In this document: piece after piece, positions 1 to 64,000 of the stretch
Position numbering within the stretch: the stretch's first letter is position 1
How the letters are laid out: the number at the start of each line of letters is the position of its first letter
Sequence record: PV764603.1
Reading direction: 5' to 3' (one strand)
Length of the DNA: 64,000 bases
Translations under genes and position numbers: made by a program
The notes under the pieces: model-generated
Told to the model about the DNA's origin: nothing
Seen by the model: only the letters and a program-made list of their open reading frames with translations
Databases searched by the model: none

Positions 1-3000
1 ATGACTCAAAACTGTCTGAGTTGCGCGCACTACTTCAAATGCGCGGACCCGAATAAGCAGGCGCGTGGCAGGGAATATTCCTGCCACGCTTGGACAGGTA
101 TCGACTTCTCATCGTCGGGCCTGAGTCTAGAAGCAACGAACGAGTACAAGTCTAAACAAATAGCCTCCACTCTCATTGAGCCTTCGGCCATTGACGAGAC
201 GGAGGCTTTTGCTGCTGAACTCGGCCTAGAAAAGATGTGGGACGAGGTGCTGAACTCCAAGTCTCCGGTCCCGCCCGATCTTGTGGTGGACGACCGTGAC
301 TTCAAGGAATTCGGTAACTTCTTCGACTTCTGTATGGCGAAGGACGGCCTGACCGCAGGCACTCCCTTCCCGAGGCAGCTGTGGCTAATTGCCAATCTCC
401 TAGGCGATGCTTGCGGCAACCCAAAGTGTACGGACCCAAAGTGGTTCGATGTAAACAACATTCCTGTCGGGTTGAAGAACATCTACGACCTGCTGGAAAT
501 GGTGACGTTCTATCAGAACGGTGTCTGTCCGAAGTGTAAGCAGACGCGAGCACAGCAGATTCGCAAGAAGATTGTACGCCGACCTAACGAAGGCTATGCT
601 TGCCTCACGGGTGACACCTTGGTTCAGACTGCTCATGGCCTTGTACGCCTTGACTCTATGGGCGACAGGTTGGGCGTGCGGGTGAATTCCGGCTACGCCC
701 ACGATGTTGCCTACCAGTTCCTCCCGAAGGGACTCAAATCCACGTACAGGGTTACAACAGCCAAGGGGTACTCCGTTCGCGGTACCTACGATCATGAGGT
801 CCAGGTACTGAACATCAAAACCCTTGATCTTGAATGGAAGGACTTGGGTAAGTTGACCGAAACTGACTTGCTCTGCATTTCCTTGAACGAAACCAAGGTG
901 CGCCGGAAACTAAAACTGTCTCTCCCGGATAATCCTTCTATCGACCATAAGGTCAAGAAGTTGCGTAAGCCCCGTTATATGACGGTGGAGCTAGCTCGCC
1001 TTCTGGGTCTGCTGCTGTCCGATGGCTCCGTTGGGGTGGATGGATTCACATTTGTTAACGCAGACACCAAGCTGCACAAGATTGTGCGTGACCTTACCCT
1101 AAAGGAATTCGGAGTAGTCGCTACCACAAAGCTTTTCCAAGAAAAGGGCAGCACTAGCCACGTAAATGGCGTAGCATTTACTCGGACCAAGGATGTGCAT
1201 GCTACTACTCTTTATAGCAGCACGCTGGGACAGTGGCTTAACTATCTAGGGGTGAAGTTTGGTTCTAAGAACCTTGAAATCCCTTGGGCAATCTTGGAGG
1301 CCGACTGCGAGGCAAAGGCAGCATTCTTGGCATCATTCGTTGAGGGTGATGGCAGTGTTCGCACCGAGCGTGTGAGCTTCTATAGCTCCTCTGTGAAAGC
1401 ACTTGGTCAAATTCAAGTGATCCTGCAATCGTGGGGTATTTTGTCCGGGCAGCAGCTTAGGGAAAATGATGGGTCAAACGCGCTAAATGTATGTGGCAAC
1501 TATGGCAACGCACTATACGCCCGTCTACGCCCTTACATGGTGTCTAAGCGAAAGAAAACCTACGTGGAAGCTAGGGCGACTGGTACCGATGTTATGGGTA
1601 TTCCGGTCTCTGGAATTATGGCTTGCCTAGGCGCGAGAAGAGTTCATCCTAGTAAGCACGTTTACCTCAATGACGATGGCAAGCCGGTTAATTGCGTAGT
1701 AAACAGTAACGGATTCCACCATCAGCGAAAGACACTTCCCTACTCCAAGGTAACTCCGCCTTTGCTTTCCAACCTTGCCAAGGTATCACCGTGTCTCAGC
1801 GGCAAGATTAAGGCATTGGCCGAAGCTGGTTATTACTTTGACCGAGTGTCCAGCGTGGATTATGTCGGTAGGGAAACGGTGTACGATATTAATGTCAGGA
1901 AGTCCCATCGCTTCACTGCTAACGGAATCGTGGTACACAATTGCGTCGGTCAGCGTGCGGGTAAGTCTACCACGCTGTCCATGCTGTCCAGCTATATCCT
2001 GCACAAGTACCTCAAGTTGCAGAACCCCACTGCGGTGTTCGGTCTGTTCAAGGGCTCAATCCTGACGGCATCGTTCGTGGCGCTAACCTTCGGTCGTGCG
2101 CAAAACCTGCTCTGGAATCCAATCCAGAACATGCTGATGAACTCCGAGTGGTTCAACAACTACCACTCCATGCTGGATGATGTGAGTGCACGCAAGGGCA
2201 TCGAACTCTACAAGAAGCCCGGCGGTATCATGTTGCAGTATCGCCATCGTGACCTTTACCTCGCACCCTCGGGTCCGTCTAAGCGAACGCTGCGTGGTGA
2301 TACGCGATTCTTCTACGTGGTGGACGAGGCCGGTCTGTTCCCAATTGACGGTAACGTGGACGACAAGGAACGTATGTCGATCTTTGAAACCCACACGTCG
2401 CTAAAGAACTCGACCCTGACCCTCCGAGAAGCCGCACGTCGTCAGCTGCGCAAGGGCTACAGCAACATCCCGACCGCGTTGGGTGTCTACATTTCCTCGC
2501 CAATGTCGCACCGCGATTTCATCATGCGTGGCGTCAAGGAAAACGTCAGCAACAAGCGCGCGCTGGTTATGCACCTGCCGTCGTGGAAGTTCAACCCCGA
2601 CCTTAGCGAGAAGTCGCTGCGCCGGGAATTCAAGAACGAGCCTGTCAAGTTTGAACGAGATTTCGGCGCTAACCCACCGCTGTCTGAGAACCCGTTCTTC
2701 GACATTGGCGAGCACCTGCAATCGACGTTTGCCCTCCCGGCCAACAAGATCGAGTACAAGTACAAGACGTTGAAGGACCCGCGGGCTGCCCTAAAGCAGA
2801 AGTGGGCAGAAATCATTACCACACGCAACGTCGGTATGGTGCCTGTCAGTGCTATGGCACTCGACGCAGGCGAAGTGAACAACTCGTTCTCTATGGCAAT
2901 CGGGCACGTGGAAACAACGCGAGAGCCGCGACTAGGTTTCGTGCGTACCGTCAAGGTCACGGGCATCATCGAGGTGGCGCCAAAGGTTCGTGTCTCTGCG

Positions 3001-3582
3001 ATCAACTACAACAGGATCGCCGAGCGCACTCTGTACCCGCTCATCCAGAAGTTCAACGTAGCCGCGCTGGTTTCGGATAGATGGCAGAACAAGAAGTTCC
3101 TGCACGATGCTATGGCGAAGTTCCCCAACTTGTATACGGAGAACTACAGCCTGACCTATGAGGACATTGTGGAGTTCCGCGATCACCTCATGGACGAACG
3201 CCCCGGCATCCTCCTACCTCACCCTGAAATTTCCTTCGAGGAAATCGACAGGATGGAGACGGCGACGGACTACCCGCACTGCTTCAAGTACAAGCCGGTA
3301 GCCCATACGTTCTTCCAGATGCAGACGGTGCAGGATGCTGGTAACCAAGTGTCCAAGGGCTCAGGTTTCACTGACGATAATCTTCGGGCAGTGTTCCTCC
3401 TGTGCAAGTTCCTCCTTGACCCAGTATGGTGTAAGGCCCACATGAAGGGAACCTCCATCCGAGGCTCTGGCGGCATTGGTGCCGTGGCAGGCCGTTCGGG
3501 TGCTGTGGCACTCCCTAGAGGGTCCATTATGCAAGCTGGGGCCTACGCCGCGCTCGGTTCTCGCGGCTTCAAGTTAGGCTAA
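1..3582 (+). CDS. terL: Terminase large subunit, interrupted by an intein
   Basis: After removing the intein the Walker A reads EGYA|CVGQRAGKST. Walker B FFYVVDEAG, motif III YISSP, RNase H-like nuclease acidic residues MALDAG and KGSGFTDD. Lies upstream of portal- and protease-like genes. Confidence 0.9.
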   Translation: MTQNCLSCAHYFKCADPNKQARGREYSCHAWTGIDFSSSGLSLEATNEYKSKQIASTLIEPSAIDETEAFAAELGLEKMWDEVLNSKSPVPPDLVVDDRDFKEFGNFFDFCMAKDGLTAGTPFPRQLWLIANLLGDACGNPKCTDPKWFDVNNIPVGLKNIYDLLEMVTFYQNGVCPKCKQTRAQQIRKKIVRRPNEGYACLTGDTLVQTAHGLVRLDSMGDRLGVRVNSGYAHDVAYQFLPKGLKSTYRVTTAKGYSVRGTYDHEVQVLNIKTLDLEWKDLGKLTETDLLCISLNETKVRRKLKLSLPDNPSIDHKVKKLRKPRYMTVELARLLGLLLSDGSVGVDGFTFVNADTKLHKIVRDLTLKEFGVVATTKLFQEKGSTSHVNGVAFTRTKDVHATTLYSSTLGQWLNYLGVKFGSKNLEIPWAILEADCEAKAAFLASFVEGDGSVRTERVSFYSSSVKALGQIQVILQSWGILSGQQLRENDGSNALNVCGNYGNALYARLRPYMVSKRKKTYVEARATGTDVMGIPVSGIMACLGARRVHPSKHVYLNDDGKPVNCVVNSNGFHHQRKTLPYSKVTPPLLSNLAKVSPCLSGKIKALAEAGYYFDRVSSVDYVGRETVYDINVRKSHRFTANGIVVHNCVGQRAGKSTTLSMLSSYILHKYLKLQNPTAVFGLFKGSILTASFVALTFGRAQNLLWNPIQNMLMNSEWFNNYHSMLDDVSARKGIELYKKPGGIMLQYRHRDLYLAPSGPSKRTLRGDTRFFYVVDEAGLFPIDGNVDDKERMSIFETHTSLKNSTLTLREAARRQLRKGYSNIPTALGVYISSPMSHRDFIMRGVKENVSNKRALVMHLPSWKFNPDLSEKSLRREFKNEPVKFERDFGANPPLSENPFFDIGEHLQSTFALPANKIEYKYKTLKDPRAALKQKWAEIITTRNVGMVPVSAMALDAGEVNNSFSMAIGHVETTREPRLGFVRTVKVTGIIEVAPKVRVSAINYNRIAERTLYPLIQKFNVAALVSDRWQNKKFLHDAMAKFPNLYTENYSLTYEDIVEFRDHLMDERPGILLPHPEISFEEIDRMETATDYPHCFKYKPVAHTFFQMQTVQDAGNQVSKGSGFTDDNLRAVFLLCKFLLDPVWCKAHMKGTSIRGSGGIGAVAGRSGAVALPRGSIMQAGAYAALGSRGFKLG
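601..1941 (+). mobile_element. Intein (447 aa) with LAGLIDADG homing endonuclease
   Basis: Block A CLTGDTLV at nt 601, block B TYDH, two LAGLIDADG motifs (LLGLLLSDG, FLASFVEGDG), block F VYDINV, block G HRFTANGIVVHN followed by +1 Cys at nt 1942. Confidence 0.95.
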
Positions 3583-3609
3583 TTTTACTCAGTAAACGAG
3601 GACAGTTCC

Positions 3610-3870
3610 ATGACCAAAACGATCAATCCTTTCTCCGACCTTCCTGTGGTCGCTCCTGCGGCTCCGGCTGCTGAAACTGCCACCACCGCGCCGGTCGAGG
3701 AAACTGCCACCATCCGCCCCAACAAGCTGGAGACCACCAACAGGTGTCCGGTTGATGGGCGTCCTATGCAGCGAGTCATGTGTGGCGTGAAGGGCACCGA
3801 TACGGAAACTCACGCCTACGCCTGCCTTGAACATCGCGTGTGCCTGCCGGTACCCAACAGCGAACTCTGA
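3610..3870 (+). CDS. Small Cys/His (zinc-finger-like) protein
   Basis: ORF with GAGGAC RBS-like site; CPVDG...C...CLEHRVC; lies between terL and the portal. Confidence 0.65.
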   Translation: MTKTINPFSDLPVVAPAAPAAETATTAPVEETATIRPNKLETTNRCPVDGRPMQRVMCGVKGTDTETHAYACLEHRVCLPVPNSEL

Positions 3871-3872
3871 CC

Positions 3873-5711
3873 ATGTTTGATTCCACCAAGCGCATTTCAG
3901 TTAAGCGGGGCAGGGGCCTCGTCACTGCTGCGCAGATGCCCCTGATGGGTTCGGGTGGCTTGAGTACCAGCATGGGTACTTACAGCAACCTCAACGTAAG
4001 TGCGATCAGCACTTTCTTCCAACGAAGTGAAACCCTGCTCCGAGGCATTGCTGACGAACAGGAATTGGCGTTCCGTACTTTCTACCGCGACATATACAGG
4101 TACGACGTTGTTGCCGGTACCGCTGTCGAAATGATGAGCGTGCTTCCGTTCTCGGACTTCACCTTGCAGGGTGGTACGCCGAAACAACTGGAGGTATTCA
4201 ACCGCAACATCGACAACCTCGGTATGCGCACACTCTTCCCACAGCTGAGTGTGGACTACTATGTCTCCGGGCGTAGCATTTCGAGCATGCTGTACGACAA
4301 CGACAAGAAGGTCTTCACCGATCTAATGTCGCACAATCCTGACAACGCAGAGATTACCCCGAATCCTCTGTACGATCAGGAGCCTCGCATCAAGTGTCGT
4401 GTCGACCCCGAGCTACGCCAGTTCCTAGACTCCCGTGATCCTTACTTCACGAAGCTCAAGGAGCGCATGCCGGAGAGTGTGTTGCATGCACTCAAGAACA
4501 GCCATGTGGTTCTCGATCCGCTGACTACCTTGTTCCTGCCGCGTGCTCTGACCCCTCGGTCTACTGGTACGTCGCTGTACCGCCGTCTGATTCCGATCTA
4601 CCTGCTGGAGAAGGTGCTGTATCGCGGTACCATCACTGAGGCGGCTCGCCGTCAGCGTGCTATCGGTCACATCATGGCAGGCTCGCAGTATTGGGAACCA
4701 CAGGACGCTGACTTGCAGAACCTGCTGGCCATGTTCCAGCAAGCGGACCTCGACCCTAACGGTGCCATGATCGCTACGCGTAACGACGTGCAGTATCAGG
4801 ACATTCGACCGGGTGGCGACTTCTGGAAGTGGACGGACACTGCGGAGCAGCTGACGCCGTTCAAGATGCGCGCACTGGGAATCAATGACGCGCTGCTGTC
4901 GGGTGAAGCGAACATCAGCACCCAGGAAGCATCGCTGTCTCTGTTCCTTGAACAGTTGCGTACCTACCGAGACTACGCTACTCGCCGCACGTTCTACGAC
5001 CGCATCTTCCCGATGATTAGTATCGTCAATGGGTTCAAGCCGTCCAAGCATGAAGAGTCCAAGATTCTGACCGAGACGGCCAATGGCAACATTGACCAGC
5101 TGGACGAAGAGACGGAAGACGCAATCATCTTCCACCAGCTGGGCGACCATAACGTGCTGATTCCCCAAGTGCGTTGGCACAAGCAGCTGCGCCCCGAGGC
5201 TGACCGTGAGCACCTTGACGTGCTGAACACGATGGCTGAACGTGGCGTGCCTGTGGGCCTTCGGACTTGGGCTGCTGCCGGTGGCCTCGACCTCGACAAG
5301 GAAGTGAAGGAACTGGAGAACGACATTCAGATCCGAAAGAAGATTCAGTCGATTACGGGTGTGCTAGGCAACCAAGGTCAGCAGCAGGATGAAGGCCCTG
5401 ACGACAGCTATCAGGGTTCGGAAGCTCAGGCACACGTCGCTGCTATCGTGGATAGCATGAGTGATACCGAAATCGCTGCTGCCGTTCGCATGCAGACTGG
5501 TCAGTACCGGGTACCCATCCTCGCACGTGACTTCGGCGGTGCATCTGAGATTATCGGCACCAGCCGTACTGGCAAGCCCAAGGCAGTGCTCAATCAGGCC
5601 CGGGCCAACCGCCAGTACAACGAACAGATGGCAACTGTTATTGGACGCCTTACCAACGCGGATCACTTCGCAAAGGTGCTGGCAGATGCAAAGACTAAGG
5701 GAGTCCCCTAA
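3873..5711 (+). CDS. Probable portal protein
   Basis: About 612 aa helical protein between terL and the prohead protease. Likely start ATG 3873 (track starts at 3840). Call is mainly from synteny and size. Confidence 0.7.
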   Translation: MFDSTKRISVKRGRGLVTAAQMPLMGSGGLSTSMGTYSNLNVSAISTFFQRSETLLRGIADEQELAFRTFYRDIYRYDVVAGTAVEMMSVLPFSDFTLQGGTPKQLEVFNRNIDNLGMRTLFPQLSVDYYVSGRSISSMLYDNDKKVFTDLMSHNPDNAEITPNPLYDQEPRIKCRVDPELRQFLDSRDPYFTKLKERMPESVLHALKNSHVVLDPLTTLFLPRALTPRSTGTSLYRRLIPIYLLEKVLYRGTITEAARRQRAIGHIMAGSQYWEPQDADLQNLLAMFQQADLDPNGAMIATRNDVQYQDIRPGGDFWKWTDTAEQLTPFKMRALGINDALLSGEANISTQEASLSLFLEQLRTYRDYATRRTFYDRIFPMISIVNGFKPSKHEESKILTETANGNIDQLDEETEDAIIFHQLGDHNVLIPQVRWHKQLRPEADREHLDVLNTMAERGVPVGLRTWAAAGGLDLDKEVKELENDIQIRKKIQSITGVLGNQGQQQDEGPDDSYQGSEAQAHVAAIVDSMSDTEIAAAVRMQTGQYRVPILARDFGGASEIIGTSRTGKPKAVLNQARANRQYNEQMATVIGRLTNADHFAKVLADAKTKGVP

Positions 5712-5740
5712 CCGGGCTCCCTACCATTGAGGTATCACAG

Positions 5741-6547
5741 ATGAGTAATCGCATTCTACTGGAAACGGCAGGCATCGAGCACATCGACCTGACTCCGACT
5801 ACGATCAATCCACTTGACATGCACAAGATGCTCAAGCGGAAAGACATTGTGAACAACGGCGCCAACGGCCTTGTGGTAGCCTCGGCTATTAGCTCGGACG
5901 TTCCGCAGGGTGAGACGCTGGACGTTACCAACTGGCTGCCAAGTGCTGCCAAGGTATACAACATCAGCCCGAACATTGACGACTACCTGATGGTCCCCGT
6001 GTTCACCATTCCCTCGGAGCTGCCGAACCGTAACGGCGTTGGCTTCCCGCTGGAAGAACTGGTAGCGTTCTCTCCCGAAGACGGCATGCAGTATTACAAG
6101 ACGTTCAAGGGTAAGCCGACTCACTACGAGCATGCTAACAAAGACTACACGATTGCCAAGGGCGTGATTGCGGACGTGTACCTGCGTAGGCTGGATGGCT
6201 GGAGCCAGAACAAAATCTACAAGATGGTTGAGCTACTCATGTTCGACCGCACCCGTGACGTTGACCTGTGCAACGACATTCTCAAGGGAAGGATCAACGC
6301 CTATTCGATGGGCGCATACGTGGGCGGGTACACCTGCTCCATGTGTGGCGGCTTGATGGGTACGTGTAGCCATCTGCACCCGGACAAGAAGCTCGACTTC
6401 TACAAGCTGGGTAATCACCTTGTCTACCGCCGTGTCAAGAAGCCTCGCGGCTTTGAAACGAGCGCTGTCGGAACCCCTGCGTACAGCGTAGCGGCGCAAG
6501 ATACGGTGATCCCCATCAACAACTCCGAAACATTGATTACGCGATAA
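5741..6547 (+). CDS. Prohead/capsid maturation protease
   Basis: Motifs PNRNG.GFP..EL, TFKGKPTHYEH, KGVIAD, SMG..V..YTCSMCG...CSH, FETSAV.TPAY, as in HK97-fold proteases of large phages; follows the portal. Confidence 0.7.
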   Translation: MSNRILLETAGIEHIDLTPTTINPLDMHKMLKRKDIVNNGANGLVVASAISSDVPQGETLDVTNWLPSAAKVYNISPNIDDYLMVPVFTIPSELPNRNGVGFPLEELVAFSPEDGMQYYKTFKGKPTHYEHANKDYTIAKGVIADVYLRRLDGWSQNKIYKMVELLMFDRTRDVDLCNDILKGRINAYSMGAYVGGYTCSMCGGLMGTCSHLHPDKKLDFYKLGNHLVYRRVKKPRGFETSAVGTPAYSVAAQDTVIPINNSETLITR

Positions 6548-6549
6548 CC

Positions 6550-6585
6550 AAGAGGGGCGTCTGCTTACGGGCAGCGCCCCTCTTT
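6550..6585 (+). terminator. Intrinsic terminator after the head protease
   Basis: aagaggggcg...cgcccctctt stem followed by a T-run. Confidence 0.75.
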
Positions 6586-6588
6586 GCG

Positions 6589-6607
6589 TTTTGGCATCCT
6601 GTAAATA
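6589..6607 (+). promoter_or_regulatory. Phage promoter-like motif (TTTTGGCA half-site + TCCTGTAAATA)
   Basis: Intergenic copy of the recurrent motif, about 30 nt upstream of ATG 6637. Confidence 0.65.
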
Positions 6608-6636
6608 ACCCCTGACGACCTAGGGATTTTTCTACT

Positions 6637-7056
6637 ATGGATTTGACTGTCGAACTTACTACTGAGCCCTCCCGAAAACCATTCAACGGACCTGTCCAAA
6701 CGGAGACGTGGTGCTCAGATGGAGTTCCGGTGGTAGTGGTTTGGTACGCCACCCACCAATATGACGGGAAGTGGTGGGCAATCGTGACGGACATTGAACT
6801 TCCGAAACGATTCAAGCGCTTCCCTCGCGCAGTCCTGCACGAACTACTGCGCCATGCTATCAACGCGCTAGGCACTGAGTACCCCGTGCTCTACCCCTGC
6901 GCCCGTAAATTGCTGCGCCGAGTTGAACCGCTCTACATGCGCAGTCTCATTCAAGGCTACAAGCTCGGCATGCAATACCTCAAGTTTTCGCCGAATGGTA
7001 GCAAGCATCCATTTATGATTCTGAGAGAAGCCAATGATTCGCAATCCAGTGTTTGA
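6637..7056 (+). CDS. Hypothetical protein
   Basis: 139 aa ORF downstream of the promoter motif, overlapping the next gene. Confidence 0.6.
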   Translation: MDLTVELTTEPSRKPFNGPVQTETWCSDGVPVVVVWYATHQYDGKWWAIVTDIELPKRFKRFPRAVLHELLRHAINALGTEYPVLYPCARKLLRRVEPLYMRSLIQGYKLGMQYLKFSPNGSKHPFMILREANDSQSSV

Positions 7057-7546
7057 CCTATTCGATCTTGCTCCACACCACTCCACGCTCAAGTGGCTTG
7101 AAGAAGAACTGGAAGTCAGCGAAGCGACTGCTGATGATACCGATGAGTTCGATCAGAAGCGCTTGATCCATCTGCGCCGCCTACGCGATTTGGTTGCGGC
7201 CCTTCCGCTGGCAGCTACCCGCTATCAGCAGTCCCTGCGAGAAATGGAAGCTGCGCACTCGGAAGCAGTGTCCCTCACCAAGGTTGTGATGGATGGCCTT
7301 GCGAACACGCCGGGTGTTAGCTATGAGTTCGTGATCCACAATGGAGAGCCGGTGTTGAAGGTGGTGCCGCGTGCTCTTGAGTACACCGTGGCGATGGGCG
7401 AAGCAGGCGACAACTACATTCGGTCTGTGGCTTTCCAAGGGAAGTTCACCCTGCCTCACTCTTTCCGGTGGCATGCTCTTTGGGAAGCCATGCAAGCTGT
7501 AGCCTTGAATCCAACTGTTGAGTACGCCGATGGCCAAGCAACCTGA
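7034..7546 (+). CDS. Hypothetical protein
   Basis: 170 aa co-oriented ORF with an RBS-like site. Confidence 0.6.
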   Translation: MIRNPVFDLFDLAPHHSTLKWLEEELEVSEATADDTDEFDQKRLIHLRRLRDLVAALPLAATRYQQSLREMEAAHSEAVSLTKVVMDGLANTPGVSYEFVIHNGEPVLKVVPRALEYTVAMGEAGDNYIRSVAFQGKFTLPHSFRWHALWEAMQAVALNPTVEYADGQAT

Positions 7547-8123
7547 ACCTGCCAAGCCGGAAGTAGACATTACCCCAACGGACGCCAAGAAGTATCCGGG
7601 TACGTGGCCGTGTACGATCCCTGCACCTCGCCATTATCCGTTCTCCAAGCACACCAAGTTGAGCACGAAGATGCGCGTGCTGATCCTGCCCGGGCGCATC
7701 GAATACGATCCTGCAATGGCGGACATTGAGGCTGAGGTCAGCGGCCTTGCACGCAAGAACGACGTAACATTGGTGGCTCACGACTACTACCGAGGTGCTT
7801 GCGAAATCATGGCACGGCGTCTCGGGCTAGACTACATGGTCATCAACGTGGACAACGATGATGGTAGGACTCTGCCAACCACGGTAGCACGGGACATACT
7901 CAACACTAGCGTATCCGCGCGCCGACGCGTCCTGAGTAAATCCGATCTTGTGCTGGCGGTCACGGATAGTCCGTTCCTCGCCGCCCTTAGCAAGACCAAT
8001 GCCAAGCGCAAGTCTCCCCTCACGGTCAAGACCTTCCGGGCCAAGTACCACGATTACATTGACGCGAAGGTTAACGCCGTACCTACCACAACTCCCAAGA
8101 AGAAGCGCAAGAAAAAGTCATGA
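7530..8123 (+). CDS. Hypothetical protein, possibly divergent SLOG/YspA-like, with Lys-rich tail
   Basis: C-terminal ARRRVLSKSDLVLAVTDS...AKRKSPLTVK resembles the SLOG C-terminal pattern; ends PKKKRKKKS. Confidence 0.5.
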   Translation: MAKQPEPAKPEVDITPTDAKKYPGTWPCTIPAPRHYPFSKHTKLSTKMRVLILPGRIEYDPAMADIEAEVSGLARKNDVTLVAHDYYRGACEIMARRLGLDYMVINVDNDDGRTLPTTVARDILNTSVSARRRVLSKSDLVLAVTDSPFLAALSKTNAKRKSPLTVKTFRAKYHDYIDAKVNAVPTTTPKKKRKKKS

Positions 8124-8320
8124 GCGATTCCGAACTGTCTCCGTTCTTGGCCCGCAACAGGCCGTACACCCCAACTCCTGAACAGCGGGCAGCGATGGAT
8201 CGCAGCAAGAAATTCCATGATCCCCTCCGAGTGCAGAATGGCGCTCTGATTGGTGAAGGCTCTACCAGTCAGCGCTTGGACGAACTCTTACCCTACGGGT
8301 CTAGACTCATAAAGGCATAG
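8120..8320 (+). CDS. Hypothetical protein
   Basis: 66 aa ORF with ATGA overlap to the previous gene. Confidence 0.5.
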   Translation: MSDSELSPFLARNRPYTPTPEQRAAMDRSKKFHDPLRVQNGALIGEGSTSQRLDELLPYGSRLIKA

Positions 8321-8580
8321 TGATGACGATCCCACACCACACTAGGAAAGACCCTCCCCCGTACAACCCGGTTCTGATCGTGCTGATCTTGGCTCTAATC
8401 GCAGTCATCGTTTACGGCACCTTCATCAAGGAACGGAACGAGGCGCGTCTCAACGAGCACAACAGCCAGCTGTATTCGGAGCTGTGTAAGAAGCAGGGTG
8501 GCAACCCTCTGTACGCAAACGACCCTGACCATCGTACTTGCTTGGTCGGCAACACTCCCATCAACGTAATCCAGCCATGA
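8320..8580 (+). CDS. Bitopic membrane protein with two-Cys extracytoplasmic domain
   Basis: Hydrophobic helix VLIVLILALIAVIVYG, then LCKKQGG...RTC. Confidence 0.65.
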   Translation: MMTIPHHTRKDPPPYNPVLIVLILALIAVIVYGTFIKERNEARLNEHNSQLYSELCKKQGGNPLYANDPDHRTCLVGNTPINVIQP

Positions 8581-9512
8581 CTCTCGACCTGACCTACCCC
8601 AAGTGGTTCGCTCCCATTGAGGAGCAGATTCGTCACGAACGTGACACCTTCCGATACGATCAATGCGTTGCCGTTCGCAGTCCCTTTGGCGAATACGAGC
8701 GCGGCCTCGCTAGCATCTTCGGGCACGGTGATCCTGTCCCTGATCGTACTGGCACCGGCACCCTGTCGCAGTTCTGCCATCAGATGCGATTCAACATGCA
8801 CCCGCATACGGTGCTTGACAGTAGCAGTCCTTACTTCGGTCAGAGCCTGCCGGTGTACCCACTGGTCACCACGAAGAAGGTGCACTTCAAGTCGGTGTTC
8901 CATGAACTGATTTGGATGCTCAAGGGCCTGACCAACATCAAGTACCTTACCGACAACAAGGTCACGATTTGGGATGAGTGGGCAGACGAGAATGGCGACC
9001 TCGGTCCTGTGTACGGCAAGCAGTGGCGTGATTTCGCTGGTGTCGATCAAATCACGGAAGTGCTGGCAGAAATGAAGCGCAACCCGTACAGCCGCCGACT
9101 GGTCATCAGCGCGTGGAATCCGCAGGACTTGCCGGAAATGAAGTTGCAGCCGTGCCACATCCTGTTCCAGTTCATCGTGCGCAACGGTCGAATGAACTGC
9201 CACTTCTTCATGAGGTCGAATGACGCCTTCCTCGGAACGCCCTTCAACATCGCACAGTATGCGCTGCTGAATGCGTTGGTCGCCAAGACTATCGGTGTGC
9301 AGCCGGGTGAGCTTGTGCTGTCGGTGACTGACTTCCACCTGTACTCGAATCATCTGTCTCTGGCCAAGATGCAGCTGACCCGCGAGCCGTATCCCTATCC
9401 CTTCATCAACATCAAGACCGCTCGGGACAACCTGTGGGATTACAAGTTTGATGACGTGGAAATCATCGGCTACAAGTCGCACCCTGCAATCAAGGCGGAC
9501 GTTGCGGTATGA
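8577..9512 (+). CDS. thyA: Thymidylate synthase
   Basis: DRTGTGT, PLVTTKKVHF, GDLGPVYGKQWR, catalytic LQPCH, RSNDAFLGTPFNIAQY, DFHLYSNH. Start at ATG 8577 (ATGA overlap). Confidence 0.97.
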   Translation: MTLDLTYPKWFAPIEEQIRHERDTFRYDQCVAVRSPFGEYERGLASIFGHGDPVPDRTGTGTLSQFCHQMRFNMHPHTVLDSSSPYFGQSLPVYPLVTTKKVHFKSVFHELIWMLKGLTNIKYLTDNKVTIWDEWADENGDLGPVYGKQWRDFAGVDQITEVLAEMKRNPYSRRLVISAWNPQDLPEMKLQPCHILFQFIVRNGRMNCHFFMRSNDAFLGTPFNIAQYALLNALVAKTIGVQPGELVLSVTDFHLYSNHLSLAKMQLTREPYPYPFINIKTARDNLWDYKFDDVEIIGYKSHPAIKADVAV

Positions 9513-9823
9513 CGGCAGTTCTCACTGAACTGGACACCCGACTGGCTGAGGCAGGAATCACCCTGTCTCAGTTCGCACAGCGCATTGGCATTCCCGAGCA
9601 GGCTATCCATGCCAACATCGGGAAGGGCTGGTGCATGATTGACCCCTTGATGGCCGCTGCCTTCGCCCGATATTGGGGAACCACCCCTGACTTCTGGCTC
9701 GGTATCAGTCATCAGCAGAACGTAGAGCGTGCTCGGGAAATCCTCCCGATGATGACCTTCCCTGACCACACAACTTTGTTGAGCGGGCCGCCATGCGATT
9801 TCGTAGACATCAAGATCGGTTAA
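9509..9823 (+). CDS. HigA-like XRE-family HTH protein (orphan antitoxin-like)
   Basis: GITLSQFAQRIGIPEQAI...IDPLMAAAFARYWGTTPDFWLGI matches the HigA pattern (ITxxMAxRLAxxxGTSPEFWL). Confidence 0.75.
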   Translation: MTAVLTELDTRLAEAGITLSQFAQRIGIPEQAIHANIGKGWCMIDPLMAAAFARYWGTTPDFWLGISHQQNVERAREILPMMTFPDHTTLLSGPPCDFVDIKIG

Positions 9824-10155
9824 CTGCGGAAGTCCCTTGTCCAACCACCCACGATGGATTCGCCCGTGTATTCAGCGAGTTCATGCACGAAAGCCTCAAA
9901 CACTACCTTCGGGAAGTCGCATTTCCTGCCGCCAATTTCAGTATGCGCAACCGTGTGTTTGCCAACGAGCATGACGCCCTTGGCAACTCCGCGAATCTAC
10001 AACGAACATTGATTCAGACAGTGACCTACGAGTGCCCATCCCTATCGGCCTCAACAGTCATCTACGAATTGGTCCTTACTCCCACTGGCAAGAAGACGGG
10101 ATGGAAAGGATGGTTGCATGATCGCACACATAAAGGAGAAACGGTAGCCGCATAA
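9793..10155 (+). CDS. Hypothetical protein (start uncertain)
   Basis: Co-oriented ORF filling the gap between the HigA-like gene and the nuclease. Confidence 0.45.
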   Translation: MRFRRHQDRLTAEVPCPTTHDGFARVFSEFMHESLKHYLREVAFPAANFSMRNRVFANEHDALGNSANLQRTLIQTVTYECPSLSASTVIYELVLTPTGKKTGWKGWLHDRTHKGETVAA

Positions 10156-10189
10156 CTCCAGACAGGATTGTCGCTAACCGGTACCCATA

Positions 10190-11185
10190 ATGAAAAAATT
10201 CACCGCACCTCCTGACAATACTTGGGTGCAGCGACAGTTGTTCTCTTGGTGGAAGGAAGCAATCGACCACGGTGGCATGGACCCCGTGGATCAATCACGT
10301 AACGAATTCCTGCGACCTTCCGCCCTCCCTTTCTGTCCCCTCAAAGTCGGCTACAATCGTGTGGTCAATGGCGTGGAGACAGAGCGTTACTCCAGCTTCA
10401 ACGAAAGCTTCTACACCTCCATCGGTACAGCGGTTCACGAACTCTTGCAGAATTTCGTGGGCCGTTTGGCCGTTTCCAAAGGCGTAGAACTCAAGGTCGA
10501 GACACTAGGCCATTGGCACTGCAAGGCATGCGGTCGGAAGCGTAGATTCACCATCTACAAGCCATGCAAGTGCGGAGGCACGCCCGAGTACGAGGAAATC
10601 TCTATCCACTGGCGTACCACCGTTGGCCACATCGACAAGGTGATCCGGGTGGGCAACTGCCTCTTCATTCTTGACTACAAGACCACGGGCTCTATGGCGA
10701 TACGCAAGCATCGCGCTGGCGCTCCTGCTGGTGAGCCTTACTTCCCATACCCAGCCAACCGCGCGCAGATCATGCGTTACGTCGGTCTGTTTGAAAAGGT
10801 GTTCGCCAAGGAGTTTGAACCCGGCGGTCGCTTTGAAGGCACTACGGTCATGGGCGCAATCTTGGCTTACGTGAGCCGCGAGACTGTCCGTGACGTGGCG
10901 TTCGTGTACTTGCCCGCTACGCGTAAGCGCAAGAAGAAGGAATATCGGAAGGCAGTGCGCGACGATGCACTGTTCGTCACGATGAAGGAAGCTGTAGCCA
11001 AGCGTTCCAAGAAACTCTTCATCGAGTTGATCGAGGAAAAGCCCTGCGCTGATCGGGATGACTACGATCAGAAGATGCACAGCAGATACGATGAGTGTCC
11101 GTTAGTCAACGTATGCTTTAGACGCCGACAATTGCTCAAACAAATCGACAAGGCCCTAAAGGGTCAGATCAAACCCAAGGACTAA
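10190..11185 (+). CDS. Cas4-like / PD-(D/E)XK exonuclease
   Basis: RPSALPFCP, IGTAVHE, GHID...ILDYKT, QIMRY, C-terminal C...CPLVNVC (Fe-S-type), plus an inserted CKAC...CKC zinc ribbon. Confidence 0.8.
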   Translation: MKKFTAPPDNTWVQRQLFSWWKEAIDHGGMDPVDQSRNEFLRPSALPFCPLKVGYNRVVNGVETERYSSFNESFYTSIGTAVHELLQNFVGRLAVSKGVELKVETLGHWHCKACGRKRRFTIYKPCKCGGTPEYEEISIHWRTTVGHIDKVIRVGNCLFILDYKTTGSMAIRKHRAGAPAGEPYFPYPANRAQIMRYVGLFEKVFAKEFEPGGRFEGTTVMGAILAYVSRETVRDVAFVYLPATRKRKKKEYRKAVRDDALFVTMKEAVAKRSKKLFIELIEEKPCADRDDYDQKMHSRYDECPLVNVCFRRRQLLKQIDKALKGQIKPKD

Positions 11186-11187
11186 CA

Positions 11188-11775
11188 GTGACTAATCCCA
11201 TCCGCATCGCACTCTGCGGCTTGCCGCACTCGGGCAAGGATACCAGCGCAGATATTCTCGTTGATCGCTTCGACTTTGTACGCCTTCGGTTCGCTACTCC
11301 AGTCAAGATGGCTGCCGCAGAAATGTTCGGATGGGATGCTAACGATGAGGAGGACAAGGACAGTCCTCTGATCCGTAACATCGCAGGGGACTACCTGAGC
11401 AAGCGCGACATTTGGCGCGATATGGCGGAGAACTACATCAAGCCACGTTTCGGGCAGGACTTCTTTGCGCGCGCCCTGACTAAGGAAGCATCGGTCCACT
11501 ATCACTCTGACAACATCGTAGTGACGGACCTGCGCTTCCCCATCGAGGCTATGGTGTTGCGACGTGCTGGCTTTACCGTCATCGAAGTGCAGCGCGAAGA
11601 CCAGCCCATTGTGGACGGCCTCCACAATCATCGGGTCGAAATCCAAGACCTTAGCAACTACATCGACTACCAAATTTCCGCACCCTCGGGCTTGCCTCTG
11701 GAGAACCTCCAAGACAAGTTGGGGCAGGCGTTGCAGGGAATCCTCGTAAAGATCAATCCTGTAAATAAACGCTGA
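11188..11775 (+). CDS. Deoxynucleoside monophosphate kinase (T4 gp1-like)
   Basis: P-loop IALCGLPHSGKDT, FATPVK, VVTDLRFPIE. Confidence 0.85.
   Translation: MTNPIRIALCGLPHSGKDTSADILVDRFDFVRLRFATPVKMAAAEMFGWDANDEEDKDSPLIRNIAGDYLSKRDIWRDMAENYIKPRFGQDFFARALTKEASVHYHSDNIVVTDLRFPIEAMVLRRAGFTVIEVQREDQPIVDGLHNHRVEIQDLSNYIDYQISAPSGLPLENLQDKLGQALQGILVKINPVNKR
11756..11767 (+). promoter_or_regulatory. ATCCTGTAAATA promoter-like motif
   Basis: Exact motif copy at the end of the kinase gene, 37 nt upstream of the next start. Confidence 0.6.
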
Positions 11776-11803
11776 GTATTGAAACGTCCCGCTGGAGACA
11801 TTT

Positions 11804-12748
11804 GTGCATCAAGGTGATTTTCTGATTATCAAAAACGGGCGCAAAAATGCGCTCGTCAAGATCGTCTCTATCCCGAATGAAGGCGAGTTGGTCGTCCGTC
11901 GAGAAGAGAGCAAGGTTGAAGGTCGTCGGATCACAGAAACGGTGTCCACTGAATCTGTAATTCTCAACCTCGGTCAAAACCCACAGCCGGGATTAGTGTA
12001 CGGCTGCAAGATCGAACCCTACGTTAGCTCCGCCGAGATTGACGGATGGGGCCATATCCATTACTACCGCGACCTAGAGCGTGACGAAAAGAAGACGATC
12101 AAACGGGCAGCTGCGAAGTCGTGGAAGCACCTAAAGAAGTTGGGGTTGGTTGCGTTCGCACCCCTGACCATTGAAGTGCGATTGGCGAAGGGTAGCGAAA
12201 TCGGCTACTACAAGATTCACAAGGCACAGGAAACTGACGTGCTGTGCCTCAAGCCCCGTGAGTTCCACTACGATGAACTGGTCCGTCTGTTCTACCATGA
12301 GGCAGGCCACGGCATCCTTGATCGCATGATGCCTGTCGAGTATCGCGCTCGCTGGATCAAGGCGTACACCCACTACACCACGTTGAGCAAATTGGACCCT
12401 GACGAAATCCGTGCCATTCGGGCGCTGGTGGAAGGGACAGGATCGCTCAATGGTGTTGACGGTGTGGACCCTGAGAAGCTCGACCTCTGCATCGACTCGA
12501 TTCATTCCAACTACGGCCTCAAGAAGCGTGACATTGAGGAACTGCTGGAACAGGGATACACACTTGAGGATTACTGGCCGACGCACCCGCTGGACCTAGC
12601 GGACAACGAAGTGCCCCTCACTGATTACGCCAACAAGAACTGGAACGAATTCTTCTGCGAAGCTCTGGCGATGCACATGACGGGCATCCAACTTCCCAAG
12701 CGCATTCGGACCCTCCTACTCAAAACCATTGAAGCTACCAAGGAGTAA
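11804..12748 (+). CDS. Zincin-like metallopeptidase domain protein
   Basis: HEAGH (HEXXH) and downstream YANKNWNEFFCEA typical of zincin MPTase domains; beta-rich N-terminus. Confidence 0.65.
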   Translation: MHQGDFLIIKNGRKNALVKIVSIPNEGELVVRREESKVEGRRITETVSTESVILNLGQNPQPGLVYGCKIEPYVSSAEIDGWGHIHYYRDLERDEKKTIKRAAAKSWKHLKKLGLVAFAPLTIEVRLAKGSEIGYYKIHKAQETDVLCLKPREFHYDELVRLFYHEAGHGILDRMMPVEYRARWIKAYTHYTTLSKLDPDEIRAIRALVEGTGSLNGVDGVDPEKLDLCIDSIHSNYGLKKRDIEELLEQGYTLEDYWPTHPLDLADNEVPLTDYANKNWNEFFCEALAMHMTGIQLPKRIRTLLLKTIEATKE

Positions 12749-12752
12749 CGCC

Positions 12753-12968
12753 ATGAACGGGCAACAGTCAAAGCCTGTCGCAACTGCGCTGGACGTGCAT
12801 CACACTGTCAACGCCAAGCTGACTACCACTGCGGAACCGGGTACCATTATTTGGAGTCCGAGGGAAGTCACCCTGAGCCCTACGTTACAGCGTCAGATGG
12901 ACAACGCCATTGTGCGCTATCATCAGCTTCCTGAGTGGTACCGACAGGCCGCTGAGAAGAAGGATTGA
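12753..12968 (+). CDS. Hypothetical protein
   Basis: AGGAG RBS, ATG 12753. Confidence 0.55.
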   Translation: MNGQQSKPVATALDVHHTVNAKLTTTAEPGTIIWSPREVTLSPTLQRQMDNAIVRYHQLPEWYRQAAEKKD

Positions 12969-12970
12969 GA

Positions 12971-14677
12971 ATGAGCAAGAAGAAAACGGGAGGGGCACCG
13001 TGGGGAGGGTGGACTCCCGCCTCTGACTTCCGAAGCGGAGCCAGCTACAACTTTGTTCCTGCGGCAAGTGAGTATTCAAAGCGCGGAGGCGTGCATATCT
13101 ATGTGCGCTATGGTCGAGGTCCGAGCCACGTAACTGTGGTGGATCATGATAGCGACTTCATGCGTATCAAGTGTCCTGACCGGGAACTGCTGATCGTAGC
13201 CAATGGTCAGCGTGCCCATATCTACCGGCCCATGCAGGGCACCTACGACGAGTTCTACAACTTCTCGCCGTTCTGGGAACATTCGTCCGCCGACCTTGAA
13301 TATGGTTGCGTGATGACGAACTACACCAGCTACATCGGTAAGGAGAAACGCTCTTCGGGCATCCGTCGCAAGGACTTCCGCTACGGGATCGACCAGCATA
13401 CCAAGATCATCGCAGACTCCGGTGGCTTCCAGTTGGTCAAGGGTACGGTGGACTACATCGACCCGAAGGAACTGGTCACGTGGTACAACGACAATGTGGA
13501 TTGGGGCATGGTGCTGGATACGCCGCTGGCGTCCAACGGCCTTGAAATCTACACTCGGTCCGCCAAGGTGCAGGCTGAGAACACACGCATCATGATGGAC
13601 AACAAGCGGCCGGGTCTGGAACTGCTGAACATCATCCACGGTGCGGTCGGCAAGGAAATGGACACCTTCCGCAAGATCGTTGAACGCCCTGACATTGATC
13701 GCCTTGCAGTCGGTGGTATCTACTTCGGTTCCATCCTGTCGAGTATCGACCGCCTGTGCGCCATCATGACAGGTGGGCAGCGATACAAGCACTATCACGC
13801 GCTGGGTATCGCCAACATCACGCAGACGATTCCCTTGATGCGTTTGAGTGGTAGCGACATTGCGCCCCTCATCACCTCGGATAGTAGCTCGCACCTACAG
13901 GCAGCTAATGGGCGCAAGTATTACAAGCCCAACGGCACCGAAGCGCTGCCGGAAGTGCTGTTCTACGCTGACGCGGGTGGCTACCATCCGGGCGGCAACC
14001 AGCTGCTCAACTGCACCTGCCCTATCTGCTCAGTGGTGAAGTACACCGACGTTCTAAGCATGGTCAATAGCAACACGATCACGCTGCTGCTGGTGTACCA
14101 CAATCTGTTCTCGATCCAAATGTTCCAGAAGTCCCTGTACGATCGGGTGGCGGGTGTGCCTGTCGGCGAAGCAAAGGATGCTTTGCGCACCTTGTTCGGT
14201 AACTCCAAGGCCAAGCGCAAGCAGCTGCAAGAGTTCTTCCACACGTTGGACTTTGTTGATATGGTCAAGACCTCGGGCTTGGCTGATGCGCGAAAGGAAT
14301 TCGCGTTCTACTTGCCGAAGACGGACAGTGACACAGGTGCTACCAAGACTCTGTTCTCGGGCATCGAAATGGAAGAGACGGCTGATCCCACCCGAGACTT
14401 GGCGATCCTCAAGAAGTATGAAGACGCCCAGGCTGGTAGGCTCAAGTTGTCCTCTACCCCTGAACGCAAGCCTGCCCCACCGAAGAAAAAGAAGGTGAAG
14501 CTGGAAGCTGAGGAAGGCGCGGCTCCTGAGCCCGAGGTTGTCGAACCTGTCAAGTTGGACAAGGCAGGCCGCAAGAAGAAGAACATCGCCAGCGCGACCA
14601 AGATCGGTAACAAGGCGATGGGTGTGACTCGAAGCAAACGCCCCGGTAAGCAGAAGGTCAAGAAGAAAAAGAAGTGA
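12971..14677 (+). CDS. dpdA: TGT-fold transglycosylase, DpdA/arcTGT-like (putative DNA 7-deazaguanine insertase)
   Basis: IADSGGFQ, MVLDTP, IIHG, LAVGG, HYHALG, TSDSSSH, zinc site CTCPIC...HNL. QueD is encoded nearby. N-terminal extension and Lys-rich C-terminal tail. The dpdA symbol is an inference from context. Confidence 0.8.
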   Translation: MSKKKTGGAPWGGWTPASDFRSGASYNFVPAASEYSKRGGVHIYVRYGRGPSHVTVVDHDSDFMRIKCPDRELLIVANGQRAHIYRPMQGTYDEFYNFSPFWEHSSADLEYGCVMTNYTSYIGKEKRSSGIRRKDFRYGIDQHTKIIADSGGFQLVKGTVDYIDPKELVTWYNDNVDWGMVLDTPLASNGLEIYTRSAKVQAENTRIMMDNKRPGLELLNIIHGAVGKEMDTFRKIVERPDIDRLAVGGIYFGSILSSIDRLCAIMTGGQRYKHYHALGIANITQTIPLMRLSGSDIAPLITSDSSSHLQAANGRKYYKPNGTEALPEVLFYADAGGYHPGGNQLLNCTCPICSVVKYTDVLSMVNSNTITLLLVYHNLFSIQMFQKSLYDRVAGVPVGEAKDALRTLFGNSKAKRKQLQEFFHTLDFVDMVKTSGLADARKEFAFYLPKTDSDTGATKTLFSGIEMEETADPTRDLAILKKYEDAQAGRLKLSSTPERKPAPPKKKKVKLEAEEGAAPEPEVVEPVKLDKAGRKKKNIASATKIGNKAMGVTRSKRPGKQKVKKKKK

Positions 14678-15078
14678 AGACCATCACAGACTTGATGGCG
14701 CTTTGCCCGAAGGTTCAGTACGAGAAGGCACGAGAGACTCGCATCTTGAATGCCAGCGCCGGACTGAGCCGTTCGGGCCTTCGCACCATCAGAGCCGTAG
14801 TACAGCGCGTCAGCGACAAGGGCGCGCATGACAAGCATCGGGTAGAGATTCAGTGCGTAGAGCCTGACACTCTACTCGGTGAGGGCTACGTAAAGGTGTG
14901 GTGTGACTGCGGATTCCAAGTCTTCTACGGACAGGAAGTGCTGCTGACTAAGCAGGGTGCCAGTAGCATTCGGTACTCTGACGGCAGCATGCCTAACATT
15001 CGCAATCCGGGCGGAGTCATGATGCTCTGCCACCACACTCTGCGCATCGCCTTAGCAATACGATCCAAGAAGCTATGA
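14674..15078 (+). CDS. SWIM-type zinc finger protein
   Basis: VWCDC...LCHH (CxC-xn-CxH); GTGA overlap. Confidence 0.65.
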   Translation: MKTITDLMALCPKVQYEKARETRILNASAGLSRSGLRTIRAVVQRVSDKGAHDKHRVEIQCVEPDTLLGEGYVKVWCDCGFQVFYGQEVLLTKQGASSIRYSDGSMPNIRNPGGVMMLCHHTLRIALAIRSKKL

Positions 15079-16091
15079 GTCGCAACTCTGCATCTATCCA
15101 AGCTACAAAGACAGTCAAGGAAACGATGCAGGGACGCTGGAATGATAGTCAGATGATGACTGCATTGGACCAGCTTCTCATGCTGGCCGTGGAGCCTATC
15201 ATCAGGCACACGGAGTTCTTTGATAGAAACATGCCAGCGATGCTTTGCTGGTACGCAACAAACACAGGACGCAAGATTAGTTCGGTTGACAAGCCCAAGG
15301 TTCTGCACCTCATGAACCTGTACTTGTTGGCCGACAAGGCTCAGGATAAGGTGCGCTTGGTGCGCCGAATGAAGCTGGAGAGAAACATCCTCTTCTTCAT
15401 CATCAAGCGCTTCTGCACGTTGGCCAAGGACTATCCGAAATTGGAGGTGCTTTACGCTCAGAAGCGCCTGCCGTCGCGTCGGATAGCTATGGAGAGAATT
15501 GAGCAGCTAGTCGGTGCGGGTAAGAACCTAGGTCGCGTGCTTCAACGCGTCAAGTCATGGGAAACCGAAGCTACCAAATTCAGGAATCAGATTCTTGAAC
15601 GGTTCATGCGGCACGCCATGATGCAAGCGGTGAAGTTCAACCGGGAGAATCCACGCACTGACCTTGAAGACGTAACGCAAAACTTTGTGCTGGCGGTGAA
15701 CAAAGCGGTGAACAAGATGAACCCCGATAAGGGAACGCTCGCTCCTTATACTCAGAACTGGATCACGAATGCCAAGCATTCGCCTACACAGTCTCATGAG
15801 TACGGGATCGCATACTCCCTGTCTCCGCATGCAAAGCGGGCTGTGGCTAGGGGCGATCTACAACTGGTGAATATTTCTTCGGACTTTGAGACTGAGGAAG
15901 TGTTCAACCAACCGGATAGCACAGATGAGTTTGAGAAACTCACCGAGGAAGATCGGGCACAGCGGGTACGCCTGCTGGCAAAGATTGCTGACCCGGATGG
16001 TTTTGCGCGCCAAGAGTTGGGCATTGAGGAACTGCTGCTTCCGCATGAAGTGGTACGCATCGACGCCAAACGACATTCTTGTAAACAATAA
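15075..16091 (+). CDS. Phage RNA polymerase sigma factor (sigma70 region 2-like)
   Basis: DLEDVTQNFVLAVNKAVNKMNPDKGTLAPYTQNWI aligns with sigma region 2 (DLIQEG.IGL.KAV.KFDP.KG..FSTYA.WWI). Confidence 0.75.
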   Translation: MSRNSASIQATKTVKETMQGRWNDSQMMTALDQLLMLAVEPIIRHTEFFDRNMPAMLCWYATNTGRKISSVDKPKVLHLMNLYLLADKAQDKVRLVRRMKLERNILFFIIKRFCTLAKDYPKLEVLYAQKRLPSRRIAMERIEQLVGAGKNLGRVLQRVKSWETEATKFRNQILERFMRHAMMQAVKFNRENPRTDLEDVTQNFVLAVNKAVNKMNPDKGTLAPYTQNWITNAKHSPTQSHEYGIAYSLSPHAKRAVARGDLQLVNISSDFETEEVFNQPDSTDEFEKLTEEDRAQRVRLLAKIADPDGFARQELGIEELLLPHEVVRIDAKRHSCKQ

Positions 16092-16114
16092 GTGATTCAA
16101 CAGGAGACCCAACT

Positions 16115-17685
<1,571 letters not shown>

Positions 17686-17792
17686 CCTCGGCAGTCCCTG
17701 ATTGGCCTAAAAACACAGGAAAATCCTTGCCTCAAAACGCCCAAAAGTCGGTAGGATTAGGGGTTTTGAGGCATCCTGGGACCATCAGATTT

Positions 17793-17828
17793 GGGAGGAC
17801 GTGCTACCCCACGTCCTCCCTTATTTTT
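17793..17828 (+). terminator. Intrinsic terminator between SSB-like gene and recA
   Basis: 11-bp stem gggaggacgtg/cacgtcctccc followed by ttattttt. Confidence 0.85.
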
Positions 17829-17851
17829 CGGTATTTTCGACGGAATCCAGT

Positions 17852-19321
17852 ATGGCAAAGAAGGCTGTCAAGCCTGCAAAGAAATCGGTAAAGAAGGGAG
17901 CGGCCAAGGCTGCCTCCAAGAAGAAGGAAGCCCCAGCTAAACTCAAGGCTTCTGCACCTGCGGTAAAGGTTTGGCGTCCTAACTACGACGACGTTATCAC
18001 GGTCGTGGAAAAGAAGTCCAAGCTGTCTAGCAACATGCAGAATCGTTTCGACTACGCCATGCACTCGGGACTGCTCTGTCAGGACATGCTGCTGGGTGGT
18101 GGCTACGTGTATGGTGCAATGGTAACGAACGTCGGTGGTGAACAGTCTGCCAAGTCCACCAACTGCTCTAACTTCCTCGCCACCTTGCTCGACCTGCCGG
18201 AAGAAGAACAGCCCGGTCTGATTGTGTCTGCCGACCCCGAGGGTTCGACCGATGCAGTCTACATGAGCAACATGATGAAGAATCGAATTCCGGTAGAGGA
18301 AATCTTTGGCCAGCGCGCCAAGGACGGGTCGTGGGCTGTACGTCCTCGCATCCGCTACTACCCGGAAGAGCGCGGTGAACTACTGCTCAATGCACTGGCG
18401 ATGATCCTGCGTCGTCTGCCGGACATGGAGTTGATGGATCAGCAGTGGTACTACGTGTACGAGAACACCAAGGAGAACCGTAGGATCGTTGGTGATCGGT
18501 ACAACAAGAGTTTCTTCTCCAAGCACAACAAGTTCTACGTACAGGCACCGAACAACGCACCGCAGTGCGTGATCGTGTTGGATAGCTGGGTTAGCTTGGT
18601 CCCTGAGAACATGGACGATGATGATCCGGCAGCGGGCCTCGCAGCGGTTGCACGTCTGCTGGCCGCTAACCTGTCGAAGATCAAGGGTAAGCTGCGTCGT
18701 AAGAACGCGATCCTAATGGGTGTGAACCAGCTTCGTGAGAAGCCGATGGCGCAGGGTGATCCCCGCTATGAACCCGGTGGTCAGGCGCTGCGCTTCCAGT
18801 CGGACATTCGTATCTGGCAAACGCCGCGTGCTCTTAGCACCCCGCAGATCGGCCTGAGTGGTGCGAGCGGTCCTGTGCATGAAGAGACTTCGATCACTGG
18901 CGAAGGTACTGACAAGTATCGGTACATCCACATGGTTGCGAAGAAGAACAAGCTGGCCGTTCCGGGCCATGAGTGCTTCGCTCGCATTTGGGTGGCTGAC
19001 GAAGACGGTATCGCGCATGGCTTCTGTCCCGCGTTCGACGTGTGGTACTTCCTCAAGATGACGGGCCAGTTGTCCGGCAGCCAGAAGAAGTTCTCGGTCA
19101 AATTGAACAAGGGTCAAGAGTTCAAGGCCAACATGGTTGACCTCAAGAAGATGATCCTGCTCAAGGGCGCCGAGCGCAAGGAACACTTCCGTAAGATGAA
19201 GCTCAAGCCGTTCGACATAAAGGCGTTCTGCCTCAAGCAGATCAAGTCGGGCAAGGCTAAGGAACTCATGTACCAGCATTCCAAGGCGGGTGCCGCTGAG
19301 GAACAGGAGGACGAGGAATAA
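17852..19321 (+). CDS. recA: RecA/UvsX-like recombinase
   Basis: Variant Walker A GGEQSAKST, VIVLDSWVSL, A..AR, NQLREK, EPGGQALRFQSDIRI. Start at ATG 17852; Lys/Ala-rich N-terminal tail. Confidence 0.9.
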   Translation: MAKKAVKPAKKSVKKGAAKAASKKKEAPAKLKASAPAVKVWRPNYDDVITVVEKKSKLSSNMQNRFDYAMHSGLLCQDMLLGGGYVYGAMVTNVGGEQSAKSTNCSNFLATLLDLPEEEQPGLIVSADPEGSTDAVYMSNMMKNRIPVEEIFGQRAKDGSWAVRPRIRYYPEERGELLLNALAMILRRLPDMELMDQQWYYVYENTKENRRIVGDRYNKSFFSKHNKFYVQAPNNAPQCVIVLDSWVSLVPENMDDDDPAAGLAAVARLLAANLSKIKGKLRRKNAILMGVNQLREKPMAQGDPRYEPGGQALRFQSDIRIWQTPRALSTPQIGLSGASGPVHEETSITGEGTDKYRYIHMVAKKNKLAVPGHECFARIWVADEDGIAHGFCPAFDVWYFLKMTGQLSGSQKKFSVKLNKGQEFKANMVDLKKMILLKGAERKEHFRKMKLKPFDIKAFCLKQIKSGKAKELMYQHSKAGAAEEQEDEE

Positions 19322-19638
19322 TGATGCAACAGGCTATCGACAAACTGCGTGGAAGGTTCGGGCAGCCTGACGGTAGCCTGTCCATCACAGTGAGCACTAA
19401 GCACAAGTCCGAAGCAGAAGTGCTGACGCTGAACCTCACTGTCACGTACCTCTATTCACAGATCGGGAACACTATCGTGCTCGACCCCATCAACGCGACA
19501 AGCCTAAGCGCGTTCCTGCGCCGACAGCTTGAACCGAAGATCATCAAGGCATTCGCCAAGGTGAGTGAGTCTAAGGCACGATTGGTTCCCGGCTCTGACC
19601 TGAAACACCTAAACCGCATTCAATTGATGGAGAAGTGA
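19321..19638 (+). CDS. Hypothetical protein
   Basis: TAATG overlap with recA. Confidence 0.6.
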   Translation: MMQQAIDKLRGRFGQPDGSLSITVSTKHKSEAEVLTLNLTVTYLYSQIGNTIVLDPINATSLSAFLRRQLEPKIIKAFAKVSESKARLVPGSDLKHLNRIQLMEK

Positions 19639-20099
19639 GCGTGTACCGTAGCACGAAAACATGGGGCCATGAACGAGGCTTTAGCTGTGCCTTCCGACAG
19701 TGGCGTGCTCACGACAGCCATTGCCGATTGGTTCACGGGTACGCCCTTGGCTTCAAGTTTGTCTTCGAGACAGACCAGCTGGACGAACGCAATTGGGTAG
19801 TGGACTTCGGGGGCCTTGACGACCTCAAGCAAATCCTCGCGGACAACTTCGACCACACAACCATCATCGCCGAAGACGACCCGGAACTGGAATGGTTCAG
19901 GGAAGCAGACCGCCGTGGTGTCCTGCGCCTTGTCGTATTCCCATACGCGGGTTGCGAGCGCTTCGCCGAAATGGTGTACGCTGTGACCGAACAGTGGCTA
20001 AAGGATGCAGGGTTCAGTCCTCGCTGCCGGTTGGTATCGGTAGAAGTAAGTGAGCACGGCGCAAACTCTGCGATCTATCATGGCAGTAGTCAAAGCTAA
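19635..20099 (+). CDS. queD: 6-carboxy-5,6,7,8-tetrahydropterin synthase (QueD/PTPS)
   Basis: SCAFRQWRA..SHCRLVHGY, NWVVDFGGL, FDH, GCERFAE, V.EHGANSA.Y. Confidence 0.9.
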   Translation: MSVYRSTKTWGHERGFSCAFRQWRAHDSHCRLVHGYALGFKFVFETDQLDERNWVVDFGGLDDLKQILADNFDHTTIIAEDDPELEWFREADRRGVLRLVVFPYAGCERFAEMVYAVTEQWLKDAGFSPRCRLVSVEVSEHGANSAIYHGSSQS

Positions 20100-20610
20100 C
20101 AGTCGGGTGACTGTGCGGGAGAAGCTGTACCGTGCAGCCATCGGGCACATGGTCAAAAGAGGATGGGCCGTCCATCGGGAGTTTGGTCTAAATGGTAGGG
20201 CGCGGCGAGGTGGACAGGGCCACTACCGCGCGGACCTATTCTGCAACACCTTGAAAGGCAAGTACGCCGCAATCGAGATAAAGTCCAGCGTCAGCGATCT
20301 ACGTGCTGACAAGAAGCTGCACAACTATTGTGGATACTGCCATCGTCTGTGGATCGTAACCACGGAAACGGTGTGGAAGAAAATGAAGGACAAGTATCCG
20401 TTTCCCGAAGGCTGTGGCGTATTGGTCCTGTCAATGAAGACAGGGTTGCTGCGCTCAGTTAGGCGGACTAAAGAGTACGATCTAGGCGATGACGTATGGC
20501 GTTCCATTGCTATGCGCCTGTCATATCGTACAGCGGAATTCAGCAGACGCAACACGGTTCGACGCCGAGTATACCTAACAGAAGCGGAAGAGAAGGCGTC
20601 GGGTACTTAG
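20080..20610 (+). CDS. mmcB: MmcB-family PD-(D/E)XK endonuclease
   Basis: RADLF...IEIKSSVSDLRADKKLHNYCGYCHRLW matches the MmcB (DUF1052) pattern; overlaps the end of queD. Confidence 0.75.
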   Translation: MAVVKANSRVTVREKLYRAAIGHMVKRGWAVHREFGLNGRARRGGQGHYRADLFCNTLKGKYAAIEIKSSVSDLRADKKLHNYCGYCHRLWIVTTETVWKKMKDKYPFPEGCGVLVLSMKTGLLRSVRRTKEYDLGDDVWRSIAMRLSYRTAEFSRRNTVRRRVYLTEAEEKASGT

Positions 20611-20652
20611 TGTATTGACGAGAGTGTTATGCACTCGCTATCGGAGAAACTC

Positions 20653-21750
20653 ATGCAACACAAGAAGAATTCGTTTGAGGAATTGGCTGCGCTCAAGGGT
20701 CACTTGAAGCCGAATGCTGAGAACGTCATTGATTCATTTACCGGGCGCTACGCCTTCCTGTCTGAGTCCTACCCTGCGCCTATTGAGCATGCAGGTACAG
20801 TGTTCCCTTCGGTGCTACACGCCTTCCAAGCGAGCAAGACCAACGATCGGGCACGTCACGCAATGATCCTCCTGATTGATGATCCCCATGAAGTCAAGAA
20901 GTTCTCGTGGGAAGAGAAGGTGGCATGGCAGTGGATTCGGAAGAAGCTGCGACTGCGACTGGAAATGCGTCGTCAGCAATTCCCCTATGGCAGCACTCTG
21001 GCCCAGCAGTTGATCGACACAGGCGAAGCCAAGATTTACTTCCACAATCGTTTCCTTGATCGGTATTGGGGAGTCACCCGCCGCAAGAATGGTCCGTACA
21101 AGGGAGACAATCATGACGGCTTCATTCTGATGCAGGTGCGCGACGAACTGAATTTCCGGTCCAAGCTGCATGACGCCTACTTCGAGTGCATGGCCAATCC
21201 CGAGAACGCCAACCTGAGTCAAGCGGCTCTGGCGTTGAACGCTTTCGGTGTGCTGGGTATTCCGTTCGCTCACATCTTCGACAACAAGACTGCCTTTGAC
21301 AACTCGGACGTGGTCCCACGTGCGCTGGTGTTGGATGATCGCGTAGAGTTCACTATCGGTACGTACTCGCGCCCTCCTGTCGTCCTGACCATGACGCAGC
21401 TGGTGTCGGGTGCCTTTAGTGAGCACCTGAAACGTGGCCTCGCAGATGGCACACTGAGCATCCAAGGCAACAACGGCCTCAGCGTAGTTCCTCCGCCGAC
21501 CGAGAAGGAACGAGCACTGCACGTCTCCGATACCATCATCAAGATGCTGACGGCAATGGGAGTCACCCGGTACAATGGTGAGCCTACTCAATGTCACACG
21601 CTGGAAGAGTTCAACAGCTGTACGCAGCTGCCGTGTTGGTACATCGACCCTAGCGACCCTATGCACTTCCATGTTCGGTACATGCCTACAGACCCTCAGC
21701 GTGCTATGTGCACTGTCGTTCTGGAGCGTAAGGAAGGTAACGCAGAGTGA
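20653..21750 (+). CDS. NADAR (YbiA-like) domain fused to an unknown C-terminal domain
   Basis: YAFLSESYP, FPSVLHAFQASK, DRYWG, GDNHDGFILMQVRDEL. GGAG RBS before ATG 20653. Confidence 0.75.
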   Translation: MQHKKNSFEELAALKGHLKPNAENVIDSFTGRYAFLSESYPAPIEHAGTVFPSVLHAFQASKTNDRARHAMILLIDDPHEVKKFSWEEKVAWQWIRKKLRLRLEMRRQQFPYGSTLAQQLIDTGEAKIYFHNRFLDRYWGVTRRKNGPYKGDNHDGFILMQVRDELNFRSKLHDAYFECMANPENANLSQAALALNAFGVLGIPFAHIFDNKTAFDNSDVVPRALVLDDRVEFTIGTYSRPPVVLTMTQLVSGAFSEHLKRGLADGTLSIQGNNGLSVVPPPTEKERALHVSDTIIKMLTAMGVTRYNGEPTQCHTLEEFNSCTQLPCWYIDPSDPMHFHVRYMPTDPQRAMCTVVLERKEGNAE

Positions 21751-22790
21751 GCTTCGCCGGAGTATTCATGGGGGACATTCACGCCGACAAACTCGCACAC
21801 CTGTTCGGTGCTGAACGATCCCTTGAATTGCAGTACAACGAGTGGTGCAAGAGTGCCGACTACGCACTTGAGCACGGCATCAAGAATTGGTATCAGATGG
21901 GCGACGTAGCGGATAAGCCACGTCTCTCGGAAGAGGCTCGCGTTTGGCTCCTGCGGTTCATGCACAAGTATGACGGACTGCTGGAGCAGGATTGGATTCT
22001 CGGTAACCACGACACCGAGTACGAGGGCTACCATTCCATGCAGCAGTTTGAGGAAATGGCCAAGATGGGCATGTTCAAGTCCATCCGATTCCATTGCGTC
22101 AAGAAGCAGGTAGTGGTCGGTGGTGTCCCCATCAACTTCCTTCCCTTCCCTGAGAAGAAGGCGATGCCTTATCGGAAGGGAGGTGAGACACTCAATCTTG
22201 CACACCTTGAACGTCCGGGCGCTATTCGTGACAACGGCACGCGTATGGACCTCAACCACGGTACGCCCGAAGAGGGTAGCGATCACTGGGTCATTGGCCA
22301 CCTGCACACGCAGCAGATGATGGGTAACAGCTGGTTCGTAGGCACGCCCTACCAAACTAACTTTGGCGAGTCATTGCCCAAGGGGTTCGGTGTGCTTAGG
22401 GCGAAGCGATTGACTTCGGGTAAACTCAAGATCGAGCGCGAGTTCATCGAGACGCAGCCCGGCTTCACCCTGCACAATCTCAAGGTGGAAAAGGTCAGCG
22501 ACTTGAAGAAGATCGCAGATGACCCGCTCAAGCTCTACAAGGTTGTGGTGAAACGTGGAGTGGAGTTGCCCTACGACGTAGGCGCGCGCCATCCGAACGT
22601 GGTCAATAACGTGGTGACCTACAAGACGGACAGGCAAGCTGAAACCCTGCTGGCTGACACTGACACTGAAATCAAGTTCGGTATCACTGACAACCTGCAT
22701 GGTGAATTGAAGACCCGAGGTCACAACAAGGCGCAGCGCAAGCGCGGCGAAGCCATCGTATCTGAAATCCTTCCCACTATCGGAGTGTAG
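21747..22790 (+). CDS. Mre11/SbcD-like (gp47-like) metallophosphoesterase nuclease
   Basis: GDIH, MGDVAD, GNHD, HLE, GHLH, VGTPYQTNFGE. Confidence 0.88.
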   Translation: MSFAGVFMGDIHADKLAHLFGAERSLELQYNEWCKSADYALEHGIKNWYQMGDVADKPRLSEEARVWLLRFMHKYDGLLEQDWILGNHDTEYEGYHSMQQFEEMAKMGMFKSIRFHCVKKQVVVGGVPINFLPFPEKKAMPYRKGGETLNLAHLERPGAIRDNGTRMDLNHGTPEEGSDHWVIGHLHTQQMMGNSWFVGTPYQTNFGESLPKGFGVLRAKRLTSGKLKIEREFIETQPGFTLHNLKVEKVSDLKKIADDPLKLYKVVVKRGVELPYDVGARHPNVVNNVVTYKTDRQAETLLADTDTEIKFGITDNLHGELKTRGHNKAQRKRGEAIVSEILPTIGV

Positions 22791-22792
22791 TC

Positions 22793-23053
22793 ATGAGCGT
22801 CAACAATGAACCTGTAAAGGTTCCTGAGAGCGTGCAGTCTGCACGATTCATCAAGAGCAAGGACGGGACTTTAGCCCGTGTGGTGATACTTCCTACCGCA
22901 CCCAGCCACAGTGCAATCACGTCTGACGAACGTATGATGTTGGATATGAGCGACCACATCGAGTATCTGGAACTAATGCTCACAGCCGCAGGCGTACCCT
23001 TCAACCCTTATGGGCTACCACCTGCTCCCGTAAACAAGGAACAAGGAAATTGA
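22793..23053 (+). CDS. Hypothetical protein
   Basis: 86 aa co-oriented ORF. Confidence 0.55.
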   Translation: MSVNNEPVKVPESVQSARFIKSKDGTLARVVILPTAPSHSAITSDERMMLDMSDHIEYLELMLTAAGVPFNPYGLPPAPVNKEQGN

Positions 23054-23054
23054 A

Positions 23055-23912
23055 ATGTCACTGAGTAATCACGCACGACGCGAACTGGAACTGGCGGGCC
23101 TACTGAGCCCGGAGAGTGACTACGGCGGTATGCTTGGCGATGCCGTGCTCCAGCTGATCGACACCTTCTCTGCGCAAGGCCACAGCGGCGCAAGTGCAGA
23201 GGTTGTAATCGACCTATTTAGCCGGGTCGCCCGCTACGAAATCCTGACGCCCATCGTTGAGGATAAACCGGAGGATTGGCATGACGTGTCAGAGCCCAGC
23301 GGATACCCGTGCTTCCAGCACCGTCGCCTGAGCCGACTGTTCAAGGACGGCGAGGGTGTGATGCGCCTGCATGGTGCAGTGGTCAGCATCGACCCCTCGG
23401 GCGAACGCTTCCACGGTCCTGCTATCGAGGTCAAGCTGCCGATCATGTCCGACGTCAAGGAACGTCACGTTGACTTTGATGGCAACGAGATTCCGCAGGT
23501 TGTGTGGGAGCGTCTGAACTCTGAGCACCGCGAACTGCTGGACGTTGGCGTCGAAGAGATTGATGACCTCGACGCGCGCAACCTTGTGGTGGAGGAACTG
23601 ATTCCGGTGCCGACCACGCTGACCGGAAGTGACGCAGCACTCGAAGCGGTTCAGTACGCCCACGATCACGAAAAGATTCTCTACACTTCGGTTGACGGCC
23701 TCAAGACTCTGCTGCTCAACGAGAAATTCCTTGCTGATTGGCAGCCCGCAAAGCAGTACAGCCTCATGATCGGGCGCGGCTACTGCGGTACGTGGCATGG
23801 CACTCCTGTTGTGACCACTGGCTATCTTGACCCGACCAAGTACAACCATCTGATCGGTATCGAAGGTCTGTACTTCACCACTGCTGTATCCACTGATAAC
23901 GAGGAAAACTAA
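23055..23912 (+). CDS. Conserved phage hypothetical protein
   Basis: N-terminal HARRELELAG...FSAQGHSGASA...LTP motif, a pattern I recognise from phage hypotheticals; AAGGA RBS. Confidence 0.65.
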   Translation: MSLSNHARRELELAGLLSPESDYGGMLGDAVLQLIDTFSAQGHSGASAEVVIDLFSRVARYEILTPIVEDKPEDWHDVSEPSGYPCFQHRRLSRLFKDGEGVMRLHGAVVSIDPSGERFHGPAIEVKLPIMSDVKERHVDFDGNEIPQVVWERLNSEHRELLDVGVEEIDDLDARNLVVEELIPVPTTLTGSDAALEAVQYAHDHEKILYTSVDGLKTLLLNEKFLADWQPAKQYSLMIGRGYCGTWHGTPVVTTGYLDPTKYNHLIGIEGLYFTTAVSTDNEEN

Positions 23913-24490
23913 TGGCTACTCCGCGCAAGAAGAAGTCGGCTGCACCGAAGGCAAAGAAGGTAGTGAAGCCTGCCAAGCCTGCCAAGACCTTGACCCTGAC
24001 GGACAAGTTCATCAACGGCATCATCAACGGTGACACCCCGCTGACCCATGACCAGCTGGAACTGCTCCAGCGTGCGGTGCTGGTGGCAGATGGCGACGAA
24101 CCTGCTGCGGCCGAAGTGGAAAGCAACGCGGTGTCTATCAGCGAGTCCCCGAGGGTGTGGAAGTCGTCGGATCCGGTGAAGCAGGCAGAGCGCAGCGTCA
24201 CCAACCTCCTGAGCGATGATGCAGCTGATTGCTGTGAACTCTCGGTGTACAGTGTGGGCAGCCTGCTGACCTACGTGGAATCGGAGTTCAATCAACTGAC
24301 TGGCGCTCTGAGTCATACGGAGGACATGCTCTATCCTGTGCTCAACACTGACGTGCTGGGTATTCCGACTGAATTCGCTGAGACGCCGGATAACGTTGCG
24401 TCCAACAACCGCACCCTGATCCGACTGCTGAACAACATCCGCAAACTGCGCGGTGAAGTCTACAGTCTCACCCATCGTATCAGCCTGTAA
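23912..24490 (+). CDS. Helical hypothetical protein with Lys-rich N-terminal tail (paralog of next gene)
   Basis: MATPRKKKSAAPKAKK start; C-terminal half resembles 24501..24854. Confidence 0.65.
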   Translation: MATPRKKKSAAPKAKKVVKPAKPAKTLTLTDKFINGIINGDTPLTHDQLELLQRAVLVADGDEPAAAEVESNAVSISESPRVWKSSDPVKQAERSVTNLLSDDAADCCELSVYSVGSLLTYVESEFNQLTGALSHTEDMLYPVLNTDVLGIPTEFAETPDNVASNNRTLIRLLNNIRKLRGEVYSLTHRISL

Positions 24491-24500
24491 GGAACGAACA

Positions 24501-24854
24501 ATGGCTAACCCACGCATTCCCGGTAAGCTCTCCGGCAAACTCCCCGCTGACAGCAAGGTTGTCGTCACTGGCGTCAAGCGTATCGCTTCGGAAAGCACTG
24601 ATCCTCTGCCGCCGTCCTCGGTCCGCTCCTTGATCCAGTCGATTGACAGCGAACTGCGCAACCTGCACGACAACATCACCGAGGTCAACGACACGTTCTC
24701 CATCGTGCTGACTGACGAAGCTTCGGTCAAGGATGAAGCCAAGATCGCGGATGCTTCATCGTCCGATCTTGTCAACACCCTACTCTCCATGCGTGATCGA
24801 ATCGTTGAGGCACGCTTCCGTCTTATCTCGCTGGTGGAGCGGTCCTCTCTGTGA
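24501..24854 (+). CDS. Helical hypothetical protein (paralog of previous gene)
   Basis: AAGGA RBS, ATG 24501. Confidence 0.65.
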   Translation: MANPRIPGKLSGKLPADSKVVVTGVKRIASESTDPLPPSSVRSLIQSIDSELRNLHDNITEVNDTFSIVLTDEASVKDEAKIADASSSDLVNTLLSMRDRIVEARFRLISLVERSSL

Positions 24855-25717
24855 TTCACCTGTACGATGGCAGCTATTTCGCACATCGTAACTTCCACGG
24901 GATGCCCAAGCTGACCAACAGCAAGGGCAAACCCGTTGGCATGCTGGTCGGTGCTGCGTCTGCGATTCACAAGCTGGCCGCAGACAAGAAGATGGGTCCA
25001 ACCTTGTTCGCCTTTGACATTGGCAAGTGCAAGTGGCGTGCAAAGCTGGTCCCTACGTACAAAGCAAATCGTGTGCACGACCCAGACATTGGGGTGCAGA
25101 TGAAAGTGCTGATGGACATTGTTGCAGCCTATGGCATCAAGACGTGGGCGAAGGCTGGAGTGGAAGCGGACGACGTGATCGGTACAGTGACACGCATGGC
25201 CTTAGAGCAAGGCGCACGCGTCCGCATCCATACTGGCGACAAGGATATGAACCAGCTTCTGAAAGGAACCAAGGTAGACATTATCCATCCAGTGTCGGGG
25301 AAGATCACTACTGAGGCAACACTCAAGAAGGAGTTTGGTTTCGGTGCTGCACGTTTTGTTGACTACCTAGCGTTGATGGGAGACAGCACTGACGGTTACC
25401 CCGGCCTTCCTGACTGTGGACCGAAGACGGCCAAGGCGTTGCTTTCTGCCGGTGGATCGGTTAAGGCCATGCTGGCTGACCCGAAGACCGCAGGCAAGCT
25501 TGCCAAGACTGTCAAGGCCAATCTGGAAACGCTGGAGGCTAACTACAAGGTGGCGCGCATCCGTCGCAAGATCGCGCTACCGTTCAGTGTGGACGACTTG
25601 ACACCTACCAAGATCGACACGGAAAAACTGCTGGAGATATTCGACAAATGGGAACTGAATGCAGCAGCCAAGAGGGTGAAGGAAATCAAGAACAGACCGA
25701 AGGGTCTGTTCGGGTAG
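24851..25717 (+). CDS. 5'-3' exonuclease / flap endonuclease (PolI N-terminal / T4 RNase H-like)
   Basis: LYDGSY, AFD, YKANR, EADDVIGT, TGDKDMNQL, LALMGDSTDGYPG..DCGPKTA. Confidence 0.93.
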   Translation: MIHLYDGSYFAHRNFHGMPKLTNSKGKPVGMLVGAASAIHKLAADKKMGPTLFAFDIGKCKWRAKLVPTYKANRVHDPDIGVQMKVLMDIVAAYGIKTWAKAGVEADDVIGTVTRMALEQGARVRIHTGDKDMNQLLKGTKVDIIHPVSGKITTEATLKKEFGFGAARFVDYLALMGDSTDGYPGLPDCGPKTAKALLSAGGSVKAMLADPKTAGKLAKTVKANLETLEANYKVARIRRKIALPFSVDDLTPTKIDTEKLLEIFDKWELNAAAKRVKEIKNRPKGLFG

Positions 25718-25886
25718 AGTGGGCAGAAGATCAGTCGAAGCTGCCGGACTGGTTCATTGACCAAGCATTACCTCCCGGCACTATCGACAATCGCTGTGTG
25801 GAAGTGGATGGCAAATCGTATGCCATCACTAACATCACTGACCCGCGTAGCCTACACGCCATCATCGCATACATGAGGAACTATCA

Positions 25887-26198
25887 ATGAGTGAACGTGC
25901 ACCTGTAAAGCTGGACTACGTGCGTGATATTCTGCCGTGCATCGGCGAGGTTCGTTACGACCGTATCCCCGGCACCACCATCACCGTCTGCACCATTGAC
26001 GTGCTGCGGGATGGCAAGTCGGTTGGCTTCCCGGTGACTGGTCAGAGCGCATGCGTATGTGACGGCCAGTTCAACGCGCAGTTCGGGGAAGAGGCCGCGT
26101 TCAAGCAGGCCACCAACAAGATTTGGGAGTTGGAAGGCTACCGACTGGCCCATCGGATCATTGAGCAGGGCGACCATCCTGCCACTTACGAAGGTTGA
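25887..26198 (+). CDS. Phage Gp49-like (N4 gp49/Sf6 gp66-type) protein
   Basis: ITVC...GFPVTGQSACV..QFNAQFGEEAAF..A.NKIWELEGYRL. Confidence 0.7.
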   Translation: MSERAPVKLDYVRDILPCIGEVRYDRIPGTTITVCTIDVLRDGKSVGFPVTGQSACVCDGQFNAQFGEEAAFKQATNKIWELEGYRLAHRIIEQGDHPATYEG

Positions 26199-26205
26199 AA
26201 CCGAG

Positions 26206-26236
26206 GCTCCATTCCCTAGCGGGATGGGGCCTTTTT
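26206..26236 (+). terminator. Intrinsic terminator
   Basis: Imperfect stem aggctccattccc/gggatggggcct plus T-run. Confidence 0.7.
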
Positions 26237-26246
26237 CGTATTCGGA

Positions 26247-26258
26247 ATCCTGTAAATA
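26247..26258 (+). promoter_or_regulatory. ATCCTGTAAATA promoter-like motif
   Basis: Intergenic, just after the terminator and before the clamp-loader gene. Confidence 0.65.
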
Positions 26259-26262
26259 ATCA

Positions 26263-27540
26263 GTGGCAGATGCCTCCATTGGAGAACCCGAAGTGAGCGA
26301 CACGAAGAGTAAGAAGAAGTCCAAGAACAAGGATGGGAAGGTCAAGAAGAAGTCCAAGTCTACGGAGGTTGCAGTACCCGTAAGCGATACGGTGGACAAT
26401 CGCAGCCTCGCTGTGCGCTGGCGTCCGAAGGACATTGATGACCTCGTTGGTCAGACGGAGATCATCAACAAGTTCAGGGGCATGTTGAAGACCAAGAAGA
26501 TTCCGGGCGCGATCCTGCTGGTCGGTCCCACTGGCTGTGGCAAGACCACTGTTAGCCAGATGATCGCTCGGTACGTCAACTGCGAAACCATGAACGCATG
26601 TGGCAAGTGTCAGAACTGCCTGATGCCGATTGAGTCCCATCCTGACTACGAGCAGGTGAATGCTTCGGAGAAGCGTGGCATCGACGACGTGCGCGCGATC
26701 ATCCAGCGCAGCAAGAACCGTCCGCGCCTCGGTAACCTTCGCATCCTGCATCTGGACGAAGTGCACCAGCTTACACCACAGGCTGCTGAGGCCCTGCTGG
26801 TGCCTCTGGAGAAGCCACCGGAACAGACGCTGTATATCCTGAGCACCACCGATCCGCAGATGCTCAAGCAGACGATGCGCAATCGCTGTGTGCCGATGAA
26901 CATCCAGCTGGTGCCGACGGCGGACGTAATCAAGCGCATCAAGTTCATCGCAGGGAAGGAGAACATCAAGGTCGGGGATGAGGTGATCGAGCATCTGGCC
27001 AACCTGTCGCAGGGTTACATGCGTGACAGCGTGCAGTTGCTGGAAGCTGTGCAGATGCAGCTGGCTAACAACCCGAAGCTCAGTGCCGACGAACTCAAGG
27101 CCATCTTGAGCAACAACGCACAAGCTGGTGGTCAGGAAGGTTTGGACGACCTAGCGATCAAGGTGCTGACTGCGTGCTACGGGCTCAATCGTGTTGGCGT
27201 CGCCAAGTACATGCTCGACCTGCGTACCGATTGGGTGCCGTTCCTGTCCAAGTGCATCTGGCTGAATCAGTACATCGTGGATGCGGAACTGACCAAGAAC
27301 ATGCGCTACCACCCGAACGTGTGGCATAACCCACTCAACAAGCGCTTCGCGTCTGTCATCAAGAACTCGGTCGAGGGCTTCGATCCCAGCAAGGGCAAGG
27401 TGATTGAAATGCTCGCATCGTTGCAGCGTACCCTGATCGACCTCCGACAGAAGTGCATCAGTGGCGGCATTGCCAGCGTCGAGCGGATGATGATTACCTC
27501 CCACCTGATCGGCTGGGTTGTGGATTCCAAGAAGGGATAA
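26263..27540 (+). CDS. dnaX: DNA polymerase III gamma/tau-like clamp loader subunit
   Basis: RWRPKDIDDLVGQ, Walker A GPTGCGKTT, zinc C...CGKCQNC, NASEKRGIDDVR, LDEVHQLT..AAEALL.PLEKPP, NRC. Confidence 0.88.
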   Translation: MADASIGEPEVSDTKSKKKSKNKDGKVKKKSKSTEVAVPVSDTVDNRSLAVRWRPKDIDDLVGQTEIINKFRGMLKTKKIPGAILLVGPTGCGKTTVSQMIARYVNCETMNACGKCQNCLMPIESHPDYEQVNASEKRGIDDVRAIIQRSKNRPRLGNLRILHLDEVHQLTPQAAEALLVPLEKPPEQTLYILSTTDPQMLKQTMRNRCVPMNIQLVPTADVIKRIKFIAGKENIKVGDEVIEHLANLSQGYMRDSVQLLEAVQMQLANNPKLSADELKAILSNNAQAGGQEGLDDLAIKVLTACYGLNRVGVAKYMLDLRTDWVPFLSKCIWLNQYIVDAELTKNMRYHPNVWHNPLNKRFASVIKNSVEGFDPSKGKVIEMLASLQRTLIDLRQKCISGGIASVERMMITSHLIGWVVDSKKG

Positions 27541-27779
27541 TGAGCAAGGTCATTGAATACGTCGGGGACGACGCTATGGAGCGGCTGTGCAAAGACATGG
27601 CCGCAGACGTGTTGCAACACACTGATCCATTCAAACGGGCAACCGTGTACGAAGATTTACGCTTGACCCGCAAGATATTCATTAAGCTGCCTTTGGGATG
27701 GCACGAAGTAGTGGGCTTCCACGTCATCGGTACCACTCCTGAAACTGTGCAGCCACTACTCACTATGGTGAACAGATGA
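27540..27779 (+). CDS. Hypothetical protein
   Basis: TAATG overlap with the clamp loader. Confidence 0.55.
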   Translation: MSKVIEYVGDDAMERLCKDMAADVLQHTDPFKRATVYEDLRLTRKIFIKLPLGWHEVVGFHVIGTTPETVQPLLTMVNR

Positions 27780-28219
27780 ACACCGATAAGAGCGCCACGA
27801 CCGAAGCTTTCACCAAGCGTAACGCCAACCGAAAGAAAGACAATCAAGTAGCCACAGCAAAACGGGATCGCCGTGATGCTCGCCGCAAGACAGTCAAGCT
27901 GGCCCGTAAGGTGGAGCATCTTGAAGGGGAAGTGATTCGGTTGCGCTCAGAAAAGTCTGCCGCGCTGCGCGACGTTCAAATGTTGGGAGCAGAGAACAGC
28001 ACGCTGGAGGTGGAGGTGGAAACGCTAACCGCCACCATCGCCGAGCAGGCCGAAGAGTTGGCTGAGGTGTACGCCAAGAAGCACGATGCCGAACGCCAAG
28101 CCCGTGAGTGGATGCTGGCTCGTGGTTGGTGGAAGCGACAGGCAGGGTTGCTGACGTGTGGTGTGATCGGTCTGTTTATCACCATGATGGCCCTCATCTT
28201 CAAGAGTAACAATGGCTAA
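27776..28219 (+). CDS. Coiled-coil protein with C-terminal membrane anchor
   Basis: Heptad-like helix followed by hydrophobic LLTCGVIGLFITMMALIF. Confidence 0.6.
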   Translation: MNTDKSATTEAFTKRNANRKKDNQVATAKRDRRDARRKTVKLARKVEHLEGEVIRLRSEKSAALRDVQMLGAENSTLEVEVETLTATIAEQAEELAEVYAKKHDAERQAREWMLARGWWKRQAGLLTCGVIGLFITMMALIFKSNNG

Positions 28220-30527
28220 GAAGCAGAAGCTGGGGTGGCGATTCGGCCACCTCAGCCTCACCAACGTTGTGTATTTCAAGAAGGCGGAGTTAGACCTCGG
28301 GTACGAGGGCACCACCGTCATCAAAGGTCTGAACAAGAACTCTCGGCTCAAGCGCAAGACCAGCAACGGCGTAGGTAAGTCGGTGTTGGTTGCATCCCTT
28401 GCTAACGTGGTGCGCAACTCGGCACCAGCACTCAGCATCGGCAAGCGCAACAGTGGTGCCAAAACTAGCCTGTTAATCAAACCGAACAGCGCAATTGAGT
28501 TTGACGTTCGGTGTAATGGCAATGACTACGGCATCAAGAAGTACCGGGATAAGTCTGCGTCAGTGAAGTATCAGATCACCGAGAACGGTAAGGACATGAA
28601 GTTCCCTACCGCGACCAAGGCCGAAGCGCACATCGCTGACACCCTGTTCCCTATTTCGGATGATGAGTTCTACAGTTACGTCTATCTGCATGGCACCCGC
28701 ACCTTCCCGTTGCAGATGGGCACCTCCACGGATCGTATGCAGTTCTTCTCTGATATGTTCCGGTTGGAGAAGTTCGACTTGGTACGCGCGGCATGTAATG
28801 CACGACGCAACGAGTTGAAGGACAGCGAGATTCGGATCAAGGAGCTACGCAAGCAGCTGGCTGCCTTGGACGAAGAAGCGGGACGCGTAGACATTGATAT
28901 GCTGCGCGCTAGGGCTGTCAAGTATCAGGGCAAGATCAAGAAGCTGGAGAAGAAGGTCAAACGACTGCGTAGTCGCCAGCGCATCTACACGGTCTACACC
29001 ACGCATGCGAAGGAATGGGAGAAGCTGGATCACAGCATTCCGTTGAAGGACCAGCTGAAACAGGTCAGCGCCAAGATCACGAAGTTGGATGACGCTGCAA
29101 CCGCATGGCGCAAGTACGAACGCCACCAAGATGACTTGACTCGCTGGAAGGCCGAGTACCTCAAGGCCACTGAGAAGGCGGGTAAGCTCACGCTGGAAAA
29201 GTGCAGGGAGAAAATCGAAAGCGCCAAGAGGGCGGACCGTGATGCACGTCGAGCACTGGATGGGCTGCGCAAGCCGACCCAACCCGAGGCCGTAGCCAAG
29301 GCCACGTTCAACCCTGCTGACTACGGGTTGGAAGGCGACACGTTCAAGCACTGGATCGTGGCAGCCGATAAGGAACGTGCGCGCTTTGAAGCACTGATCG
29401 GTCTACAGAAGCAGATCAACAAGATCGGTAGCAAGGGTGGCAAGTGTTTCGTGTGTGGCTCGAAAGGCGGGAAAGTCACTGACCATCTTCCCGAGTACGA
29501 GAATCAGGCGAAGCGCTGGCGCAAGGCAACAGAGCGGATCGAAGCAGCACGGGACTACGCTGAGTATCAGGAAGAGGCAGCAGAGTACGAGAAGGAACTG
29601 TCGGCATTCAAGAAGCAGCGCAAGAAGCTGCAAGCGATCCTTGATGACTTGCCCGACGTGTCCAAGTATGAGAAGGCCATCAAGTATCTGGAATGGCTGG
29701 AAGAGAATCCCAAGCCCAAGTGGAAGGGCGACGTTCCTGAGAAGCCCAGCACCAAGGCACGTGACAAGTTGGTTGCACAGCAGTCGGTGATCCGCACCCT
29801 GCTACCTGTTGAAGAACAGTTGAGGGAAGCGGCGCAGATCGACGTTGAGGAACTCCGATCGGCTGACAAGGAATATGAGTCGGTAAGCAAGAAGCTGTCT
29901 AACATGGTGGCCAAGAACGCGGAGCTTGCACCTCGCATTGAGTATCAGGAAAAGCTGCTGCGCGCCATCAAGCAGCTTCGGGCACAGGTACGCAACATTG
30001 GCGCAGACTTGGAAGACCTCCCGATCCTCGATAGCCTGATCGACATTTACTCCAAGAACGGCCGCAAGTTGGAGGTGATGAAACAGTTCGCCCTGAGTCT
30101 AGAGCACCACATGAACGCTAACGCCCCGCTGGTGTTCCCGGAGCCTATGCGTTTTGAGTTCGTGGTGCAGGCGAACAACTTTAGCATCAACGTCACCCGA
30201 GGGACTGGCAAGGAAGCGCTGACTTCTGACGTTCGGTTCCTTAGTGGTGCCGAGAGTAAGCAGTTCAACCTGTGCCTAGTGAAGTCCCTGCTTCCGATGA
30301 TCCCTGCCTCGCGCCGTGCCAACATCATTGTGCTGGACGAATGCGAAGCGAATCTCAGCGAGGCAGCGCGTGACCTGTATGTCAACGACTTCATCCCAGC
30401 ATTGCAAAAGGTAGTGCCTCACGTCATCGTCATCACTCCACTAGATGACGTATACCCATCCGCCCGAGTCTTCACCGTGGTCAAGGATGGCAACGAATCC
30501 AAACTCATTTCAACGGGTATGTCATGA
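28212..30527 (+). CDS. Rad50/SbcC-like (gp46-like) ATPase
   Basis: Walker A SNGVGKS, long coiled coil with CFVC zinc hook, signature LSGAES, Walker B IIVLDECEANL. Confidence 0.9.
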   Translation: MAKKQKLGWRFGHLSLTNVVYFKKAELDLGYEGTTVIKGLNKNSRLKRKTSNGVGKSVLVASLANVVRNSAPALSIGKRNSGAKTSLLIKPNSAIEFDVRCNGNDYGIKKYRDKSASVKYQITENGKDMKFPTATKAEAHIADTLFPISDDEFYSYVYLHGTRTFPLQMGTSTDRMQFFSDMFRLEKFDLVRAACNARRNELKDSEIRIKELRKQLAALDEEAGRVDIDMLRARAVKYQGKIKKLEKKVKRLRSRQRIYTVYTTHAKEWEKLDHSIPLKDQLKQVSAKITKLDDAATAWRKYERHQDDLTRWKAEYLKATEKAGKLTLEKCREKIESAKRADRDARRALDGLRKPTQPEAVAKATFNPADYGLEGDTFKHWIVAADKERARFEALIGLQKQINKIGSKGGKCFVCGSKGGKVTDHLPEYENQAKRWRKATERIEAARDYAEYQEEAAEYEKELSAFKKQRKKLQAILDDLPDVSKYEKAIKYLEWLEENPKPKWKGDVPEKPSTKARDKLVAQQSVIRTLLPVEEQLREAAQIDVEELRSADKEYESVSKKLSNMVAKNAELAPRIEYQEKLLRAIKQLRAQVRNIGADLEDLPILDSLIDIYSKNGRKLEVMKQFALSLEHHMNANAPLVFPEPMRFEFVVQANNFSINVTRGTGKEALTSDVRFLSGAESKQFNLCLVKSLLPMIPASRRANIIVLDECEANLSEAARDLYVNDFIPALQKVVPHVIVITPLDDVYPSARVFTVVKDGNESKLISTGMS

Positions 30528-30943
30528 ACGACCAAACACCGAACCTACACGTCAGGGTAGTGGACACGCAAGAGACGACCTTAATCGTCCCACCTGAATT
30601 CACCACTCCGGGCTGTTACGATCTTAATGATCCTGCGGTCGGCACCGCAGTCCAGAAGCTGGTACATATGGCAGCACATTCCTACGAAGGTGTAACCAAC
30701 ACTGCTGCCAACCGGGCTGCGATCACAGGTCGCGTCAACGAAGTGTTCACCAACCTGCAAGCGCGTGGTGTCTCCTTCTATCGGGGTGAAGTGAAGCCGG
30801 GCAATCAAGTGGTAGGTTTCGTTGCACGCGCCAACCCGATGCGCCCGAGCGAAATCAACATTGTTCCACTGATGTATAAGTCGCTGGACCTACACGATAC
30901 CGATGCACAAGAAGAGGAGACCGAAAATGGTAATGAAGAGTGA
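30524..30943 (+). CDS. Hypothetical protein
   Basis: ATGA overlap. Confidence 0.55.
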   Translation: MNDQTPNLHVRVVDTQETTLIVPPEFTTPGCYDLNDPAVGTAVQKLVHMAAHSYEGVTNTAANRAAITGRVNEVFTNLQARGVSFYRGEVKPGNQVVGFVARANPMRPSEINIVPLMYKSLDLHDTDAQEEETENGNEE

Positions 30944-31283
30944 GCTAGAGCAGTCCACGGGCGAGTTCAGCAAATTGATTTGGGGAGCGAAGCTGGTATC
31001 AATCACGCACGCAGGCAATGAAGTGCTGTGCGAAATGGAAAGCGGTGAAGTGCTGTGCATTGTAGCGGGTGGCGCCAAGCTGGTAATCAACTTCCCTGAC
31101 AAGCTGGCTCTGCCCGTACCTGTAGGTGATTGGGCGATAAACGGGAACACCGCATGCTGCTACGCTGAGGACAAGGAGCTTTACTTCCAAATCTACCCCG
31201 AAGGTGAGACGCCGTTCGCCACACTCTCTCCGCACGTTGCCAACATTTATTTCATGAAGAGGAAGACCGATGCAGCAGTTTAA
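30927..31283 (+). CDS. Hypothetical protein
   Basis: GAGGAG RBS, ATG 30927. Confidence 0.55.
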   Translation: MVMKSELEQSTGEFSKLIWGAKLVSITHAGNEVLCEMESGEVLCIVAGGAKLVINFPDKLALPVPVGDWAINGNTACCYAEDKELYFQIYPEGETPFATLSPHVANIYFMKRKTDAAV

Positions 31284-31644
31284 CCACGTCGAAGAAGCGG
31301 GATCGTGGCCCGAGGCATATGACAATGCAGTGAAGGCAGAGCGACGCCTACCGCTCTACAGTAATCGGATCATCCATCTGGATGCCAGCATGGAGGGCAG
31401 CTTCATTCTAACCGTCATCTATCAGCGCATCGAAGTGCGGATCGCTATGGCAGGTCACTCCAAGACCACCCGTGATGACGTGGAGCGTTGGGCAGAAGTG
31501 GTTGCCATTGCCAACGAGGTTGTAACCGAAGTCGTCAACCACCTGCACGCTAACGGGTGCCGCCTCAAGTACAAGCGCAAGACCATCGCCGCCCTCACTG
31601 TCAAGGATGACCTGTCGGTCGTCACTATCTACCCGGAGAAGTAA
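31270..31644 (+). CDS. Hypothetical protein
   Basis: GAGGA RBS; co-oriented. Confidence 0.55.
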   Translation: MQQFNHVEEAGSWPEAYDNAVKAERRLPLYSNRIIHLDASMEGSFILTVIYQRIEVRIAMAGHSKTTRDDVERWAEVVAIANEVVTEVVNHLHANGCRLKYKRKTIAALTVKDDLSVVTIYPEK

Positions 31645-31645
31645 C

Positions 31646-32041
31646 ATGCAAGAAGCTGGAATCGAAATCCCCTCCATGAGTGTTGAAGAACGCCTCGCCT
31701 CCCTCACCCGTGACTTGGCTGCTACCCGCACTGCACTCCAGCAGTCCACGCAGCTGCTTGGTATGAAGGAACTGTTCCTGCAATGCCTGACCTCCGCGCT
31801 GCTCACCCAAGGCGTTCGGATCGAAGCCAACGGCAACGTGGTCAATCAGGCAGCCGACGAACAACGGGCACTGGTCACTGTGCTGACGCAGAGACTGGAA
31901 GACGTGACTGCGGCCAATGAGAACTACGTTCGCATGATCGAAACCGCCCAGCAGAACGTTGAGGCACCCGCTGCGGTCCTGCCGCTGAACACGGAAGCTG
32001 CTGCCCCTGCATCTGCTGAGGGAGAATACCCTGATGACTAA
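31646..32041 (+). CDS. Hypothetical coiled-coil protein
   Basis: GGAG RBS, ATG 31646. Confidence 0.55.
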   Translation: MQEAGIEIPSMSVEERLASLTRDLAATRTALQQSTQLLGMKELFLQCLTSALLTQGVRIEANGNVVNQAADEQRALVTVLTQRLEDVTAANENYVRMIETAQQNVEAPAAVLPLNTEAAAPASAEGEYPDD

Positions 32042-32444
32042 CTGGTCCCCATCCATCACTCAAGCAATCAGGATTGGCCGTGGGCCTACCCTCGGGCGCG
32101 GTCCTACGGTCAATGGTCAGCGTGAGGCACCCAAGCGTGCGTCGTATCCCGATGATAGCGTGGGCATGAACAAGGCAGCACCTGTTCCGCCTATTGTCAA
32201 GAAGAACAAAGTAGACGCCAACGATCCGTCGCCCCTCATCACCCAGCTGCTACGTCTGCTTGGCTACACGCAGATCACTTCCAGCGAACGCATCGCCATG
32301 AAGCGTCTGCTGGATGATCCGTCGCACCCCAAGCACCTGTCGGTCATGCACCAGCTGATTGCAGACCCTCGCAGCATGGAACTGGTACGTAAGTATTACA
32401 CCATCGTGGGCCATATCCCGAAAGCGGTGCGTGGCCTGTTCTAA
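32034..32444 (+). CDS. Hypothetical protein
   Basis: GGGAG RBS, overlaps the previous stop. Confidence 0.55.
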   Translation: MTNWSPSITQAIRIGRGPTLGRGPTVNGQREAPKRASYPDDSVGMNKAAPVPPIVKKNKVDANDPSPLITQLLRLLGYTQITSSERIAMKRLLDDPSHPKHLSVMHQLIADPRSMELVRKYYTIVGHIPKAVRGLF

Positions 32445-32800
32445 TGATCGTTGGTGTAACAGGAGGGCGGGACCTAGGTGAAGAGGATAGAGCCTGGGTC
32501 TACAAGAAGCTCGACCGCTACCACAAGAAGTACCAGTTCACCCATCTTGTCCACGGAGGGGCAAGAGGGCTGGACACGTTAGCCGATCAATGGTGTGAGA
32601 CGAAGCCGGGTGTGCAACCTGTGTGCTGCCGTGCCATGTGGAATCGTGATGGCAACAAGGCAGCCGGGCCGATCAGGAATAGGGCAATGCGTCCCCTGAT
32701 CGCTCGGCTCTTGTCGTTCCCCGGCGGTAACGGCACCAAGGATATGACTGACCACTGCGCACATCACGGTGTGCCAATCACAAGGATCAAAGCACCATGA
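32444..32800 (+). CDS. SLOG-family (DUF2493/YspA-like) protein
   Basis: MIVGVTGGRD, LVHGGARGLDTLADQW, AAGPIRN..M, FPGGNGT.DM. Confidence 0.85.
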   Translation: MIVGVTGGRDLGEEDRAWVYKKLDRYHKKYQFTHLVHGGARGLDTLADQWCETKPGVQPVCCRAMWNRDGNKAAGPIRNRAMRPLIARLLSFPGGNGTKDMTDHCAHHGVPITRIKAP

Positions 32801-33306
32801 CAAAGTACGGTGAAGGACTGGGCAGCAGCTGCTCGGGCAAGGGCCTGCGCTCGCCCACCAAAGGACGCGCCCGTGGTTTCAGTCGAACCACGATGGCTGC
32901 ACTCACTGACCCCGATCGTCAACCCATAAAGGACGCCGCTATGAAGAAGTCTGAACTCGGTAACACCAGCAGTCAGGATCAAACCAACCTCCCCTACGCC
33001 AACCAGCCGGAAGGAGACAACCGCATGGGTGATCCTACGCCGCCGAAGACCCGCGAAAAGTATCTCTCTGACCTCGCCAGCAGCCTACAGGGCCATGCGC
33101 GTTGCCTGAGCTACAACGATGAGAACGGGCCACTCAAGCATCGCCTGCACGAAGCATCCCATGCTCTCGACAGCGTGGCCATTCGCGTCCACAAGAAGAA
33201 GGACGGGCTGCTGCTTATCACCGGACGTGGCAAGTCTAGGTTCGCTACTGCCCGTGAACGACTGGCCATCTGGCTGCTGCGCGGCAACACGGGGATCGAG
33301 GTATGA
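32797..33306 (+). CDS. Hypothetical protein (start uncertain)
   Basis: ATGA overlaps at both ends. Confidence 0.5.
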   Translation: MTKYGEGLGSSCSGKGLRSPTKGRARGFSRTTMAALTDPDRQPIKDAAMKKSELGNTSSQDQTNLPYANQPEGDNRMGDPTPPKTREKYLSDLASSLQGHARCLSYNDENGPLKHRLHEASHALDSVAIRVHKKKDGLLLITGRGKSRFATARERLAIWLLRGNTGIEV

Positions 33307-33644
33307 TCGACAGCGAATTCCAAGACCGGGGTGCTCCCCACCTCCCGCGTCCTACCGACACAATGAGCACCAGTGATCCTCGCAGGAACGTCTCCGGCAA
33401 AGCTCAGTTCTGGCCCAAGGGAGTAAAGAAGCCTGACCCCATCGACGATCCACGCCTGCACGATCCCGAATACGCAGACTACAGCATCAAGAAGGGAGAC
33501 GAAGTTTACGCAGCAGGCTGGACCCTGACGCCGTTGTACGTGGTGGACGTGAACTGGGCCCTACGCGCAATAGCAGTACGCCTAGGCCCTACGGGTGACA
33601 TTGTGATCTGGAGCGTCATGGGCAAGGTGAAGCGCCATGATTGA
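33303..33644 (+). CDS. Hypothetical protein
   Basis: Overlap-coupled ORF. Confidence 0.5.
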   Translation: MIDSEFQDRGAPHLPRPTDTMSTSDPRRNVSGKAQFWPKGVKKPDPIDDPRLHDPEYADYSIKKGDEVYAAGWTLTPLYVVDVNWALRAIAVRLGPTGDIVIWSVMGKVKRHD

Positions 33645-33909
33645 GCCGTCACCCATCTTCATGCAGATTAAGAAGCGCGGGTTAGAGCGGATGGAGCGCC
33701 TGCATCTTGATCCCTACGACCTCACCCACCTTCGGGCCTACGTGGTTGAGCACTGCAACATCAACTACGAAGAATGGGAACAAGCGATGGCGGGTGGCAC
33801 CATCTTTGGCCATCCCTTCGATCCCGAAGACTTTGCCTGTATGCAGGTGCTGGTAATGATCTGCACCAAACTTGAACCACCGAGGGAGAACCAGCTATGT
33901 GGCAAGTAG
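33637..33909 (+). CDS. Hypothetical protein
   Basis: Overlap-coupled ORF. Confidence 0.5.
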   Translation: MIEPSPIFMQIKKRGLERMERLHLDPYDLTHLRAYVVEHCNINYEEWEQAMAGGTIFGHPFDPEDFACMQVLVMICTKLEPPRENQLCGK

Positions 33910-34268
33910 TCGCCTTCGTGGGCGCTATTATCATCGTGGGACTAATCATCCGCCTGTCAGAAGTGTACCGCGAAGTCCTTAGCCCCTTGAGCAACAAGGA
34001 AATGCTCCAGCTGTACGCAGACAGGGCGGCAGAGCGTATGATTGCAGACGGGCTAGACCCCACGCGCATCGAGGACATTGACGAGTTCTACAGGAAGCTG
34101 ACGTTCACCGACAGTCCTGACCCCTTCCTCGATCACTACTGTACTCGGGTGTACGGCCAGCCCTTCGATCCCTTCAACACCCAGCACCTGCTGGCCATCT
34201 GCGAGCAGTCATACCCAGCCTACCAGCAAGCCCACTACCTCATGCAGCGGGAAAGGAGAACCCAGTGA
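33897..34268 (+). CDS. Membrane-anchored hypothetical protein
   Basis: N-terminal hydrophobic MWQVVAFVGAIIIVGLII; GGGAG RBS. Confidence 0.6.
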   Translation: MWQVVAFVGAIIIVGLIIRLSEVYREVLSPLSNKEMLQLYADRAAERMIADGLDPTRIEDIDEFYRKLTFTDSPDPFLDHYCTRVYGQPFDPFNTQHLLAICEQSYPAYQQAHYLMQRERRTQ

Positions 34269-34990
34269 ACACGCTCATGCGCGACAAAGCAGAAACCATC
34301 TTGGAGCTTTTGGACCAGCTGATTGAGGAAGACCGGCAGGCTAACGCAGACATCAACTATTGGGGACCGGGTGACAAGGATTTGGCGGCTGCACGCGCCA
34401 GCATGGCTGCATACCTGACGGGCATCTGTCCAGCACCGCACGCACATCCTTCCGGCTATCCCTACGACGACCCATACGCACGCCCGGCTACCTTCACTCG
34501 CGATCTAGTCCCGCCAAAGTCTAACTCCACGTCTCAGATTATGGAGGCTGCGGCAGAGTCTGAGGATAGGAGGAAGGGCAGGAAGGGAGTGATAGACCTG
34601 CTTCGGATCGATCACCCCAACCTAGCTACGATTCTAGAGCAGGATAGGGCGCTGCACAGGTACAACGAACTACTCGGTCTGGAGGGTAGTTCTGAACTGA
34701 TTGCCCTTCTCACCTTCCTGACCAGTATCGAGCAGCAGGACCAGCTTACCTACACGCTGACCGCCAAGATTCCCCACACTCTGGGAATCCACATCCTGCT
34801 GCCGCTGATGCCCAATCTACCACTGTGTCTGCACCACCACAGCCCCGCAGGCAACACGGTGCACACCCTGACCATCGACCGCCTCAGCATTGACGCCCTC
34901 GACCCACCCGGCTTCTACAGGATCATGGAGGTTACGGTCAAGACAGAGCGCCGCCTGCCCTCCAACATCCTGGGCACGGTGTGGACCTAG
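34265..34990 (+). CDS. Hypothetical protein
   Basis: 241 aa; AGGAG RBS, GTGA overlap. Confidence 0.55.
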   Translation: MNTLMRDKAETILELLDQLIEEDRQANADINYWGPGDKDLAAARASMAAYLTGICPAPHAHPSGYPYDDPYARPATFTRDLVPPKSNSTSQIMEAAAESEDRRKGRKGVIDLLRIDHPNLATILEQDRALHRYNELLGLEGSSELIALLTFLTSIEQQDQLTYTLTAKIPHTLGIHILLPLMPNLPLCLHHHSPAGNTVHTLTIDRLSIDALDPPGFYRIMEVTVKTERRLPSNILGTVWT

Positions 34991-36171
34991 ACTCCCTTCC
35001 GGCTAATCCTCAACCCCTGTCCCTCCACTCTAGGCCCATCCACACCCATCCCGCCTATCCTCCTCCCCTGCACATTCCCTCCGGCAAAAGCTTCCCTACC
35101 CATAACAAGGTAGAGAATAGGAATAGGGAGGATAGGGAGATAACCATAGCAGCATAGACAGTGAGGGAAGAGAATACAGGGAAGAACATAGGGGCAGGGA
35201 ATAAGCCTACTGCACACAATACAGAAGAGACAGGGACATAAGCTGGTATCCACACTAGATAGAAGCCATAGAGGATCATGCAAGAGATAGCAGCTATCCA
35301 GACCAATACCTTCGGTATCTCCCTACAGGACCAGACTAGGCAGTTAGTAGACAATGACCTAATCTCCCCTAGGGTCAAAGCCATATTGTTGGAGCAGCGC
35401 TCCACCGCCCTACTGTCTGACCGCATGGCAATCATTGGTCATCCTACACTGACTGCCCTGCTTACCAACCCATTCACCATCACGGGAGGATCACCCTATT
35501 ACCGTCGCTATCGGGTACGCACACTACGCCACTGCCGCACCACACTTGCAGTGTCGCCTCGCATCCCCATCAAAAACCTCTAGAAGTCGGTTACACCCAC
35601 TGAGTAATCGGGCAGATAAGGCAACAGGGTGCCATTTTGGCATCATCTGGACAACTACCGGAGTTTAGGGCAGTAAAGACCAGTATTTTCGTGCGAACAC
35701 CTTGCAGACCCCTAGGGCTTCCCCTTTGAACGAGTGGAGGCCCTTCTTTTTGACCGAAATATGACTGATTGACCACGTCAAAGCTCGGAGTCAAGGATTT
35801 GGCACCTTCCTGTAGAGGCCGAAAGAAGATTTTCTTCTCGGACCTCGGGCATCCCCTCATGCGTTGCCAAAATGGCACCGTCGGAGTGTCGGAATACACC
35901 CGAAAATGGCCCTTGACGTGGTACCCCACAGGGCGAAAAATTTAGGGGCTCCAGGATGCGTCTAGACACCCGATCCTTGCCAAGGATTACCGAGTTTGAC
36001 GCAAGGATTTTTCAAATATTTTGAGTCTGAGCAGGCCAATCCTGTAAATATTGGGTGTGGGCAAAACAGGGTGCCAAAATGGCAACATCACTGCCCTGTC
36101 CGACCAATTTTTCGACGCAGAACGCACCCTCCGTCCGAGGGTATGAATTTTTTGACGACCGAGGGTCAAAA
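34991..36171. other. Largely non-coding, strand-asymmetric segment with palindromes (candidate origin, terminus or control region)
   Basis: C/T-rich 34991-35100, then A/G-rich 35101-35280. Three TGCCA-N3-TGGCA sites, ATCCTTG-C-CAAGGAT at 35973-35987, and CCTGTAAATA at 36041-36050. Confidence 0.5.
35278..35583 (+). CDS. Possible hypothetical protein
   Basis: GAGGA RBS, 101 aa, atypical codon usage. Confidence 0.35.
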   Translation: MQEIAAIQTNTFGISLQDQTRQLVDNDLISPRVKAILLEQRSTALLSDRMAIIGHPTLTALLTNPFTITGGSPYYRRYRVRTLRHCRTTLAVSPRIPIKNL

Positions 36172-36702
36172 ATGACCAAAATTTCAGATATTTTGACCGA
36201 CGACGCAGTGACCGAAGTGGTGCGATCTGTTTTGCATCGCCTAGTGGTGGTCCGAGGTCTTTCTCTCTCCGAAATCATCAGGGACAACAGCGATATTGAT
36301 CCTGACCTGTTCGGAGCACGACTTTTCTCGGTGATCGCCAACACCGAGGTGCAAATTCCTGCCTCACCGAAGGGGACCGAGGTAGCGACTCCAGATTCAA
36401 GGGAGGACCGAGGGTACAAGAGGGGTGTGCGCGATTATGTCCTGTTCCGGCAGGACAAGAGTGGTAGGGGCCGGAGGGAATACCTGCACGTGAGCACGAA
36501 TCTGTACGGGTGGCAGCAGTCCATACCCCAGGATGCGCTGACTCACTTTGAGAGTGTAGAGGCGGTCCAGAATCAGGTGAACAGGATGCGGCTTGATACC
36601 GGCTACTTCTACTACACCGCTACCGCTGACGATCTGATAGACGAAGCGCTGCATAAGGTAGGGATAGTCCAGCATGCTATCGAGGTACCTAATGATGTTT
36701 AG
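36172..36702 (+). CDS. Hypothetical protein (KISDIL family)
   Basis: GAGGG RBS, ATG 36172; similar N-terminus to 36814 and 43864. Confidence 0.6.
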   Translation: MTKISDILTDDAVTEVVRSVLHRLVVVRGLSLSEIIRDNSDIDPDLFGARLFSVIANTEVQIPASPKGTEVATPDSREDRGYKRGVRDYVLFRQDKSGRGRREYLHVSTNLYGWQQSIPQDALTHFESVEAVQNQVNRMRLDTGYFYYTATADDLIDEALHKVGIVQHAIEVPNDV

Positions 36703-36813
36703 GATCAGCCCAGCCTTGTATGGGTTCTTCAAAGGGTGGACCGAATTGGCTACCACTATGGGAGTGAGGAAACGCGGGAAATCCAAGTACACTAGGAAGA
36801 GGGGTAAGCGGAA

Positions 36814-37314
36814 ATGAAGTTGAGTGACATTCTGACTGAGCGGGATTTGATTGATCTGGCAGATGAGGTGTCGTCCGGGAACTACGAATCCCTGATCGAG
36901 AAGCTGGGTGGGTATGAGTTTGAACCACCCTATATGATCGGGGTAGCAGTGGAGGCACACAAGCTTGCAACGTGCGCTACCGAGGATGATCCTCCCCTGA
37001 TATGGGATAGCGTGTCGCCGGAGTCGATGCAGAAGTTAGGTGAGGGGCTGGCCGATAGTATGCACACCCTGTCCATGCAGCCGGGTACCACACGCAGGCT
37101 GCTAGGCAAGGCGGAGACAGACTGGAACCTACGAGAGGCCATGAATTTGGCTGAGGCTCGGGTGTTCCGTAGCATGTCAGGACTCAGGGCAGTACGGGTT
37201 GATGAGAATGGTGATCCCCTGCGAGGACCAGCATACGAGGCGGGCGAGTGGAGTCTGCGTAACTGGGAAGCAATCAAGCGTGACCAACAAGGAGAACAAG
37301 ATGCTCAAGATTGA
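36814..37314 (+). CDS. Hypothetical protein (MKLSDIL start)
   Basis: 166 aa co-oriented ORF. Confidence 0.55.
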   Translation: MKLSDILTERDLIDLADEVSSGNYESLIEKLGGYEFEPPYMIGVAVEAHKLATCATEDDPPLIWDSVSPESMQKLGEGLADSMHTLSMQPGTTRRLLGKAETDWNLREAMNLAEARVFRSMSGLRAVRVDENGDPLRGPAYEAGEWSLRNWEAIKRDQQGEQDAQD

Positions 37315-38917
37315 CCGTGACCGATACGATGAGGATGCGAACGCGCCCCTGACGCTGGGTCAGATCATCAAGTGGGTGGAGACACAGCCGGAAGGTCAAT
37401 GCTTCTATGGCCTGCACATGCCGCACAGTTACCGGGGCTACTACCAATGCTTGGCGTTCACTCCTAGCCCCGAGACCATCAGCAAGGCAGAGTTGTTGCA
37501 CAGGCTTCGGGAAGGTGTGGGTGCATACGACGGGTACAAGGGTGGCATCTACCTCATGAGCTTCGGCACCGAGTGCTACCTTGCTCGATACAGCGAGACG
37601 GGTACGCCCATGTGCATGCGGTGGCTGGAGGATGAGCTTAGGGTAACGGTGATGCCGGAGGGTACAGCGCGCGCATCACGGGATGCCGTAGCCGATGTAC
37701 AATCAGAGACAGCGGTGGAGGAAGCACGGGATGCGCGCGCTGTACCCGTAGACCCTGTGTCCACCCATCACGTGCATCGGGGTGCAGAGTCTCTACCCTG
37801 CTACTGTGCACGCACGACAGACCACCCGAATGGCCATGAGCTACTGTGGGAGAACCCCGCACCTCATGCTGCTGGTGCACCGTCGCCCTCGGTCACCATG
37901 AAGATCAGTAGCCTGCACGCTGACAAGATGGACCCAGTGGATAGCCTCGAATCCCTGCCTCCCGATATGCGCCTTGGCTCTGCTGATTACCTCGACTACC
38001 TTGACTCGGATACGCCGATGACCACCAGTGATCCCAACGATTTGGTTGAACGTTGCAACAAGTATGTGGCGCTGCGTGAGCTAGCCGAACAGGGCTTGTA
38101 TGCGGTGGCGCGCGCTGCACAGGAAATGCGGGCTGTGTCTCAGCGTGGCAAGGACGCAGCTATCGTCCTTACCGAGACCCTCCCTTCTGAGCAGATGCGC
38201 GAAAGCATTCGGTCTACCGTTGCGTTCTTCACCGCACAGGAGGAGCGTATGACCAACATTCTCAACACCCTCTCGGCAGCGCGCGTCGATGCTTTGCAGG
38301 AGGGAGACTGTCGGAGGATTGATGGCCAGTGGTACGTCTGCACTGATCCCGACATGGCGCGCTTCGTTACCTTTGATGGGCTGGAGACTCCGTGCACCAA
38401 CCTCAAGCGAGCGTATGATGCTCTTCGGTTCTACGTTGATGCCAGCGACACTGAGTTGGAGGAACGTGGGATTGATCGTGCTGAGGCACTGCGTCTTGCC
38501 CGTGATGCTGAGCGCGCGCTGCACGAACACAACCACCTGAGCAAGGACCCAGATGACGTGTGGTGGGCCGAACCCCTGCCGCTTACTGCTATCGATCACG
38601 GTGCTGTCGTTCCCCTTGATACCGAGTGGCAGGTGACGACCAACCCGGTGCCTGCCGATGCTGATCTTGGTGGCGAGGATGGTCCCGTGTGGGCTGTGAT
38701 GCTGCCGTTGTCCTTCGGGCCGAACGCCTACTACGATCCCTCGCCTCTGATCCAGCGTTTCAACCGAGGCTCCCACGTCCACTTCTTCCGTAAGGCTACG
38801 GCCACGAAGATCCGCGATCACTTCAACGCAATGGTGCGCACCAGCACTGAACAACCGTTGGCCGAGATCGTTCACCACACCCTACAGCGACACGTACCCG
38901 GAGACAACAATGCTTGA
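37301..38917 (+). CDS. Large composite hypothetical protein
   Basis: AGGAG RBS, ATG 37301. N-terminal LTLGQII...PHSYRGYY.CLAF...GYKGG.Y.M module, a pattern usually seen as a small stand-alone phage protein. Confidence 0.65.
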   Translation: MLKIDRDRYDEDANAPLTLGQIIKWVETQPEGQCFYGLHMPHSYRGYYQCLAFTPSPETISKAELLHRLREGVGAYDGYKGGIYLMSFGTECYLARYSETGTPMCMRWLEDELRVTVMPEGTARASRDAVADVQSETAVEEARDARAVPVDPVSTHHVHRGAESLPCYCARTTDHPNGHELLWENPAPHAAGAPSPSVTMKISSLHADKMDPVDSLESLPPDMRLGSADYLDYLDSDTPMTTSDPNDLVERCNKYVALRELAEQGLYAVARAAQEMRAVSQRGKDAAIVLTETLPSEQMRESIRSTVAFFTAQEERMTNILNTLSAARVDALQEGDCRRIDGQWYVCTDPDMARFVTFDGLETPCTNLKRAYDALRFYVDASDTELEERGIDRAEALRLARDAERALHEHNHLSKDPDDVWWAEPLPLTAIDHGAVVPLDTEWQVTTNPVPADADLGGEDGPVWAVMLPLSFGPNAYYDPSPLIQRFNRGSHVHFFRKATATKIRDHFNAMVRTSTEQPLAEIVHHTLQRHVPGDNNA

Positions 38918-39278
38918 CCTTAGCAATGACGAACTGGCCAATGCCCTCAACAGCATCAACATGCAGAACTTCACTCTGTCCTCGGGCACAGAGGCGATGC
39001 AGGGTATCGCACGTGGACTCCGCGCTTTCAGTTCTACGCGTAGCGCCTTGCATGAAATGCACCTCAACACCGAAGCTCAGCACGCAGAGTGGACGAAGAA
39101 GCTGGAAGAGGCCAGCCATGAACAGCGCGCTCACGTACTGGCGATCCTGAGTTCCCTTGCACAACAGCGCGCGGGTCTGCACAAAGCACTGACCACCATC
39201 ATGCACACCGAAGACATGATCCTCTCCATCGCCACCGAACTGACGGGCGTCACCTTCCCCGTGGAGGCCGCAGAATGA
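38910..39278 (+). CDS. Hypothetical helical protein
   Basis: GGAG RBS; overlap-coupled. Confidence 0.55.
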   Translation: MLDLSNDELANALNSINMQNFTLSSGTEAMQGIARGLRAFSSTRSALHEMHLNTEAQHAEWTKKLEEASHEQRAHVLAILSSLAQQRAGLHKALTTIMHTEDMILSIATELTGVTFPVEAAE

Positions 39279-39433
39279 GTCTGAGTGATTGCCCTAAGTG
39301 TTGGGACACGCCGTGTGGCTGCGGCCACCAGTACGAACAGTGGACAGAAGAACGTCTGCGTGACCACATCAAGATGCTGGAAATGGTGCTTGCCAAGAAG
39401 CAGGCGCAACGATACAAAGGAGAGTCCAAGTGA
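39275..39433 (+). CDS. Small Cys-rich protein (52 aa, not in the ORF track)
   Basis: MSLSDCPKCWDTPCGCGHQY...; ATGA and GTGA overlaps; GGAGG RBS. Confidence 0.65.
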   Translation: MSLSDCPKCWDTPCGCGHQYEQWTEERLRDHIKMLEMVLAKKQAQRYKGESK

Positions 39434-39702
39434 GCATGTATCGAGTTGTGTTGCAGCCTGTATGCAGGGCGTTCGGTGGATGGGTGAGCGATCCGGATCG
39501 TGTTGATCGCAGCCATCTGATGAACACCACGGATACACTGGCGGTGTTGCAGTTTGACGACAACGGCGAATCCACCGGCAAAACGTTGTCCCAGACCTAC
39601 CTGTTCCTGTGCCTCGGTGACATTGTGGAACTCCACGACGACCAAGGCAGCATCGGACACCACCGCGTACTGGACGTGATGGATGCGGAGGTAGCGCAAT
39701 GA
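39430..39702 (+). CDS. Hypothetical protein
   Basis: GGAG RBS, GTG start overlapping the previous stop. Confidence 0.55.
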   Translation: MSMYRVVLQPVCRAFGGWVSDPDRVDRSHLMNTTDTLAVLQFDDNGESTGKTLSQTYLFLCLGDIVELHDDQGSIGHHRVLDVMDAEVAQ

Positions 39703-39861
39703 ACGTGGTACAACATCGGGAAGCTCAACCACCATGAAGGCGAGGTCATCCTGCATCCCGGCACCAAGTACAAGGTATCGCACCACTCCCAGCACACTGA
39801 TCCCGACAGCGGGCACATCTACCACGTGGTCCACCTGACCGCACACAGTCCGAAGCACTAA
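39703..39861 (+). pseudogene. 3' remnant of a His-rich ADP-ribosyltransferase gene
   Basis: Start-less frame TWYNIGKLNHHEGEVILHPGTKYKVSHHSQHTDPDSGHIYHVVHLTAHSPKH* aligns with the C-terminus of the ART at 42349 (HEAETVLHHGNKFKVLGHSVH). Confidence 0.75.
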
Positions 39862-39865
39862 TCCG

Positions 39866-39901
39866 AAGGGCCTATCCTGCTGACGTGGGGTAGGCCCTTT
39901 T
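39866..39901 (+). terminator. Intrinsic terminator after the ART remnant
   Basis: aagggcctatcc...ggggtaggccctttt. Confidence 0.75.
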
Positions 39902-39985
39902 GCATAGCCCGGCGATAGGTTCCAATTTCGTGCAAGTTGTCCCTGAATCGAACCTGAACGGCAGCTGAACGAAAATGAACAGTGG

Positions 39986-40014
39986 TTGACAGGGGGATAG
40001 GGTCCAGGCATAAT
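39986..40014 (+). promoter_or_regulatory. Host sigma70-type (early) promoter
   Basis: TTGACA (39986-39991), 17-bp spacer, CATAAT (40009-40014), upstream of gene 40097. Confidence 0.85.
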
Positions 40015-40096
40015 AGGCTTGTGGTAGGGAAACAAGGGCGTCAGCCCACCGGGACCCACCTATCGGAACCCCTAGTCAGATACCTCGGAGAACCTC

Positions 40097-40441
40097 ATGA
40101 AGCGCAAGTCCCCTCGGAACCGTCCCCTGACCGCTGAACTGATGCCGGTACGCGCTGCCGCCGAGCGCATGGACCTTCGGACCGCCAACCTGTCCAGCCA
40201 CCTGATGACGGTGGAGTTCCCGGAGCAGGACGACTCCCAGGTTATCCTGACCTTCATGCTGAACAAGAATGCCCAGCTGGTGGCCTCGGTGGAACTGGAA
40301 CGTGCGGGTCATGTGCAGTGCGCCACCCCTTACCTGCGCGGTGCCATGCTTCGGAACAGCCTGAGCGCCACGCTTGACGACTATGACGTGGAGCGCGACC
40401 GCATCGCCTCGGTCATCGCCTTCCTCGACAGCATCGTCTAA
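40097..40441 (+). CDS. Hypothetical early protein
   Basis: GGAG RBS; first gene after the sigma70 promoter; strongly GC3-biased codons. Confidence 0.7.
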   Translation: MKRKSPRNRPLTAELMPVRAAAERMDLRTANLSSHLMTVEFPEQDDSQVILTFMLNKNAQLVASVELERAGHVQCATPYLRGAMLRNSLSATLDDYDVERDRIASVIAFLDSIV

Positions 40442-40458
40442 CCCTTCGGAGCCCCCTC

Positions 40459-40821
40459 ATGAACGCCAACGTCCTCGCCCTGATCGTACAGACCGCCGTT
40501 GAAATGGGACTGGTGGTCCAGCATACCGCCAACGACATTACTGTCCTGTTTGATGAATCGGAGATGGAAGCGGCAGGCATGTTGGTGCAAGCTGCTCCGG
40601 CCCTTCGATTTGTGTATGGCCCTGTCCTGACCGCCTACCCCGAAGCTCACATGGGATACCACGAAGGGGAGTTGCAGGCCATCGGGTTCGCCACCAAGGG
40701 CGTTCGGGGCGACGAACTGCGCGACTGCATCGAAAAGATGAAGACCCACTTCAAGCCCGAAGCCGTCATGCCCCTCTTTACCTTCCTCGGCCTGCTGAAC
40801 CGCAACGCTGCCCACCACTAA
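40459..40821 (+). CDS. Hypothetical early protein
   Basis: GGAG RBS. Confidence 0.65.
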   Translation: MNANVLALIVQTAVEMGLVVQHTANDITVLFDESEMEAAGMLVQAAPALRFVYGPVLTAYPEAHMGYHEGELQAIGFATKGVRGDELRDCIEKMKTHFKPEAVMPLFTFLGLLNRNAAHH

Positions 40822-40831
40822 GGAACCGACC

Positions 40832-40951
40832 ATGAAGATCAAGACCATCCTGCTGACCGCCGTTGCTATCTCGGCCATCCTTTGGGCCGTCGCCATGATT
40901 GGCAGCGCCCCGTTCGTCGGCCCCACCCTTTCCACCACCGTCCGCGCCTAA
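40832..40951 (+). CDS. Small membrane peptide (39 aa, not in the ORF track)
   Basis: AAGGA RBS; MKIKTILLTAVAISAILWAVAMIGSAPFVGPTLSTTVRA*. Confidence 0.65.
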   Translation: MKIKTILLTAVAISAILWAVAMIGSAPFVGPTLSTTVRA

Positions 40952-40970
40952 CCCAACCAGCACCAAAGGA

Positions 40971-41312
40971 ATGACCATGAACGCCAAGACCGCCAAGACC
41001 ACTTCGGACGTTGATGCACAGCGCGATGCCATGCAGAAAGCCAACAAGGCCGAGCAGTTCCGCCGCCACTCCCTGCTGCAAAGCATGACGGCCGACGGTC
41101 CCCTGTTCGTCCCCCTCGACAAGGCCCACACCTTCGGTCTCGCTCCCGCTGGCCGTGGCGGTGCCGCCCACCTTGACGCGCTGGAATCCCTCGGCCTCAT
41201 GGCTGCGCTGGTGCCCCACGCAACCAACCCGGACACATGGGGCGGCTACCTCGTCTGCCGGTCCAGCTGGGCACGCGAGCAAGTAGGTCCGGACGACGCC
41301 AAGTTCCTCTGA
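40971..41312 (+). CDS. Hypothetical early protein
   Basis: AAAGGA RBS, ATG 40971. Confidence 0.65.
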   Translation: MTMNAKTAKTTSDVDAQRDAMQKANKAEQFRRHSLLQSMTADGPLFVPLDKAHTFGLAPAGRGGAAHLDALESLGLMAALVPHATNPDTWGGYLVCRSSWAREQVGPDDAKFL

Positions 41313-41387
41313 CCCTGTAAACCTAGATTAGACGCGCCGCCTTCAGGCGGCTTCGTCGTATCTGCCACCCCGACCTAAAGGAATATC

Positions 41388-41738
41388 ATGGACCACGCTA
41401 CCGCAACCGTCATCAACGAACTGGCCAAGGACACGCCCGACGTCGCCTTCCGCATGCTGGGAATCGACGACGCCATCATCACGTTCAAGGCACCGGAAGG
41501 TGCGACCGAGCGTTGGCAACTGCGCATCGTAGTGACCGAAGAAGGCAAGCTGGAATGCTGCGCCGACCTCGTTGACACCCTGACCGACAAGGGCAGCCAG
41601 AGCTACCTGATCTATCGGCCCCTCAACCACGTCCGACAGACGCTGCATGATCTGCGTGCAGCCCTGCGTCTGGACCCACAATCTGTCGTGCACTTCCTGT
41701 CCCAACTCGCCGACCGTACCCGCCTCCTCAACGCATAA
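41388..41738 (+). CDS. Hypothetical early protein
   Basis: AAAGGA RBS; preceded by hairpin GCCGCC-TTCA-GGCGGC (41336-41351). Confidence 0.65.
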   Translation: MDHATATVINELAKDTPDVAFRMLGIDDAIITFKAPEGATERWQLRIVVTEEGKLECCADLVDTLTDKGSQSYLIYRPLNHVRQTLHDLRAALRLDPQSVVHFLSQLADRTRLLNA

Positions 41739-41748
41739 GGAACCCATC

Positions 41749-42015
41749 ATGAACAAGCTCTCCGCATTCTTCTCCAACCTGATCGCCTCTTCCGCTACCG
41801 ACATTGACGGGTTCTCCATCAAGGTCAAGGGCGAGCGCACGCTGGAACTGCTGGATGAAGGCCGCGCCGCAGTGGCCGACCCTGAGTTCGTGCAGCGTCA
41901 TGGCAACTACTGGCACTTCGTTGAACAGAAGCATCCCGAGTACCTGCTGGTCAGCACGGGCCGACTGGTCATCGTCAAGGTACTCCCTGACAACGCCATC
42001 GACGCAGCCGCATGA
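41749..42015 (+). CDS. Hypothetical early protein
   Basis: AAGGA RBS, ATG 41749. Confidence 0.65.
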   Translation: MNKLSAFFSNLIASSATDIDGFSIKVKGERTLELLDEGRAAVADPEFVQRHGNYWHFVEQKHPEYLLVSTGRLVIVKVLPDNAIDAAA

Positions 42016-42263
42016 GTACCGACACCCCGTTGCCCAACGTCGAGGCCGTGACCCACAACACCTTCGTGGTGCGCACGCAAGCAGGCTTCCGACAGGCCCT
42101 CAAAGCATGGGGCGGTAAGGTAAAGGGCGACACGATTCACGACTGGCCCACCGCCTATCCGAGTCTTGTCACGTTCACCGTCGGCTACTGCGGGTATCAT
42201 TACGTGCAGTGTACTGCCATCCACCTCAACACACTGATGCCCGTAGTGGGCCGGCACGCATAA
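42012..42263 (+). CDS. Hypothetical early protein
   Basis: ATGA overlap. Confidence 0.6.
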   Translation: MSTDTPLPNVEAVTHNTFVVRTQAGFRQALKAWGGKVKGDTIHDWPTAYPSLVTFTVGYCGYHYVQCTAIHLNTLMPVVGRHA

Positions 42264-42348
42264 GGAAATCCCATGCCCGACGTTACCCTGCACCTGTGCA
42301 TCATCTGAGTCCTCTAATTTCAGGTGTCTTCCCCTAAGCAGAGAAACC

Positions 42349-43137
42349 ATGAGAGTCCTGTCTACCGTAGGGTCCAACAAGTTCGTCTGGACCGATCATC
42401 ACCTAGACTACACCGCACCCGAAGACGATTCGCTATCTAGTGAGACTGCTTCCTCCGAAGAACACGCTCATGCGTTGAAACGTACTTCCTTACATCCCGA
42501 AGACCAAAAAGGGCACAAGGCACACGTAACTCGGGCACGCCAAACATCCGAACACGTTGGCCATGCAGTAGATCACTACAGAAGTATCGGACACAACGAT
42601 TTTAACCGAGAACTCCGCCATCCCTCCCACAAGGGTAAGATCAAAGGCAACGGTGACTACAACTTCACCGACCATTCGCTACATGATCTGCATAAAGGAT
42701 TGGGGCACGCTACCAGTTATCAGCTGAAACACAAGACCGCTGTGTACCGTGGGGTGGGCGAAGCCGCCCACAAGATCAAGGCGCTCAAGAAGGGAGACAC
42801 CTTCACTGACCACGGGTACACCAGTACCAGCCATAGCCCCTCAGTAGCCATTTCTTCCTTCGGTCATAGCGAGCACACGGGTACGCATCGAGAGCATCAC
42901 GTCGTCAAGATTCATTTGCCCAAAGGCTCCAAGATTATGCACGTACCTCACCACGTTGATGATGGCCTTACCCGGCATGAGGCAGAAACGGTGCTGCACC
43001 ACGGTAACAAGTTCAAGGTCTTGGGTCACAGCGTCCACGATCTACCGGGTAGTCCGTCCGGACACTCTTCCTCATTCGATAGCACCAAGCACCGGGTGCA
43101 CGTAACCCACGTCAAGCTAGTAAAGCAACGCAAATGA
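42349..43137 (+). CDS. Histidine-rich ADP-ribosyltransferase (R-S-E clade, VIP2/Alt-like)
   Basis: YRSIGHNDFNRELR, TAVYRGV (R), FTDHGYTSTS (S), RHEAETVL (ExE); about 39 His in 262 aa. Confidence 0.85.
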   Translation: MRVLSTVGSNKFVWTDHHLDYTAPEDDSLSSETASSEEHAHALKRTSLHPEDQKGHKAHVTRARQTSEHVGHAVDHYRSIGHNDFNRELRHPSHKGKIKGNGDYNFTDHSLHDLHKGLGHATSYQLKHKTAVYRGVGEAAHKIKALKKGDTFTDHGYTSTSHSPSVAISSFGHSEHTGTHREHHVVKIHLPKGSKIMHVPHHVDDGLTRHEAETVLHHGNKFKVLGHSVHDLPGSPSGHSSSFDSTKHRVHVTHVKLVKQRK

Positions 43138-43144
43138 GCGACTC

Positions 43145-43166
43145 AGGCATCCGAAAGGGTGCCTTT
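43145..43166 (+). terminator. Intrinsic terminator after the ART gene
   Basis: aggcatcc-gaaa-gggtgcct followed by T's. Confidence 0.7.
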
Positions 43167-43192
43167 GTCGTTTCTGCGCTCCCGAGTCGAGG

Positions 43193-43217
43193 GTGCCATT
43201 TTGGCATCCTGTAAATA
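43193..43217 (+). promoter_or_regulatory. Palindrome TGCCATTTTGGCA abutting TCCTGTAAATA
   Basis: Intergenic, upstream of an AAGGAGG RBS. Confidence 0.7.
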
Positions 43218-43330
43218 TAGGGACAAAGGAGGCGCTATGCCCCTCAAAGAACGGGTCCAACGGGGTGGTCCTTTTATCCCCGACTTCGTAGACGTTCGCT
43301 ACATCACCCATAGCCCAACAAGGAAGCCCC

Positions 43331-43867
43331 ATGAGCCCGAAGCTCTGCATCATGAACGACACCCACAACCAGCAGTCGGCTGTGATCGTCACCCTCCAGA
43401 AAGACGTGATTGCCCACACGATAAAGTTTGCCTACGAAGGTGACCCGGAAGGCCCTCGTTTCCGCCTGCCCACCGATCGGGGTAGCCTGATGCGCCTGCG
43501 TGACCTGATCGACAGCGTGCTTGATCCGAGCGTGGTTCCTGTCAACACCCTGCGTCAGCTGGCCGACCGTTGGGCAGCTGATCGTGACTACAAGGGCAGC
43601 CCGGTTGACGACATTCGCGCGCTGATTGGCGACACGCAAGATTCAGCACCCACCCTCGATCCCAAGTACCGGATGGCGTTGAAGTTTGCTATAGGTCATC
43701 TGGACATGAGCGACCAACCCGAGTACGGACAGCTGCAAGAACTGTTGGCCATGACCGAGCGTGGGGAAGGTGCACGTAACCCGTGCGCGCACTGCGATGA
43801 CGGCAAGGTCATCAACGAGAACTTCCGTACTGTTGAGCCGTGCCGCCACTGTGAGGACGCCAAATGA
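43331..43867 (+). CDS. Hypothetical protein with C-terminal CxxC...CxxC
   Basis: AGGA RBS; ends CAHCDDG...CRHC. Confidence 0.6.
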   Translation: MSPKLCIMNDTHNQQSAVIVTLQKDVIAHTIKFAYEGDPEGPRFRLPTDRGSLMRLRDLIDSVLDPSVVPVNTLRQLADRWAADRDYKGSPVDDIRALIGDTQDSAPTLDPKYRMALKFAIGHLDMSDQPEYGQLQELLAMTERGEGARNPCAHCDDGKVINENFRTVEPCRHCEDAK

Positions 43868-44379
43868 AGATATCCGAACTGCTGGACGAAGACACCATAT
43901 CCGAACTGGTCACTTCGATCTTCCGCATCCGACTGGACTCCGGCCGCAGCGTAGGTGCCGTACTGACCCTCAACTACCCGGCCGGTCACGTGCGTGCTCT
44001 GCTAACCAACGCGATCAACGAAACCGAAGTGTATGGAGAGGTCTCGACCTCCGTATCTACGGGTAGTGACCAACCTGATCCGCTGCTGGATGCACTAGGA
44101 GGCAACAGGCAGACCTACCACTTCCTGACAGGCAAGTATCCCGAGGAAGACGTGGAAGACGTGGCGGCAATGGCCCGACGCTGGCAATGGCTGTGCATCA
44201 ACCGACCGACCCTGCTCATCACTGGCATCTTCGGGAACGGCTGCACAAACAAAACCATCGATGACGTGGAAATCATCATCGACCGCGCCGACGATCGGGG
44301 CCTGCTGCCAGTGCGCTTCCCTCCAACTGAGGACTGCCACGTGGGACCGAACTGCATCTGCCAACACAAGGACCAGTAA
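43864..44379 (+). CDS. Hypothetical protein (KISELL family)
   Basis: ATGA overlap; N-terminus similar to 36172. Confidence 0.6.
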   Translation: MKISELLDEDTISELVTSIFRIRLDSGRSVGAVLTLNYPAGHVRALLTNAINETEVYGEVSTSVSTGSDQPDPLLDALGGNRQTYHFLTGKYPEEDVEDVAAMARRWQWLCINRPTLLITGIFGNGCTNKTIDDVEIIIDRADDRGLLPVRFPPTEDCHVGPNCICQHKDQ

Positions 44380-45143
44380 TGAACGTCACCAACTCCGTCA
44401 CCAAAGCCATCACCGAGTTCCTCCGCACCTCGGGGTGGGAGCGCACTACCCTTGAACTGACGCGCACTAAACTGATCCTCATCGCCCATTCGGGTGACGC
44501 CGTGGTCACCATCACGTCCACCGACGATGACGACTTTGTACGGCAGCTGCGTGTGCTGACCTCTGGCTACCGTCGCATGCAGGTAGAGGAGGATGAGGAA
44601 GAAGCCGATGATGATGATGATGATGATGCTCCCGCCCCGCAGTCCCGTTCCCCAGGGGTACGCCCGCGTAGGACTCCCGAACAGGCACCACAGTGTCGTG
44701 AGTGCGACGCTGATCCGGGTGAGCCCTGTGACTGCGGTACCGAGAACGAGGTCAACGCGCACCTAGGTGCAAACTGGATCGAGCTTGATCCCGAGCAGGA
44801 TCGGATGGGCCTCTGTTGGGTATCCAACACCGTGCGCCTTGCGTTCTTGGCCCGTATCAAGAAGCTGGAGAAGGATCGCTTGCGTGTCTCCCGCGAGACC
44901 ACCAAGGGAACCAGTCGTTGCACTATGTCACAGTGCCGAGACTTGGGCAGCGGTCGCTATCTGCATGTTGGTACCGGCAAGGGCATGTGGTATCGTGGCC
45001 GTCAGGTAAACGTGACGTGGAAGGAAACGCTGGTCCACTACATTGAGCATCATGGCTTCTGCCCACCGCCTGAGTTCCGCGAGGCCATCGACGCATTGAT
45101 GAACCACAAGAAGCCCGTACCTACGAAGAGGGACAAGCCATGA
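44379..45143 (+). CDS. Hypothetical protein with acidic linker and Cys/His C-terminal domain
   Basis: EEDEEEADDDDDDD linker, CREC...CDC, C-terminal TLVHYIEHHGFCPPPEF. Confidence 0.6.
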   Translation: MNVTNSVTKAITEFLRTSGWERTTLELTRTKLILIAHSGDAVVTITSTDDDDFVRQLRVLTSGYRRMQVEEDEEEADDDDDDDAPAPQSRSPGVRPRRTPEQAPQCRECDADPGEPCDCGTENEVNAHLGANWIELDPEQDRMGLCWVSNTVRLAFLARIKKLEKDRLRVSRETTKGTSRCTMSQCRDLGSGRYLHVGTGKGMWYRGRQVNVTWKETLVHYIEHHGFCPPPEFREAIDALMNHKKPVPTKRDKP

Positions 45144-45325
45144 ACCTGGACGCACTCAGCATTCTCTTCATCGTGGTATTCGTCCTGCTGTCGTTTGTGT
45201 TCCTGTGGCTGGGACGTGGTGCATGGCGTGGTCGTGCACGTACCGGCATCACTCCTGTCTTCGCCAGCGCCTTTGGTTTCGGTGCCTGCTACACTGGCAT
45301 CTTCCTTCTACTGGAAAGGCTATGA
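45140..45325 (+). CDS. Small two-TM membrane protein
   Basis: Two hydrophobic segments; GAGGG RBS. Confidence 0.6.
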   Translation: MNLDALSILFIVVFVLLSFVFLWLGRGAWRGRARTGITPVFASAFGFGACYTGIFLLLERL

Positions 45326-45588
45326 CCAACAAGACCTTCAACATCAAGACCGAGTTCTTCACCAAGCTGTGCATCTACCTGATGCTAGGTGGTCTAATCA
45401 CCGGCATCGTGGAGCGCCAGTACGCCAAGGAATGCCCCGGTGAGGCCGGTGGCATGTTGACCATCACCGAAGCTGGGATCGTCAGCGCCACGTGGCCTGC
45501 GTTGCTAGGCGCTACGGTGTTCCATCTACTGACCAAAGATGGGGCCGACCGTCCCACCCAATGCAAGAGCGCCCGAGGTGATCTATGA
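45322..45588 (+). CDS. Membrane protein
   Basis: Two hydrophobic segments; ATGA overlap. Confidence 0.6.
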   Translation: MTNKTFNIKTEFFTKLCIYLMLGGLITGIVERQYAKECPGEAGGMLTITEAGIVSATWPALLGATVFHLLTKDGADRPTQCKSARGDL

Positions 45589-45851
45589 CCTTCGATCTGA
45601 CCATCCAACCAATCTCGGGTTGGAGCGAAGAAAGGAACTGCTGGCTGCACCCGCCTAGCTTCGCCAAGGTGTACGAAGCCAGCCTCGATCCCGACCACCT
45701 GTTGCTGCGTGTGGTTCCCCACCGTCACAGCCATAGCGTCAGCTACCTGAGCGTCAAGGCCCAACACTTGGCGGTCAACGACGTGGTAGTGTGGCCGTTC
45801 CCTACCGGCGAGCAGTTCGGGATCATCCACCACGTACCGAGTGTGCTCTGA
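45585..45851 (+). CDS. Hypothetical protein
   Basis: GAGGT RBS, ATGA overlap. Confidence 0.55.
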   Translation: MTFDLTIQPISGWSEERNCWLHPPSFAKVYEASLDPDHLLLRVVPHRHSHSVSYLSVKAQHLAVNDVVVWPFPTGEQFGIIHHVPSVL

Positions 45852-45982
45852 TGGAAGAAGCCGTCAGCATGTTATACACCCACGTAGACTGTCCGTATTG
45901 TGACAACACCTTTGAGGTCGAAGGCGATCAACGAGGTTCCGTAGTCACGTGCGATCATTGCGATAAGGAAATGTTGGTATGA
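45851..45982 (+). CDS. Small zinc-ribbon protein
   Basis: CPYC...CDHC in 43 aa; TGATG overlap. Confidence 0.55.
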   Translation: MEEAVSMLYTHVDCPYCDNTFEVEGDQRGSVVTCDHCDKEMLV

Positions 45983-46024
45983 CCAACCACGAACAAGCAA
46001 TCACCGACGCACTGTGGAGAGACA

Positions 46025-46543
46025 ATGGACACAATTGACCTGAGCAAACCCCCACGTGTGGTCACTGGAACCGTGACTATGCCTGCGCCTGCCTTCCAGC
46101 AGATTCCGAAGGCCAACACGTACACTCGACTGTACACCCCAGCTGAAACCCTCAGTGACATGGGCCAAGAGTTTGACGCGGCGTTGCATGCTGCGATCCA
46201 ACCAGTGCTCACCCACTTTATTGAGCGTGGAGCCGACAGTCACGACATGGAAGCGTTGGCCGTCGCTATGGTGACCAGCGAAATTGCCAGTCTGCGCATG
46301 GCCCGGCAGCTGCGCCGCCGCAACGAAGAACGCGAGGCAGAGCGGTTGCAGTTGGAGACCGACATTTTGCAGTATGGGGATCGTGCCTACGAACTGTGGT
46401 GCGAACACCAGCACAATGCAGTCAAGCGAGAGAACCGCCCTGCTTACTGGAGTCAGCTGCATCCACAACACAAAGCCGCGTGGGTCATTCGGGCCAAGCG
46501 CGAGGCAGAACAGGCAGAGTGTAGGGAGGCCCACGATGAATGA
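46025..46543 (+). CDS. Hypothetical protein
   Basis: GGAG RBS. Confidence 0.6.
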   Translation: MDTIDLSKPPRVVTGTVTMPAPAFQQIPKANTYTRLYTPAETLSDMGQEFDAALHAAIQPVLTHFIERGADSHDMEALAVAMVTSEIASLRMARQLRRRNEEREAERLQLETDILQYGDRAYELWCEHQHNAVKRENRPAYWSQLHPQHKAAWVIRAKREAEQAECREAHDE

Positions 46544-46691
46544 TTGTCCGCTGTGCAAAGCAACTCGACCCAGCTGCCCATACGGTCCCGTGGTGGCCAC
46601 CGACGTAAAGACCGGCAAGAAGGTGTGGCTGTCTAGCGCGTTGGTCCAGAAGATCATGAAGCTGCTGCCCAACAAGGAGGCTACCGCATGA
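46536..46691 (+). CDS. Small hypothetical protein (CPLC)
   Basis: GGGAGG RBS, ATG 46536. Confidence 0.55.
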   Translation: MNDCPLCKATRPSCPYGPVVATDVKTGKKVWLSSALVQKIMKLLPNKEATA

Positions 46692-47086
46692 CCGTCAAGC
46701 TCACAGGATGGACCAAGGCCGATGGGCACACGTTGTGGATGACACAAGATGGCGAACCTGTGTTCCGTGAAGGCCACCTGCCTGACCTCGGCCCCAACAA
46801 AGCTGTGCATCTTACGGGCAAGATGCCAGTGGACGATCCTCGCTACCTCAAATACCCAGGTTACGAATACCTTGAGGCCATCAGCGACGATCAAACCCAG
46901 TACCTGATCGAGCCCAAGCGCAACACTCGCCTGCGGATACGTAGGAGCCCGACGTTGGTAGGTGGGTGGACTATGGACATTCGGTCGTATGGTGAATGGG
47001 TTGTCTACCTTCCAGACGGTAGCAGCAAGACCATGATCCAAGATACGCTCGACAAAATCATTCGCTACGGTCCGGTGGGCGAATGA
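46688..47086 (+). CDS. Hypothetical protein
   Basis: AAGGAGG RBS. Confidence 0.6.
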   Translation: MTVKLTGWTKADGHTLWMTQDGEPVFREGHLPDLGPNKAVHLTGKMPVDDPRYLKYPGYEYLEAISDDQTQYLIEPKRNTRLRIRRSPTLVGGWTMDIRSYGEWVVYLPDGSSKTMIQDTLDKIIRYGPVGE

Positions 47087-47862
47087 GGATTTTAGCCAAG
47101 TACGGCACCGGGAGTTCAGCTGTCTACATTGCAGTGGATGAGAGCACTCCCGATGTGGAGTACGTCGTAACCTGCGCCGTAGAGCTACAGATTGGTCAGC
47201 AAGTTGAGGCGTCCAGTTGTTCGCTGCACACAGGGGTGCACACGCACCTTCCGTCTTACCTGTCGTTCCCCTACCTGTACTCAGCCATGTCCGGTTTGTG
47301 GTTGCGGTGCCGCCGTCAAAGCAATAGGCGTGCGCTGGTGCTGGGTTTAGGTGGCGGCAATGCCTCGCGTTACATTCGCTACACGTGGCCCGATGTAGCC
47401 CTAGTGTCTGTCGAAGCAAGTCCCGAAATGATCGCGGTGGCAAAGCTGTGGCCTGACGTCGGACCAGTCATTAAGGGCGATGCAGTGCAAGTGGTCAAGC
47501 GTACCGAAGCTGGGTACCTTGATTTCGTGCTGGTGGACTGCTATCCCTTCGAGAACAACACGATAGGCCAGCGGTTCTTTTCAACCGAGTTCCTGCGAGA
47601 GCTACGTAGTGTGTTGACCGACGACGGGATCGTGGCTTTCAACTTCATTGATGACGTGCCCCAGCTACCCGTAGCGGAGGTTGGGTTCAATGGAGGTGTG
47701 TTGGTGCGAAGCCCTGCGCGGTTACGGGAATCAAACAAGGTGGTGATGCTTAGTACGTCGCCGCTTGATCCCAACGAGTTTGTTACCGAGTGTCATTCAT
47801 CCAATCCAGCTTACGCTTTGTCGCGGCAGCTGACTGACTTTACCTTTGAGGCATACCCATGA
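47083..47862 (+). CDS. Spermidine-synthase-like class I SAM-dependent methyltransferase
   Basis: RALVLGLGGG, VSVEASPEMIAVAK, GDAVQVV, DFVLVDCY, F...FLRELRSVLTDDGIVAFN. Confidence 0.8.
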   Translation: MRILAKYGTGSSAVYIAVDESTPDVEYVVTCAVELQIGQQVEASSCSLHTGVHTHLPSYLSFPYLYSAMSGLWLRCRRQSNRRALVLGLGGGNASRYIRYTWPDVALVSVEASPEMIAVAKLWPDVGPVIKGDAVQVVKRTEAGYLDFVLVDCYPFENNTIGQRFFSTEFLRELRSVLTDDGIVAFNFIDDVPQLPVAEVGFNGGVLVRSPARLRESNKVVMLSTSPLDPNEFVTECHSSNPAYALSRQLTDFTFEAYP

Positions 47863-48272
47863 AAATCATTTTGCAAATCCGTTGGCCCAGCGATGCTCCT
47901 GCCGCAGATGCAGCAGACGTGCCCCGTATCACCGACCGCTTGTTCAATCTCACGCGTCCGATTCTGGAAGAGTACGACGCAGGCAACTACAATCTGGATG
48001 ACGTGATGACTGCGCTGGAAAGCGCAGGGTTCCGCAACCCGAGTCCCTACCGTCGCGCCGGTGTTGTCTCGCTCATCTGCCCACCCCACGCCTACGAAGG
48101 TGCGGCCGATCTTGTCAGTACGGTCATGAAGAGTATTGCTGAGGGTGATGAGAGTGCAATCATTGTGTTCACCAATCCGGACATTCGCATTGGTGCAGAG
48201 GTTGGCATGTTCGTGGCTGGTCCTCAATTCACGTTGCTCAACGTGAGCTTCGACCCCAGCAAGTTCCTGTAA
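47859..48272 (+). CDS. Hypothetical protein
   Basis: GAGG RBS, ATGA overlap. Confidence 0.6.
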   Translation: MKIILQIRWPSDAPAADAADVPRITDRLFNLTRPILEEYDAGNYNLDDVMTALESAGFRNPSPYRRAGVVSLICPPHAYEGAADLVSTVMKSIAEGDESAIIVFTNPDIRIGAEVGMFVAGPQFTLLNVSFDPSKFL

Positions 48273-48287
48273 CCAAGGAGACCGACG

Positions 48288-48614
48288 ATGACTTGCCACT
48301 GTGGATCGTATTCGTGTATGGACTGCATCTGTCCAGATACCTGCGGTCTATGCGACCGAAAGTGGCACAAGTGCCAGTGTAGCACAGAGCCGCGTGAGTA
48401 CGAGTTGGAGAACGGCCGCAAGTACCGAGCGGTCTACACCAAGACGCCGTTTATCGACGGCGAGTATCCGAAGGGCGGCATCGTCGTGCACGTGTGGAGC
48501 ACCGAATGGTGCTACCTTGCCAACTGCGAATCGTGGGAGGCAGTGGACGAAATGATGCGGTCGCTGAAACGGCTGCCCGAACGCAAGGAGAGAAATGATG
48601 GGCAAATGGATTGA
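48288..48614 (+). CDS. Protein with Cys-rich N-terminus
   Basis: AAGGAG RBS; 9 Cys and 2 His in the first 31 aa. Confidence 0.6.
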   Translation: MTCHCGSYSCMDCICPDTCGLCDRKWHKCQCSTEPREYELENGRKYRAVYTKTPFIDGEYPKGGIVVHVWSTEWCYLANCESWEAVDEMMRSLKRLPERKERNDGQMD

Positions 48615-48924
48615 CAAGATGCAGGTAGTGCATGGCACGACCATAGCCGAGTACAAAGCAATCTTGCTAGAGCGGGTACGCCACCCTTCCAAGATGTACC
48701 GAGACTTGGGATGCAAGCCTGTTGTCAAGCCTATCTACCTGTACGAACTGACCGACGGTACGATTTTGAACACAGGGTATTATCCATTGTGCCGTTCGCT
48801 ACGCACCATGCTGGGTGCCTCGATCAAGAGCGAGGAATTTTGGTACGGCGACCCGAGTGTAACGCCGCTCCTGTTCGCGCATGGAGCAATCGTCTTTCCT
48901 CAACGTGTGGAGAAGACCGCATGA
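48595..48924 (+). CDS. Hypothetical protein
   Basis: AAGGAG RBS. Confidence 0.55.
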   Translation: MMGKWIDKMQVVHGTTIAEYKAILLERVRHPSKMYRDLGCKPVVKPIYLYELTDGTILNTGYYPLCRSLRTMLGASIKSEEFWYGDPSVTPLLFAHGAIVFPQRVEKTA

Positions 48925-49331
48925 ATGGTACTGGACTTGGCCCTCCCCATCCACGCGCGGTAACGCTGTCCGAGTTGTACGGTAAGCCCTACCCTTTGAT
49001 TCTTTCGATAGATCGCCTCCTTGAGGGCAACCACTTACCGATGAGTAAGCCCCTCAGTAGAGACGAAATCCTCAACACCGATTGGACCCTCGTAGTTCAA
49101 ACCTCTGCGCTGATTGCGTTCGGTCCAGAGGATATGGTGGCTGAGTTTGAACGTGTTAGGACCGAGGTCAAGCGTCCGCTGCACCCACGCACGTTCAAGA
49201 AGAACCGACTGGTCGAAGGTGTTTCCCTAGAGGGCACCTTCCTGATCCAAGGGCCTTTGAGAGAGTACGCACCCGGTGACAACGTGTGGCAACTCAGCGT
49301 TGATTACGCCGTTAACAGGAATCGAAAATGA
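48921..49331 (+). CDS. Hypothetical protein (start uncertain)
   Basis: GGAG RBS, ATGA overlap at 48921. Confidence 0.5.
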   Translation: MNGTGLGPPHPRAVTLSELYGKPYPLILSIDRLLEGNHLPMSKPLSRDEILNTDWTLVVQTSALIAFGPEDMVAEFERVRTEVKRPLHPRTFKKNRLVEGVSLEGTFLIQGPLREYAPGDNVWQLSVDYAVNRNRK

Positions 49332-49678
49332 CACACATTGTCGCACCGAAGCCGCAGGAACGCTGGCTCAAAGAACAGACCACCAAGTTCCGTCCCCTCT
49401 ACAACAAGCGCACCAAGCTTGGTTCGGGAAACAAGCTCACGTTGCTCGAAGAGTGGTGGACGGTTGAGAACACCGATCACGTTGTAGTGGATGATGACGG
49501 CAAGCCCGTCCGCTTCCACTTCCTTCCGATGGCACAAATCTGCGCCGACTCTGTGAACGGTCCTACCGTTTCCCAGCAAGAGCAGACGCGCCAGATTCTA
49601 CAGGACGTGGTGGACCGAAAGATCGACAACAACAAAGCAGTGGCTTTGCTGTTTGCAGTCTATGGGATTGACCTATGA
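49328..49678 (+). CDS. Hypothetical protein
   Basis: AGGA RBS, ATGA overlap. Confidence 0.55.
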   Translation: MTHIVAPKPQERWLKEQTTKFRPLYNKRTKLGSGNKLTLLEEWWTVENTDHVVVDDDGKPVRFHFLPMAQICADSVNGPTVSQQEQTRQILQDVVDRKIDNNKAVALLFAVYGIDL

Positions 49679-49920
49679 AGAAGCTACTTAGGATCGTAGA
49701 TGATTGGTGGTTGTTCATCGGCCGTGCTGCCATAGTGGTGTGCGTTACGTTCGTTGTCGGCATGATTGTATGGATCAACGTGCTTACGATCAAGTCCAAT
49801 CGTCACGCTAAAGAATGGTGCCCTCGACACAACGGCGTGCTGATCGAAGCAGGTTCCGGTAACGTCAAGTGCGTCAAGAGCATCGAATACTTCACCGAAG
49901 AGGAACTCAAGGCGCCATGA
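49675..49920 (+). CDS. Bitopic membrane protein with two-Cys domain
   Basis: TM helix AAIVVCVTFVVGMIVWINV, then WCPRHNG...VKC. Confidence 0.65.
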   Translation: MKKLLRIVDDWWLFIGRAAIVVCVTFVVGMIVWINVLTIKSNRHAKEWCPRHNGVLIEAGSGNVKCVKSIEYFTEEELKAP

Positions 49921-50219
49921 TGCACATTGTAGATTCGGGAGCTTTCACGATGGCGCTCAATGTACTGCGCCGTGCAGGTAAGACCGAAGTAGCTGACGAG
50001 CTAGAGAAGGCCAGCAGGACGCTGCACCCACGTGACCTCGCCGAGGCAATGGATCATGTGCTACAGAACAAGACCGAAGACGTGATGGACGGCGGCTACT
50101 ACGAATCGCCCAACACTTCGTTAGGCGATGATGCACTGGAACAAATGACCACTGTGATCGACGGCAATCTCTGCTTGGTTCCGTTTGCTGGTCGCGTGCT
50201 CAACTCAATCAAACCATAA
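49917..50219 (+). CDS. Hypothetical protein
   Basis: ATGA overlap at 49917. Confidence 0.55.
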   Translation: MMHIVDSGAFTMALNVLRRAGKTEVADELEKASRTLHPRDLAEAMDHVLQNKTEDVMDGGYYESPNTSLGDDALEQMTTVIDGNLCLVPFAGRVLNSIKP

Positions 50220-50229
50220 GGAAAGACTC

Positions 50230-50550
50230 ATGCCATACTCTACCCGTAATCGTGGCCTCTACATCATCATCGCGCTGCTCACGGGCATGCTGGGGTTCCA
50301 CAACTTCTACGCAGGACATTTGAAGAAGGGTGGCCTCCAGTTCTTGGCCACCGTGGTCAGCATCCTGATTATCCCCGTGACTGCCATGCTGTCTGTCCTG
50401 ATTTCTGGCGGTGACAACGGCGGTGAGGCGTCCAAGCTGGTGATGTTCGCTGTGGTTGCTGCTCCTGTGCTGGCAGTGTGCAATGCAATCAGCGTGATCC
50501 TGGACATCGTTGAAACCAAGTCTGACGGCTATGGCGATTTGATGCGTTGA
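50230..50550 (+). CDS. TM2-domain membrane protein
   Basis: RGLYIIIALLTGMLGFHNFYAGHLKKGGLQF, the canonical TM2 pattern (LG.LG.HrFYlG....G+); AAGGA RBS. Confidence 0.85.
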   Translation: MPYSTRNRGLYIIIALLTGMLGFHNFYAGHLKKGGLQFLATVVSILIIPVTAMLSVLISGGDNGGEASKLVMFAVVAAPVLAVCNAISVILDIVETKSDGYGDLMR

Positions 50551-50579
50551 AGAAAAGGCCCCAATTGGGGCCTTTTCTT
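50550..50579. terminator. Perfect 30-bp palindrome, bidirectional terminator
   Basis: aagaaaaggccccaa|ttggggccttttctt. Confidence 0.8.
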
Positions 50580-50599
50580 TTGCCGGAAATAATGAGAGG

Positions 50600-50625
50600 T
50601 TGCCAAAATGGCAATCCTGTAAATA
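50600..50625 (+). promoter_or_regulatory. Palindrome TGCCAAAATGGCA + ATCCTGTAAATA
   Basis: Intergenic, upstream of an AAGGAGG RBS. Confidence 0.7.
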
Positions 50626-50645
50626 TAGGATACAAGGAGGACGAT

Positions 50646-51038
50646 ATGATCCCAGACTTTGACCTGTCCAAAGCAGTGCGCCAAACCAAGTTCGTGGGCC
50701 CCAACTCGAAGACAGGTAACTGCACTGAGGCGGCTATTGCCACCCTGCTGCAAATTCCCCTAAGCGCCGTTCCCGAATTCAACCGTAGCGAAGACGACGC
50801 ATCTGACTTTTGGGAGAGCGTTGAAAGCTTCTTGGTTGAGCACGGGCTCTACATCAAGTACACCACCAAGCACAAACAGGGTGTGTATCTCGTAAGCGGT
50901 CCCACGGTAAGAGGCCGAGGGCATCACACTGTCATCTACAAGGATGGACAGTTGGCGTGGGACCCGCATCCCTCCGACGCAGGCGTCACCGAAGACGTGT
51001 GGTGCCTACACCTTCAAGACACGGATCCATACGCATGA
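50646..51038 (+). CDS. Papain-like / C39-like cysteine-protease-fold protein
   Basis: Putative catalytic triad GNCTEAAIA (Cys), HHTVIY (His), WDPHP (Asp). Confidence 0.6.
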   Translation: MIPDFDLSKAVRQTKFVGPNSKTGNCTEAAIATLLQIPLSAVPEFNRSEDDASDFWESVESFLVEHGLYIKYTTKHKQGVYLVSGPTVRGRGHHTVIYKDGQLAWDPHPSDAGVTEDVWCLHLQDTDPYA

Positions 51039-51385
51039 GTACCGATTGGAGTAAAGCAATGGTTATTGACTGGGAACTGCTCGCCCTTCGTATGCTTGCA
51101 GCCAACCAACTTGGCATCCGCATTGAGCAAAGCGACGGTCATCGTTGGATCATCGAAGACCTGTGTTCCGAATTCTGCCTACACCTGTTCGGGGAGCCGG
51201 TACCCCTCAACGTGGTGGACCCTGAGCGTGAAGCCTACCAAAAGGTATACGGTTCCTACCGTGCTGCCCTCGACCTGATTGACGAACGGTTAGTTGCCAA
51301 GGGACACAAGACATTGGCCGAACAGTTCGATCACATCAACTACCACAACGACCTGTCAAACATCTTCGGAGACGGCGTGCAATGA
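51035..51385 (+). CDS. Hypothetical protein
   Basis: ATGA overlap. Confidence 0.55.
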   Translation: MSTDWSKAMVIDWELLALRMLAANQLGIRIEQSDGHRWIIEDLCSEFCLHLFGEPVPLNVVDPEREAYQKVYGSYRAALDLIDERLVAKGHKTLAEQFDHINYHNDLSNIFGDGVQ

Positions 51386-51708
51386 TTTTCAATGAGGATG
51401 AACTCAACCGAATAGCCGATCAGCTTGTGGGCAAGACCGCTGAGATTTGGGATGCACGTACGATACGCGAAGTAGCCCGAATAGGCGAAGTTCCCTTCTA
51501 CCTGAAAGGCACCGTGGAGCAAATGACTGTAAGCGCTCACGTAGGCAACATTGTCGCACGTGACGAACAGGACCAACCCATCTACCTGACGATCAAGGGC
51601 TGCATTTGCTGGGAGGGTCGATACACTCTGCGCGCCGACCTGAACTACGAACCGTACATGGGCTCTGTGGGAGCCGTCCCCGTTGACATTGAATGGAACC
51701 AACCATGA
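51382..51708 (+). CDS. Hypothetical protein
   Basis: GGAG RBS, ATGA overlap. Confidence 0.55.
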   Translation: MIFNEDELNRIADQLVGKTAEIWDARTIREVARIGEVPFYLKGTVEQMTVSAHVGNIVARDEQDQPIYLTIKGCICWEGRYTLRADLNYEPYMGSVGAVPVDIEWNQP

Positions 51709-52019
51709 GCAAGATCAAATTCCCGCAGGGCATGCGGGCCTATCGTCCACCGATGCACGCACCCCGACACGCCGTTACGGCACTGACCCTCGACGTTGAG
51801 GAATTCATTGCATTCCTACGCGAGCAGAAGTCCGACGTGGTACGCCTCAACGTGTTGGCATCCAAGGGCTCGGGTCATCATTACGTCTGTGTCAACGAGT
51901 GGCGACCGGGCAATCCTGAGCAGGAAGAAGCACGTGCTAATCGTTCACCTCAACCGCCTGCGGAAGATTACGCAGACTACAGCGTACCCCCTGACCAAGA
52001 AGAACAGGCGCCCTACTGA
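51705..52019 (+). CDS. Hypothetical protein
   Basis: ATGA overlap at 51705. Confidence 0.55.
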   Translation: MSKIKFPQGMRAYRPPMHAPRHAVTALTLDVEEFIAFLREQKSDVVRLNVLASKGSGHHYVCVNEWRPGNPEQEEARANRSPQPPAEDYADYSVPPDQEEQAPY

Positions 52020-52189
52020 TGCTCGGTCCAACTGACACTATCACAGAGTTCCCGGTGCCACGGCCCCGAACGTATCCCTCTGATGGAATGTTCACATGGG
52101 AAGGGCATCGCATCCACACTCACAGCAAGCCCGAGTCGCGCAAGCGTGGTAAGAGTAAGTACACTCGCAAGAAGGGGAAGCGCAAATGA
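52019..52189 (+). CDS. Small basic protein (56 aa, not in the ORF track)
   Basis: TGATG and ATGA overlaps; ends HSKPESRKRGKSKYTRKKGKRK. Confidence 0.55.
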   Translation: MLGPTDTITEFPVPRPRTYPSDGMFTWEGHRIHTHSKPESRKRGKSKYTRKKGKRK

Positions 52190-52392
52190 GCATTACCCGG
52201 CGTAAAGCGAAGGCGGCTGCGGAGGCTCACACCAACCTTACCATGTTTGGTGCTATCCAGAGTCTGTGCGAAAGCGGTTGCTTCTACGGTGGACGAGTGC
52301 ACCCGGCACTGGACAAGATCATCAAGATTTGCAAGACCGAGCAGCGCAAAGAACTCAAGATCATGGACAAGGAAATAGGTGCGCCCAGATGA
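52186..52392 (+). CDS. Hypothetical protein
   Basis: ATGA overlap. Confidence 0.55.
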   Translation: MSITRRKAKAAAEAHTNLTMFGAIQSLCESGCFYGGRVHPALDKIIKICKTEQRKELKIMDKEIGAPR

Positions 52393-52658
52393 CTACGTTC
52401 GTTGAAATGATGGCAGACCCGTCAGGTAACACCGTACCTGACTACATTGAACAGCTTCGGATCGAAGGGTGGAAGATCACCTGTACGCTAGCTCCGGGTC
52501 CCACGGTGCAAGACAAAGAAGTCATGCCCGTGTACAAGGTGGAAATTAGCAGCGCCAAGTGGGACGTGTGCTTCAAGGCGTACAACGACGCCGACCTCAA
52601 AGAAGCAATCGACAAGTGGATGGAGACGGGCATAGTCCCTCAGGAGAAGCTGAAATGA
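52389..52658 (+). CDS. Hypothetical protein
   Basis: ATGA overlap at 52389. Confidence 0.55.
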   Translation: MTTFVEMMADPSGNTVPDYIEQLRIEGWKITCTLAPGPTVQDKEVMPVYKVEISSAKWDVCFKAYNDADLKEAIDKWMETGIVPQEKLK

Positions 52659-53038
52659 AATTCGATCTACTGACCGCGTATACGATGTTCGACCTCGCAG
52701 GCTTCAAGGTCACCAGCATCACTGAGATTCCGAACGACTATTGGCCTCGCACCTCCCTGTACGAACAGCTGCGAGCCGAAAGTCCTTGGTTCGTCGTAGG
52801 CACTGACTTCGGTGGTGTTCGCATCGGTTGGCGCAAGCGCGTTATCTCGATTGAGTGGGATAGCGCTATGCACAGCGGCATCATCACCGAGGACGACACC
52901 ACCAAGGACCCGCATATGGTTCACGCGTGGAGTCGCGCTGATGCAGTGAAGTACCTTAGCAACCTTCGGGAGGCAGCGTATGCAGCCAAGAGCCGCAGGC
53001 CCACCCAAGTACAGGTAGAATCCAATGAATCTATGTGA
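52655..53038 (+). CDS. Hypothetical protein
   Basis: AGGAG RBS, ATGA overlap. Confidence 0.6.
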   Translation: MKFDLLTAYTMFDLAGFKVTSITEIPNDYWPRTSLYEQLRAESPWFVVGTDFGGVRIGWRKRVISIEWDSAMHSGIITEDDTTKDPHMVHAWSRADAVKYLSNLREAAYAAKSRRPTQVQVESNESM

Positions 53039-53186
53039 GCTTCTGCATCGACCGTTGTTCATGCCCAAGGATGCGATCAAGTGTAGCTACTGCGGCTACT
53101 ACAACATGCCCAATACGGAACGCTGCCTTGGCTTCCTGTGTGGTGCCAACCTGCGCCCTACCGGCGGCGGATTCGTGGAGTTCTAA
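53025..53186 (+). CDS. Small zinc-ribbon protein (53 aa, not in the ORF track)
   Basis: CSYC...C....CG; TAATG overlap with the next gene. Confidence 0.5.
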   Translation: MNLCELLHRPLFMPKDAIKCSYCGYYNMPNTERCLGFLCGANLRPTGGGFVEF

Positions 53187-53353
53187 TGACTAGCGCGCCT
53201 GAAACCACAAGCGTTACAGCCCGTATCGCACAGTCCATCCGTGAGCAGATCGGTACGGACTTGCCTACGATCACTCTGATGAATGGACAGATCATCGACA
53301 TTCAAGAACTGGCGCGTGCTATCGCAGCGCGCCTCGGACCTCCCAAGCCATGA
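53186..53353 (+). CDS. Hypothetical protein
   Basis: GGAG RBS, ATG 53186. Confidence 0.5.
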   Translation: MTSAPETTSVTARIAQSIREQIGTDLPTITLMNGQIIDIQELARAIAARLGPPKP

Positions 53354-53595
53354 ACACATACATCTACCGACCGTACATCCAAGGCCCCGGCACTCACATG
53401 CTGACGGTTGCGACAGATAGGCAGTCTGCCGTAGTCAACATTGTGCGCAACCTCAAGCACTATTTCCCCGATGACGTTGCCAAGTTCAAACCCGAAGCCC
53501 TGACTTCTATGGTCAACGGGCAAACGTCCATCCTCCTCCTGAATGATACCGCTGTCATCCTGCCGCCTGATAGCACCGTGTCGATTGGAGTTTGA
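53350..53595 (+). CDS. Hypothetical protein
   Basis: ATGA overlap. Confidence 0.5.
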   Translation: MNTYIYRPYIQGPGTHMLTVATDRQSAVVNIVRNLKHYFPDDVAKFKPEALTSMVNGQTSILLLNDTAVILPPDSTVSIGV

Positions 53596-53596
53596 C

Positions 53597-53845
53597 GTGA
53601 GCTACTCAGTGTTGTTCCGGCCGCAGCGTGGCGACTTTCAAACTAGCTACGCTGAGACTGTGCGAGTACGTAACACCCCCGAGGGTATTGCTGCACACCT
53701 GACTCAGATACTCGGTCAGGTGGTGGGCCCTTCGCAAATCACATTCGAGGATGCAGGCTTTGACAAGCGCCTCGGTACCAACAATCAATACGTTCTTCTC
53801 GACGGCCAATGCGTAGGCTACGTTTGGGAAGGCGACGAAATCTAA
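53597..53845 (+). CDS. Hypothetical protein
   Basis: GGAG RBS, GTG 53597. Confidence 0.5.
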   Translation: MSYSVLFRPQRGDFQTSYAETVRVRNTPEGIAAHLTQILGQVVGPSQITFEDAGFDKRLGTNNQYVLLDGQCVGYVWEGDEI

Positions 53846-53855
53846 AGGACAGACC

Positions 53856-54158
53856 ATGCTTCCGCAAGCCCGTTACCTCGTTGCTTTCAGCAACTGCTAC
53901 TTCCACTTCACGGACACAATGATGCCGCTGCGCATTCTTGAAAACTGCGACGTGGCCATTCAGATCAAGCCGAACATGGAGCTAACTCTCATCAAGGTTC
54001 GTACCGACACTGCGCTGCTCAAGCTGCTGAATGCCGAGACTTCAAACGAAACCAAAGACCTGTACGACGGCAAGCCTCCGAGAGAAGACAAGCGTGATTG
54101 GCGCGCGTTCAAGATCGAGTGCATCAACAACAGTCCCATCCCGGCTCCACTCATCTAA
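53856..54158 (+). CDS. Hypothetical protein
   Basis: AAAGGA RBS. Confidence 0.6.
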   Translation: MLPQARYLVAFSNCYFHFTDTMMPLRILENCDVAIQIKPNMELTLIKVRTDTALLKLLNAETSNETKDLYDGKPPREDKRDWRAFKIECINNSPIPAPLI

Positions 54159-54168
54159 GGGGCCGCGT

Positions 54169-54627
54169 ATGGGAACTTACATTGGTGGATGCGCCGAGCG
54201 AAAGACTGACTCGGGCTGGGAGGTTGTAGAGATTCACCTGCCGTGGCTGCTGGACTATCAGTGCTACGAATACTTCGGATGGCTTGGTGGGGTGCGCAAC
54301 TATGCAGCTGTGTCCTCGGTTGCCGAACAACGTGGCCTACCTGCCGACGTATCCAAGGAGGCTGAGGTTGAATACGATCACTGCTACGACGCTAGTTCCC
54401 CGAGCTATGTCACCGTGGAGGAACTGCTTGCCATCGACTATCAGCAGTTGGTTGAGAACCGTAGAACCCACGAAGTTGTTGGAAGTATAGGATACGGTAA
54501 CAGAACATGTGAACCGGGTAAGGGCGAGACGATGACCCTTGAAGAATACCTCAGACCGGAGCGCGTGGCCGAGATTCGTTCCCTGCCAGAGAAGGGTATC
54601 GACCGACTTGTGTTTTGGTTTAGCTGA
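54169..54627 (+). CDS. Conserved phage hypothetical protein
   Basis: MGTYI...E...W...YEYFGWLGGVRN...RGLP.D.S...SYVTVEELL...RLVFWF pattern. Confidence 0.65.
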   Translation: MGTYIGGCAERKTDSGWEVVEIHLPWLLDYQCYEYFGWLGGVRNYAAVSSVAEQRGLPADVSKEAEVEYDHCYDASSPSYVTVEELLAIDYQQLVENRRTHEVVGSIGYGNRTCEPGKGETMTLEEYLRPERVAEIRSLPEKGIDRLVFWFS

Positions 54628-54637
54628 GGATCGCGTC

Positions 54638-54916
54638 ATGTTCGAGAAAATCAAACGCTACTTGTTCGTCCAGTTGTTGCGGTACTTCATCCACGACAAG
54701 ATCAAGTGGCAAGCAATCCTGCACGTCTACTGGATTGAATACCGCAAGCGTTACACCGAAGAGACGACGCCCACTTCCCTTGACAGCATCTACACTGTCT
54801 TGAAGGAAGCGTCCGAACGTGAGTTGGCTGCCAGCGCACGTGATCGCAAGATTCGGGAACTCAATCAGCAAGTAGCACAAATCACTAGCGAGAACTATCA
54901 CGACTATTGGGACTAG
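54638..54916 (+). CDS. Hypothetical protein
   Basis: GAGGA RBS, ATG 54638. Confidence 0.55.
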   Translation: MFEKIKRYLFVQLLRYFIHDKIKWQAILHVYWIEYRKRYTEETTPTSLDSIYTVLKEASERELAASARDRKIRELNQQVAQITSENYHDYWD

Positions 54917-54919
54917 ACC

Positions 54920-55303
54920 ATGAAAGAGTTAGGCCATAGCGGCATAATGATTTATCCGCTTACCCCGTTGCAGTCCGAAGCCTCAAAGATTCTCGCGGAA
55001 GAATGCGTAGAACTTGCGAAGGAATGCAGCAAGATCGAGCGTTGCGGTTTGCCATTCATTGCGACTGGTGAAGCACTCACGTTCAAGGAAAAGTTCACTG
55101 AGGAAATTGCGGACGTCCTCACGCTGATCGACGAGGCAATCGCTGCCGGGTTGGTAGATCGCCAGCGCCTTGTCCAAGTGCTTGACAACAAGCCCGCACG
55201 TCTGCGCAAGTGGACGACCCACCTTGGCTACGCTCCAGTGCGTTACGCCAATCCCCTGCTCCTCAACTTCAATTCTTCTGACGACACTTCGGATCGAGAC
55301 TGA
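54920..55303 (+). CDS. MazG-like nucleotide pyrophosphohydrolase
   Basis: ILAEECVELAKECSK...EEIADVL (ExxE...ExxD all-alpha NTP-PPase motif). Confidence 0.75.
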   Translation: MKELGHSGIMIYPLTPLQSEASKILAEECVELAKECSKIERCGLPFIATGEALTFKEKFTEEIADVLTLIDEAIAAGLVDRQRLVQVLDNKPARLRKWTTHLGYAPVRYANPLLLNFNSSDDTSDRD

Positions 55304-55305
55304 CT

Positions 55306-55761
55306 ATGACCATTCGCTATATCCACCTGCGCTCCCCGGTAATCCCGTACCTGCAAGAAACGAGTGAACACTTCGGCGGCATCACTGTGGCCTACGAACT
55401 GTGGACCACCAAGGACCCGACCGGCGTCTCCCACCTGTTCGCCAACGTAGCACTGGCCCTGTGCGATCACCGGGATCGTTACAACAAGGTGGAAGGCCGT
55501 CGCATTGCTTCCGAGCGCCTGCGCAATCGTCTCTCGGTGTCTCCGCTGCTCGCGTTCACCACGCACCTTGGCTTCGCTGCTATGGAAGAGGAAGTTGGCC
55601 ACGGCGTCGGTTCCTATATGGACCGCTTCTACGCCAAGCTGACGCGCGACGCTTCGGGTGGCATCGACGTGAACGAACGCGAAATCAAGGTCACCAAGAT
55701 TCTGACCCAAGTTGCCATCCAGCATGGCGAGGTTTGCTTCTACTCTTGGGGAGGCAAGTAA
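55306..55761 (+). CDS. Hypothetical protein
   Basis: 151 aa; GGITVAY...C...DRYNK.EGRRIA pattern seen in phage hypotheticals. Confidence 0.6.
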   Translation: MTIRYIHLRSPVIPYLQETSEHFGGITVAYELWTTKDPTGVSHLFANVALALCDHRDRYNKVEGRRIASERLRNRLSVSPLLAFTTHLGFAAMEEEVGHGVGSYMDRFYAKLTRDASGGIDVNEREIKVTKILTQVAIQHGEVCFYSWGGK

Positions 55762-55767
55762 TCGAAA

Positions 55768-55783
55768 GGGGCCTTCGGGCCCC
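55768..55783 (+). terminator. Hairpin (possible terminator)
   Basis: GGGGCC-TTCG-GGCCCC; weak U-tract. Confidence 0.5.
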
Positions 55784-55803
55784 ATTCCATTGAGGGACAT
55801 ACC

Positions 55804-56130
55804 ATGCAATATACAGGCGGCTGCGGACCGATGCTAATCAGTAGCAGTACAAAGTGGCTCACCAAGATTCACCTCTCCCTAGAGGACGGCAAATGGAAGG
55901 CCACATGGAAACCAACTAACGGGTACCACCCAAAGGACTGCCCTTCTTTCGTGTTCAGCGCTGCGACTCCGGTGGAAGCCTACGCTACTACGATGGCCGA
56001 AGCGTCCAACTACCTGCTGTGTATTTTCTGGCAACCGCCTCGGACATACAACGGAAGGTACAAGCCTGCGCATCTTGCGTTGCTCGATGCAATCACGCTC
56101 CAAGCTAAGAGGGATCGCAATGGGAATTGA
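55804..56130 (+). CDS. Hypothetical protein
   Basis: GAGGGA RBS. Confidence 0.5.
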   Translation: MQYTGGCGPMLISSSTKWLTKIHLSLEDGKWKATWKPTNGYHPKDCPSFVFSAATPVEAYATTMAEASNYLLCIFWQPPRTYNGRYKPAHLALLDAITLQAKRDRNGN

Positions 56131-56539
56131 GAACGGTGTAGGACTGAGCTACAACGACTACCGAGCAATGAATGGTCGCCAGATTGTGTGGCGATTGGTA
56201 AAGGAAGCTAATGGCAGCTTCACTCACATTCTGGAATTCAACGGCAAGCGCGGCATCTTCCCCAGCGACGATCCCGAGGATATTGAGAAGCATTCCAAGT
56301 ACCTCAACGCAGAGTCCTACCTGCGCGCTATTAACGTGGTCAGCAATGGCGACGGTACTGCAACCGGGACAGGCCACCTGATCGTGGCAGAAGACTACTT
56401 CACCTTTGCGCTTGCAATGGTTCCGATGGTTGTTCGCCAAGGCAGGCACAAGGGCAAGAATCTCCCGATTAAGAAACAAGTGTGCGTGTTCAAGGCAGGC
56501 AAGATCGCCGACTACCTACATTCCGAGGCCACGGTATGA
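56120..56539 (+). CDS. Hypothetical protein
   Basis: GAGGGA RBS, ATG 56120. Confidence 0.55.
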   Translation: MGIENGVGLSYNDYRAMNGRQIVWRLVKEANGSFTHILEFNGKRGIFPSDDPEDIEKHSKYLNAESYLRAINVVSNGDGTATGTGHLIVAEDYFTFALAMVPMVVRQGRHKGKNLPIKKQVCVFKAGKIADYLHSEATV

Positions 56540-56781
56540 GCAAGATCGACGTACAGGAAATCATGCGCGAAGTGCGTGAGAACCTAGACCGACTGCAAGC
56601 GTGCAAGGGCCACAAGTGGCCGAAGATCGAACGTGAGAAACGTTCGCCGTTGGAGAAGTACACGTGCACTGAATGCAAAGGTAAGGTCGGCTTCACGGAA
56701 ATGCTCTACTATGTGCGTGGTGCTGTGCACTACGGCGGTGTGGACCCCAACACAATCTCCCCGGAGTGGCCGTTCAAATGA
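56536..56781 (+). CDS. Small Cys/His protein
   Basis: ACKGH...YTCTECKG; ATGA overlap. Confidence 0.55.
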   Translation: MSKIDVQEIMREVRENLDRLQACKGHKWPKIEREKRSPLEKYTCTECKGKVGFTEMLYYVRGAVHYGGVDPNTISPEWPFK

Positions 56782-56993
56782 GTGATAGCTTTGTAGTGCA
56801 ACAGAAGCTGGGAACGAAGTCGCTGTATTTCACCACCATTGATCGAGGCGGTGCCGTGTGGTCCGAAGGTGATCTGGCCAAGGCCACTCAGTTCGCTTCG
56901 GAAATCAATGCGCAGGACATTGCGGAATTCATCGCCGAACGTGCCGTTGGAACTTGGGAGGTAGTTACGTATGCGACCGCCGCAGCCGCGTGA
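56778..56993 (+). CDS. Hypothetical protein
   Basis: ATGA overlap at 56778. Confidence 0.5.
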   Translation: MSDSFVVQQKLGTKSLYFTTIDRGGAVWSEGDLAKATQFASEINAQDIAEFIAERAVGTWEVVTYATAAAA

Positions 56994-57513
56994 AGTTTGG
57001 ACCCACACAAGCGGTAGGGACTACACTGTCCTGCTGATCGCTAACCAGCATTCAGAGAATCCGAAGTACCCTGTGACTGTCGTGTACGAGGGTGACAACG
57101 GTAGGGTGTGGAGTCGCCCGCTTAGTGACTGGCATCGCTCCATGACGTACAAGGCGGAGTGCCTGCACAATTGGGTAGATGCGCGCAACAAGTACATCGA
57201 CTCGGGTGAGGTATGCCTGACCTGTTTCAAGATGCGTGCTGGCAACCCGACTACGGAAGGATTCAAGATCAACTGGATCGACCCGGAGTTGTCCTTGGTG
57301 CATACCAAGCCTCTAACGGTTATGCCGCAGGACGTAAAGAAGACCCTCAATGATTGGATCGAAAAGGAGTTCCCTACTCTGTCCAACATGCGCCGCTTTG
57401 TGGGCAGGTACGAAGAAGGTCAGGGCTACCCGGTGGTGCTCGACGGTTGCATGATGGGACGAGTGGCTATTGCTTACTTTGATCGTGACCCTTCGGACTA
57501 TCTCTATGACTAA
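56971..57513 (+). CDS. DUF1653-like domain fusion protein
   Basis: WTHTSGRDYTVLLIA...VVYEG.NGRVWSRPLSDW pattern; GGGAGG RBS. Confidence 0.6.
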   Translation: MRPPQPREVWTHTSGRDYTVLLIANQHSENPKYPVTVVYEGDNGRVWSRPLSDWHRSMTYKAECLHNWVDARNKYIDSGEVCLTCFKMRAGNPTTEGFKINWIDPELSLVHTKPLTVMPQDVKKTLNDWIEKEFPTLSNMRRFVGRYEEGQGYPVVLDGCMMGRVAIAYFDRDPSDYLYD

Positions 57514-57925
57514 GCCCGGCATCTTTCTAATCCAGCGCGAGCTAGAAGGAAGGCTCCTCATTCAACTTCTCAGCGAAGGTGGCTCCCAGCAAATCGCCCG
57601 TGCCAACTTTTATGCGGACGACCGTGGCGCGTGGGTGTTCAACGTGCTAGTGCATGAGCCGTTCCGTAGAATGAAGATGGGTAGGATGCTGCTAGAGGGA
57701 ATCGCAACCTACCTCCGTGATCCGGACAAGACTATCAGCTTCAAGGTAGACCACGACAACGAGGTGGCGCTGAAATTCTACAGCAGCTTGGGGTTCAAGC
57801 GAACCGGAGTATTGCAGAATTCAAGAGGCGCTGGGCTGGACGAAGTAGTCATGGAGGCTCGGATACGAAACACCACGGTGAGCCCACCAACCATGAACAA
57901 GTGGACTTATCAAATCACGGTATAG
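57506..57925 (+). CDS. GNAT-family N-acetyltransferase
   Basis: NVLVHEPFRRMKMGRMLL (acetyl-CoA motif A); VDHDNEVALKFYSSLGF (motif B). Confidence 0.88.
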   Translation: MTKPGIFLIQRELEGRLLIQLLSEGGSQQIARANFYADDRGAWVFNVLVHEPFRRMKMGRMLLEGIATYLRDPDKTISFKVDHDNEVALKFYSSLGFKRTGVLQNSRGAGLDEVVMEARIRNTTVSPPTMNKWTYQITV

Positions 57926-57926
57926 A

Positions 57927-57952
57927 GTGCCATTTTGGCAACCCTGTAAATA
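57927..57952 (+). promoter_or_regulatory. Palindrome TGCCATTTTGGCA + CCCTGTAAATA
   Basis: Intergenic, upstream of gene 57980. Confidence 0.7.
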
Positions 57953-57979
57953 TCAGATACCTAACACACTAGGACTGTC

Positions 57980-58549
57980 ATGACTGCCCCGATCAGGCTA
58001 TACGACCCTTTCGTCGTCACCTACTACGTGCAGGACAAGGAAGCTTTGATGGCCAACCATCGGTCCCTGTTCTCCGTTGATGAAGTAAACAAGATGCGCT
58101 TCCCAATCGTCATCGGTATGGATGACGTGCCTCAGTGGATGAATGCACAGGAGTACCGGGACCATCTAGGCGTCCGTATGCAGGCGCTCAATCGCTACCT
58201 GTTCCCTCCGGACTTTAACCTAGATCGCATCCTCTATGTAACCTTGGGCGACCAGCAGGTACCGATTCAGCTTACGCACGCTGAGAGCGTGTTGTTGCAT
58301 TGCCTGATGGAAGCTAATCGGGTAGTGAGTAACGGCGAACTCTTGAATTTGCTGGAGTCGCTGCCCACACGCAATGGTAAGGAGCGGAATTACACCAAGA
58401 GCACGCGCTCTAGCCTAGTGCACGTCATGACGTATCGGATACGGTCGAAGGTGCGCCGCATCGGTGGCCCTACGCTGCTTGAGGTTATGCACGGTGTAGG
58501 CTGCCGTTACGTAGGTGGTTCCAACTTCTCTATGGCACAGGTGAATTGA
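57980..58549 (+). CDS. OmpR/PhoB-type winged-helix DNA-binding protein lacking a receiver domain
   Basis: IQLTHAESVLLHCLM...VVSNGELL...LVHVMTYRIRSKV...LEVMHGVGCRY matches Trans_reg_C. Confidence 0.75.
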   Translation: MTAPIRLYDPFVVTYYVQDKEALMANHRSLFSVDEVNKMRFPIVIGMDDVPQWMNAQEYRDHLGVRMQALNRYLFPPDFNLDRILYVTLGDQQVPIQLTHAESVLLHCLMEANRVVSNGELLNLLESLPTRNGKERNYTKSTRSSLVHVMTYRIRSKVRRIGGPTLLEVMHGVGCRYVGGSNFSMAQVN

Positions 58550-58550
58550 A

Positions 58551-59069
58551 ATGATCGATCCGATGACGGGCACCTTGCCCGCAGTAGAAGAACTGAAAGA
58601 TGATATGGGCTTCAACAATGTTGGCCCGACCTTGAGCAGCAAGCTGTTTCAAGTGTGTGCACAAGAACTGCGTGAGTGGTATCAGAAGCGAGGTCACAAG
58701 ACCTACCCGGCGGACGCTCCGTTCCTGACACGCGAAAAGAAGATGCCGGCCAACACACGGCTGATTCTGACCTACCCATCCAAAGGCCGCTACGTTGTTC
58801 TGCGCCGCGATCCGGGCAACCTCACTCCGCCGACAGTCGAGTATTCACTGGCGCGATTCGCAGTGGTGTCGGCGAAGGCACTCAAGAAGCTCCACCCGGA
58901 GAGCACATTTGTCGTAGCACGTGCGCTGCGCTCAGAATGCTGGTGGGAGTACCCTCACTATCCACGCAACGCACGCCGCAAGATTGCCCCACGCGATCTG
59001 AATCCCGTTGATCTGGCAGACTCTTACGCTGTCATCTTCACCACCGACCTTACCGCCAAGACGCCCTGA
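58551..59069 (+). CDS. Hypothetical protein
   Basis: 172 aa, immediately follows the wHTH gene. Confidence 0.55.
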   Translation: MIDPMTGTLPAVEELKDDMGFNNVGPTLSSKLFQVCAQELREWYQKRGHKTYPADAPFLTREKKMPANTRLILTYPSKGRYVVLRRDPGNLTPPTVEYSLARFAVVSAKALKKLHPESTFVVARALRSECWWEYPHYPRNARRKIAPRDLNPVDLADSYAVIFTTDLTAKTP

Positions 59070-59078
59070 TTGCATAGG

Positions 59079-59110
59079 GTGCCAAAATGGCAACGGTGCC
59101 AAAATGGCAC
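59079..59110. promoter_or_regulatory. Tandem pair of GTGCCAAAATGGCA palindromes
   Basis: Two copies spaced 17 bp, intergenic, upstream of the CYTH gene. Confidence 0.7.
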
Positions 59111-59130
59111 CCTCGATTATTGGAGTCTTC

Positions 59131-59646
59131 ATGGCCGTTGAAATCGAACGCAAGTGGTTTGTGAAATCCCAGGAATGGGAGAAGCAATCCACTATGCACT
59201 ACTCTATCGTGCAGGGCTACTTGGCAATGTCTGCCGACGCGACTGTTCGGGTGCGTAACGGAGACAAGGGTGCACAGGTGTGCATCAAGTCAAGAAACGC
59301 AGGCGTGTCACGGCAGGAATTTGAATACCGAATCCCTGCCGAAGACGCAGACGCACTGATGAACATGTGCAGCCTCATCGTTAGCAAGACCCGTCACCTT
59401 GTCCCCTATGGTGGTCACACCTTTGAGGTTGACGTTTTCCACGGGCCCCTGCAAGGCTTTGTCATGGTCGAGCTTGAACTCAAAAGCGAAGACGAAGAGT
59501 TTGCCTTGCCGGAATGGCTTGGCAAGGAAGTCACCAAGTACCGCTGCTGTTACAACGAAGACCTCGCACGCTTGGTACGTGCTAACCCCGACGCCAATAT
59601 CTACCGCCTGTTGAAACAGGAAATGGAGGCTGAGGATGGACGTTAA
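59131..59646 (+). CDS. CYTH-domain (triphosphate tunnel) protein
   Basis: MAVEIERKW (ExExK), IVQGYL, VRVR, RQEFEYRIP, KTRH, FEVDVFHG...MVELE, WLGKEVT. GGAG RBS before ATG 59131. Confidence 0.9.
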   Translation: MAVEIERKWFVKSQEWEKQSTMHYSIVQGYLAMSADATVRVRNGDKGAQVCIKSRNAGVSRQEFEYRIPAEDADALMNMCSLIVSKTRHLVPYGGHTFEVDVFHGPLQGFVMVELELKSEDEEFALPEWLGKEVTKYRCCYNEDLARLVRANPDANIYRLLKQEMEAEDGR

Positions 59647-60043
59647 AATTCCTGGGCTTAACCTTGAGTACGTGCGTGCCATTACAGGTGTCACCTCCCG
59701 AACCATAGCCATGTGGCAGAGTGGCAAGACCCTGCCGACGATGAAACAGATGGACGTAATCGAAACGGTTAACGCCATCCTCGCCAACTGCCCTTCGGTA
59801 CACCATCAAATCGCAACCTCGCATGTTCTGTCGTATGGCCTCAAGCAACCCATCGAGGGTTTCAATACGCTGGCCGAGTTGTGTCAGGCTGCGTGTCAGG
59901 AACGCAACCCACAATTGCACTCACTGCTGATTAGCGGGATTGCTGAGTTTGAGGCGGAGATTGAGGCGCATGCAAAACGTCTAGCACGTCCCCTTGCTCG
60001 CCACCCTAACCGAGCGTGGGAATCCGAGTATCCATCCTGCTAA
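59636..60043 (+). CDS. HTH-containing protein, weakly Xre/MbcA antitoxin-like
   Basis: VRAITGVTSRTIAMWQSGKTLP is an XRE-like HTH; GGAGG RBS. Confidence 0.5.
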   Translation: MDVKIPGLNLEYVRAITGVTSRTIAMWQSGKTLPTMKQMDVIETVNAILANCPSVHHQIATSHVLSYGLKQPIEGFNTLAELCQAACQERNPQLHSLLISGIAEFEAEIEAHAKRLARPLARHPNRAWESEYPSC

Positions 60044-60052
60044 GGAACGCAC

Positions 60053-60493
60053 ATGTATACGCCTTATCAATACGAGTGCAAATGCAAATGTCACGTGCCG
60101 GATTCCACGGTAGACCACGATACACCTTGCTGCAAGCCTAATCCTACTCAGCAGGAAATGATCCTTCGGGAGCTACTGGCCAGCTACGCAGGCAGTCCAC
60201 TGTTGTATCGGGACGATGGTGAGTTGCAGGACAGCGAGATTGACTTCCTGCGCGATCATCCAATAGAGATTGCCAAGAAGCTGACCACTCGGGCGCTGAT
60301 GAAAGTTGCAGCCGCACAGCAACGCATAGAAATCAAAGAGTTTGAGCATGTGCATCCGTGCCACATGGAAACGTGTGCGTGTTCAACGCATGTTCTGTAC
60401 CTTGATGGCGTAGCACTCACCGACGGTTCGCGGAAAGAACTTGAATCCATCGAACGTCACCTCCGTAGTTCACTGGCGAATAGTAGTGCATGA
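60053..60493 (+). CDS. Hypothetical Cys/His-containing protein
   Basis: AAGGA RBS; CKCKCH...CC and C..C.C.TH clusters. Confidence 0.55.
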   Translation: MYTPYQYECKCKCHVPDSTVDHDTPCCKPNPTQQEMILRELLASYAGSPLLYRDDGELQDSEIDFLRDHPIEIAKKLTTRALMKVAAAQQRIEIKEFEHVHPCHMETCACSTHVLYLDGVALTDGSRKELESIERHLRSSLANSSA

Positions 60494-60723
60494 ACGTCTT
60501 CAAGGATTGGCTCACACGGAACAACTTGACGCTAATCCAAGGGGCAAAGGAACTGGACTTGGGGAAGCGGACTATCGCGCGCTACTGTGCCGAACCATCT
60601 GAGGTTCCCGAGATAAGTATCCTCGCGCTGGCAGGCTGGGAGTTCAGCAAAGGCAAGAGGAAGCAAGCTACTGCATTGTGCGAGCTTGTCGAGAAACTCA
60701 AAAAGAAGAGGATGAAGTCGTGA
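60490..60723 (+). CDS. Small XRE-like HTH protein
   Basis: FKDWLTRNNLTLIQGAKELDLGKRTIARY. Confidence 0.65.
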   Translation: MNVFKDWLTRNNLTLIQGAKELDLGKRTIARYCAEPSEVPEISILALAGWEFSKGKRKQATALCELVEKLKKKRMKS

Positions 60724-61673
60724 CCGAACAGAAAGAAACGTTTGAGGAATTCCGAGCACGCAAGCAAGCAGAGTTGCAGCCGCATCTGCAAGACACCTTC
60801 CAAGGTGACGATGCCCGTCTGATCGCATCGGTTGAATCCTTGATTGCAATGGACCTTGACGGCGTGTTGGTGCCGCATGGTATTGGTGGTACGGGTCGAG
60901 CCCTGTTGGCTGCACTAGCATCGCGCCTGCGCACTTTGAACGAAGTCATGGAGCACGTGGACCCTGCACAACTACCGGGTCTGCCTACCGACCTTCGGTT
61001 CAAGCTGGGTGCCTACGCAAAGCCAGCAGGTTCTATCCCACGCCTGATCGTGGAACCCACCACGCCTGACGAACATCGTGCCCTGTCGGAACACCTTAAT
61101 TCGTTGAAGCGCGAGCAGCTGGTCACCGACGATCAAAGCGAAGCCAAGGCCAATCTGCTGACTCTGATGCAGAGTCGCCGTGCCGAACGTGCTCCCATTG
61201 ATGGGGATCACAAGGATGGCCTCGACCGCATGTTCTCGGACATCGTGCACGAACGTGCTATCGACCTTGGTGCCATTGGCGAAGATAGCTGGTTCGAGTT
61301 CGACAGTCAGGAGAAGCTGGAGGAATACATCAAGCTTGTCATGCAGGACTGGCTGCCCACCATGATCGAAGGCACCGAAGTCAGCGTTGACCTTGACTCC
61401 ATATTTGGTTCCGAAGGTCGTCGCCTGTTCGGTACGGTTACTTGCGCGCAGGAGCATAATGGTCACAACGGCGTCATCCTGCTGATGCAGGAGCCGGAAC
61501 CAAACTGGAATCACTTCCCTACGCGAGAGGGTGTGGATGCAGACAACGATCCAGTGTGGACCGGGCGCTTTGAAGCGCAAGGCCAGTGCATGATTTCGTC
61601 CACCACCGAAGGCGTCATCATTTCCAATGGAGCCCGCGTTGCGTTCCTAGGTCCACGCGAAGTCAACAAGTAA
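60720..61673 (+). CDS. Hypothetical multi-domain protein
   Basis: GAGGA RBS, GTG 60720; about 317 aa. Confidence 0.6.
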   Translation: MTEQKETFEEFRARKQAELQPHLQDTFQGDDARLIASVESLIAMDLDGVLVPHGIGGTGRALLAALASRLRTLNEVMEHVDPAQLPGLPTDLRFKLGAYAKPAGSIPRLIVEPTTPDEHRALSEHLNSLKREQLVTDDQSEAKANLLTLMQSRRAERAPIDGDHKDGLDRMFSDIVHERAIDLGAIGEDSWFEFDSQEKLEEYIKLVMQDWLPTMIEGTEVSVDLDSIFGSEGRRLFGTVTCAQEHNGHNGVILLMQEPEPNWNHFPTREGVDADNDPVWTGRFEAQGQCMISSTTEGVIISNGARVAFLGPREVNK

Positions 61674-61683
61674 CGGAGCTGTC

Positions 61684-62007
61684 ATGACAAGAAGTGTATA
61701 CTCAGAACGCCGCGAGCAATTCCAAGCCATCTTGGTTAGTCGTGACCCGGACTTCCTGCCCTACATCACGCAATGGATAGACTACGAAGGCAACCACAAG
61801 AATCGGCTCAAGATGGCGCACGACATTGAACTCAAGGACGGTCGTGTCCTCACTGAGTATCGCCCCAACGGTTCGGGCTGGTATGCCAACGTTGACCGCA
61901 AGGGAGAACCCAATCGGGTTGATGATAGTCAAGTGAAGCGCATTCGTTTGTCCATGCGGCAGTATCCGTGGGAACCTGACCCTAACGAGAAAAGCGATGA
62001 AGCTTAA
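61684..62007 (+). CDS. Hypothetical protein
   Basis: GGAG RBS. Confidence 0.6.
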   Translation: MTRSVYSERREQFQAILVSRDPDFLPYITQWIDYEGNHKNRLKMAHDIELKDGRVLTEYRPNGSGWYANVDRKGEPNRVDDSQVKRIRLSMRQYPWEPDPNEKSDEA

Positions 62008-62266
62008 ATGGCAGTCAGTTAGCAAGATGGTCAGCTTCGGGCCACACACCCGAGGCATGAGAATACAGCAGGTTGACGAGGCGCGCTATGCGGGCTATGT
62101 CGCTGCGATTACGCCAGAGAACGTTGTCCTGATTCATCCCGACGACACCACGCCTGCCACCTATGGTGGTCAACGCGTGAGCATTCATATCCACGCGGGC
62201 AATCGGGAGAGTGCTCAGGAGTTCGCGGTAGCTACCCTCAAGGCGCTGGAGAAGGTGAACGCCTAA
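61997..62266 (+). CDS. Hypothetical protein
   Basis: Overlap-coupled ORF. Confidence 0.55.
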   Translation: MKLKWQSVSKMVSFGPHTRGMRIQQVDEARYAGYVAAITPENVVLIHPDDTTPATYGGQRVSIHIHAGNRESAQEFAVATLKALEKVNA

Positions 62267-62688
62267 TGGACTTTGTGGCTGGTCCGATATTGATGTTTCG
62301 CAACACGCACGTGGCGATGATCCATCGCCGCGATAACAACAAGTGGGTGATCCCGGGCGGTAAGCCTGACCACAACGAGTTGCCTGTCATGACAGCGATT
62401 CGTGAACTCAAGGAAGAGACGGGCATCGACTTGCTTTCGCTGGGCTATATCAGCATGGATATGCAACCCTGTTGGTTTGCCTCGCCCAAGCTGGGTGTGC
62501 CATCCAAGCACACACTCATTCTGTACTACCTGGTACAGGTAGACGAAATGTATCCCATCCACAACATTGAACCTGCCAAGCATCACGATGCACAATGGAT
62601 CGACCTCAAGGAACTGGGTCGCTACAACGTGGGCTCACGTGATTTGCAGGCACTCCGTAACGCTCGACTTCTGCAACGAGGACGCTAA
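62266..62688 (+). CDS. Nudix hydrolase
   Basis: Nudix box PGGKPDHNELPVMTAIRELKEETG. Confidence 0.92.
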   Translation: MDFVAGPILMFRNTHVAMIHRRDNNKWVIPGGKPDHNELPVMTAIRELKEETGIDLLSLGYISMDMQPCWFASPKLGVPSKHTLILYYLVQVDEMYPIHNIEPAKHHDAQWIDLKELGRYNVGSRDLQALRNARLLQRGR

Positions 62689-62894
62689 TGCTTCTTACCC
62701 ATAAGCTGGACCCACTGGTATTCCTGACTGGCGCAAATGATCTTGAACATGCTCGACGCATCATTGCAGTTGAAGAAGGGCTCATGCAACGCCCTGACCT
62801 CCGGCACCTTACTGTGATCCCCACCAAGGAGCAGCAGGAGGCCCACATCAACCGGACCCTCAAGGAAATGGATGATGAAACGCCAGCAGCGTAA
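62688..62894 (+). CDS. Hypothetical protein
   Basis: GAGGA RBS, TAATG overlap. Confidence 0.5.
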   Translation: MLLTHKLDPLVFLTGANDLEHARRIIAVEEGLMQRPDLRHLTVIPTKEQQEAHINRTLKEMDDETPAA

Positions 62895-63138
62895 ACTCCT
62901 GTTTGGTGCCCTGTACGTCGTGTGCGTTCTCCTGTTTTCGGTCTTTATCAACCGCACCTACGTGATCGGGAAGAACTTGGACAGCAAGCAGGATGCAATC
63001 AACACGGAATGGTGTGAAGAACGTGGTGGCCACCTAACGTTCCAGCGATACCCGCCACGCACTTTCTGCATGAAGGATGGCGTAGAGGTTGAACCGCAGT
63101 ATCTCAAGTCCGAAGTTTGGATTGGCACTACCCCTTAA
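62872..63138 (+). CDS. Bitopic membrane protein with two-Cys domain
   Basis: TM helix LLFGALYVVCVLLFSVFI, then WCEERGG...TFC. Confidence 0.65.
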   Translation: MMKRQQRKLLFGALYVVCVLLFSVFINRTYVIGKNLDSKQDAINTEWCEERGGHLTFQRYPPRTFCMKDGVEVEPQYLKSEVWIGTTP

Positions 63139-63222
63139 TACCGCAATCTCAATAGTGTAAATAACCTATGGGTGGTATGCTCCGGCATGCCGCTCATTTT
63201 TCATTTCCCAATCGGAGTTTCC

Positions 63223-64000
63223 ATGTCTCATCAGCAACTCAACGCCAACGTCAATAACCTCGTAGGCAATACCCCGAACGCCCACCCGCTGCTGCGCATC
63301 CTGACCTCGCAAGGTCGGATCATCAAGCAGGAAGCGGAAGAGTTGATGGCCGCTATTCTGGCCAAGGACATTACCGAAGTTCGTGACGGTCTGAGCGACG
63401 TGATCGTTACCACTGACGGCATGTACCATCGTCTCGGCATCGAGGGTGCCGATCTGGAAGAAGTGGCAAAGAGTGCGGCGGACGTTTCTGCCGTATACCC
63501 GATCAAGAGCGCACCTTCCCTGCTGAGTATCGTGCTGGAGCAGATCAACGCTCAGATCAACTTCCTTGCTGTCGTCGGTGGCCTGACCCAGGATCAACTG
63601 GACGGCATGGCATTCAAGAACCACACCTCCACGAAGGAACAGGCCAACGAAGCTTGGATCAAGGATACCATCGCCAGCTGTGATATTCTGCGCCGCTCTG
63701 CCTACCTGTTGTCTTCCATGTTCGGTGTTGACATTGCCGCCGACCAGCAGGCTGTGTACGAATCGAACATGAGCAAGTTCGACACCGACCGCAGTGTGGC
63801 TGAGGAAGGCGTCGGTCGCTACTGGCGTACCGTTGGTGTCGAAGTGGAAATCTTCCCGAACACCATCAACGACGTGGAATACTTTGTCCTCAAGTCGGCC
63901 AAGGATCAGAAGGGCACTGACGGCAAGGACTACCCTGCTGGTAAGTTCCTCAAGTCCAGCAACTTCTTCGAGCCGCGCTTCCAGCCCTTGCCGGAAGACG
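63223..64000 (+). CDS. PRA-PH/MazG-like NTP pyrophosphohydrolase (truncated by the window end; not in the ORF track)
   Basis: GGAG RBS, ATG 63223, open to the end. IKQEAEEL...EVRDGLSDVIV...VYESNMSKFD motifs. TGTAAATA at 63156-63163 upstream. Confidence 0.75.
   Translation, partial: MSHQQLNANVNNLVGNTPNAHPLLRILTSQGRIIKQEAEELMAAILAKDITEVRDGLSDVIVTTDGMYHRLGIEGADLEEVAKSAADVSAVYPIKSAPSLLSIVLEQINAQINFLAVVGGLTQDQLDGMAFKNHTSTKEQANEAWIKDTIASCDILRRSAYLLSSMFGVDIAADQQAVYESNMSKFDTDRSVAEEGVGRYWRTVGVEVEIFPNTINDVEYFVLKSAKDQKGTDGKDYPAGKFLKSSNFFEPRFQPLPED

Follow-up and report, generated by a model that had tools for sequence, protein, structure and literature searches.

On sequence grounds, the box A-T-C/A-C-TGTAAATA-W of Xanthomonas phage PhiXhv-16 most probably (probability about 0.8) forms the -10-type core of phage-specific promoters that lack a -35 region and start non-structural units. 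As judged from the shared core, it represents in PhiXhv-16 the GTAAATA box of the phiRSL1/Motura/Lu11 jumbo phages. The box class itself has already been predicted in Lu11, and the record and the paper of PhiXhv-16 are without any such promoter; the phage is under development as a biocontrol of lettuce leaf spot, and gene regulation is not treated in its paper. The leading candidate for the reader of the box is the truncated sigma-family protein encoded at 15075-16091, to which slightly less than an even chance is given.

Distribution and structure of the box

Bases 1-64000 of the genome (229 kb) of PhiXhv-16, a phiRSL1/Lu11-like jumbo phage, were analysed and are referred to as the window. 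Eight copies of the word TGTAAATA (repeated word CCTGTAAATA) were found in the window versus 0.44 expected, each on the + strand, and 0 of 100 shuffles reached eight copies. All eight positions given in the preliminary description were recovered at their coordinates (Table 1), and CC precedes seven of the copies, as it had said, the exception at 63156 being preceded by AG. Its placement of the copies in gaps or at gene ends was borne out by six intergenic copies and one within the final codons of the kinase gene, with the remaining copy, at 50618, inside the annotated ORF 50547-51038; the two variants that it named, TGTAAACA at 16080 and TGTAAACC at 41316, are present as well. The genome-wide enrichment check that it had proposed gave 18 copies of TGTAAATA, all of them sense, i.e. 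co-oriented with the local genes, and the word is the top over-represented sense 8-mer of the PhiXhv-16 genome (z 23.3). When up to two mismatches from ATCCTGTAAATA were allowed, 24 sites were obtained genome-wide, 23 of them sense, versus about 6 expected on both strands.

The information content of the aligned boxes forms one block from -4 to +8 relative to the box; no conserved -35 region or -35-like block was found upstream of -4, and no conserved activator-type box upstream of GTAAATA in the aligned boxes, in agreement with the earlier suggestion of a single-box, promoter-like motif. The distance of 5-130 nt to the next start that had been stated proved too wide: the box ends 19-39 nt before a start codon in 13 of the 18 genome-wide sites, counting unannotated or mis-called starts. 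At 6-7 nt beyond the box, a T-purine step, a possible start-site dinucleotide, stands out in PhiXhv-16 and is weak in Motura and phiRSL1. With TAAATA placed at -12 to -7, the predicted start of transcription falls about 7 nt beyond the box, and the leaders would be 12-30 nt long, carrying a Shine-Dalgarno. About a third of the boxes (7-8 of 23, a count made by eye, minimum-energy folds absorbing the T-tract) lie directly 3' of a GC hairpin followed by a T-run.

The genes behind the boxes belong to replication, recombination and nucleotide metabolism or are small accessory genes, many in number; box variants stand before the DNA polymerase and helicase genes, and the gene behind the box at 26247..26258, named DnaA in the record, matches Pfam DNA_pol3_delta2. 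No copy was found in the structural blocks at 142.7-181.8 and 184.5-216 kb of the PhiXhv-16 genome, which matches the middle-type behaviour previously proposed. The palindromes TGCCAWWWTGGCA touch the 5' edge of three boxes.

Table 1. Coordinates of the boxes and nearby elements in the window
Feature	Position	Strand	Remarks
Box ATCCTGTAAATA	6596..6607	+	directly 3' of strong terminator hairpin; 29 nt before start 6637
Box ATCCTGTAAATA	11756..11767	+	last codons of kinase gene; 36 nt before start 11804
Truncated sigma-family gene, 338 aa	15075..16091	+	profile matches and predicted fold
Weaker variant TGTAAACA	16080..16087	+	27 nt before SSB-like gene
Strong intrinsic terminator	17793..17820	+	closes unit holding sigma and SSB genes
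Box ATCCTGTAAATA	26247..26258	+	after terminator, before clamp-loader-like gene
Box ATCCTGTAAATA	36039..36050	+	28 nt before start 36079; palindrome TGCCAAAATGGCA 21 nt downstream
Near-consensus host-type promoter TTGACA-N17-CATAAT	39986..40014	+	in 395-bp gap
Variant CCTGTAAACC (the TGTAAACC site)	41316..41323	+	after stop of 40971-41312; putative element
ADP-ribosyltransferase gene	42349..43137	+	last gene of unit behind 39986 promoter
13-bp palindrome TGCCAWWWTGGCA	43194..43206	.	one of eight; candidate operator
Other TGCCAWWWTGGCA palindromes	35630, 35865, 36072, 50601, 57928, 59080, 59097
Box ATCCTGTAAATA	43206..43217	+	abuts palindrome; 19 nt before unannotated ATG 43237, strong Shine-Dalgarno
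Box ATCCTGTAAATA	50614..50625	+	abuts palindrome; 20 nt before ATG 50646, strong Shine-Dalgarno
Box ACCCTGTAAATA	57941..57952	+	abuts palindrome; 27 nt before start 57980
Box ATAGTGTAAATA	63152..63163	+	only window copy without CC; 23 nt before start 63187

Conservation in related phages

The core GTAAATA is common to the relatives, and the 5' flanks are lineage-specific. The top 8-mers of Motura and phiRSL1 are CGTAAATA (37 versus 1.9 expected) and AGTAAATA (17 versus 0.45 expected), respectively, and the boxes of both phages show the sense bias and the exclusion from structural modules seen in PhiXhv-16. Exact TGTAAATA is not enriched in the distant relatives; what is conserved there is GTAAATA, preceded by another base. 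In Motura, phiRSL1 and Lu11 the box stands before SSB genes, matching the place of the TGTAAACA variant in PhiXhv-16. PhiXhv-15 keeps all 18 of the 18 sites and is nearly identical to PhiXhv-16 around the boxes, except at two sites where the upstream DNA was replaced right up to the box edge. Among ten tested carriers of the sigma family, GTAAATA is enriched over the reversed control in seven, and the enrichment is absent in PaBG, RHEph12 and Afa-NA1. For Lu11 (NC_017972; Adriaenssens et al. 2012, J Virol 86:6369, cited in PMC7412058), the GenBank record carries the label "putative middle/late promoter" on aaaaCTGTAAATA.

phiRSL1 is rifampicin-sensitive and without an RNA polymerase (PMC5468394). 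These phages are without an RNA polymerase of their own, so a phage-specified factor would have to bring the host core enzyme to the box. The 5' flank, which follows the phage lineage and not the host, points to a phage-encoded reader. No transcription start-site mapping for the phiRSL1/Lu11-like group was found in the literature, and the published time course of phage Matilda missed the early phase (bioRxiv 10.64898/2026.10.21.760668).

The sigma gene and its unit

The product of 15075-16091 had been described as a region-2-like sigma, and this description stood. It matches phrog_17569 (E 8.6e-50) and, below the curated cut-offs, Pfam Sigma70_r2 and TIGR02937 (E 1.3e-3 and 1.3e-5, respectively), and its family is present in 93 phage records. 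In the predicted fold, residues 16-240 correspond to region 1.2, the non-conserved region and region 2 of sigma70 and superpose on sigma70 residues 108-446 with Z of 10-15; the residues equivalent to Y430 and W434 do not vary across the aligned family. Region 4 was not detected, the TIGR02937 match ending before that part and a genome-wide search at E ≤ 1 giving no Sigma70_r4 match, and the unassigned C-terminal ~85 aa may hold a divergent remnant of it. By its profile matches and modelled fold the protein is a real but truncated member of the sigma family, and such a predicted combination of regions 1.2 and 2, with region 4 missing, would suit promoters that consist of nothing but a -10 box.

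The sigma gene lies in a unit bounded by terminators at ~6575 and 17793-17820, in which the boxes at 6600 and 11760 are the sole recognisable promoter elements, the latter heading the tightly packed unit that contains the gene. No host-type promoter was found within this unit on the strand of the sigma gene, and the box-led layout recurs in Motura, phiRSL1 and Lu11. If the sigma reads the box, its own gene would be under positive feedback and would need a first trickle of expression; as sole reader it could not start its own synthesis, because its terminator-bounded unit has only boxes.

Host-type promoters as a general class were rejected, 183 matches being obtained versus ~226 expected, with no enrichment. 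Three near-consensus intergenic ones stand out, none of the three in front of the sigma unit. The one at 39986..40014 does not belong to the box class and is, as read from its sequence, a candidate early promoter; ADP-ribosyltransferase, encoded at the end of the unit behind it, is typical of functions used early in host takeover.

Genome-wide HMM scans located no second sigma-like locus besides 15075-16091. The protein encoded at genome positions 74532-75578 aligns with PaBG gp112 (E 7e-10), which has been reported as a possible second sigma (PMC7412058); a sigma role of the PhiXhv-16 protein is not supported, its local profile comparison with the sigma family being not significant (probability 0.4%).

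Alternative readings

The strongest rival, which is considered possible though less likely than reading by the truncated sigma, keeps the box as a middle promoter and assigns it to host polymerase that an early phage protein modifies or assists, or to a very divergent second sigma-like protein; the sigma gene would then be switched on from the box and its product would read a late class before structural genes, namely AATTTTA/AATTTAG in PhiXhv-16, AATTTAATA in Motura and cAATTTGATgg in phiRSL1. The sigma gene follows boxes in a terminator-bounded unit that shows no host-type promoter in its direction, and Motura, phiRSL1 and Lu11 have a matching layout; this suits such an order of events, as does a separate early class of three near-consensus host-type promoters, one of them driving the unit that ends in the ADP-ribosyltransferase gene. 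T4 (gene 55) and SPO1 (genes 33/34) show a pattern in which a sigma made from one class of promoters usually recognises the class that follows, and by analogy this pattern may apply here.

Of the late motif, AATTTTA is concentrated in the gaps of the late blocks, five of its eight + strand copies falling within 2.9 kb versus 0.1 expected; AATTTAAT (10 versus 0.63 expected) and AATTTGAT (17 versus 2.6 expected) are over-represented in Motura and phiRSL1, with the majority of their copies in or beside structural modules. However, the definition of the late motif is weak, and gaps favour AT-rich words in any case. The motif also lacks the conserved A/T pattern at -11/-7 that is normally read by a region-2 domain, whereas GTAAATA spans exactly the -10 region. 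Upstream of GTAAATA, no conserved box of the activator type was found; the gp112 homolog would offer a second sigma, but its sigma-likeness is unsupported by the local profile comparison; and in Motura one copy of AATTTAATA stands just upstream of the sigma operon.

It is improbable that the box is a weak -10-only or extended -10 promoter of the unmodified host sigma70 holoenzyme, acting as a general early promoter. Behind the boxes lie replication genes and small accessory ORFs alike, TG precedes TAAATA in PhiXhv-16 and Lu11, and only three clear host-type promoters are available for ~150 kb of non-structural genes, all of which would suit such a promoter. However, host sigma70 needs T at -7, and TAAATA carries A in place of that near-invariant base; the TG is one base out of the extended -10 register and is replaced by CG in Motura and AG in phiRSL1. 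The lack of a -35 and the variation of the 5' flank with phage lineage rather than host weigh in the same direction. It is very improbable that the word is no promoter and acts instead in RNA, as a processing site or translational operator, or in DNA, as a binding site for a protein of replication or packaging. Strand-specific placement upstream of genes would also suit a 5'-leader RNA element, and a CsrA-like regulator is encoded in the PhiXhv-16 genome. However, many boxes follow an intrinsic terminator within a few bases, and little RNA would be expected there; the boxes keep at least ~19 nt from the start and are missing from all structural units, as suits a promoter class; and CsrA-type sites are GGA-based.

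Comparison with known systems

The phage-specific -10-only promoter proposed here is closest to that of Lu11, with which it shares the core CTGTAAATA, the single-box form, the placement before SSB and other DNA-metabolism genes, and a sigma family member encoded next to SSB and RecA; the 5' flank differs, being AAAA in Lu11 and ATCC in PhiXhv-16, and the Lu11 promoter is itself a prediction.

The late promoters of T4, TATAAATA, are recognised by gp55 together with gp33 and the sliding clamp. They resemble the PhiXhv-16 box in being 8-bp -10-type boxes without a -35, six of the eight bases being identical, in the reduction of the candidate reader to region 2 of a sigma, and in that PhiXhv-16 encodes its own clamp and clamp loader. 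In contrast to T4, the PhiXhv-16 box would drive non-structural genes and is absent before virion genes, and the exact T4 word has no copy in the PhiXhv-16 genome. Unlike gp55, the PhiXhv-16 sigma is 338 aa long with a region 1.2/NCR-like N-terminal part; it gave no sequence match to gp55, and in sequence searches of Pfam, NCBIfam and PDB the hits were to generic sigma70 region 2 only, with no late-sigma family of phages among them.

In SPO1 (gp28, then gp33/34) and phiEco32 (gp36), phage sigmas likewise redirect the host core to phage promoter classes in temporal order. Those sigmas, however, read bipartite (-35/-10) or differently built promoters, with targets mapped experimentally, whereas PhiXhv-16 shows one detectable sigma-like gene for two phage-specific motif classes.

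A three-step programme on host polymerase can be proposed tentatively and is held to be rather unlikely as a whole: a few host-type promoters would serve the takeover genes, an ADP-ribosyltransferase gene among them; the region 1.2+2 sigma would read the T4-late-like GTAAATA box of the middle genes, its own gene included as a self-amplifying switch, with a subset gated by the palindromic TGCCAWWWTGGCA operator; and a third factor would read the AATTTnA class of the virion genes. If this programme is true, a region-2-only sigma serves replication genes and not late genes, and the lineage-specific upstream extension of the -10 box co-evolves with the sigma. The conserved core with its lineage-specific flanks offers a natural data set on the co-evolution of a minimal sigma and its promoter, and the box, the sigma and host core provide a ready test system for the widespread polymerase-less jumbo phages.

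Once defined, the box gives an operon map in which non-structural and virion genes are separated and several gene starts are corrected. For ORF 50547-51038, the true start is probably ATG 50646, with its strong Shine-Dalgarno, and the annotated 50547 is probably too far upstream.

Distribution of the box in PhiXhv-16

The word TGTAAATA (core GTAAATA, hereafter the box) was found at all eight window positions claimed in the preliminary description, always on the plus strand (0.44 expected; eight reached in 0 of 100 shuffles), and the reported preceding CC was present in seven of the eight, which have the form CCTGTAAATA. Bases 1-64000 of the full annotated record of PhiXhv-16 (PV764603.1, 229,154 bp), a jumbo myovirus that infects X. 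hortorum pv. vitians, were 100% identical to the window, and the proposed full-genome enrichment check gave 18 copies, with TGTAAATA as the top over-represented sense-strand 8-mer (17 sense versus 0.5 expected, z 23). All 18 were co-oriented with the local genes, on the plus strand in 1-70 kb and at 221.8 kb and on the minus strand in 70-142 kb and in the 184.5 kb divergent gap; the lone copy scored as antisense is that in the divergent gap and is sense relative to the adjacent minus-strand gene.

The information profile of the boxes was a single block, A-T-C/A-C-TGTAAATA-W, with no signal at -35 distance. With up to two mismatches to ATCCTGTAAATA, 24 sites were found in the whole genome (about 6 expected, both strands), 23 of them sense, including those at 216341 ahead of the DNA polymerase gene and at 142031 ahead of the helicase gene. 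The distance from box end to start codon was 19-39 nt, with a Shine-Dalgarno sequence between, in 13 of the 18 exact copies (taking in the unannotated ORF start 43237 and the probable corrected start 50646), and a GC hairpin with a T-run lay immediately 5' of 7-8 of 23 boxes, as judged by eye. The structural blocks (142.7-181.8 kb and 184.5-216 kb) contained zero copies of TGTAAATA. With this gap in the structural blocks and the sites before the DNA polymerase and helicase genes, the predicted promoter function of the box, as a middle-type class, is well supported.

The box in related phages

Motura, phiRSL1 and BCSR5 showed no enrichment of the exact PhiXhv-16 8-mer. By unbiased whole-genome k-mer ranking, the top words were CGTAAATA in Motura (37 versus 1.9 expected) and AGTAAATA in phiRSL1 (17 versus 0.45 expected), which indicates GTAAATA as the conserved core and a lineage-specific 5' flank (ATCC-T in PhiXhv-16, AAATC-C in Motura and GC-A in phiRSL1). 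The sites of both relatives tracked gene orientation and were nearly missing from the modules that correspond by homology to the structural genes of PhiXhv-16. The SSB gene is directly preceded by a box in Motura, phiRSL1 and Lu11, and by a weaker variant, TGTAAACA, at the corresponding place in PhiXhv-16. In PhiXhv-15, which is nearly identical around the boxes, 18 of 18 sites were kept; at two, the upstream DNA diverges up to the box edge while box and downstream gene are kept. The box observation is confirmed, and it holds beyond the window for the whole genome and related genera.

The Lu11 record (NC_017972) carries 16-nt regulatory features labelled 'putative middle/late promoter' (CTGTAAATACATAGTA, CTGTAAATACAGTGTA and CTGTAAATGGTGAGTA, AAAA before each), one of them ahead of the SSB gene. 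The class was therefore already predicted in the group, and the present box is a further case, of use in annotation and as a system for experiments, and no surprise for the phage transcription specialist. The PhiXhv-16 paper (PMC13340338) makes no mention of sigma factors, promoters or motifs, a literature search on phiRSL1/Motura/Lu11-type phages found a start-site study for no member, and the phage Matilda time course does not cover the early phase.

The sigma gene

Gene 15075-16091 strongly matched the phage sigma family phrog_17569 (E 8.6e-50) and, in region 2 only, weakly matched cellular sigma models (Pfam E 1.3e-3 and TIGR02937 E 1.3e-5, both under cut-off). In the structure model (15 homologs, mean pLDDT 76), residues 16-240 superposed on sigma70 residues 108-446, a span from region 1.2 through the non-conserved region to regions 2.1-2.4, with Z 14.9 against 5yix and 10-12 against many holoenzyme chains. 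The last ~85 residues were predicted as three helices. The region 2 matches and predicted fold bear out its earlier description as a region-2-like sigma. Equivalents of sigma70 Y430 and W434 were invariant in the family alignment. Region 4 had no match in the entire PhiXhv-16 genome, where only one sigma-like locus was detectable. The homolog of PaBG gp112, a possible second sigma according to the PaBG paper, lies at genome 74532-75578 (-); when compared with the sigma family by local profiles it gave no significant match, which leaves that role unsupported.

The family covers 93 phage records. GTAAATA exceeded its reversed control in seven of ten carriers tested (BCSR5 38/2, BcepSauron 29/3, Motura 42/7, PhiXhv-16 23/5, Y3 48/19, Lu11 60/26 and GR7B 69/30) and was not above it in PaBG, RHEph12 and Afa-NA1.

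Candidate early and late promoter classes

Three look-alike, near-consensus host-type promoters, distinct from the box class, are intergenic and in sense orientation, and are candidate early promoters. The unit behind the first ends with gene 42349-43137 (+), annotated as 'hypothetical protein', which has an ADP-ribosyltransferase domain (PF03496, E 2e-8) and weakly matches ADP-ribosyltransferases of the Alt-like type that act on RNA polymerase. A second class (cAATTTTAg/AATTTAG/AATTTGA) lies in gaps ahead of structural genes and is a candidate late promoter; 5/8 plus-strand AATTTTA copies fell in late gaps that total 2.9 kb, and the counterparts AATTTAATA (Motura) and cAATTTGATgg (phiRSL1) were mostly inside structural modules.

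Coordinates of promoter-like and neighbouring elements
Feature	Coordinates	Sequence or remark
Host-type promoters	window 39986-40014 (+); genome 81780 (-), 96399 (-)	ggtggtTTGACA-N17-TATGAT/CATAAT-agg
Second-class sites	genome 3581, 164594, 166419, 175583, 181587, 184463, 195822, 206645, 228750	
Palindrome, 13 bp	window 35630-35642, 35865-35877, 36072-36084, 43194-43206, 50601-50613, 57928-57940, 59080-59092, 59097-59109	TGCCAWWWTGGCA
Unannotated ORF, 68 aa	window 43237-43443	strong Shine-Dalgarno; starts 19 nt 3' of box

Candidate readers of the box

Phage phiRSL1 is sensitive to rifampicin and lacks a polymerase gene (PMC5468394), and so uses the host core enzyme. Assignment of the box to the sigma gene 15075-16091, as previously proposed, is plausible (probability about 0.45). 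A promoter of a -10 box alone would suit a sigma without region 4, and the box would cover exactly the stretch contacted by region 2; the 5' flank changes with phage lineage and not with host, which counts for this sigma as reader. A less probable arrangement gives the late class to the sigma and the box to another factor. The sigma gene is enclosed by terminators (~6575 and 17793-17820), its unit has on the sense strand no host-type promoter and only the boxes at 6600 and 11760, and this layout recurs in relatives; together with the separate early class and the motifs ahead of structural genes, this would allow an order like that of T4 and SPO1, in which the sigma is a box-class product reading the late class. 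Reading by host holoenzyme alone is improbable, as host sigma70 requires a T at -7, which TAAATA lacks, a point that also counts for the phage sigma; some other explanation is given equally little weight, and that the box is not a promoter is the least credible.

Neighbouring elements and annotation

The palindrome (n=8 versus 0.3 expected, all in 35.6-59.1 kb) abuts a TGTAAATA box at its 5' edge in three cases and is in tandem in two; a dimeric phage regulator probably binds it as an operator and thereby gates some box promoters. The box at genome 127707-127714 (-) lies 266 nt 5' of a CsrA-like gene (127204-127440), which implies either that the leader is long or that a small gene or RNA is missing from the annotation.

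Absence of ORF 43237-43443 from the record is probably an annotation slip, as is the DnaA name of 26263-27540: a DNA_pol3_delta2 match (E 7.5e-29) marks this gene as clamp-loader-like, with the in-frame GTG 26293 as its possible start. For gene 50547-51038, ATG 50646 is more likely the true start. The divergent gap at genome 141990-142726 (738 bp), which separates the helicase gene from the structural block, contains TTAGACACGCCnnCGTTACAGTAAAATC twice and then a strong hairpin, and could be a small RNA, origin or control region. The terminase large subunit gene 1-3582 (+) is interrupted by an intein that bears a homing endonuclease domain of the LAGLIDADG type (Pfam Intein_splicing, LAGLIDADG_3), which accounts for its length of 1193 aa.

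Follow-up and report, generated by a model that had tools for sequence, protein, structure and literature searches.

Lysine-rich terminal tails occur on DNA-handling enzymes throughout the lineage of the Xanthomonas phage PhiXhv-16. These termini are probably selected, disordered electrostatic appendages which lend the enzymes extra, non-specific attraction to polyanions and to DNA in particular; we infer both that the tails bind DNA and that the phage benefits. The stretch of DNA analyzed here, called the window, comprises bases 1–64000 of this 229-kb jumbo phage (PV764603). No published description of a Lys-tail pattern on phage DNA enzymes was found in the literature.

Lys-rich tails of proteins encoded in the window

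The gene at 17852–19321 (+) encodes a RecA/UvsX-like recombinase which matched the Pfam RecA family (PF00154, 7e-13, 49 bits versus a cut-off of 27 bits) and phrog_97 (2.4e-33). Residues 1 to approximately 42 (17852–17977) form a Lys/Ala/Pro-rich N-terminal tail, MAKKAVKPAKKSVKKGAAKAASKKK, and the C-terminal end is acidic (EEQEDEE). AlphaFold2 gave pLDDT values of 29–42 for residues 1–68 of RecA, whose tail was the only one modelled; these values below 50 are consistent with disorder. For comparison, 120 RecA homologues, all containing PF00154, with 35–73% identity were inspected. A Lys-rich N-tail (5 or more Lys in a 12-residue stretch located in the first 70 residues) was present in 69 of them, with varying sequence, and an acidic C-end in 73.

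The AAA+ protein encoded at 26263–27540 (+) is a clamp-loader subunit, as indicated by matches to DNA_pol3_delta2 (PF13177, 7.5e-29), RFC lid domains and phrog_5846 (1e-63). Its name in the record is DnaA; no DnaA family was matched. The Lys/Ser-rich N-terminal tail covers residues 12–34 (26296–26364; SDTKSKKKSKNKDGKVKKKSKST). The orthologue of PaBG possesses just MAKKKEK and that of Motura no tail.

Two Lys-rich C-terminal segments (approximately 14465–14503 and 14633–14674), with the motifs PPKKKKVK and KQKVKKKKK, were observed in the protein encoded at 12971–14677 (+). The proposed identity as a DpdA-like enzyme was not borne out by the DpdA model, since NF041059 reached only E=0.84 and 8 bits versus a cut-off of 200. 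Matches to TIGR00432 (7.8e-7) and TIGR00449 (tgt_general, 9e-4) remained below the cut-offs, the ArcTGT structure 1iq8 was found with E=0.016, and there was no Pfam or PHROG match. The sequence therefore shows only a weak similarity to the TGT superfamily, and we will call the protein TGT-like. Its Motura homologue (1e-18) has a short basic end only. The product names of the record also include a QueD-like protein (19635–20099), a GTP cyclohydrolase and a radical-SAM activase, which may represent the synthesis of 7-deazaguanine precursors, the context in which a DpdA (DNA 7-deazaguanine transglycosylase) would be looked for.

Two further tailed proteins showed no recognisable function in the family scans. 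The hypothetical 197-aa protein encoded at 7530–8123 (+), identical in PhiXhv-15 and without a Pfam, PHROG or NCBIfam family, terminates in the Lys-rich tail PTTTPKKKRKKKS (approximately 8082–8120), including PKKKRKKKS. The hypothetical 192-aa protein encoded at 23912–24490 (+), between SbcD-like and FEN-like genes, starts with MATPRKKKSAAPKAKKVVKPAKPAK (23912–23986). This protein is an orphan with one real homologue among 1.8 billion representatives (P0136, 46% identity), which likewise begins with MATPKKKKKAAPKKAVRKPAVRKK. All six tails quoted in the preliminary description, namely those of the five proteins above and the blocks of the SSB, were found as written at the respective genes.

The SbcC-like ATPase (28212–30527 (+); phrog_77, 2e-44) contains an internal Lys-rich stretch (residues 237–252) which is probably part of the coiled coil rather than a tail. 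The sequence scan also yielded a 56-aa ORF at 52019–52189 (+) ending in RKRGKSKYTRKKGKRK; an ORF at 36692–36817 ends in the same basic C-terminal peptide.

Enrichment on DNA-handling enzymes

In the PhiXhv-16 proteome 21 proteins contain a Lys-rich segment (at least 6 Lys in 12 residues), compared to approximately one expected from global composition, and in 14 of these 21 the position is terminal. Functional classes were assigned, not blind, from the product names of the record and our own family scans. On this basis 6 of the 28 DNA-handling enzymes that could be recognised have a terminal Lys tail, versus 0 of 55 other annotated proteins, structural and metabolic ones (Fisher p=0.001), an enrichment that rests on the annotated fraction because nine tailed proteins are without known function. 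Compared with all remaining proteins (9/302) the difference persisted (p=6e-4), and for any Lys-rich segment the ratio was 11/28 versus 0/55 (p=1e-6). Thus, among annotated proteins the objection that such tails might be equally common in non-DNA proteins of this phage does not apply. Of the tailed enzymes, the DNA polymerase and a GyrA-like topoisomerase subunit, among others, are encoded beyond the 64-kb window. The tails are H1-like: they are terminal, contain at least about 35% Lys together with Ala, Pro, Ser or Gly, and, in the case of RecA, are predicted to be disordered. Those outside 15800–18400 are identical in PhiXhv-15 and -16, while the RecA cores of the two phages differ at 7 positions.

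The proteome count proposed in the preliminary description was carried out for other phages as well. Lys segments were abundant in PhiXhv-16, PaBG and Motura (16 proteins each with at least 8 Lys in 20 residues), whereas few or none were observed in T4 and XacN1 (3 each), phiKZ and phiCbK (0 each); phiRSL1 had 4, and the composition-only expectation of approximately 1–3 proteins was computed for the shorter 6-in-12 window. In PaBG and Motura all Lys-tailed proteins with a PHROG function are DNA-handling, including DnaB-like helicase, resolvase, endonuclease, ParB-like protein, primase and polymerase, save one peptidase of PaBG which speaks against a role as DNA tether. The GyrA-like N-tail is found in PhiXhv, PaBG and Motura and is not present in T4 gp52. 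Homologues of the hypothetical proteins hyp90827, hyp209077 and hyp23912 retain their tails; elsewhere, some orthologues have a tail and some do not. The trait is lineage-wide, its character being conserved and its sequence not, and this pattern offers a simple lineage marker.

An SSB with a charge-block tail

The phage SSB is encoded at 16115–17685 (+). It matched phrog_15004 (1.4e-63) over residues 22–304, with a core of approximately residues 1–260, and orthologues are annotated as SSB in PaBG, Motura, Lu11, RSL1 and Sauron. A PDB sequence search gave no match, and the bacterial OB tetramer family was not recovered by any search run. The C-terminal tail of approximately 200–260 aa (from about 16900) consists of poly-Asp runs with four K-rich blocks between them (KKGKGKGKKPVKGKGKGKK). 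A 1-nt frameshift near 17419–17421 in the PhiXhv-16 gene causes the last poly-Asp run to be read as Met/Thr-Met, and an orphan CDS is split off at 17581–17685; the poly-Met ending in this record is an artefact. The gene is intact in PhiXhv-15 (465 aa) and broken differently in PhiXhv-12, and the length of the poly-Asp tract differs among near-identical isolates. Two annotations of the record are corrected: what it lists as a poly-Met "hypothetical protein" is an SSB with a frameshift, and its "DnaA" is a clamp loader. The bacterial SSB-Ct tip (I/V)P(F/Y) does not occur in the PhiXhv-15/-16 SSB, which ends with a K block (...KGKKSKKSK). Acidic tips were seen in the homologues of Motura (DDDIPF), L008 (DDEIPF) and P0128–P0132.

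The SSB tail carries a net charge of −64. Its charge-asymmetry variance of 0.405 compares with 0.092 ± 0.016 in shuffles (z=19), and four homologues with 33–42% core identity gave z=12–17. The tail thus shows, over a long and presumably disordered region, the strong segregation of opposite charges expected of a charge-block condensate scaffold. Such a block tail is kept in PaBG, Lu11, Motura, phiRSL1, BcepSauron and four IMG/VR contigs, and its gene always adjoins RecA.

Possible roles of the tails

Lys tails acting as tethers would raise the local concentration and dwell time of their enzymes on the replicating phage chromosome. The carriers are RecA, clamp loader, topoisomerase II, DNA polymerase and the TGT-like enzyme in PhiXhv-16, and primase, helicase, resolvase, ParB and terminase in relatives. 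Single enzymes would have gained and lost tails repeatedly within one lineage (PhiXhv, PaBG, Lu11, Motura, BcepSauron, phiRSL1), which also retains the SSB with the long charge-block tail. Should the tails work as tethers, they would be a cheap and evolvable way to bias a whole set of viral enzymes toward the viral DNA without a protein shell, and would account for the "extra" low-complexity ends that annotation pipelines see on ordinary enzymes. The tether function does not account for the huge acidic tracts in the same lineage (SSB, poly-Glu protein).

A second explanation, possible although somewhat unlikely, is docking of the Lys tails to the poly-Asp/Lys block tail of SSB, perhaps also to the poly-Glu protein. 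The resulting fuzzy electrostatic hub or coacervate would be a membraneless replication and recombination compartment which recruits tailed enzymes by charge. Judged from the sequences, docking or a condensate is plausible. The charge pattern of the SSB tail and its conservation next to RecA favour it, as do further charge-block proteins, namely an H1/AlgP-like protein with a K-block/poly-Glu tail (78785–80308) and one that combines an N-terminal Lys tail with acidic blocks in its C-terminal part (92017–92796). Acid tracts are likewise enriched in this lineage (PhiXhv-16 10, PaBG 8, phiRSL1 8, Motura 6; T4 1, phiCbK 1, phiKZ 0), though XacN1, with few Lys tails, also has 6. Precedents are the phase separation of E. 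coli SSB (PMC7584906) and nucleolar proteins, in which long acidic tracts among Lys blocks define condensate partitioning (PMC11938373). The absence of a nucleus-shell gene, noted before for the window, was extended to the genome: a phmmer search (E<1e-3) of the PhiXhv-16 proteome, two proteins from 15800–18400 being left out of the targets, with all 366 called proteins of phiKZ as queries detected no homologues of the phage-nucleus shell, PhuZ or the multisubunit RNAP. Matches were limited to DHFR, thymidylate synthase, the RNR large subunit and one membrane protein.

Against docking, the coupling is not strict. The IMG/VR relatives L008 and L009 combine a block-tail SSB with a RecA without Lys tail, and phiRSL1 has a block-tail SSB yet few Lys tails. 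Moreover, the K blocks of SSB could neutralise its own acid blocks within the chain. Some tailed enzymes (topoisomerase II, TGT-like, ParB, terminase) are without known SSB link. The set includes enzymes acting on dsDNA only (topoisomerase II, TGT-like; ParB, resolvase and terminase in relatives), so generic DNA affinity fits better than specific addressing to SSB. Of the electrostatic addressing system originally proposed, the tails themselves hold as real, terminal, enriched on DNA enzymes and kept in the lineage, whereas their coupling to the block-tail SSB is loose.

A wider version of docking appears rather unlikely. Here the nucleus-less lineage (PhiXhv, PaBG, Lu11, Motura, Sauron, RSL1) would build a replication factory by charge grammar, with block-tail SSB and an H1-like/poly-Glu protein as the scaffold of a coacervate and Lys tails as address labels that bring in RecA, polymerase, clamp loader, topoisomerase and DNA-modifying enzymes. 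Such a factory would parallel, in a bacterial virus, the D/E-tract/K-block organisation of the nucleolus. If the SSB tail organises the tailed enzymes, the phiKZ-type phage nucleus would have a membraneless counterpart, and charge-pattern-driven partitioning could be studied in a tractable bacterial system.

Other targets, such as RNA, polyphosphate granules or anionic membrane, and co-packaging into the capsid together with DNA, are very unlikely. Electrostatic tails are by nature indifferent among polyanions, and the Lys-rich H1-like AlgP associates with polyphosphate granules of Pseudomonas (PMC9239181); however, the enrichment concerns DNA enzymes specifically, such a tail is missing from every structural or virion protein of recognised function, and no hydrophobic anchor accompanies the tails. 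Also very unlikely is a neutral by-product, either tolerated low-complexity growth at gene ends or MAKK... starts selected just for translation initiation: the variable poly-Asp length, the patchy presence among orthologues and the MAKK start of many N-tails would agree with it, but tails of 20–60 residues persist at approximately 35% core identity, also occupy C-termini, are restricted to DNA enzymes among annotated PhiXhv-16 proteins, are encoded by mixed codons without pure AAG repeats (outside 15800–18400), and are few or absent in five control phages, one infecting the same host genus.

Comparison with known systems

The principle of the electrostatic tether is already known from actinobacterial TopA and Ku. 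In Streptomyces and Mycobacterium, TopA, Ku and HupB likewise carry disordered terminal Lys/Ala/Pro-rich extensions on ordinary DNA enzymes. In DNA-processing proteins, low-complexity stretches rich in Lys provide non-specific binding to DNA, and in Streptomyces TopA the Lys repeats make the enzyme processive (PMC6821194, PMC7398561). The phage, in contrast, spreads its tails over much of the replication, recombination and topology machinery including RecA, clamp loader and polymerase, and they turn over between orthologues. The AKKA/KPAK composition of the RecA tail, the gene-23912 tail and the N-domain of the 78785–80308 protein is shared with the KPAA-repeat proteins of the AlgP/H1-like type in Pseudomonas. 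AlgP is a stand-alone protein, whereas the phage attaches the motif to enzymes.

Acidic C-terminal tails of T7 gp2.5 and T4 gp32 (approximately 20–50 residues) contact basic folded patches of their replisome partners. An acidic SSB tail coupling to basic surfaces of polymerase, helicase or recombinase would be the common element. The basic partners in T7 and T4 are folded patches, and T4 was almost devoid of Lys tails and acid tracts in our scan. Bacterial SSB, whose disordered linker and acidic tip serve as an interaction hub and form condensates, likewise joins a disordered tail to its ssDNA-binding core, and several phage homologues end with ...DDDIPF. The phage protein differs in its phrog_15004 core, in acid/Lys blocks instead of a Gly/Gln/Pro-rich linker, and, in PhiXhv, in lacking the IPF tip. 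Prothymosin-alpha and histone H1, a polyacid and a poly-Lys disordered partner, bind each other tightly and stay disordered. This pair and the nucleolar grammar are eukaryotic.

Lys-Rich Tails on the DNA-Handling Proteins of PhiXhv-16

The genome of the Xanthomonas myovirus PhiXhv-16, which was isolated from sewage, comprises 229,154 bp (PV764603), of which the window covers positions 1-64000, and shows 97–100% identity to PhiXhv-12, PhiXhv-15, Ep026 and Ep032. All tails quoted in the preliminary description were found in the window genes named there. The RecA/UvsX-like protein is encoded at 17852-19321 (Pfam RecA, 7e-13). Its AlphaFold2 model, based on a 14-sequence alignment, exhibited a core pTM of 0.75 and pLDDT values of 29-42 for residues 1-68. 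The record labels the product of 26263-27540 as chromosomal replication initiator DnaA. This label was rejected since family scans identified a DnaX/RFC-like clamp-loader subunit (DNA_pol3_delta2, 7.5e-29). For the protein at 12971-14677, previously called DpdA-like, similarity to the TGT superfamily was recovered, at sub-threshold scores only. Family scans gave no recognized function for genes 7530 (7530-8123, 197 aa) and 23912 (23912-24490, 192 aa). A word search with gene 23912 returned no match beyond the gene itself; a full HMMER scan of 1.8 billion representatives yielded one true homologue, which keeps the Lys-rich N-terminus, and a second match that is a spurious repeat protein.

The entire PhiXhv-16 genome sequence was reconstructed from the public record so that the tail check could be extended to the full proteome. 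A Lys-rich segment was defined by 6 or more Lys within 12 residues and was considered terminal when located at most 60 residues from an end. This rule was passed by 21 proteins, 14 of them with a terminal tail, while a proteome-wide shuffle predicts about one. The latter was substituted for within-protein shuffling, which was uninformative because tailed proteins are Lys-rich throughout. Beyond the window, terminal tails were found on a GyrA-like topoisomerase II subunit (MAKVAKKVKGKKVKSGKVKA), the family-A DNA polymerase (...VKKGKKDKKKKEKA) and the phrog_17701 "topoisomerase".

Functional classes were taken from the product names of the record and from our own family scans. Among 28 recognizable DNA-handling proteins 6 carried a terminal tail and 11 any Lys-rich segment; the other annotated proteins (virion, lysis, nucleotide and sugar metabolism) had 0/55 in both categories (p=0.001 and p=1e-6, respectively). 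Nine tailed proteins, eight hypotheticals and the TGT-like protein, are without recognized function; nearly all are encoded amid the early genes and those for replication and recombination, and the virion module contains none of them. The preliminary description had placed the tails on DNA-transaction proteins, and this bias held (6/28 versus 0/55). Equal frequency of tails on the non-DNA proteins of this phage, which according to that description would refute its proposal, was not observed.

The small ORFs at 36692-36817 and 52019-52189 have the basic C-terminal end RKRGKSKYTRK(K/R)GKRK in common (33 nt, 85% identical) and are unrelated outside this peptide. The record also annotates a QueD-like enzyme (19635-20099) and a polyamine aminopropyltransferase (47083-47862); its GTP cyclohydrolase and radical-SAM activase annotations lie elsewhere. 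Judged from these annotations, PhiXhv-16 possibly possesses 7-deazaguanine DNA modification and phage-made polyamines, both of which would be relevant to DNA charge.

The Charge-Block Tail of the SSB

The SSB gene spans 16115-17685 (phrog_15004, 1.4e-63). In the record, CDS 16115-17584 is annotated as "hypothetical protein" and terminates in (Met-Thr)n(Met)n. Read one base later, the sequence encodes 40 Asp, then EDEKPKKGKGKKPVKGK...KSKKSK, and reaches a stop at 17685. The gene is intact in PhiXhv-15 (465 aa), and the PhiXhv-12 copy is interrupted at another site. Consequently, the poly-Met end arises from a shift of the frame by one base within a long (GAT/GAC)n tract. CDS 16115-17584 forms a single SSB gene with the orphan CDS 17581-17685, split by this 1-nt frameshift, which in the PhiXhv-16 record is most likely an assembly error. 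The poly-Asp lengths vary among PhiXhv-12, -15 and -16.

The true SSB tail of approximately 200-260 residues consists of poly-Asp runs alternating with Lys/Gly/Pro blocks. The PhiXhv-15 version carries a net charge of -64, and its charge segregation lies 19 standard deviations over shuffles. All but one of 11 SSB homologues (33-61% core identity) possess such a block tail. Several SSBs of the family, namely the homologues P0128-P0132 and those of the IMG/VR relative L008 and of Motura (L040:647-2161), end in the canonical bacterial tip DDDIPF/IPY, which suggests that these phage proteins can bind SSB-interacting partners of the host. In the SSB of PhiXhv, a Lys block stands in place of this tip.

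Distribution in Related Phages

The Lys tails are a lineage trait and not peculiar to PhiXhv-16. PaBG, Lu11, phiRSL1, BcepSauron and Motura all contain an SSB with an acidic/Lys block tail (5/5) and a RecA with a basic N-terminal tail (5/5). The gene order sigma factor-SSB-RecA (window 15075-19321) is common to the first four of these phages, and Motura keeps the SSB-RecA pair; this order provides a handy marker for the nucleus-less jumbo-phage lineage. With approximately 36-39% identity to the RecA proteins of cultured relatives, PhiXhv-16 represents a new divergent member lineage. Large phage contigs yielded 120 RecA homologues (35-73% identity). In 69 of these, 12 residues close to the N-terminus include 5 or more Lys, in sequences that are not conserved, and 73 carry an acidic stretch at the C-terminal end. 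Several homologues of 824-850 aa contain intein domains (PF14890). An IMG/VR profile search with a 14-sequence RecA alignment gave only four good loci.

Genes of the comparison genomes, five of which served as controls, were called by our own codon-bias ORF picker, with an uncertainty of a few residues at the N-termini. Eight or more Lys within 20 residues occurred in 16 proteins each of PhiXhv-16, PaBG and Motura, in 4 of phiRSL1, in 3 each of T4 and XacN1 (which has the same host genus as PhiXhv-16) and in 0 of phiKZ and phiCbK. Acidic-tract proteins numbered 10 in PhiXhv-16, 8 in PaBG, 6 in Motura and 8 in phiRSL1, compared with 6 in XacN1, 1 each in T4 and phiCbK and 0 in phiKZ. Thus, acidic tracts follow lineage less cleanly than Lys tails.

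The set of tailed enzymes varies from phage to phage. On the polymerase, PhiXhv carries a strong tail and PaBG a weaker one, and Motura and RSL1 have none; only PhiXhv has a strong clamp-loader tail. PaBG carries tails on a DnaB-like helicase, a resolvase, a ParB-like protein and GyrB, Motura on primase, a polymerase subunit and terminase. The tails appear to have been gained recurrently on DNA enzymes and not as one fixed inherited set. The terminases of Motura and phiRSL1 have a Lys-rich N-terminus; the terminase large subunit of PhiXhv-16 (1-3582) is of unusual length (1193 aa).

Possible Function of the Tails

The most economical interpretation, which we consider probable by analogy, is that the tails are non-specific DNA-binding ends. 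Disordered Lys-rich ends would bind DNA irrespective of its sequence and would thereby prolong residence and increase processivity. This agrees with the enrichment, with tails that share a character but no exact sequence and can sit at the N- or the C-terminus, and with the presence of tails on enzymes that act on dsDNA only.

The preliminary description went further and proposed that the tails dock on the poly-Asp tail of the SSB and form a membraneless compartment. We regard this as less likely, although it has genuine circumstantial evidence in its favor. The SSB tail is an extreme, conserved charge-block polymer, and there are precedents in the condensation of E. coli SSB (PMC7584906) and in nucleolar partitioning directed by D/E tracts and K-blocks (PMC11938373). 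Two further proteins beyond the window would suit such a compartment. One (78785-80308, minus strand; L004:46785-48308), without a Pfam or PHROG family match, comprises an AlgP/histone-H1-like N-domain of approximately 170 aa with AKKA/KPAA repeats, a small central domain, K-block/poly-Glu repeats and finally approximately 80 acidic residues. The second charge-block protein (92017-92796, minus strand; L005:10017-10796) is a 259-aa hypothetical, encoded near the DNA ligase gene, with a Lys-rich N-terminal tail and three acidic C-terminal blocks. A phage nucleus was rejected, which also favors a membraneless compartment: homologues of the phiKZ-type shell, PhuZ and multisubunit RNAP were undetectable in the PhiXhv-16 proteome minus two proteins of 15800-18400. 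However, strict co-variation of RecA Lys tail and block-tail SSB is broken by the IMG/VR relatives L008 and L009, which have the block SSB without the RecA tail, and phiRSL1 combines a block SSB with few Lys tails. Other polyanion targets and neutral drift together are left with a small share of the probability.

Full-text literature searches retrieved no account of jumbo phages with Lys-rich tails or a charge-block SSB, and such features go unmentioned both in the PhiXhv-16 description paper and in a 2026 review of jumbo phages. Within the literature searched, the systematic use of Lys tails across a viral replication machinery in combination with a conserved charge-block SSB is undescribed. 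The principle of Lys-rich DNA-binding ends is already known. Non-specific DNA binding by tails of PhiXhv-16 would resemble that of Streptomyces TopA and mycobacterial Ku, whose Lys-rich disordered ends raise DNA residence and processivity; a survey of low-complexity regions in prokaryotes has generalized this finding (PMC7398561, PMC6821194).

Follow-up and report, generated by a model that had tools for sequence, protein, structure and literature searches.

A putative 7-deazaguanine DNA-modification system with a divergent DpdA-like transglycosylase in the jumbo Xanthomonas phage PhiXhv-16

Background

Systems that place 7-deazaguanines in DNA have been described in both phages and bacteria. 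In Vibrio phage nt-1, insertion of preQ0 into DNA by DpdA2 (VPFG_00171, 464 aa) has been proven experimentally (Hutinet 2019, Cui 2023). In Enterobacteria phage 9g, DpdA and Gat-QueC, together with FolE, QueD and QueE, place 2'-deoxyarchaeosine (dG+) in DNA and EcoRI is blocked; the presence of Gat-QueC instead of QueC is what yields dG+ (Hutinet 2019). The DNA of Pseudomonas phage Iggy contains dPreQ0 (PMC10484667), and incorporation into DNA has already been predicted for the deazaguanine genes clustered in Achromobacter phage Motura (Iyer et al. 2021, PMC7824862). The DpdA of Salmonella Montevideo (7UI4) is a DNA-guanine transglycosylase with a double-displacement mechanism (PMC10164549).

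A transglycosylase gene in the replication module

The DNA analysed here, referred to as the window, comprises bases 1-64000 of the genome of Xanthomonas phage PhiXhv-16, a jumbo phage of 229 kb. The paper on the PhiXhv phage itself says nothing on DNA modification. The gene under study is the following:

12971..14677, + strand: TGT-superfamily guanine transglycosylase, candidate DNA 7-deazaguanine insertase (568 aa, XYR93320.1, "hypothetical" in GenBank)

The limits of this ORF are identical to those of the GenBank CDS, and a search of the whole genome found it to be the only TGT-superfamily ORF. Homologs were retrieved down to E=1.5e-216, with 268 representative clusters at E<=1e-30, so the gene is real rather than a chance reading frame. 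Family members lie within the DNA replication and recombination module, with synteny kept among relatives, and the gene is a conserved core member of this module even at loci where no Que gene occurs within 10 kb.

All TGT catalytic and zinc motifs that a first-pass annotation had read from the window are present in the translation: DSGGFQ (149-154), LDTP (182-185), IIHG (221-224), AVGG (246-249), HALG (276-279), DSSS (304-307), CTCPIC (348-353) and HNL (377-379). The catalytic aspartates D149, D183 and D304 are kept together with the base-contacting H223, and C348, C350, C353 and H377 form a CxCxxC-x23-H zinc site. In the family alignment D149, S150, G151, G152, Q154, D183, N220, G224, R244, H276, T302, S303, D304, C348, C350, C353 and H377 are invariant; the Asp triad, the zinc site as a whole and the His that reads the base are invariant or nearly so, and the CxCxxC...HN motif occurs in 139 of 151 full-length members, mostly with x23 spacing. 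This argues for retained base-exchange chemistry. The structural model adopts a TGT-type barrel, with Foldseek matches to QTRT1 (2e-10), arcTGT (6e-10) and bacterial DpdA 7ui4 (4.7e-7). Its residues and modelled fold mark the protein as a TGT-superfamily enzyme with its catalytic site intact.

Domain layout and the downstream ORF

The protein can be divided into four regions, and a small ORF follows it:

12971..13306, + strand: family-specific beta-rich N-terminal domain, residues 1-112 (conserved motifs, model)
13307..14071, + strand: TIM-barrel catalytic core, residues 113-367, which holds the Asp triad and in which the zinc subdomain starts with C348, C350 and C353 (hhalign, HMM)
14072..14431, + strand: C-terminal helical region, residues 368-487, with zinc ligand H377 (model)
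14462..14674, + strand: Lys-rich basic tail, residues 498-568, predicted to be disordered (composition, model)
14674..15078, + strand: small conserved ORF of 134 aa with a C-x-C...C-x-H pattern, possible partner protein (ORF list, GenBank)

The N-terminal domain had no sequence match in TGT, Pfam or PDB searches, and A31, D70, R71, D93 and a CPDR(E/D)L motif are invariant in it throughout the family; pLDDT in the full-length model is 78-91 at residues 21-80. An N-terminal extension had been announced at about 130 aa, which overstates it: residue 118 pairs with arcTGT residue 65 in the HMM alignment, giving about 53 aa beyond arcTGT and about 110 residues with no TGT match. That alignment takes in the DSGxFQ/LDxP and CxCxxC...HN motifs. 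The N-terminal beta region is kept, unlike in bacterial DpdA, from which the TGT lid is missing; this observation counts against a DNA system.

The C-terminal region is modelled as helices at residues 368-393, 398-409, 413-435, 437-443 and 473-487, and Pfam found neither a PUA domain nor the arcTGT C1-C3 domains in it. Confidence falls from near residue 452 and pLDDT is below 50 in the tail, whose 71 residues include 21 K and 4 R, for a net charge of +17 and a pI of 10.5. This strictly Lys-rich segment is shorter than the more than 100 aa first claimed. Such tails are frequent in the family, the last 60 aa having a median K+R content of 27% versus 13% in DpdA2.

The start of the small ORF overlaps the transglycosylase stop codon by 4 nt. 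A homolog lies directly 3' of the TGT-like gene at 7 of the 10 relatives' loci examined (L011, L012, L017, L019, L020, L022, L023), and at another, L025, it lies about 9 kb upstream. Pfam and PDB searches gave this ORF no assignment; its product is a possible partner of the transglycosylase.

Placement among DpdA types

The first-pass annotation had put the motif spacing closer to archaeal than to bacterial TGT, and profile comparisons agree. Among NCBIfam models arcTGT gives E=7.8e-7, tgt_general 9e-4 and bacterial DpdA (NF041059) 0.84, and against the PDB the family profile reaches 9.6e-10 with arcTGT 1iq8, about 2e-3 with bacterial Tgt and 0.32 with bacterial DpdA. The protein misses every curated cutoff, including that of the arcTGT model TIGR00432 (27.9 bits vs 350) and that of the curated "DpdA" model, so that strict membership of the latter was rejected; Pfam TGT does not match it. 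Its greater nearness to arcTGT, a tRNA enzyme, than to bacterial DpdA is an observation that counts against a DNA system.

The closest named phage subfamily is DpdA2, by the barrel core alone (hhalign 98%, E=2.4e-13, 196 columns, residues 118-321). Membership of DpdA1, DpdA3 and DpdA4 was rejected, the hhalign probability against the DpdA of CAjan (DpdA1) being 6.8%. By these sequence comparisons the family is separate from all of DpdA1-4 as well as from bacterial DpdA, and "divergent DpdA subtype", as first suggested, is a fair label. The system is of a known kind; its transglycosylase subfamily is as yet without a name.

In the searches made, family members were located solely on large phage contigs, with none among 185,579 cellular genomes. 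Que genes accompany the homolog in every cultured or complete phage genome that bears it. NCTB has FolE, QueD, QueE and QueC with the homolog and no recognised DpdA; GR7B, GR11A and nine P. putida phages encode QueE, GR7B also QueC; BCSR5 and Phosso encode QueD. In Motura the order is QueD-QueC-amidotransferase-gp026-hyp-QueE-hyp-FolE, gp026 being the family member, and elsewhere the Que genes are scattered and do not adjoin the transglycosylase.

The predicted preQ0 and archaeosine pathway

The pathway genes were found at these positions, those outside the window being given in coordinates of the record:

19635..20099, + strand: QueD, the 6-carboxytetrahydropterin synthase of step two on the route to preQ0 (Pfam PTPS 2e-16, phrog_2389 1.7e-43)
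Record 223351-224031: FolE (Pfam 9e-28)
Record 220000-220899: QueE-type radical-SAM enzyme (best NCBIfam matches are QueE models)
Record 108566-110089, - strand: Gat-QueC fusion (Pfam QueC 2.3e-49, GATase_7 1.5e-8)

QueD had been placed about 5 kb downstream of the transglycosylase; it starts 4.96 kb 3' of it, beyond sigma factor, SSB-like and RecA/UvsX genes. It is 74% identical to the QueD of Motura and 55% to that of Iggy, is of the same subtype as the latter, and keeps the catalytic Cys in the CxxxHGY motif common to the Iggy, Motura and phiST proteins. DpdL was rejected as an identity for this protein, which has the catalytic Cys and not the Leu variant of DpdL. The QueE-like protein shows 28-32% full-length identity to QueE of nt-1, HVTV-1, CP220 and NCTB. 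Gat-QueC keeps the N-terminal Met-Cys start (Ntn nucleophile Cys2) and the PP-loop SGGMDS, and, aligned over 98% of its length, shares 32-34% identity with its counterpart in the 9g-like Nonagviruses JenP1 and JenK1.

FolE, QueE and QueC had been reported missing from the window, with a search of the remaining genome for folE, queE, queC and gat-queC proposed; they are indeed outside it, and the search recovered FolE, QueE and the Gat-QueC fusion. Judged from sequence matches, the FolE-QueD-QueE-(Gat-)QueC pathway is complete in PhiXhv-16. The final base, which could not be named from the window, is predicted by analogy to be dG+ because Gat-QueC is encoded, as in phage 9g. The minus-strand block around Gat-QueC also encodes a GFO/IDH/MocA oxidoreductase (Pfam 3.2e-9), an annotated glycosyltransferase, a PIG-L deacetylase (3.5e-7) and a GNAT protein (1.7e-14), and these sugar- and acyl-modifying genes could alter the end product. 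QueF, DpdL and a preQ0 transporter were not detectable in the genome. PhiXhv-16 encodes a single tRNA, tRNA-Asn(GTT), of the queuosine family; this tRNA and the dispersal of Que genes outside Motura are further observations that count against a DNA system.

Proposed mechanism and alternatives

PhiXhv-16 probably encodes a complete phage 7-deazaguanine DNA-modification system, with dG+ expected in virion DNA and resistance to restriction (probability roughly 0.72). Each computational test applied agrees with the original proposal that the phage modifies its G residues by means of a divergent DpdA subtype; we infer DNA rather than tRNA as the substrate, since no sequence-based test tells the two apart. 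FolE would convert GTP to dihydroneopterin triphosphate, QueD would make 6-carboxytetrahydropterin, the QueE-type enzyme would yield 7-carboxy-7-deazaguanine, and Gat-QueC would turn this into preQ0 and then, with glutamine-derived ammonia, into archaeosine (G+, an amidine). By the TGT/DpdA double-displacement reaction, the TGT-fold enzyme would swap guanine in double-stranded phage DNA for preQ0 or G+; here, as in phage 9g, the Gat-QueC step could come before or after insertion. By analogy with Asp95, Asp130, His181, Asp256 and the CXCX2CX22H zinc site of Salmonella DpdA (PMC10164549), D304 would attack as the nucleophile, giving a covalent enzyme-deoxyribose intermediate, D149 would be the general acid/base, and D183 and H223 would read the base, while the Cys3-His zinc site would anchor the barrel insertion. 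DNA affinity may come from the disordered Lys-rich tail, perhaps aided by the overlapping small ORF and the family-specific N-terminal domain. The resulting dG+ would protect virion DNA from host restriction enzymes, and the phage would thereby evade restriction through 7-deazaguanine in its own DNA.

That DNA carries a 7-deazaguanine other than plain dG+, namely dPreQ0, dADG or a decorated derivative, is possible, if rather doubtful. The Gat domain might be inactive or act differently, or the neighbouring oxidoreductase, glycosyltransferase, deacetylase or acyltransferase genes among which Gat-QueC is embedded might decorate the base. DpdA2 enzymes are promiscuous, nt-1 DNA bearing dPreQ0, dG+ and dADG together, and amidotransferase arrangements vary, with QueC plus a separate AsnB-like protein in Motura and two adjacent QueC paralogs in GR7B. 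However, Cys2, the PP-loop and full-length likeness to the fusion of dG+-making Nonagviruses are all retained, QueF, DpdL and a preQ0 transporter were not detected, and the sugar genes may have an unrelated purpose.

An enzyme that places preQ0 or G+ in host tRNAs or in the phage tRNA-Asn, tuning translation while DNA stays unmodified, would fit the top curated-model and PDB matches to archaeosine tRNA transglycosylase, the top Foldseek matches, which are tRNA-acting enzymes, and the TGT-like N-terminal beta region. It would also fit the tRNA-Asn(GTT), since G34 of such tRNAs is a natural substrate of bacterial Tgt. Yet Xanthomonas already encodes its own Tgt, and the phage protein, with its helical and then disordered C-terminus, lacks the tRNA-binding C1-C3/PUA domains and scores far under the tRNA-model cutoff. 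[quoted passage not shown] The Que genes might instead merely boost the preQ0 or queuosine supply of host translation, the TGT-like protein having some non-exchange role in the replication module, such as DNA binding or abasic-site processing; its core position at loci with no nearby Que gene and the structural resemblance of Endo IV and other TIM-barrel DNA enzymes to DpdA (PMC10164549) would agree with this. Such a non-exchange role is highly improbable in view of the nearly invariant Asp triad, His and zinc site and the Que genes in every complete genome with the TGT-like gene. DNA modification is the preferred reading.

Comparison with known systems

Like PhiXhv-16, phage nt-1 combines a TGT-fold protein with FolE, QueD, QueE and QueC, and the barrel core of its DpdA2 is homologous from DSGGxQ to the (S/Y)DS(S/T) nucleophile motif (Foldseek E=4e-10). 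Phmmer nevertheless gave no significant cross-matches between the families. Of the 120 DpdA2 homologs listed, not one belongs to the window family or has the Cys3-His zinc site, which 139/151 window-family members possess. The DpdA2 profile retrieves no TGT from the PDB, unlike that of the window family, in which DSGG is displaced by about 50 residues away from the N-terminus (median residue 128 vs 75.5) and a basic tail and a conserved downstream small ORF are found.

The arcTGT of Pyrococcus horikoshii (1IQ8/1J2B) is the top sequence match among solved structures and has the same motifs at similar spacing, but it targets tRNA G15 and carries the C-terminal C1-C3/PUA domains that the phage protein lacks, whereas the latter has an additional N-terminal domain and basic tail. 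Bacterial DpdA likewise has a TIM barrel in which three Asp are invariant, a His contacts the base and zinc is bound at a CXCX2CX22H site, yet sequence similarity is negligible and TM-scores are low (0.28/0.36). It has no N-terminal lid, carries its own Ins1, Ins2 and large Ins8, and requires the DpdB ATPase (PMC10164549); it serves a restriction-modification system, not phage counter-defence.

Phage 9g and other Nonagviruses follow the same pathway logic with the same Gat-QueC fusion, but their DpdA1 of about 300 aa belongs to a different subfamily and their genes form a single tight cluster, whereas those of PhiXhv-16 are spread across the 229-kb genome. Motura encodes a transglycosylase of the same family (Foldseek E=4.9e-29, TMt 0.77; tblastn 27% identity), although the ORF downstream of it is not homologous to the conserved small ORF. 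Its genes are contiguous and include a separate AsnB-like amidotransferase beside a short QueC, in contrast to the dispersed genes and fused Gat-QueC of PhiXhv-16.

Gene content and order around the transglycosylase-like gene

The window is a 100% match, in identical coordinates, to record PV764603.1 of Xanthomonas phage PhiXhv-16, a 229,154-bp jumbo myophage whose host is Xanthomonas hortorum pv. vitians. In GenBank, the gene at 12971-14677 is labelled "hypothetical protein" and that at 19635-20099 "QueD-like", and the words deazaguanine, queuosine, transglycosylase and restriction do not occur in the article in which the phage was described. The product of the first gene (XYR93320.1) is the sole ORF of the tRNA-guanine transglycosylase (TGT) superfamily in the whole PhiXhv-16 genome. 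The gene order read by the first-pass annotation, with QueD downstream of this TGT-like gene among the sigma, SSB-like and recA genes, was recovered:

12971-14677 (+): TGT-like gene, 568 aa (translation, motifs, family profile)
14674-15078 (+): small ORF, 134 aa (no Pfam or PDB assignment)
after the small ORF: sigma factor (phrog_17569, 8.6e-50)
16115-17584: SSB-like protein (phrog_15004, 4e-64)
after the SSB-like gene: UvsX/RecA (Pfam 7.5e-13)
19321-19638 (+): 105-aa ORF, its end overlapping the QueD start (no assignment)
19635-20099 (+): QueD (Pfam PTPS)
20080-20610 (+): MmcB-like nuclease-fold gene, overlapping the QueD end by 20 nt
20629-21750 (+): NADAR-domain protein, 373 aa, NADAR N-terminal (Pfam 1e-13)

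A 4-nt overlap joins the 134-aa ORF to the stop codon of the TGT-like gene. The product of this ORF, which may be a partner subunit of the TGT-like enzyme, has a basic C-terminus and a conserved C-x-C ... C-x-H pattern. Assignment of this pattern to the SWIM zinc fingers is unsupported, as the Pfam SWIM model was unmatched and PDB searches gave nothing meaningful.

NADAR proteins are able to strip ADP-ribose from guanine in DNA, and the one encoded beside QueD could be another guanine-acting counter-defence gene. In relatives (loci L011 and L012), the place held by QueD in PhiXhv-16, just upstream of the MmcB-like gene, is taken by a weakly Nuc_deoxyrib_tr-like gene. Coding-strand purine skew is strong at 16001-18000 (GC skew 0.207, AT skew 0.246), far above the remaining window, and this peak coincides with the SSB-like gene. 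The gene at 10190-11185 (+), which lies upstream in this module, is annotated as a "CRISPR/Cas system associated protein"; P. putida phage Aura has a gene with that annotation in the equivalent position (L020:2366-3466). Within a long run of small ORFs of no assigned function, the gene at 47083-47862 (+) is annotated as a polyamine aminopropyltransferase (spermidine-synthase-like); enzymes of polyamine metabolism are reported to be encoded by many bacteriophages (PMC9992855).

The 7-deazaguanine pathway of PhiXhv-16

The first-pass annotation had found QueD as the only preQ0-pathway gene in the window. A search of the remaining 165 kb for folE, queE, queC and gat-queC located FolE, a QueE-like protein and a Gat-QueC fusion, at the following record coordinates:

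108566-110089 (minus): Gat-QueC fusion, 506 aa (Pfam QueC 2.3e-49, 168 bits; GATase_7 1.5e-8)
220000-220899: radical-SAM QueE-like protein (best NCBIfam matches are QueE models)
223351-224031: FolE (Pfam 9e-28)

The QueE-like protein is 28-32% identical, over its full length, to QueE of nt-1, HVTV-1, CP220, NCTB and GR7B/GR11A. Judged from its sequence, Gat-QueC is an N-terminal class-II glutamine amidotransferase fused to a QueC PP-loop ATPase, with a Met-Cys start, the PP-loop SGGMDS and a C-terminal Cys cluster. It shares 32-34% identity over 98% of its length with Gat-QueC of the 9g-like Nonagviruses. In phage 9g, DpdA, the enzyme that inserts 7-deazaguanines into DNA, acts with Gat-QueC to give 2'-deoxyarchaeosine (dG+) in DNA, and replacing QueC by Gat-QueC yields dG+ (Hutinet et al. 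2019).

QueD scores 60.5 bits with Pfam PTPS (cutoff 22.4) and 36.3 with TIGR03367, under that model's cutoff of 89.25. Its motif reads C-x3-H-G-Y rather than CxxxHGH, a variant common to the QueD proteins of Iggy, Motura and phiST; Iggy DNA contains dPreQ0 (PMC10484667). The decarboxylase DpdL, which has Leu at the QueD catalytic Cys position, was considered for this gene and ruled out, because the catalytic Cys is kept within the Iggy-type CxxxHGY motif. No QueF, DpdL or preQ0 transporter was detectable in PhiXhv-16. With FolE, QueD, QueE and Gat-QueC all found, the preQ0 pathway is complete and is predicted to deliver the archaeosine base, G+.

The Gat-QueC gene lies in a minus-strand block (record 106003-115260) with genes for a GFO/IDH/MocA oxidoreductase, an annotated glycosyltransferase, a PIG-L-family deacetylase, three proteins without known function, a 544-aa GNAT-domain protein and a Leu/Phe-tRNA-protein transferase. 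These neighbours might decorate the deazaguanine base further, or be unrelated to it. A further candidate for QueC, annotated "thiamine biosynthesis protein" (record 86865-87548, minus), was discarded, as it is a ThiF/E1-family adenylyltransferase (Pfam 5e-21) that also matches an NCBIfam anti-phage Cap2-like model (E=8.8e-14). This protein may be related to ubiquitin-like conjugation or counter-defence.

Motifs, fold and active site of the TGT-like protein

All of the motifs on which the first-pass annotation based its call are present in the translation, namely DSGGFQ (149-154), LDTP (182-185), IIHG (221-224), AVGG (246-249), HALG (276-279), DSSS (304-307), CTCPIC (348-353) and HNL (377-379). 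The flanking regions had been drawn too large. Because residue 118 aligns with residue 65 of archaeal TGT (arcTGT), the N-terminal extension amounts to about 53 aa beyond canonical TGT rather than about 130, and about 110 N-terminal residues are without any match. The Lys-rich tail does exist, but its strictly Lys-rich part is 71 aa (498-568; 21 K and 4 R, net +17) and not over 100 aa.

Recognition of this protein took a profile of its homologs (the family) together with a structure model, as Pfam, PADLOC and the curated NCBIfam DpdA model were insufficient. The protein has no match to Pfam TGT (PF01702) at E<=0.01, a model matched on their own by 18 of 25 family members at the same threshold, and none in PADLOC, and it scores 18.2 bits with TIGR00449, below the cutoff of 47.6. 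Among NCBIfam models, E-values were 7.8e-7 for arcTGT, 9e-4 for tgt_general and 0.84 for DpdA. Searched against the PDB, the family profile matched arcTGT (1IQ8) at 9.6e-10, bacterial Tgt at about 2e-3 and Salmonella DpdA (7UI4) at E=0.32, in agreement with the earlier view that the protein is closer to archaeal than to bacterial TGT.

An AlphaFold2 model built on the family alignment (pTM 0.77) is confident in the N-terminal domain, the barrel and the C-terminal helices, with residues 498-563 disordered. A Foldseek search of the PDB with this model gave 28 matches at E<=0.001, all of them TGT, QTRT or DpdA, including human QTRT1 (2e-10), arcTGT (6e-10), bacterial Tgt (around 1e-8) and DpdA 7UI4 (4.7e-7). 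The fold is the TIM barrel of the TGT superfamily. A single-sequence model of the N-terminal domain (pLDDT 47) was too poor for a fold search.

Three aspartates, D149, D183 and D304, occur unchanged in all 25 sequences of the alignment and line up with the equivalent motifs of arcTGT and DpdA2. The family alignment holds further core residues invariant (S150, G151, G152, Q154, N220, G224, R244, H276, L278, G279, T302 and S303), as well as the zinc site C348, C350, C353 and H377 with N378, and A31, D70, R71 and D93 of the N-terminal domain; H223 is nearly invariant. The CxCxxC...HN motif occurs in 139 of 151 full-length family members, 110 of which have the x23 spacing. In Salmonella DpdA, Asp95 is the general acid/base, Asp130 and His181 act on the base, Asp256 is the nucleophile and the zinc site is CXCX2CX22H (PMC10164549). 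The counterparts in the PhiXhv-16 protein are D149, D183, H223, D304 and C348/C350/C353-x23-H377. By this analogy, the aspartates are assigned to acid/base catalysis, base recognition and nucleophilic attack, and with all counterparts present the protein is, as far as its residues indicate, a catalytically intact guanine-exchange enzyme.

Distribution and co-occurrence with Que genes

A word-indexed search found 25 homologous clusters, mostly on long metagenomic contigs. With an exhaustive profile search, the number of representative clusters was 268 at E<=1e-30 and 1304 at E<=1e-3, and the majority of the top 150 matches listed span nearly the whole profile, N-terminal region included. By tblastn, the family is present in 21 phage records: five Xanthomonas/Erwinia relatives, Vibrio phages GR7B and GR11A, nine P. 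putida jumbo phages, NCTB, BCSR5, Motura (two records) and Phosso. Each genome of these records carries at least one Que gene. The pathway is complete in PhiXhv-16, and co-occurrence extends to Motura, NCTB, GR7B/GR11A, the P. putida phages, BCSR5 and Phosso. In Motura, the family member gp026 sits inside the array QueD-QueC-AsnB-like-gp026-hyp-QueE-hyp-FolE. The supplement of a 2019 survey lists FolE, QueD, QueE and QueC for NCTB and leaves the DpdA columns empty; the NCTB homolog is BN7874_014, annotated as hypothetical, and the survey overlooked the family by entering this phage without DpdA.

The genomic setting is conserved as well. Nine further loci, taken from cultured phages, metagenomes and IMG/VR, carry the gene in a conserved replication and recombination block, and in seven of them a homolog of the 134-aa ORF follows directly downstream, then a sigma factor, RecA/UvsX and usually the MmcB-like gene; Motura lacks this small ORF at that position. 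A pattern scan derived from an 8-sequence alignment detected four loci in IMG/VR, on contigs of 134-295 kb; applied to 185,579 species of bacteria and archaea, represented by one genome each, it turned up no relative. With patterns from the PhiXhv-16 protein by itself, neither GTDB genomes nor IMG/VR gave a match. As such scans use short conserved patterns, the absence from cellular genomes is suggestive rather than proof. The family comprises at least 268 sequence clusters, found on large phage genomes only, in replication modules.

In Aura (PP496437.1), tblastn aligns the conserved N-terminal domain from 7001 onwards (L020:7001-8587), ahead of the annotated CDS start of the homolog at 7217; the deposited gene model probably truncates this domain. 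Vibrio phage GR7B (MT366760.1) encodes two adjacent QueC paralogs (L021:5983-7573), followed by three genes without known function and then a lysine 2,3-aminomutase, an arrangement that suggests different downstream chemistry on the deazaguanine.

Substrate and end product

It is established that phages counter restriction enzymes, and in vitro also Cas9, by modifying their DNA with 7-deazaguanines. On the best-supported reading for PhiXhv-16, the TGT-like protein would act in a DpdA-like manner, exchanging G for preQ0 or G+ in phage DNA after replication, with dG+ as the result. A confidence of 0.72 is assigned to modification of the phage DNA by this system, and the odds that the base is plain dG+ are roughly even. 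If true, modified DNA would affect how PhiXhv-16 and its relatives cope with host restriction, and also the reliability of genome sequencing, digestion and detection, which is of practical relevance as these phages are under development for the biological control of lettuce bacterial leaf spot.

The chief reservation is that the choice of DNA over tRNA as substrate draws on analogy and context. An enzyme acting on tRNA would fit a sequence nearer to arcTGT than to bacterial DpdA and the retention of the N-terminal beta region. The only tRNA of the phage is, moreover, tRNA-Asn(GTT) (record 146763-146838), and tRNA-Asn with this anticodon is among the bacterial tRNAs that carry queuosine. Such an activity is nevertheless highly improbable given that the PUA/C1-C3 domains are missing, that the protein is akin to DpdA2 and has a basic tail, and that the family is restricted to phages and syntenic with replication modules.

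With DNA as the favoured substrate, the identity of the final base is a separate matter. An end product other than plain dG+ has a lower, though appreciable, probability and would be in keeping with the position of Gat-QueC, whose neighbours include an oxidoreductase, a glycosyltransferase, a PIG-L deacetylase and a GNAT protein, and with relatives that have other amidotransferase arrangements. A broader and rather unlikely proposal is that the family forms a sixth subfamily of the DpdA type, confined to jumbo phages and mechanistically unlike DpdA1-4. Its members would be core replication and recombination components that work with the translationally coupled small Cys/His protein (14674-15078) and the family-specific N-terminal domain, possibly at or just behind the replication fork. 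The sugar and acyl enzymes around Gat-QueC might then modify their product further, giving an undescribed 7-deazaguanine derivative.

Relation to known TGT and DpdA enzymes

This kind of system, and its incorporation of the base into DNA in Motura, had already been predicted (Iyer et al. 2021, PMC7824862), so that the system and the family's involvement in it are an earlier computational prediction. A literature search found no family member that had been named as a subfamily, tested or structurally analysed, and no subfamily name beyond DpdA4. What is new is an uncharacterised DpdA-type subfamily in an otherwise 9g-like dG+ pathway. To our knowledge, only bacterial DpdA, DpdA1 and DpdA2 have been studied biochemically.

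The protein stands apart from both arcTGT and bacterial DpdA. It scores 27.9 bits with arcTGT TgtA (TIGR00432; equivalog cutoff 350), and the C1-C3/PUA tRNA-binding domains of arcTGT are missing: the C-terminal half has no Pfam domain and is modelled as helices followed by a disordered basic tail. With bacterial DpdA (NF041059), it scores 8.4 bits (E=0.84; equivalog cutoff 200), and the TM-score of its model against 7ui4 is low (0.28/0.36). [quoted passage not shown] The annotation of PV764603.1 shows no dpd restriction-modification cluster, the setting in which bacterial DpdA acts together with the DpdB ATPase.

For the phage and viral subfamilies, comparators were CAjan, Iggy and JenP1 (DpdA1), nt-1 VPFG_00171, the single TGT-like ORF of that phage's Que cluster (DpdA2), phiST CGPG_00065, 259 aa, with its locus-tag mapping confirmed (DpdA3), and HVTV1_69, DUF6610, PF20314 (DpdA4). 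The phiST protein was taken because DpdA3 of Campylobacter phage CP220 was not located in a 40-kb CP220 stretch. By phmmer, the PhiXhv-16 protein had no significant cross-match with any DpdA1-4 type member.

DpdA1: hhalign against CAjan DpdA 6.8% probability, E=0.0053; phmmer E all >=0.28; Foldseek to Bella96 E=1e-4, TM 0.27
DpdA2: hhalign 94.9% against the single sequence; 98.0%, E=2.4e-13, against a 24-sequence profile, over only 196 core columns
DpdA3: hhalign against CGPG_00065 12.8% over 92 columns
DpdA4: hhalign against HVTV1_69 1.7%; no Pfam match to DUF6610

Membership in DpdA3 was considered since NCTB shared the "no DpdA" group of the 2019 survey with Campylobacter phages; the direct comparison with CGPG_00065 ruled it out, and tblastn with CGPG_00065 found no member of the family. 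Placement by HMM and profile sets the family apart from DpdA1, DpdA3, DpdA4 and bacterial DpdA, in line with the divergent DpdA subtype first proposed. DpdA2 is the nearest relative, with a clearly homologous barrel core, but the family differs from it in several respects. The CxCxxC motif is present in none of 120 DpdA2 members listed, against 139 of 151 in the family; DSGG stands at median residue 75.5 in DpdA2 and 128 in the family; and DpdA2 tails are not basic. The DpdA2 profile, moreover, found no TGT in the PDB. Given these differences in zinc motif, DSGG position and tails, and the absence of phmmer cross-matches, the family is best treated on sequence grounds as a separate branch, a sister family of DpdA2 rather than a member of it. 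It keeps the ancestral zinc subdomain and arcTGT-like motifs and has gained an N-terminal domain and a basic tail. With the ancestral zinc site kept, which DpdA2 has lost, and new domains gained, it offers a useful link for the change from tRNA enzyme to DNA enzyme.
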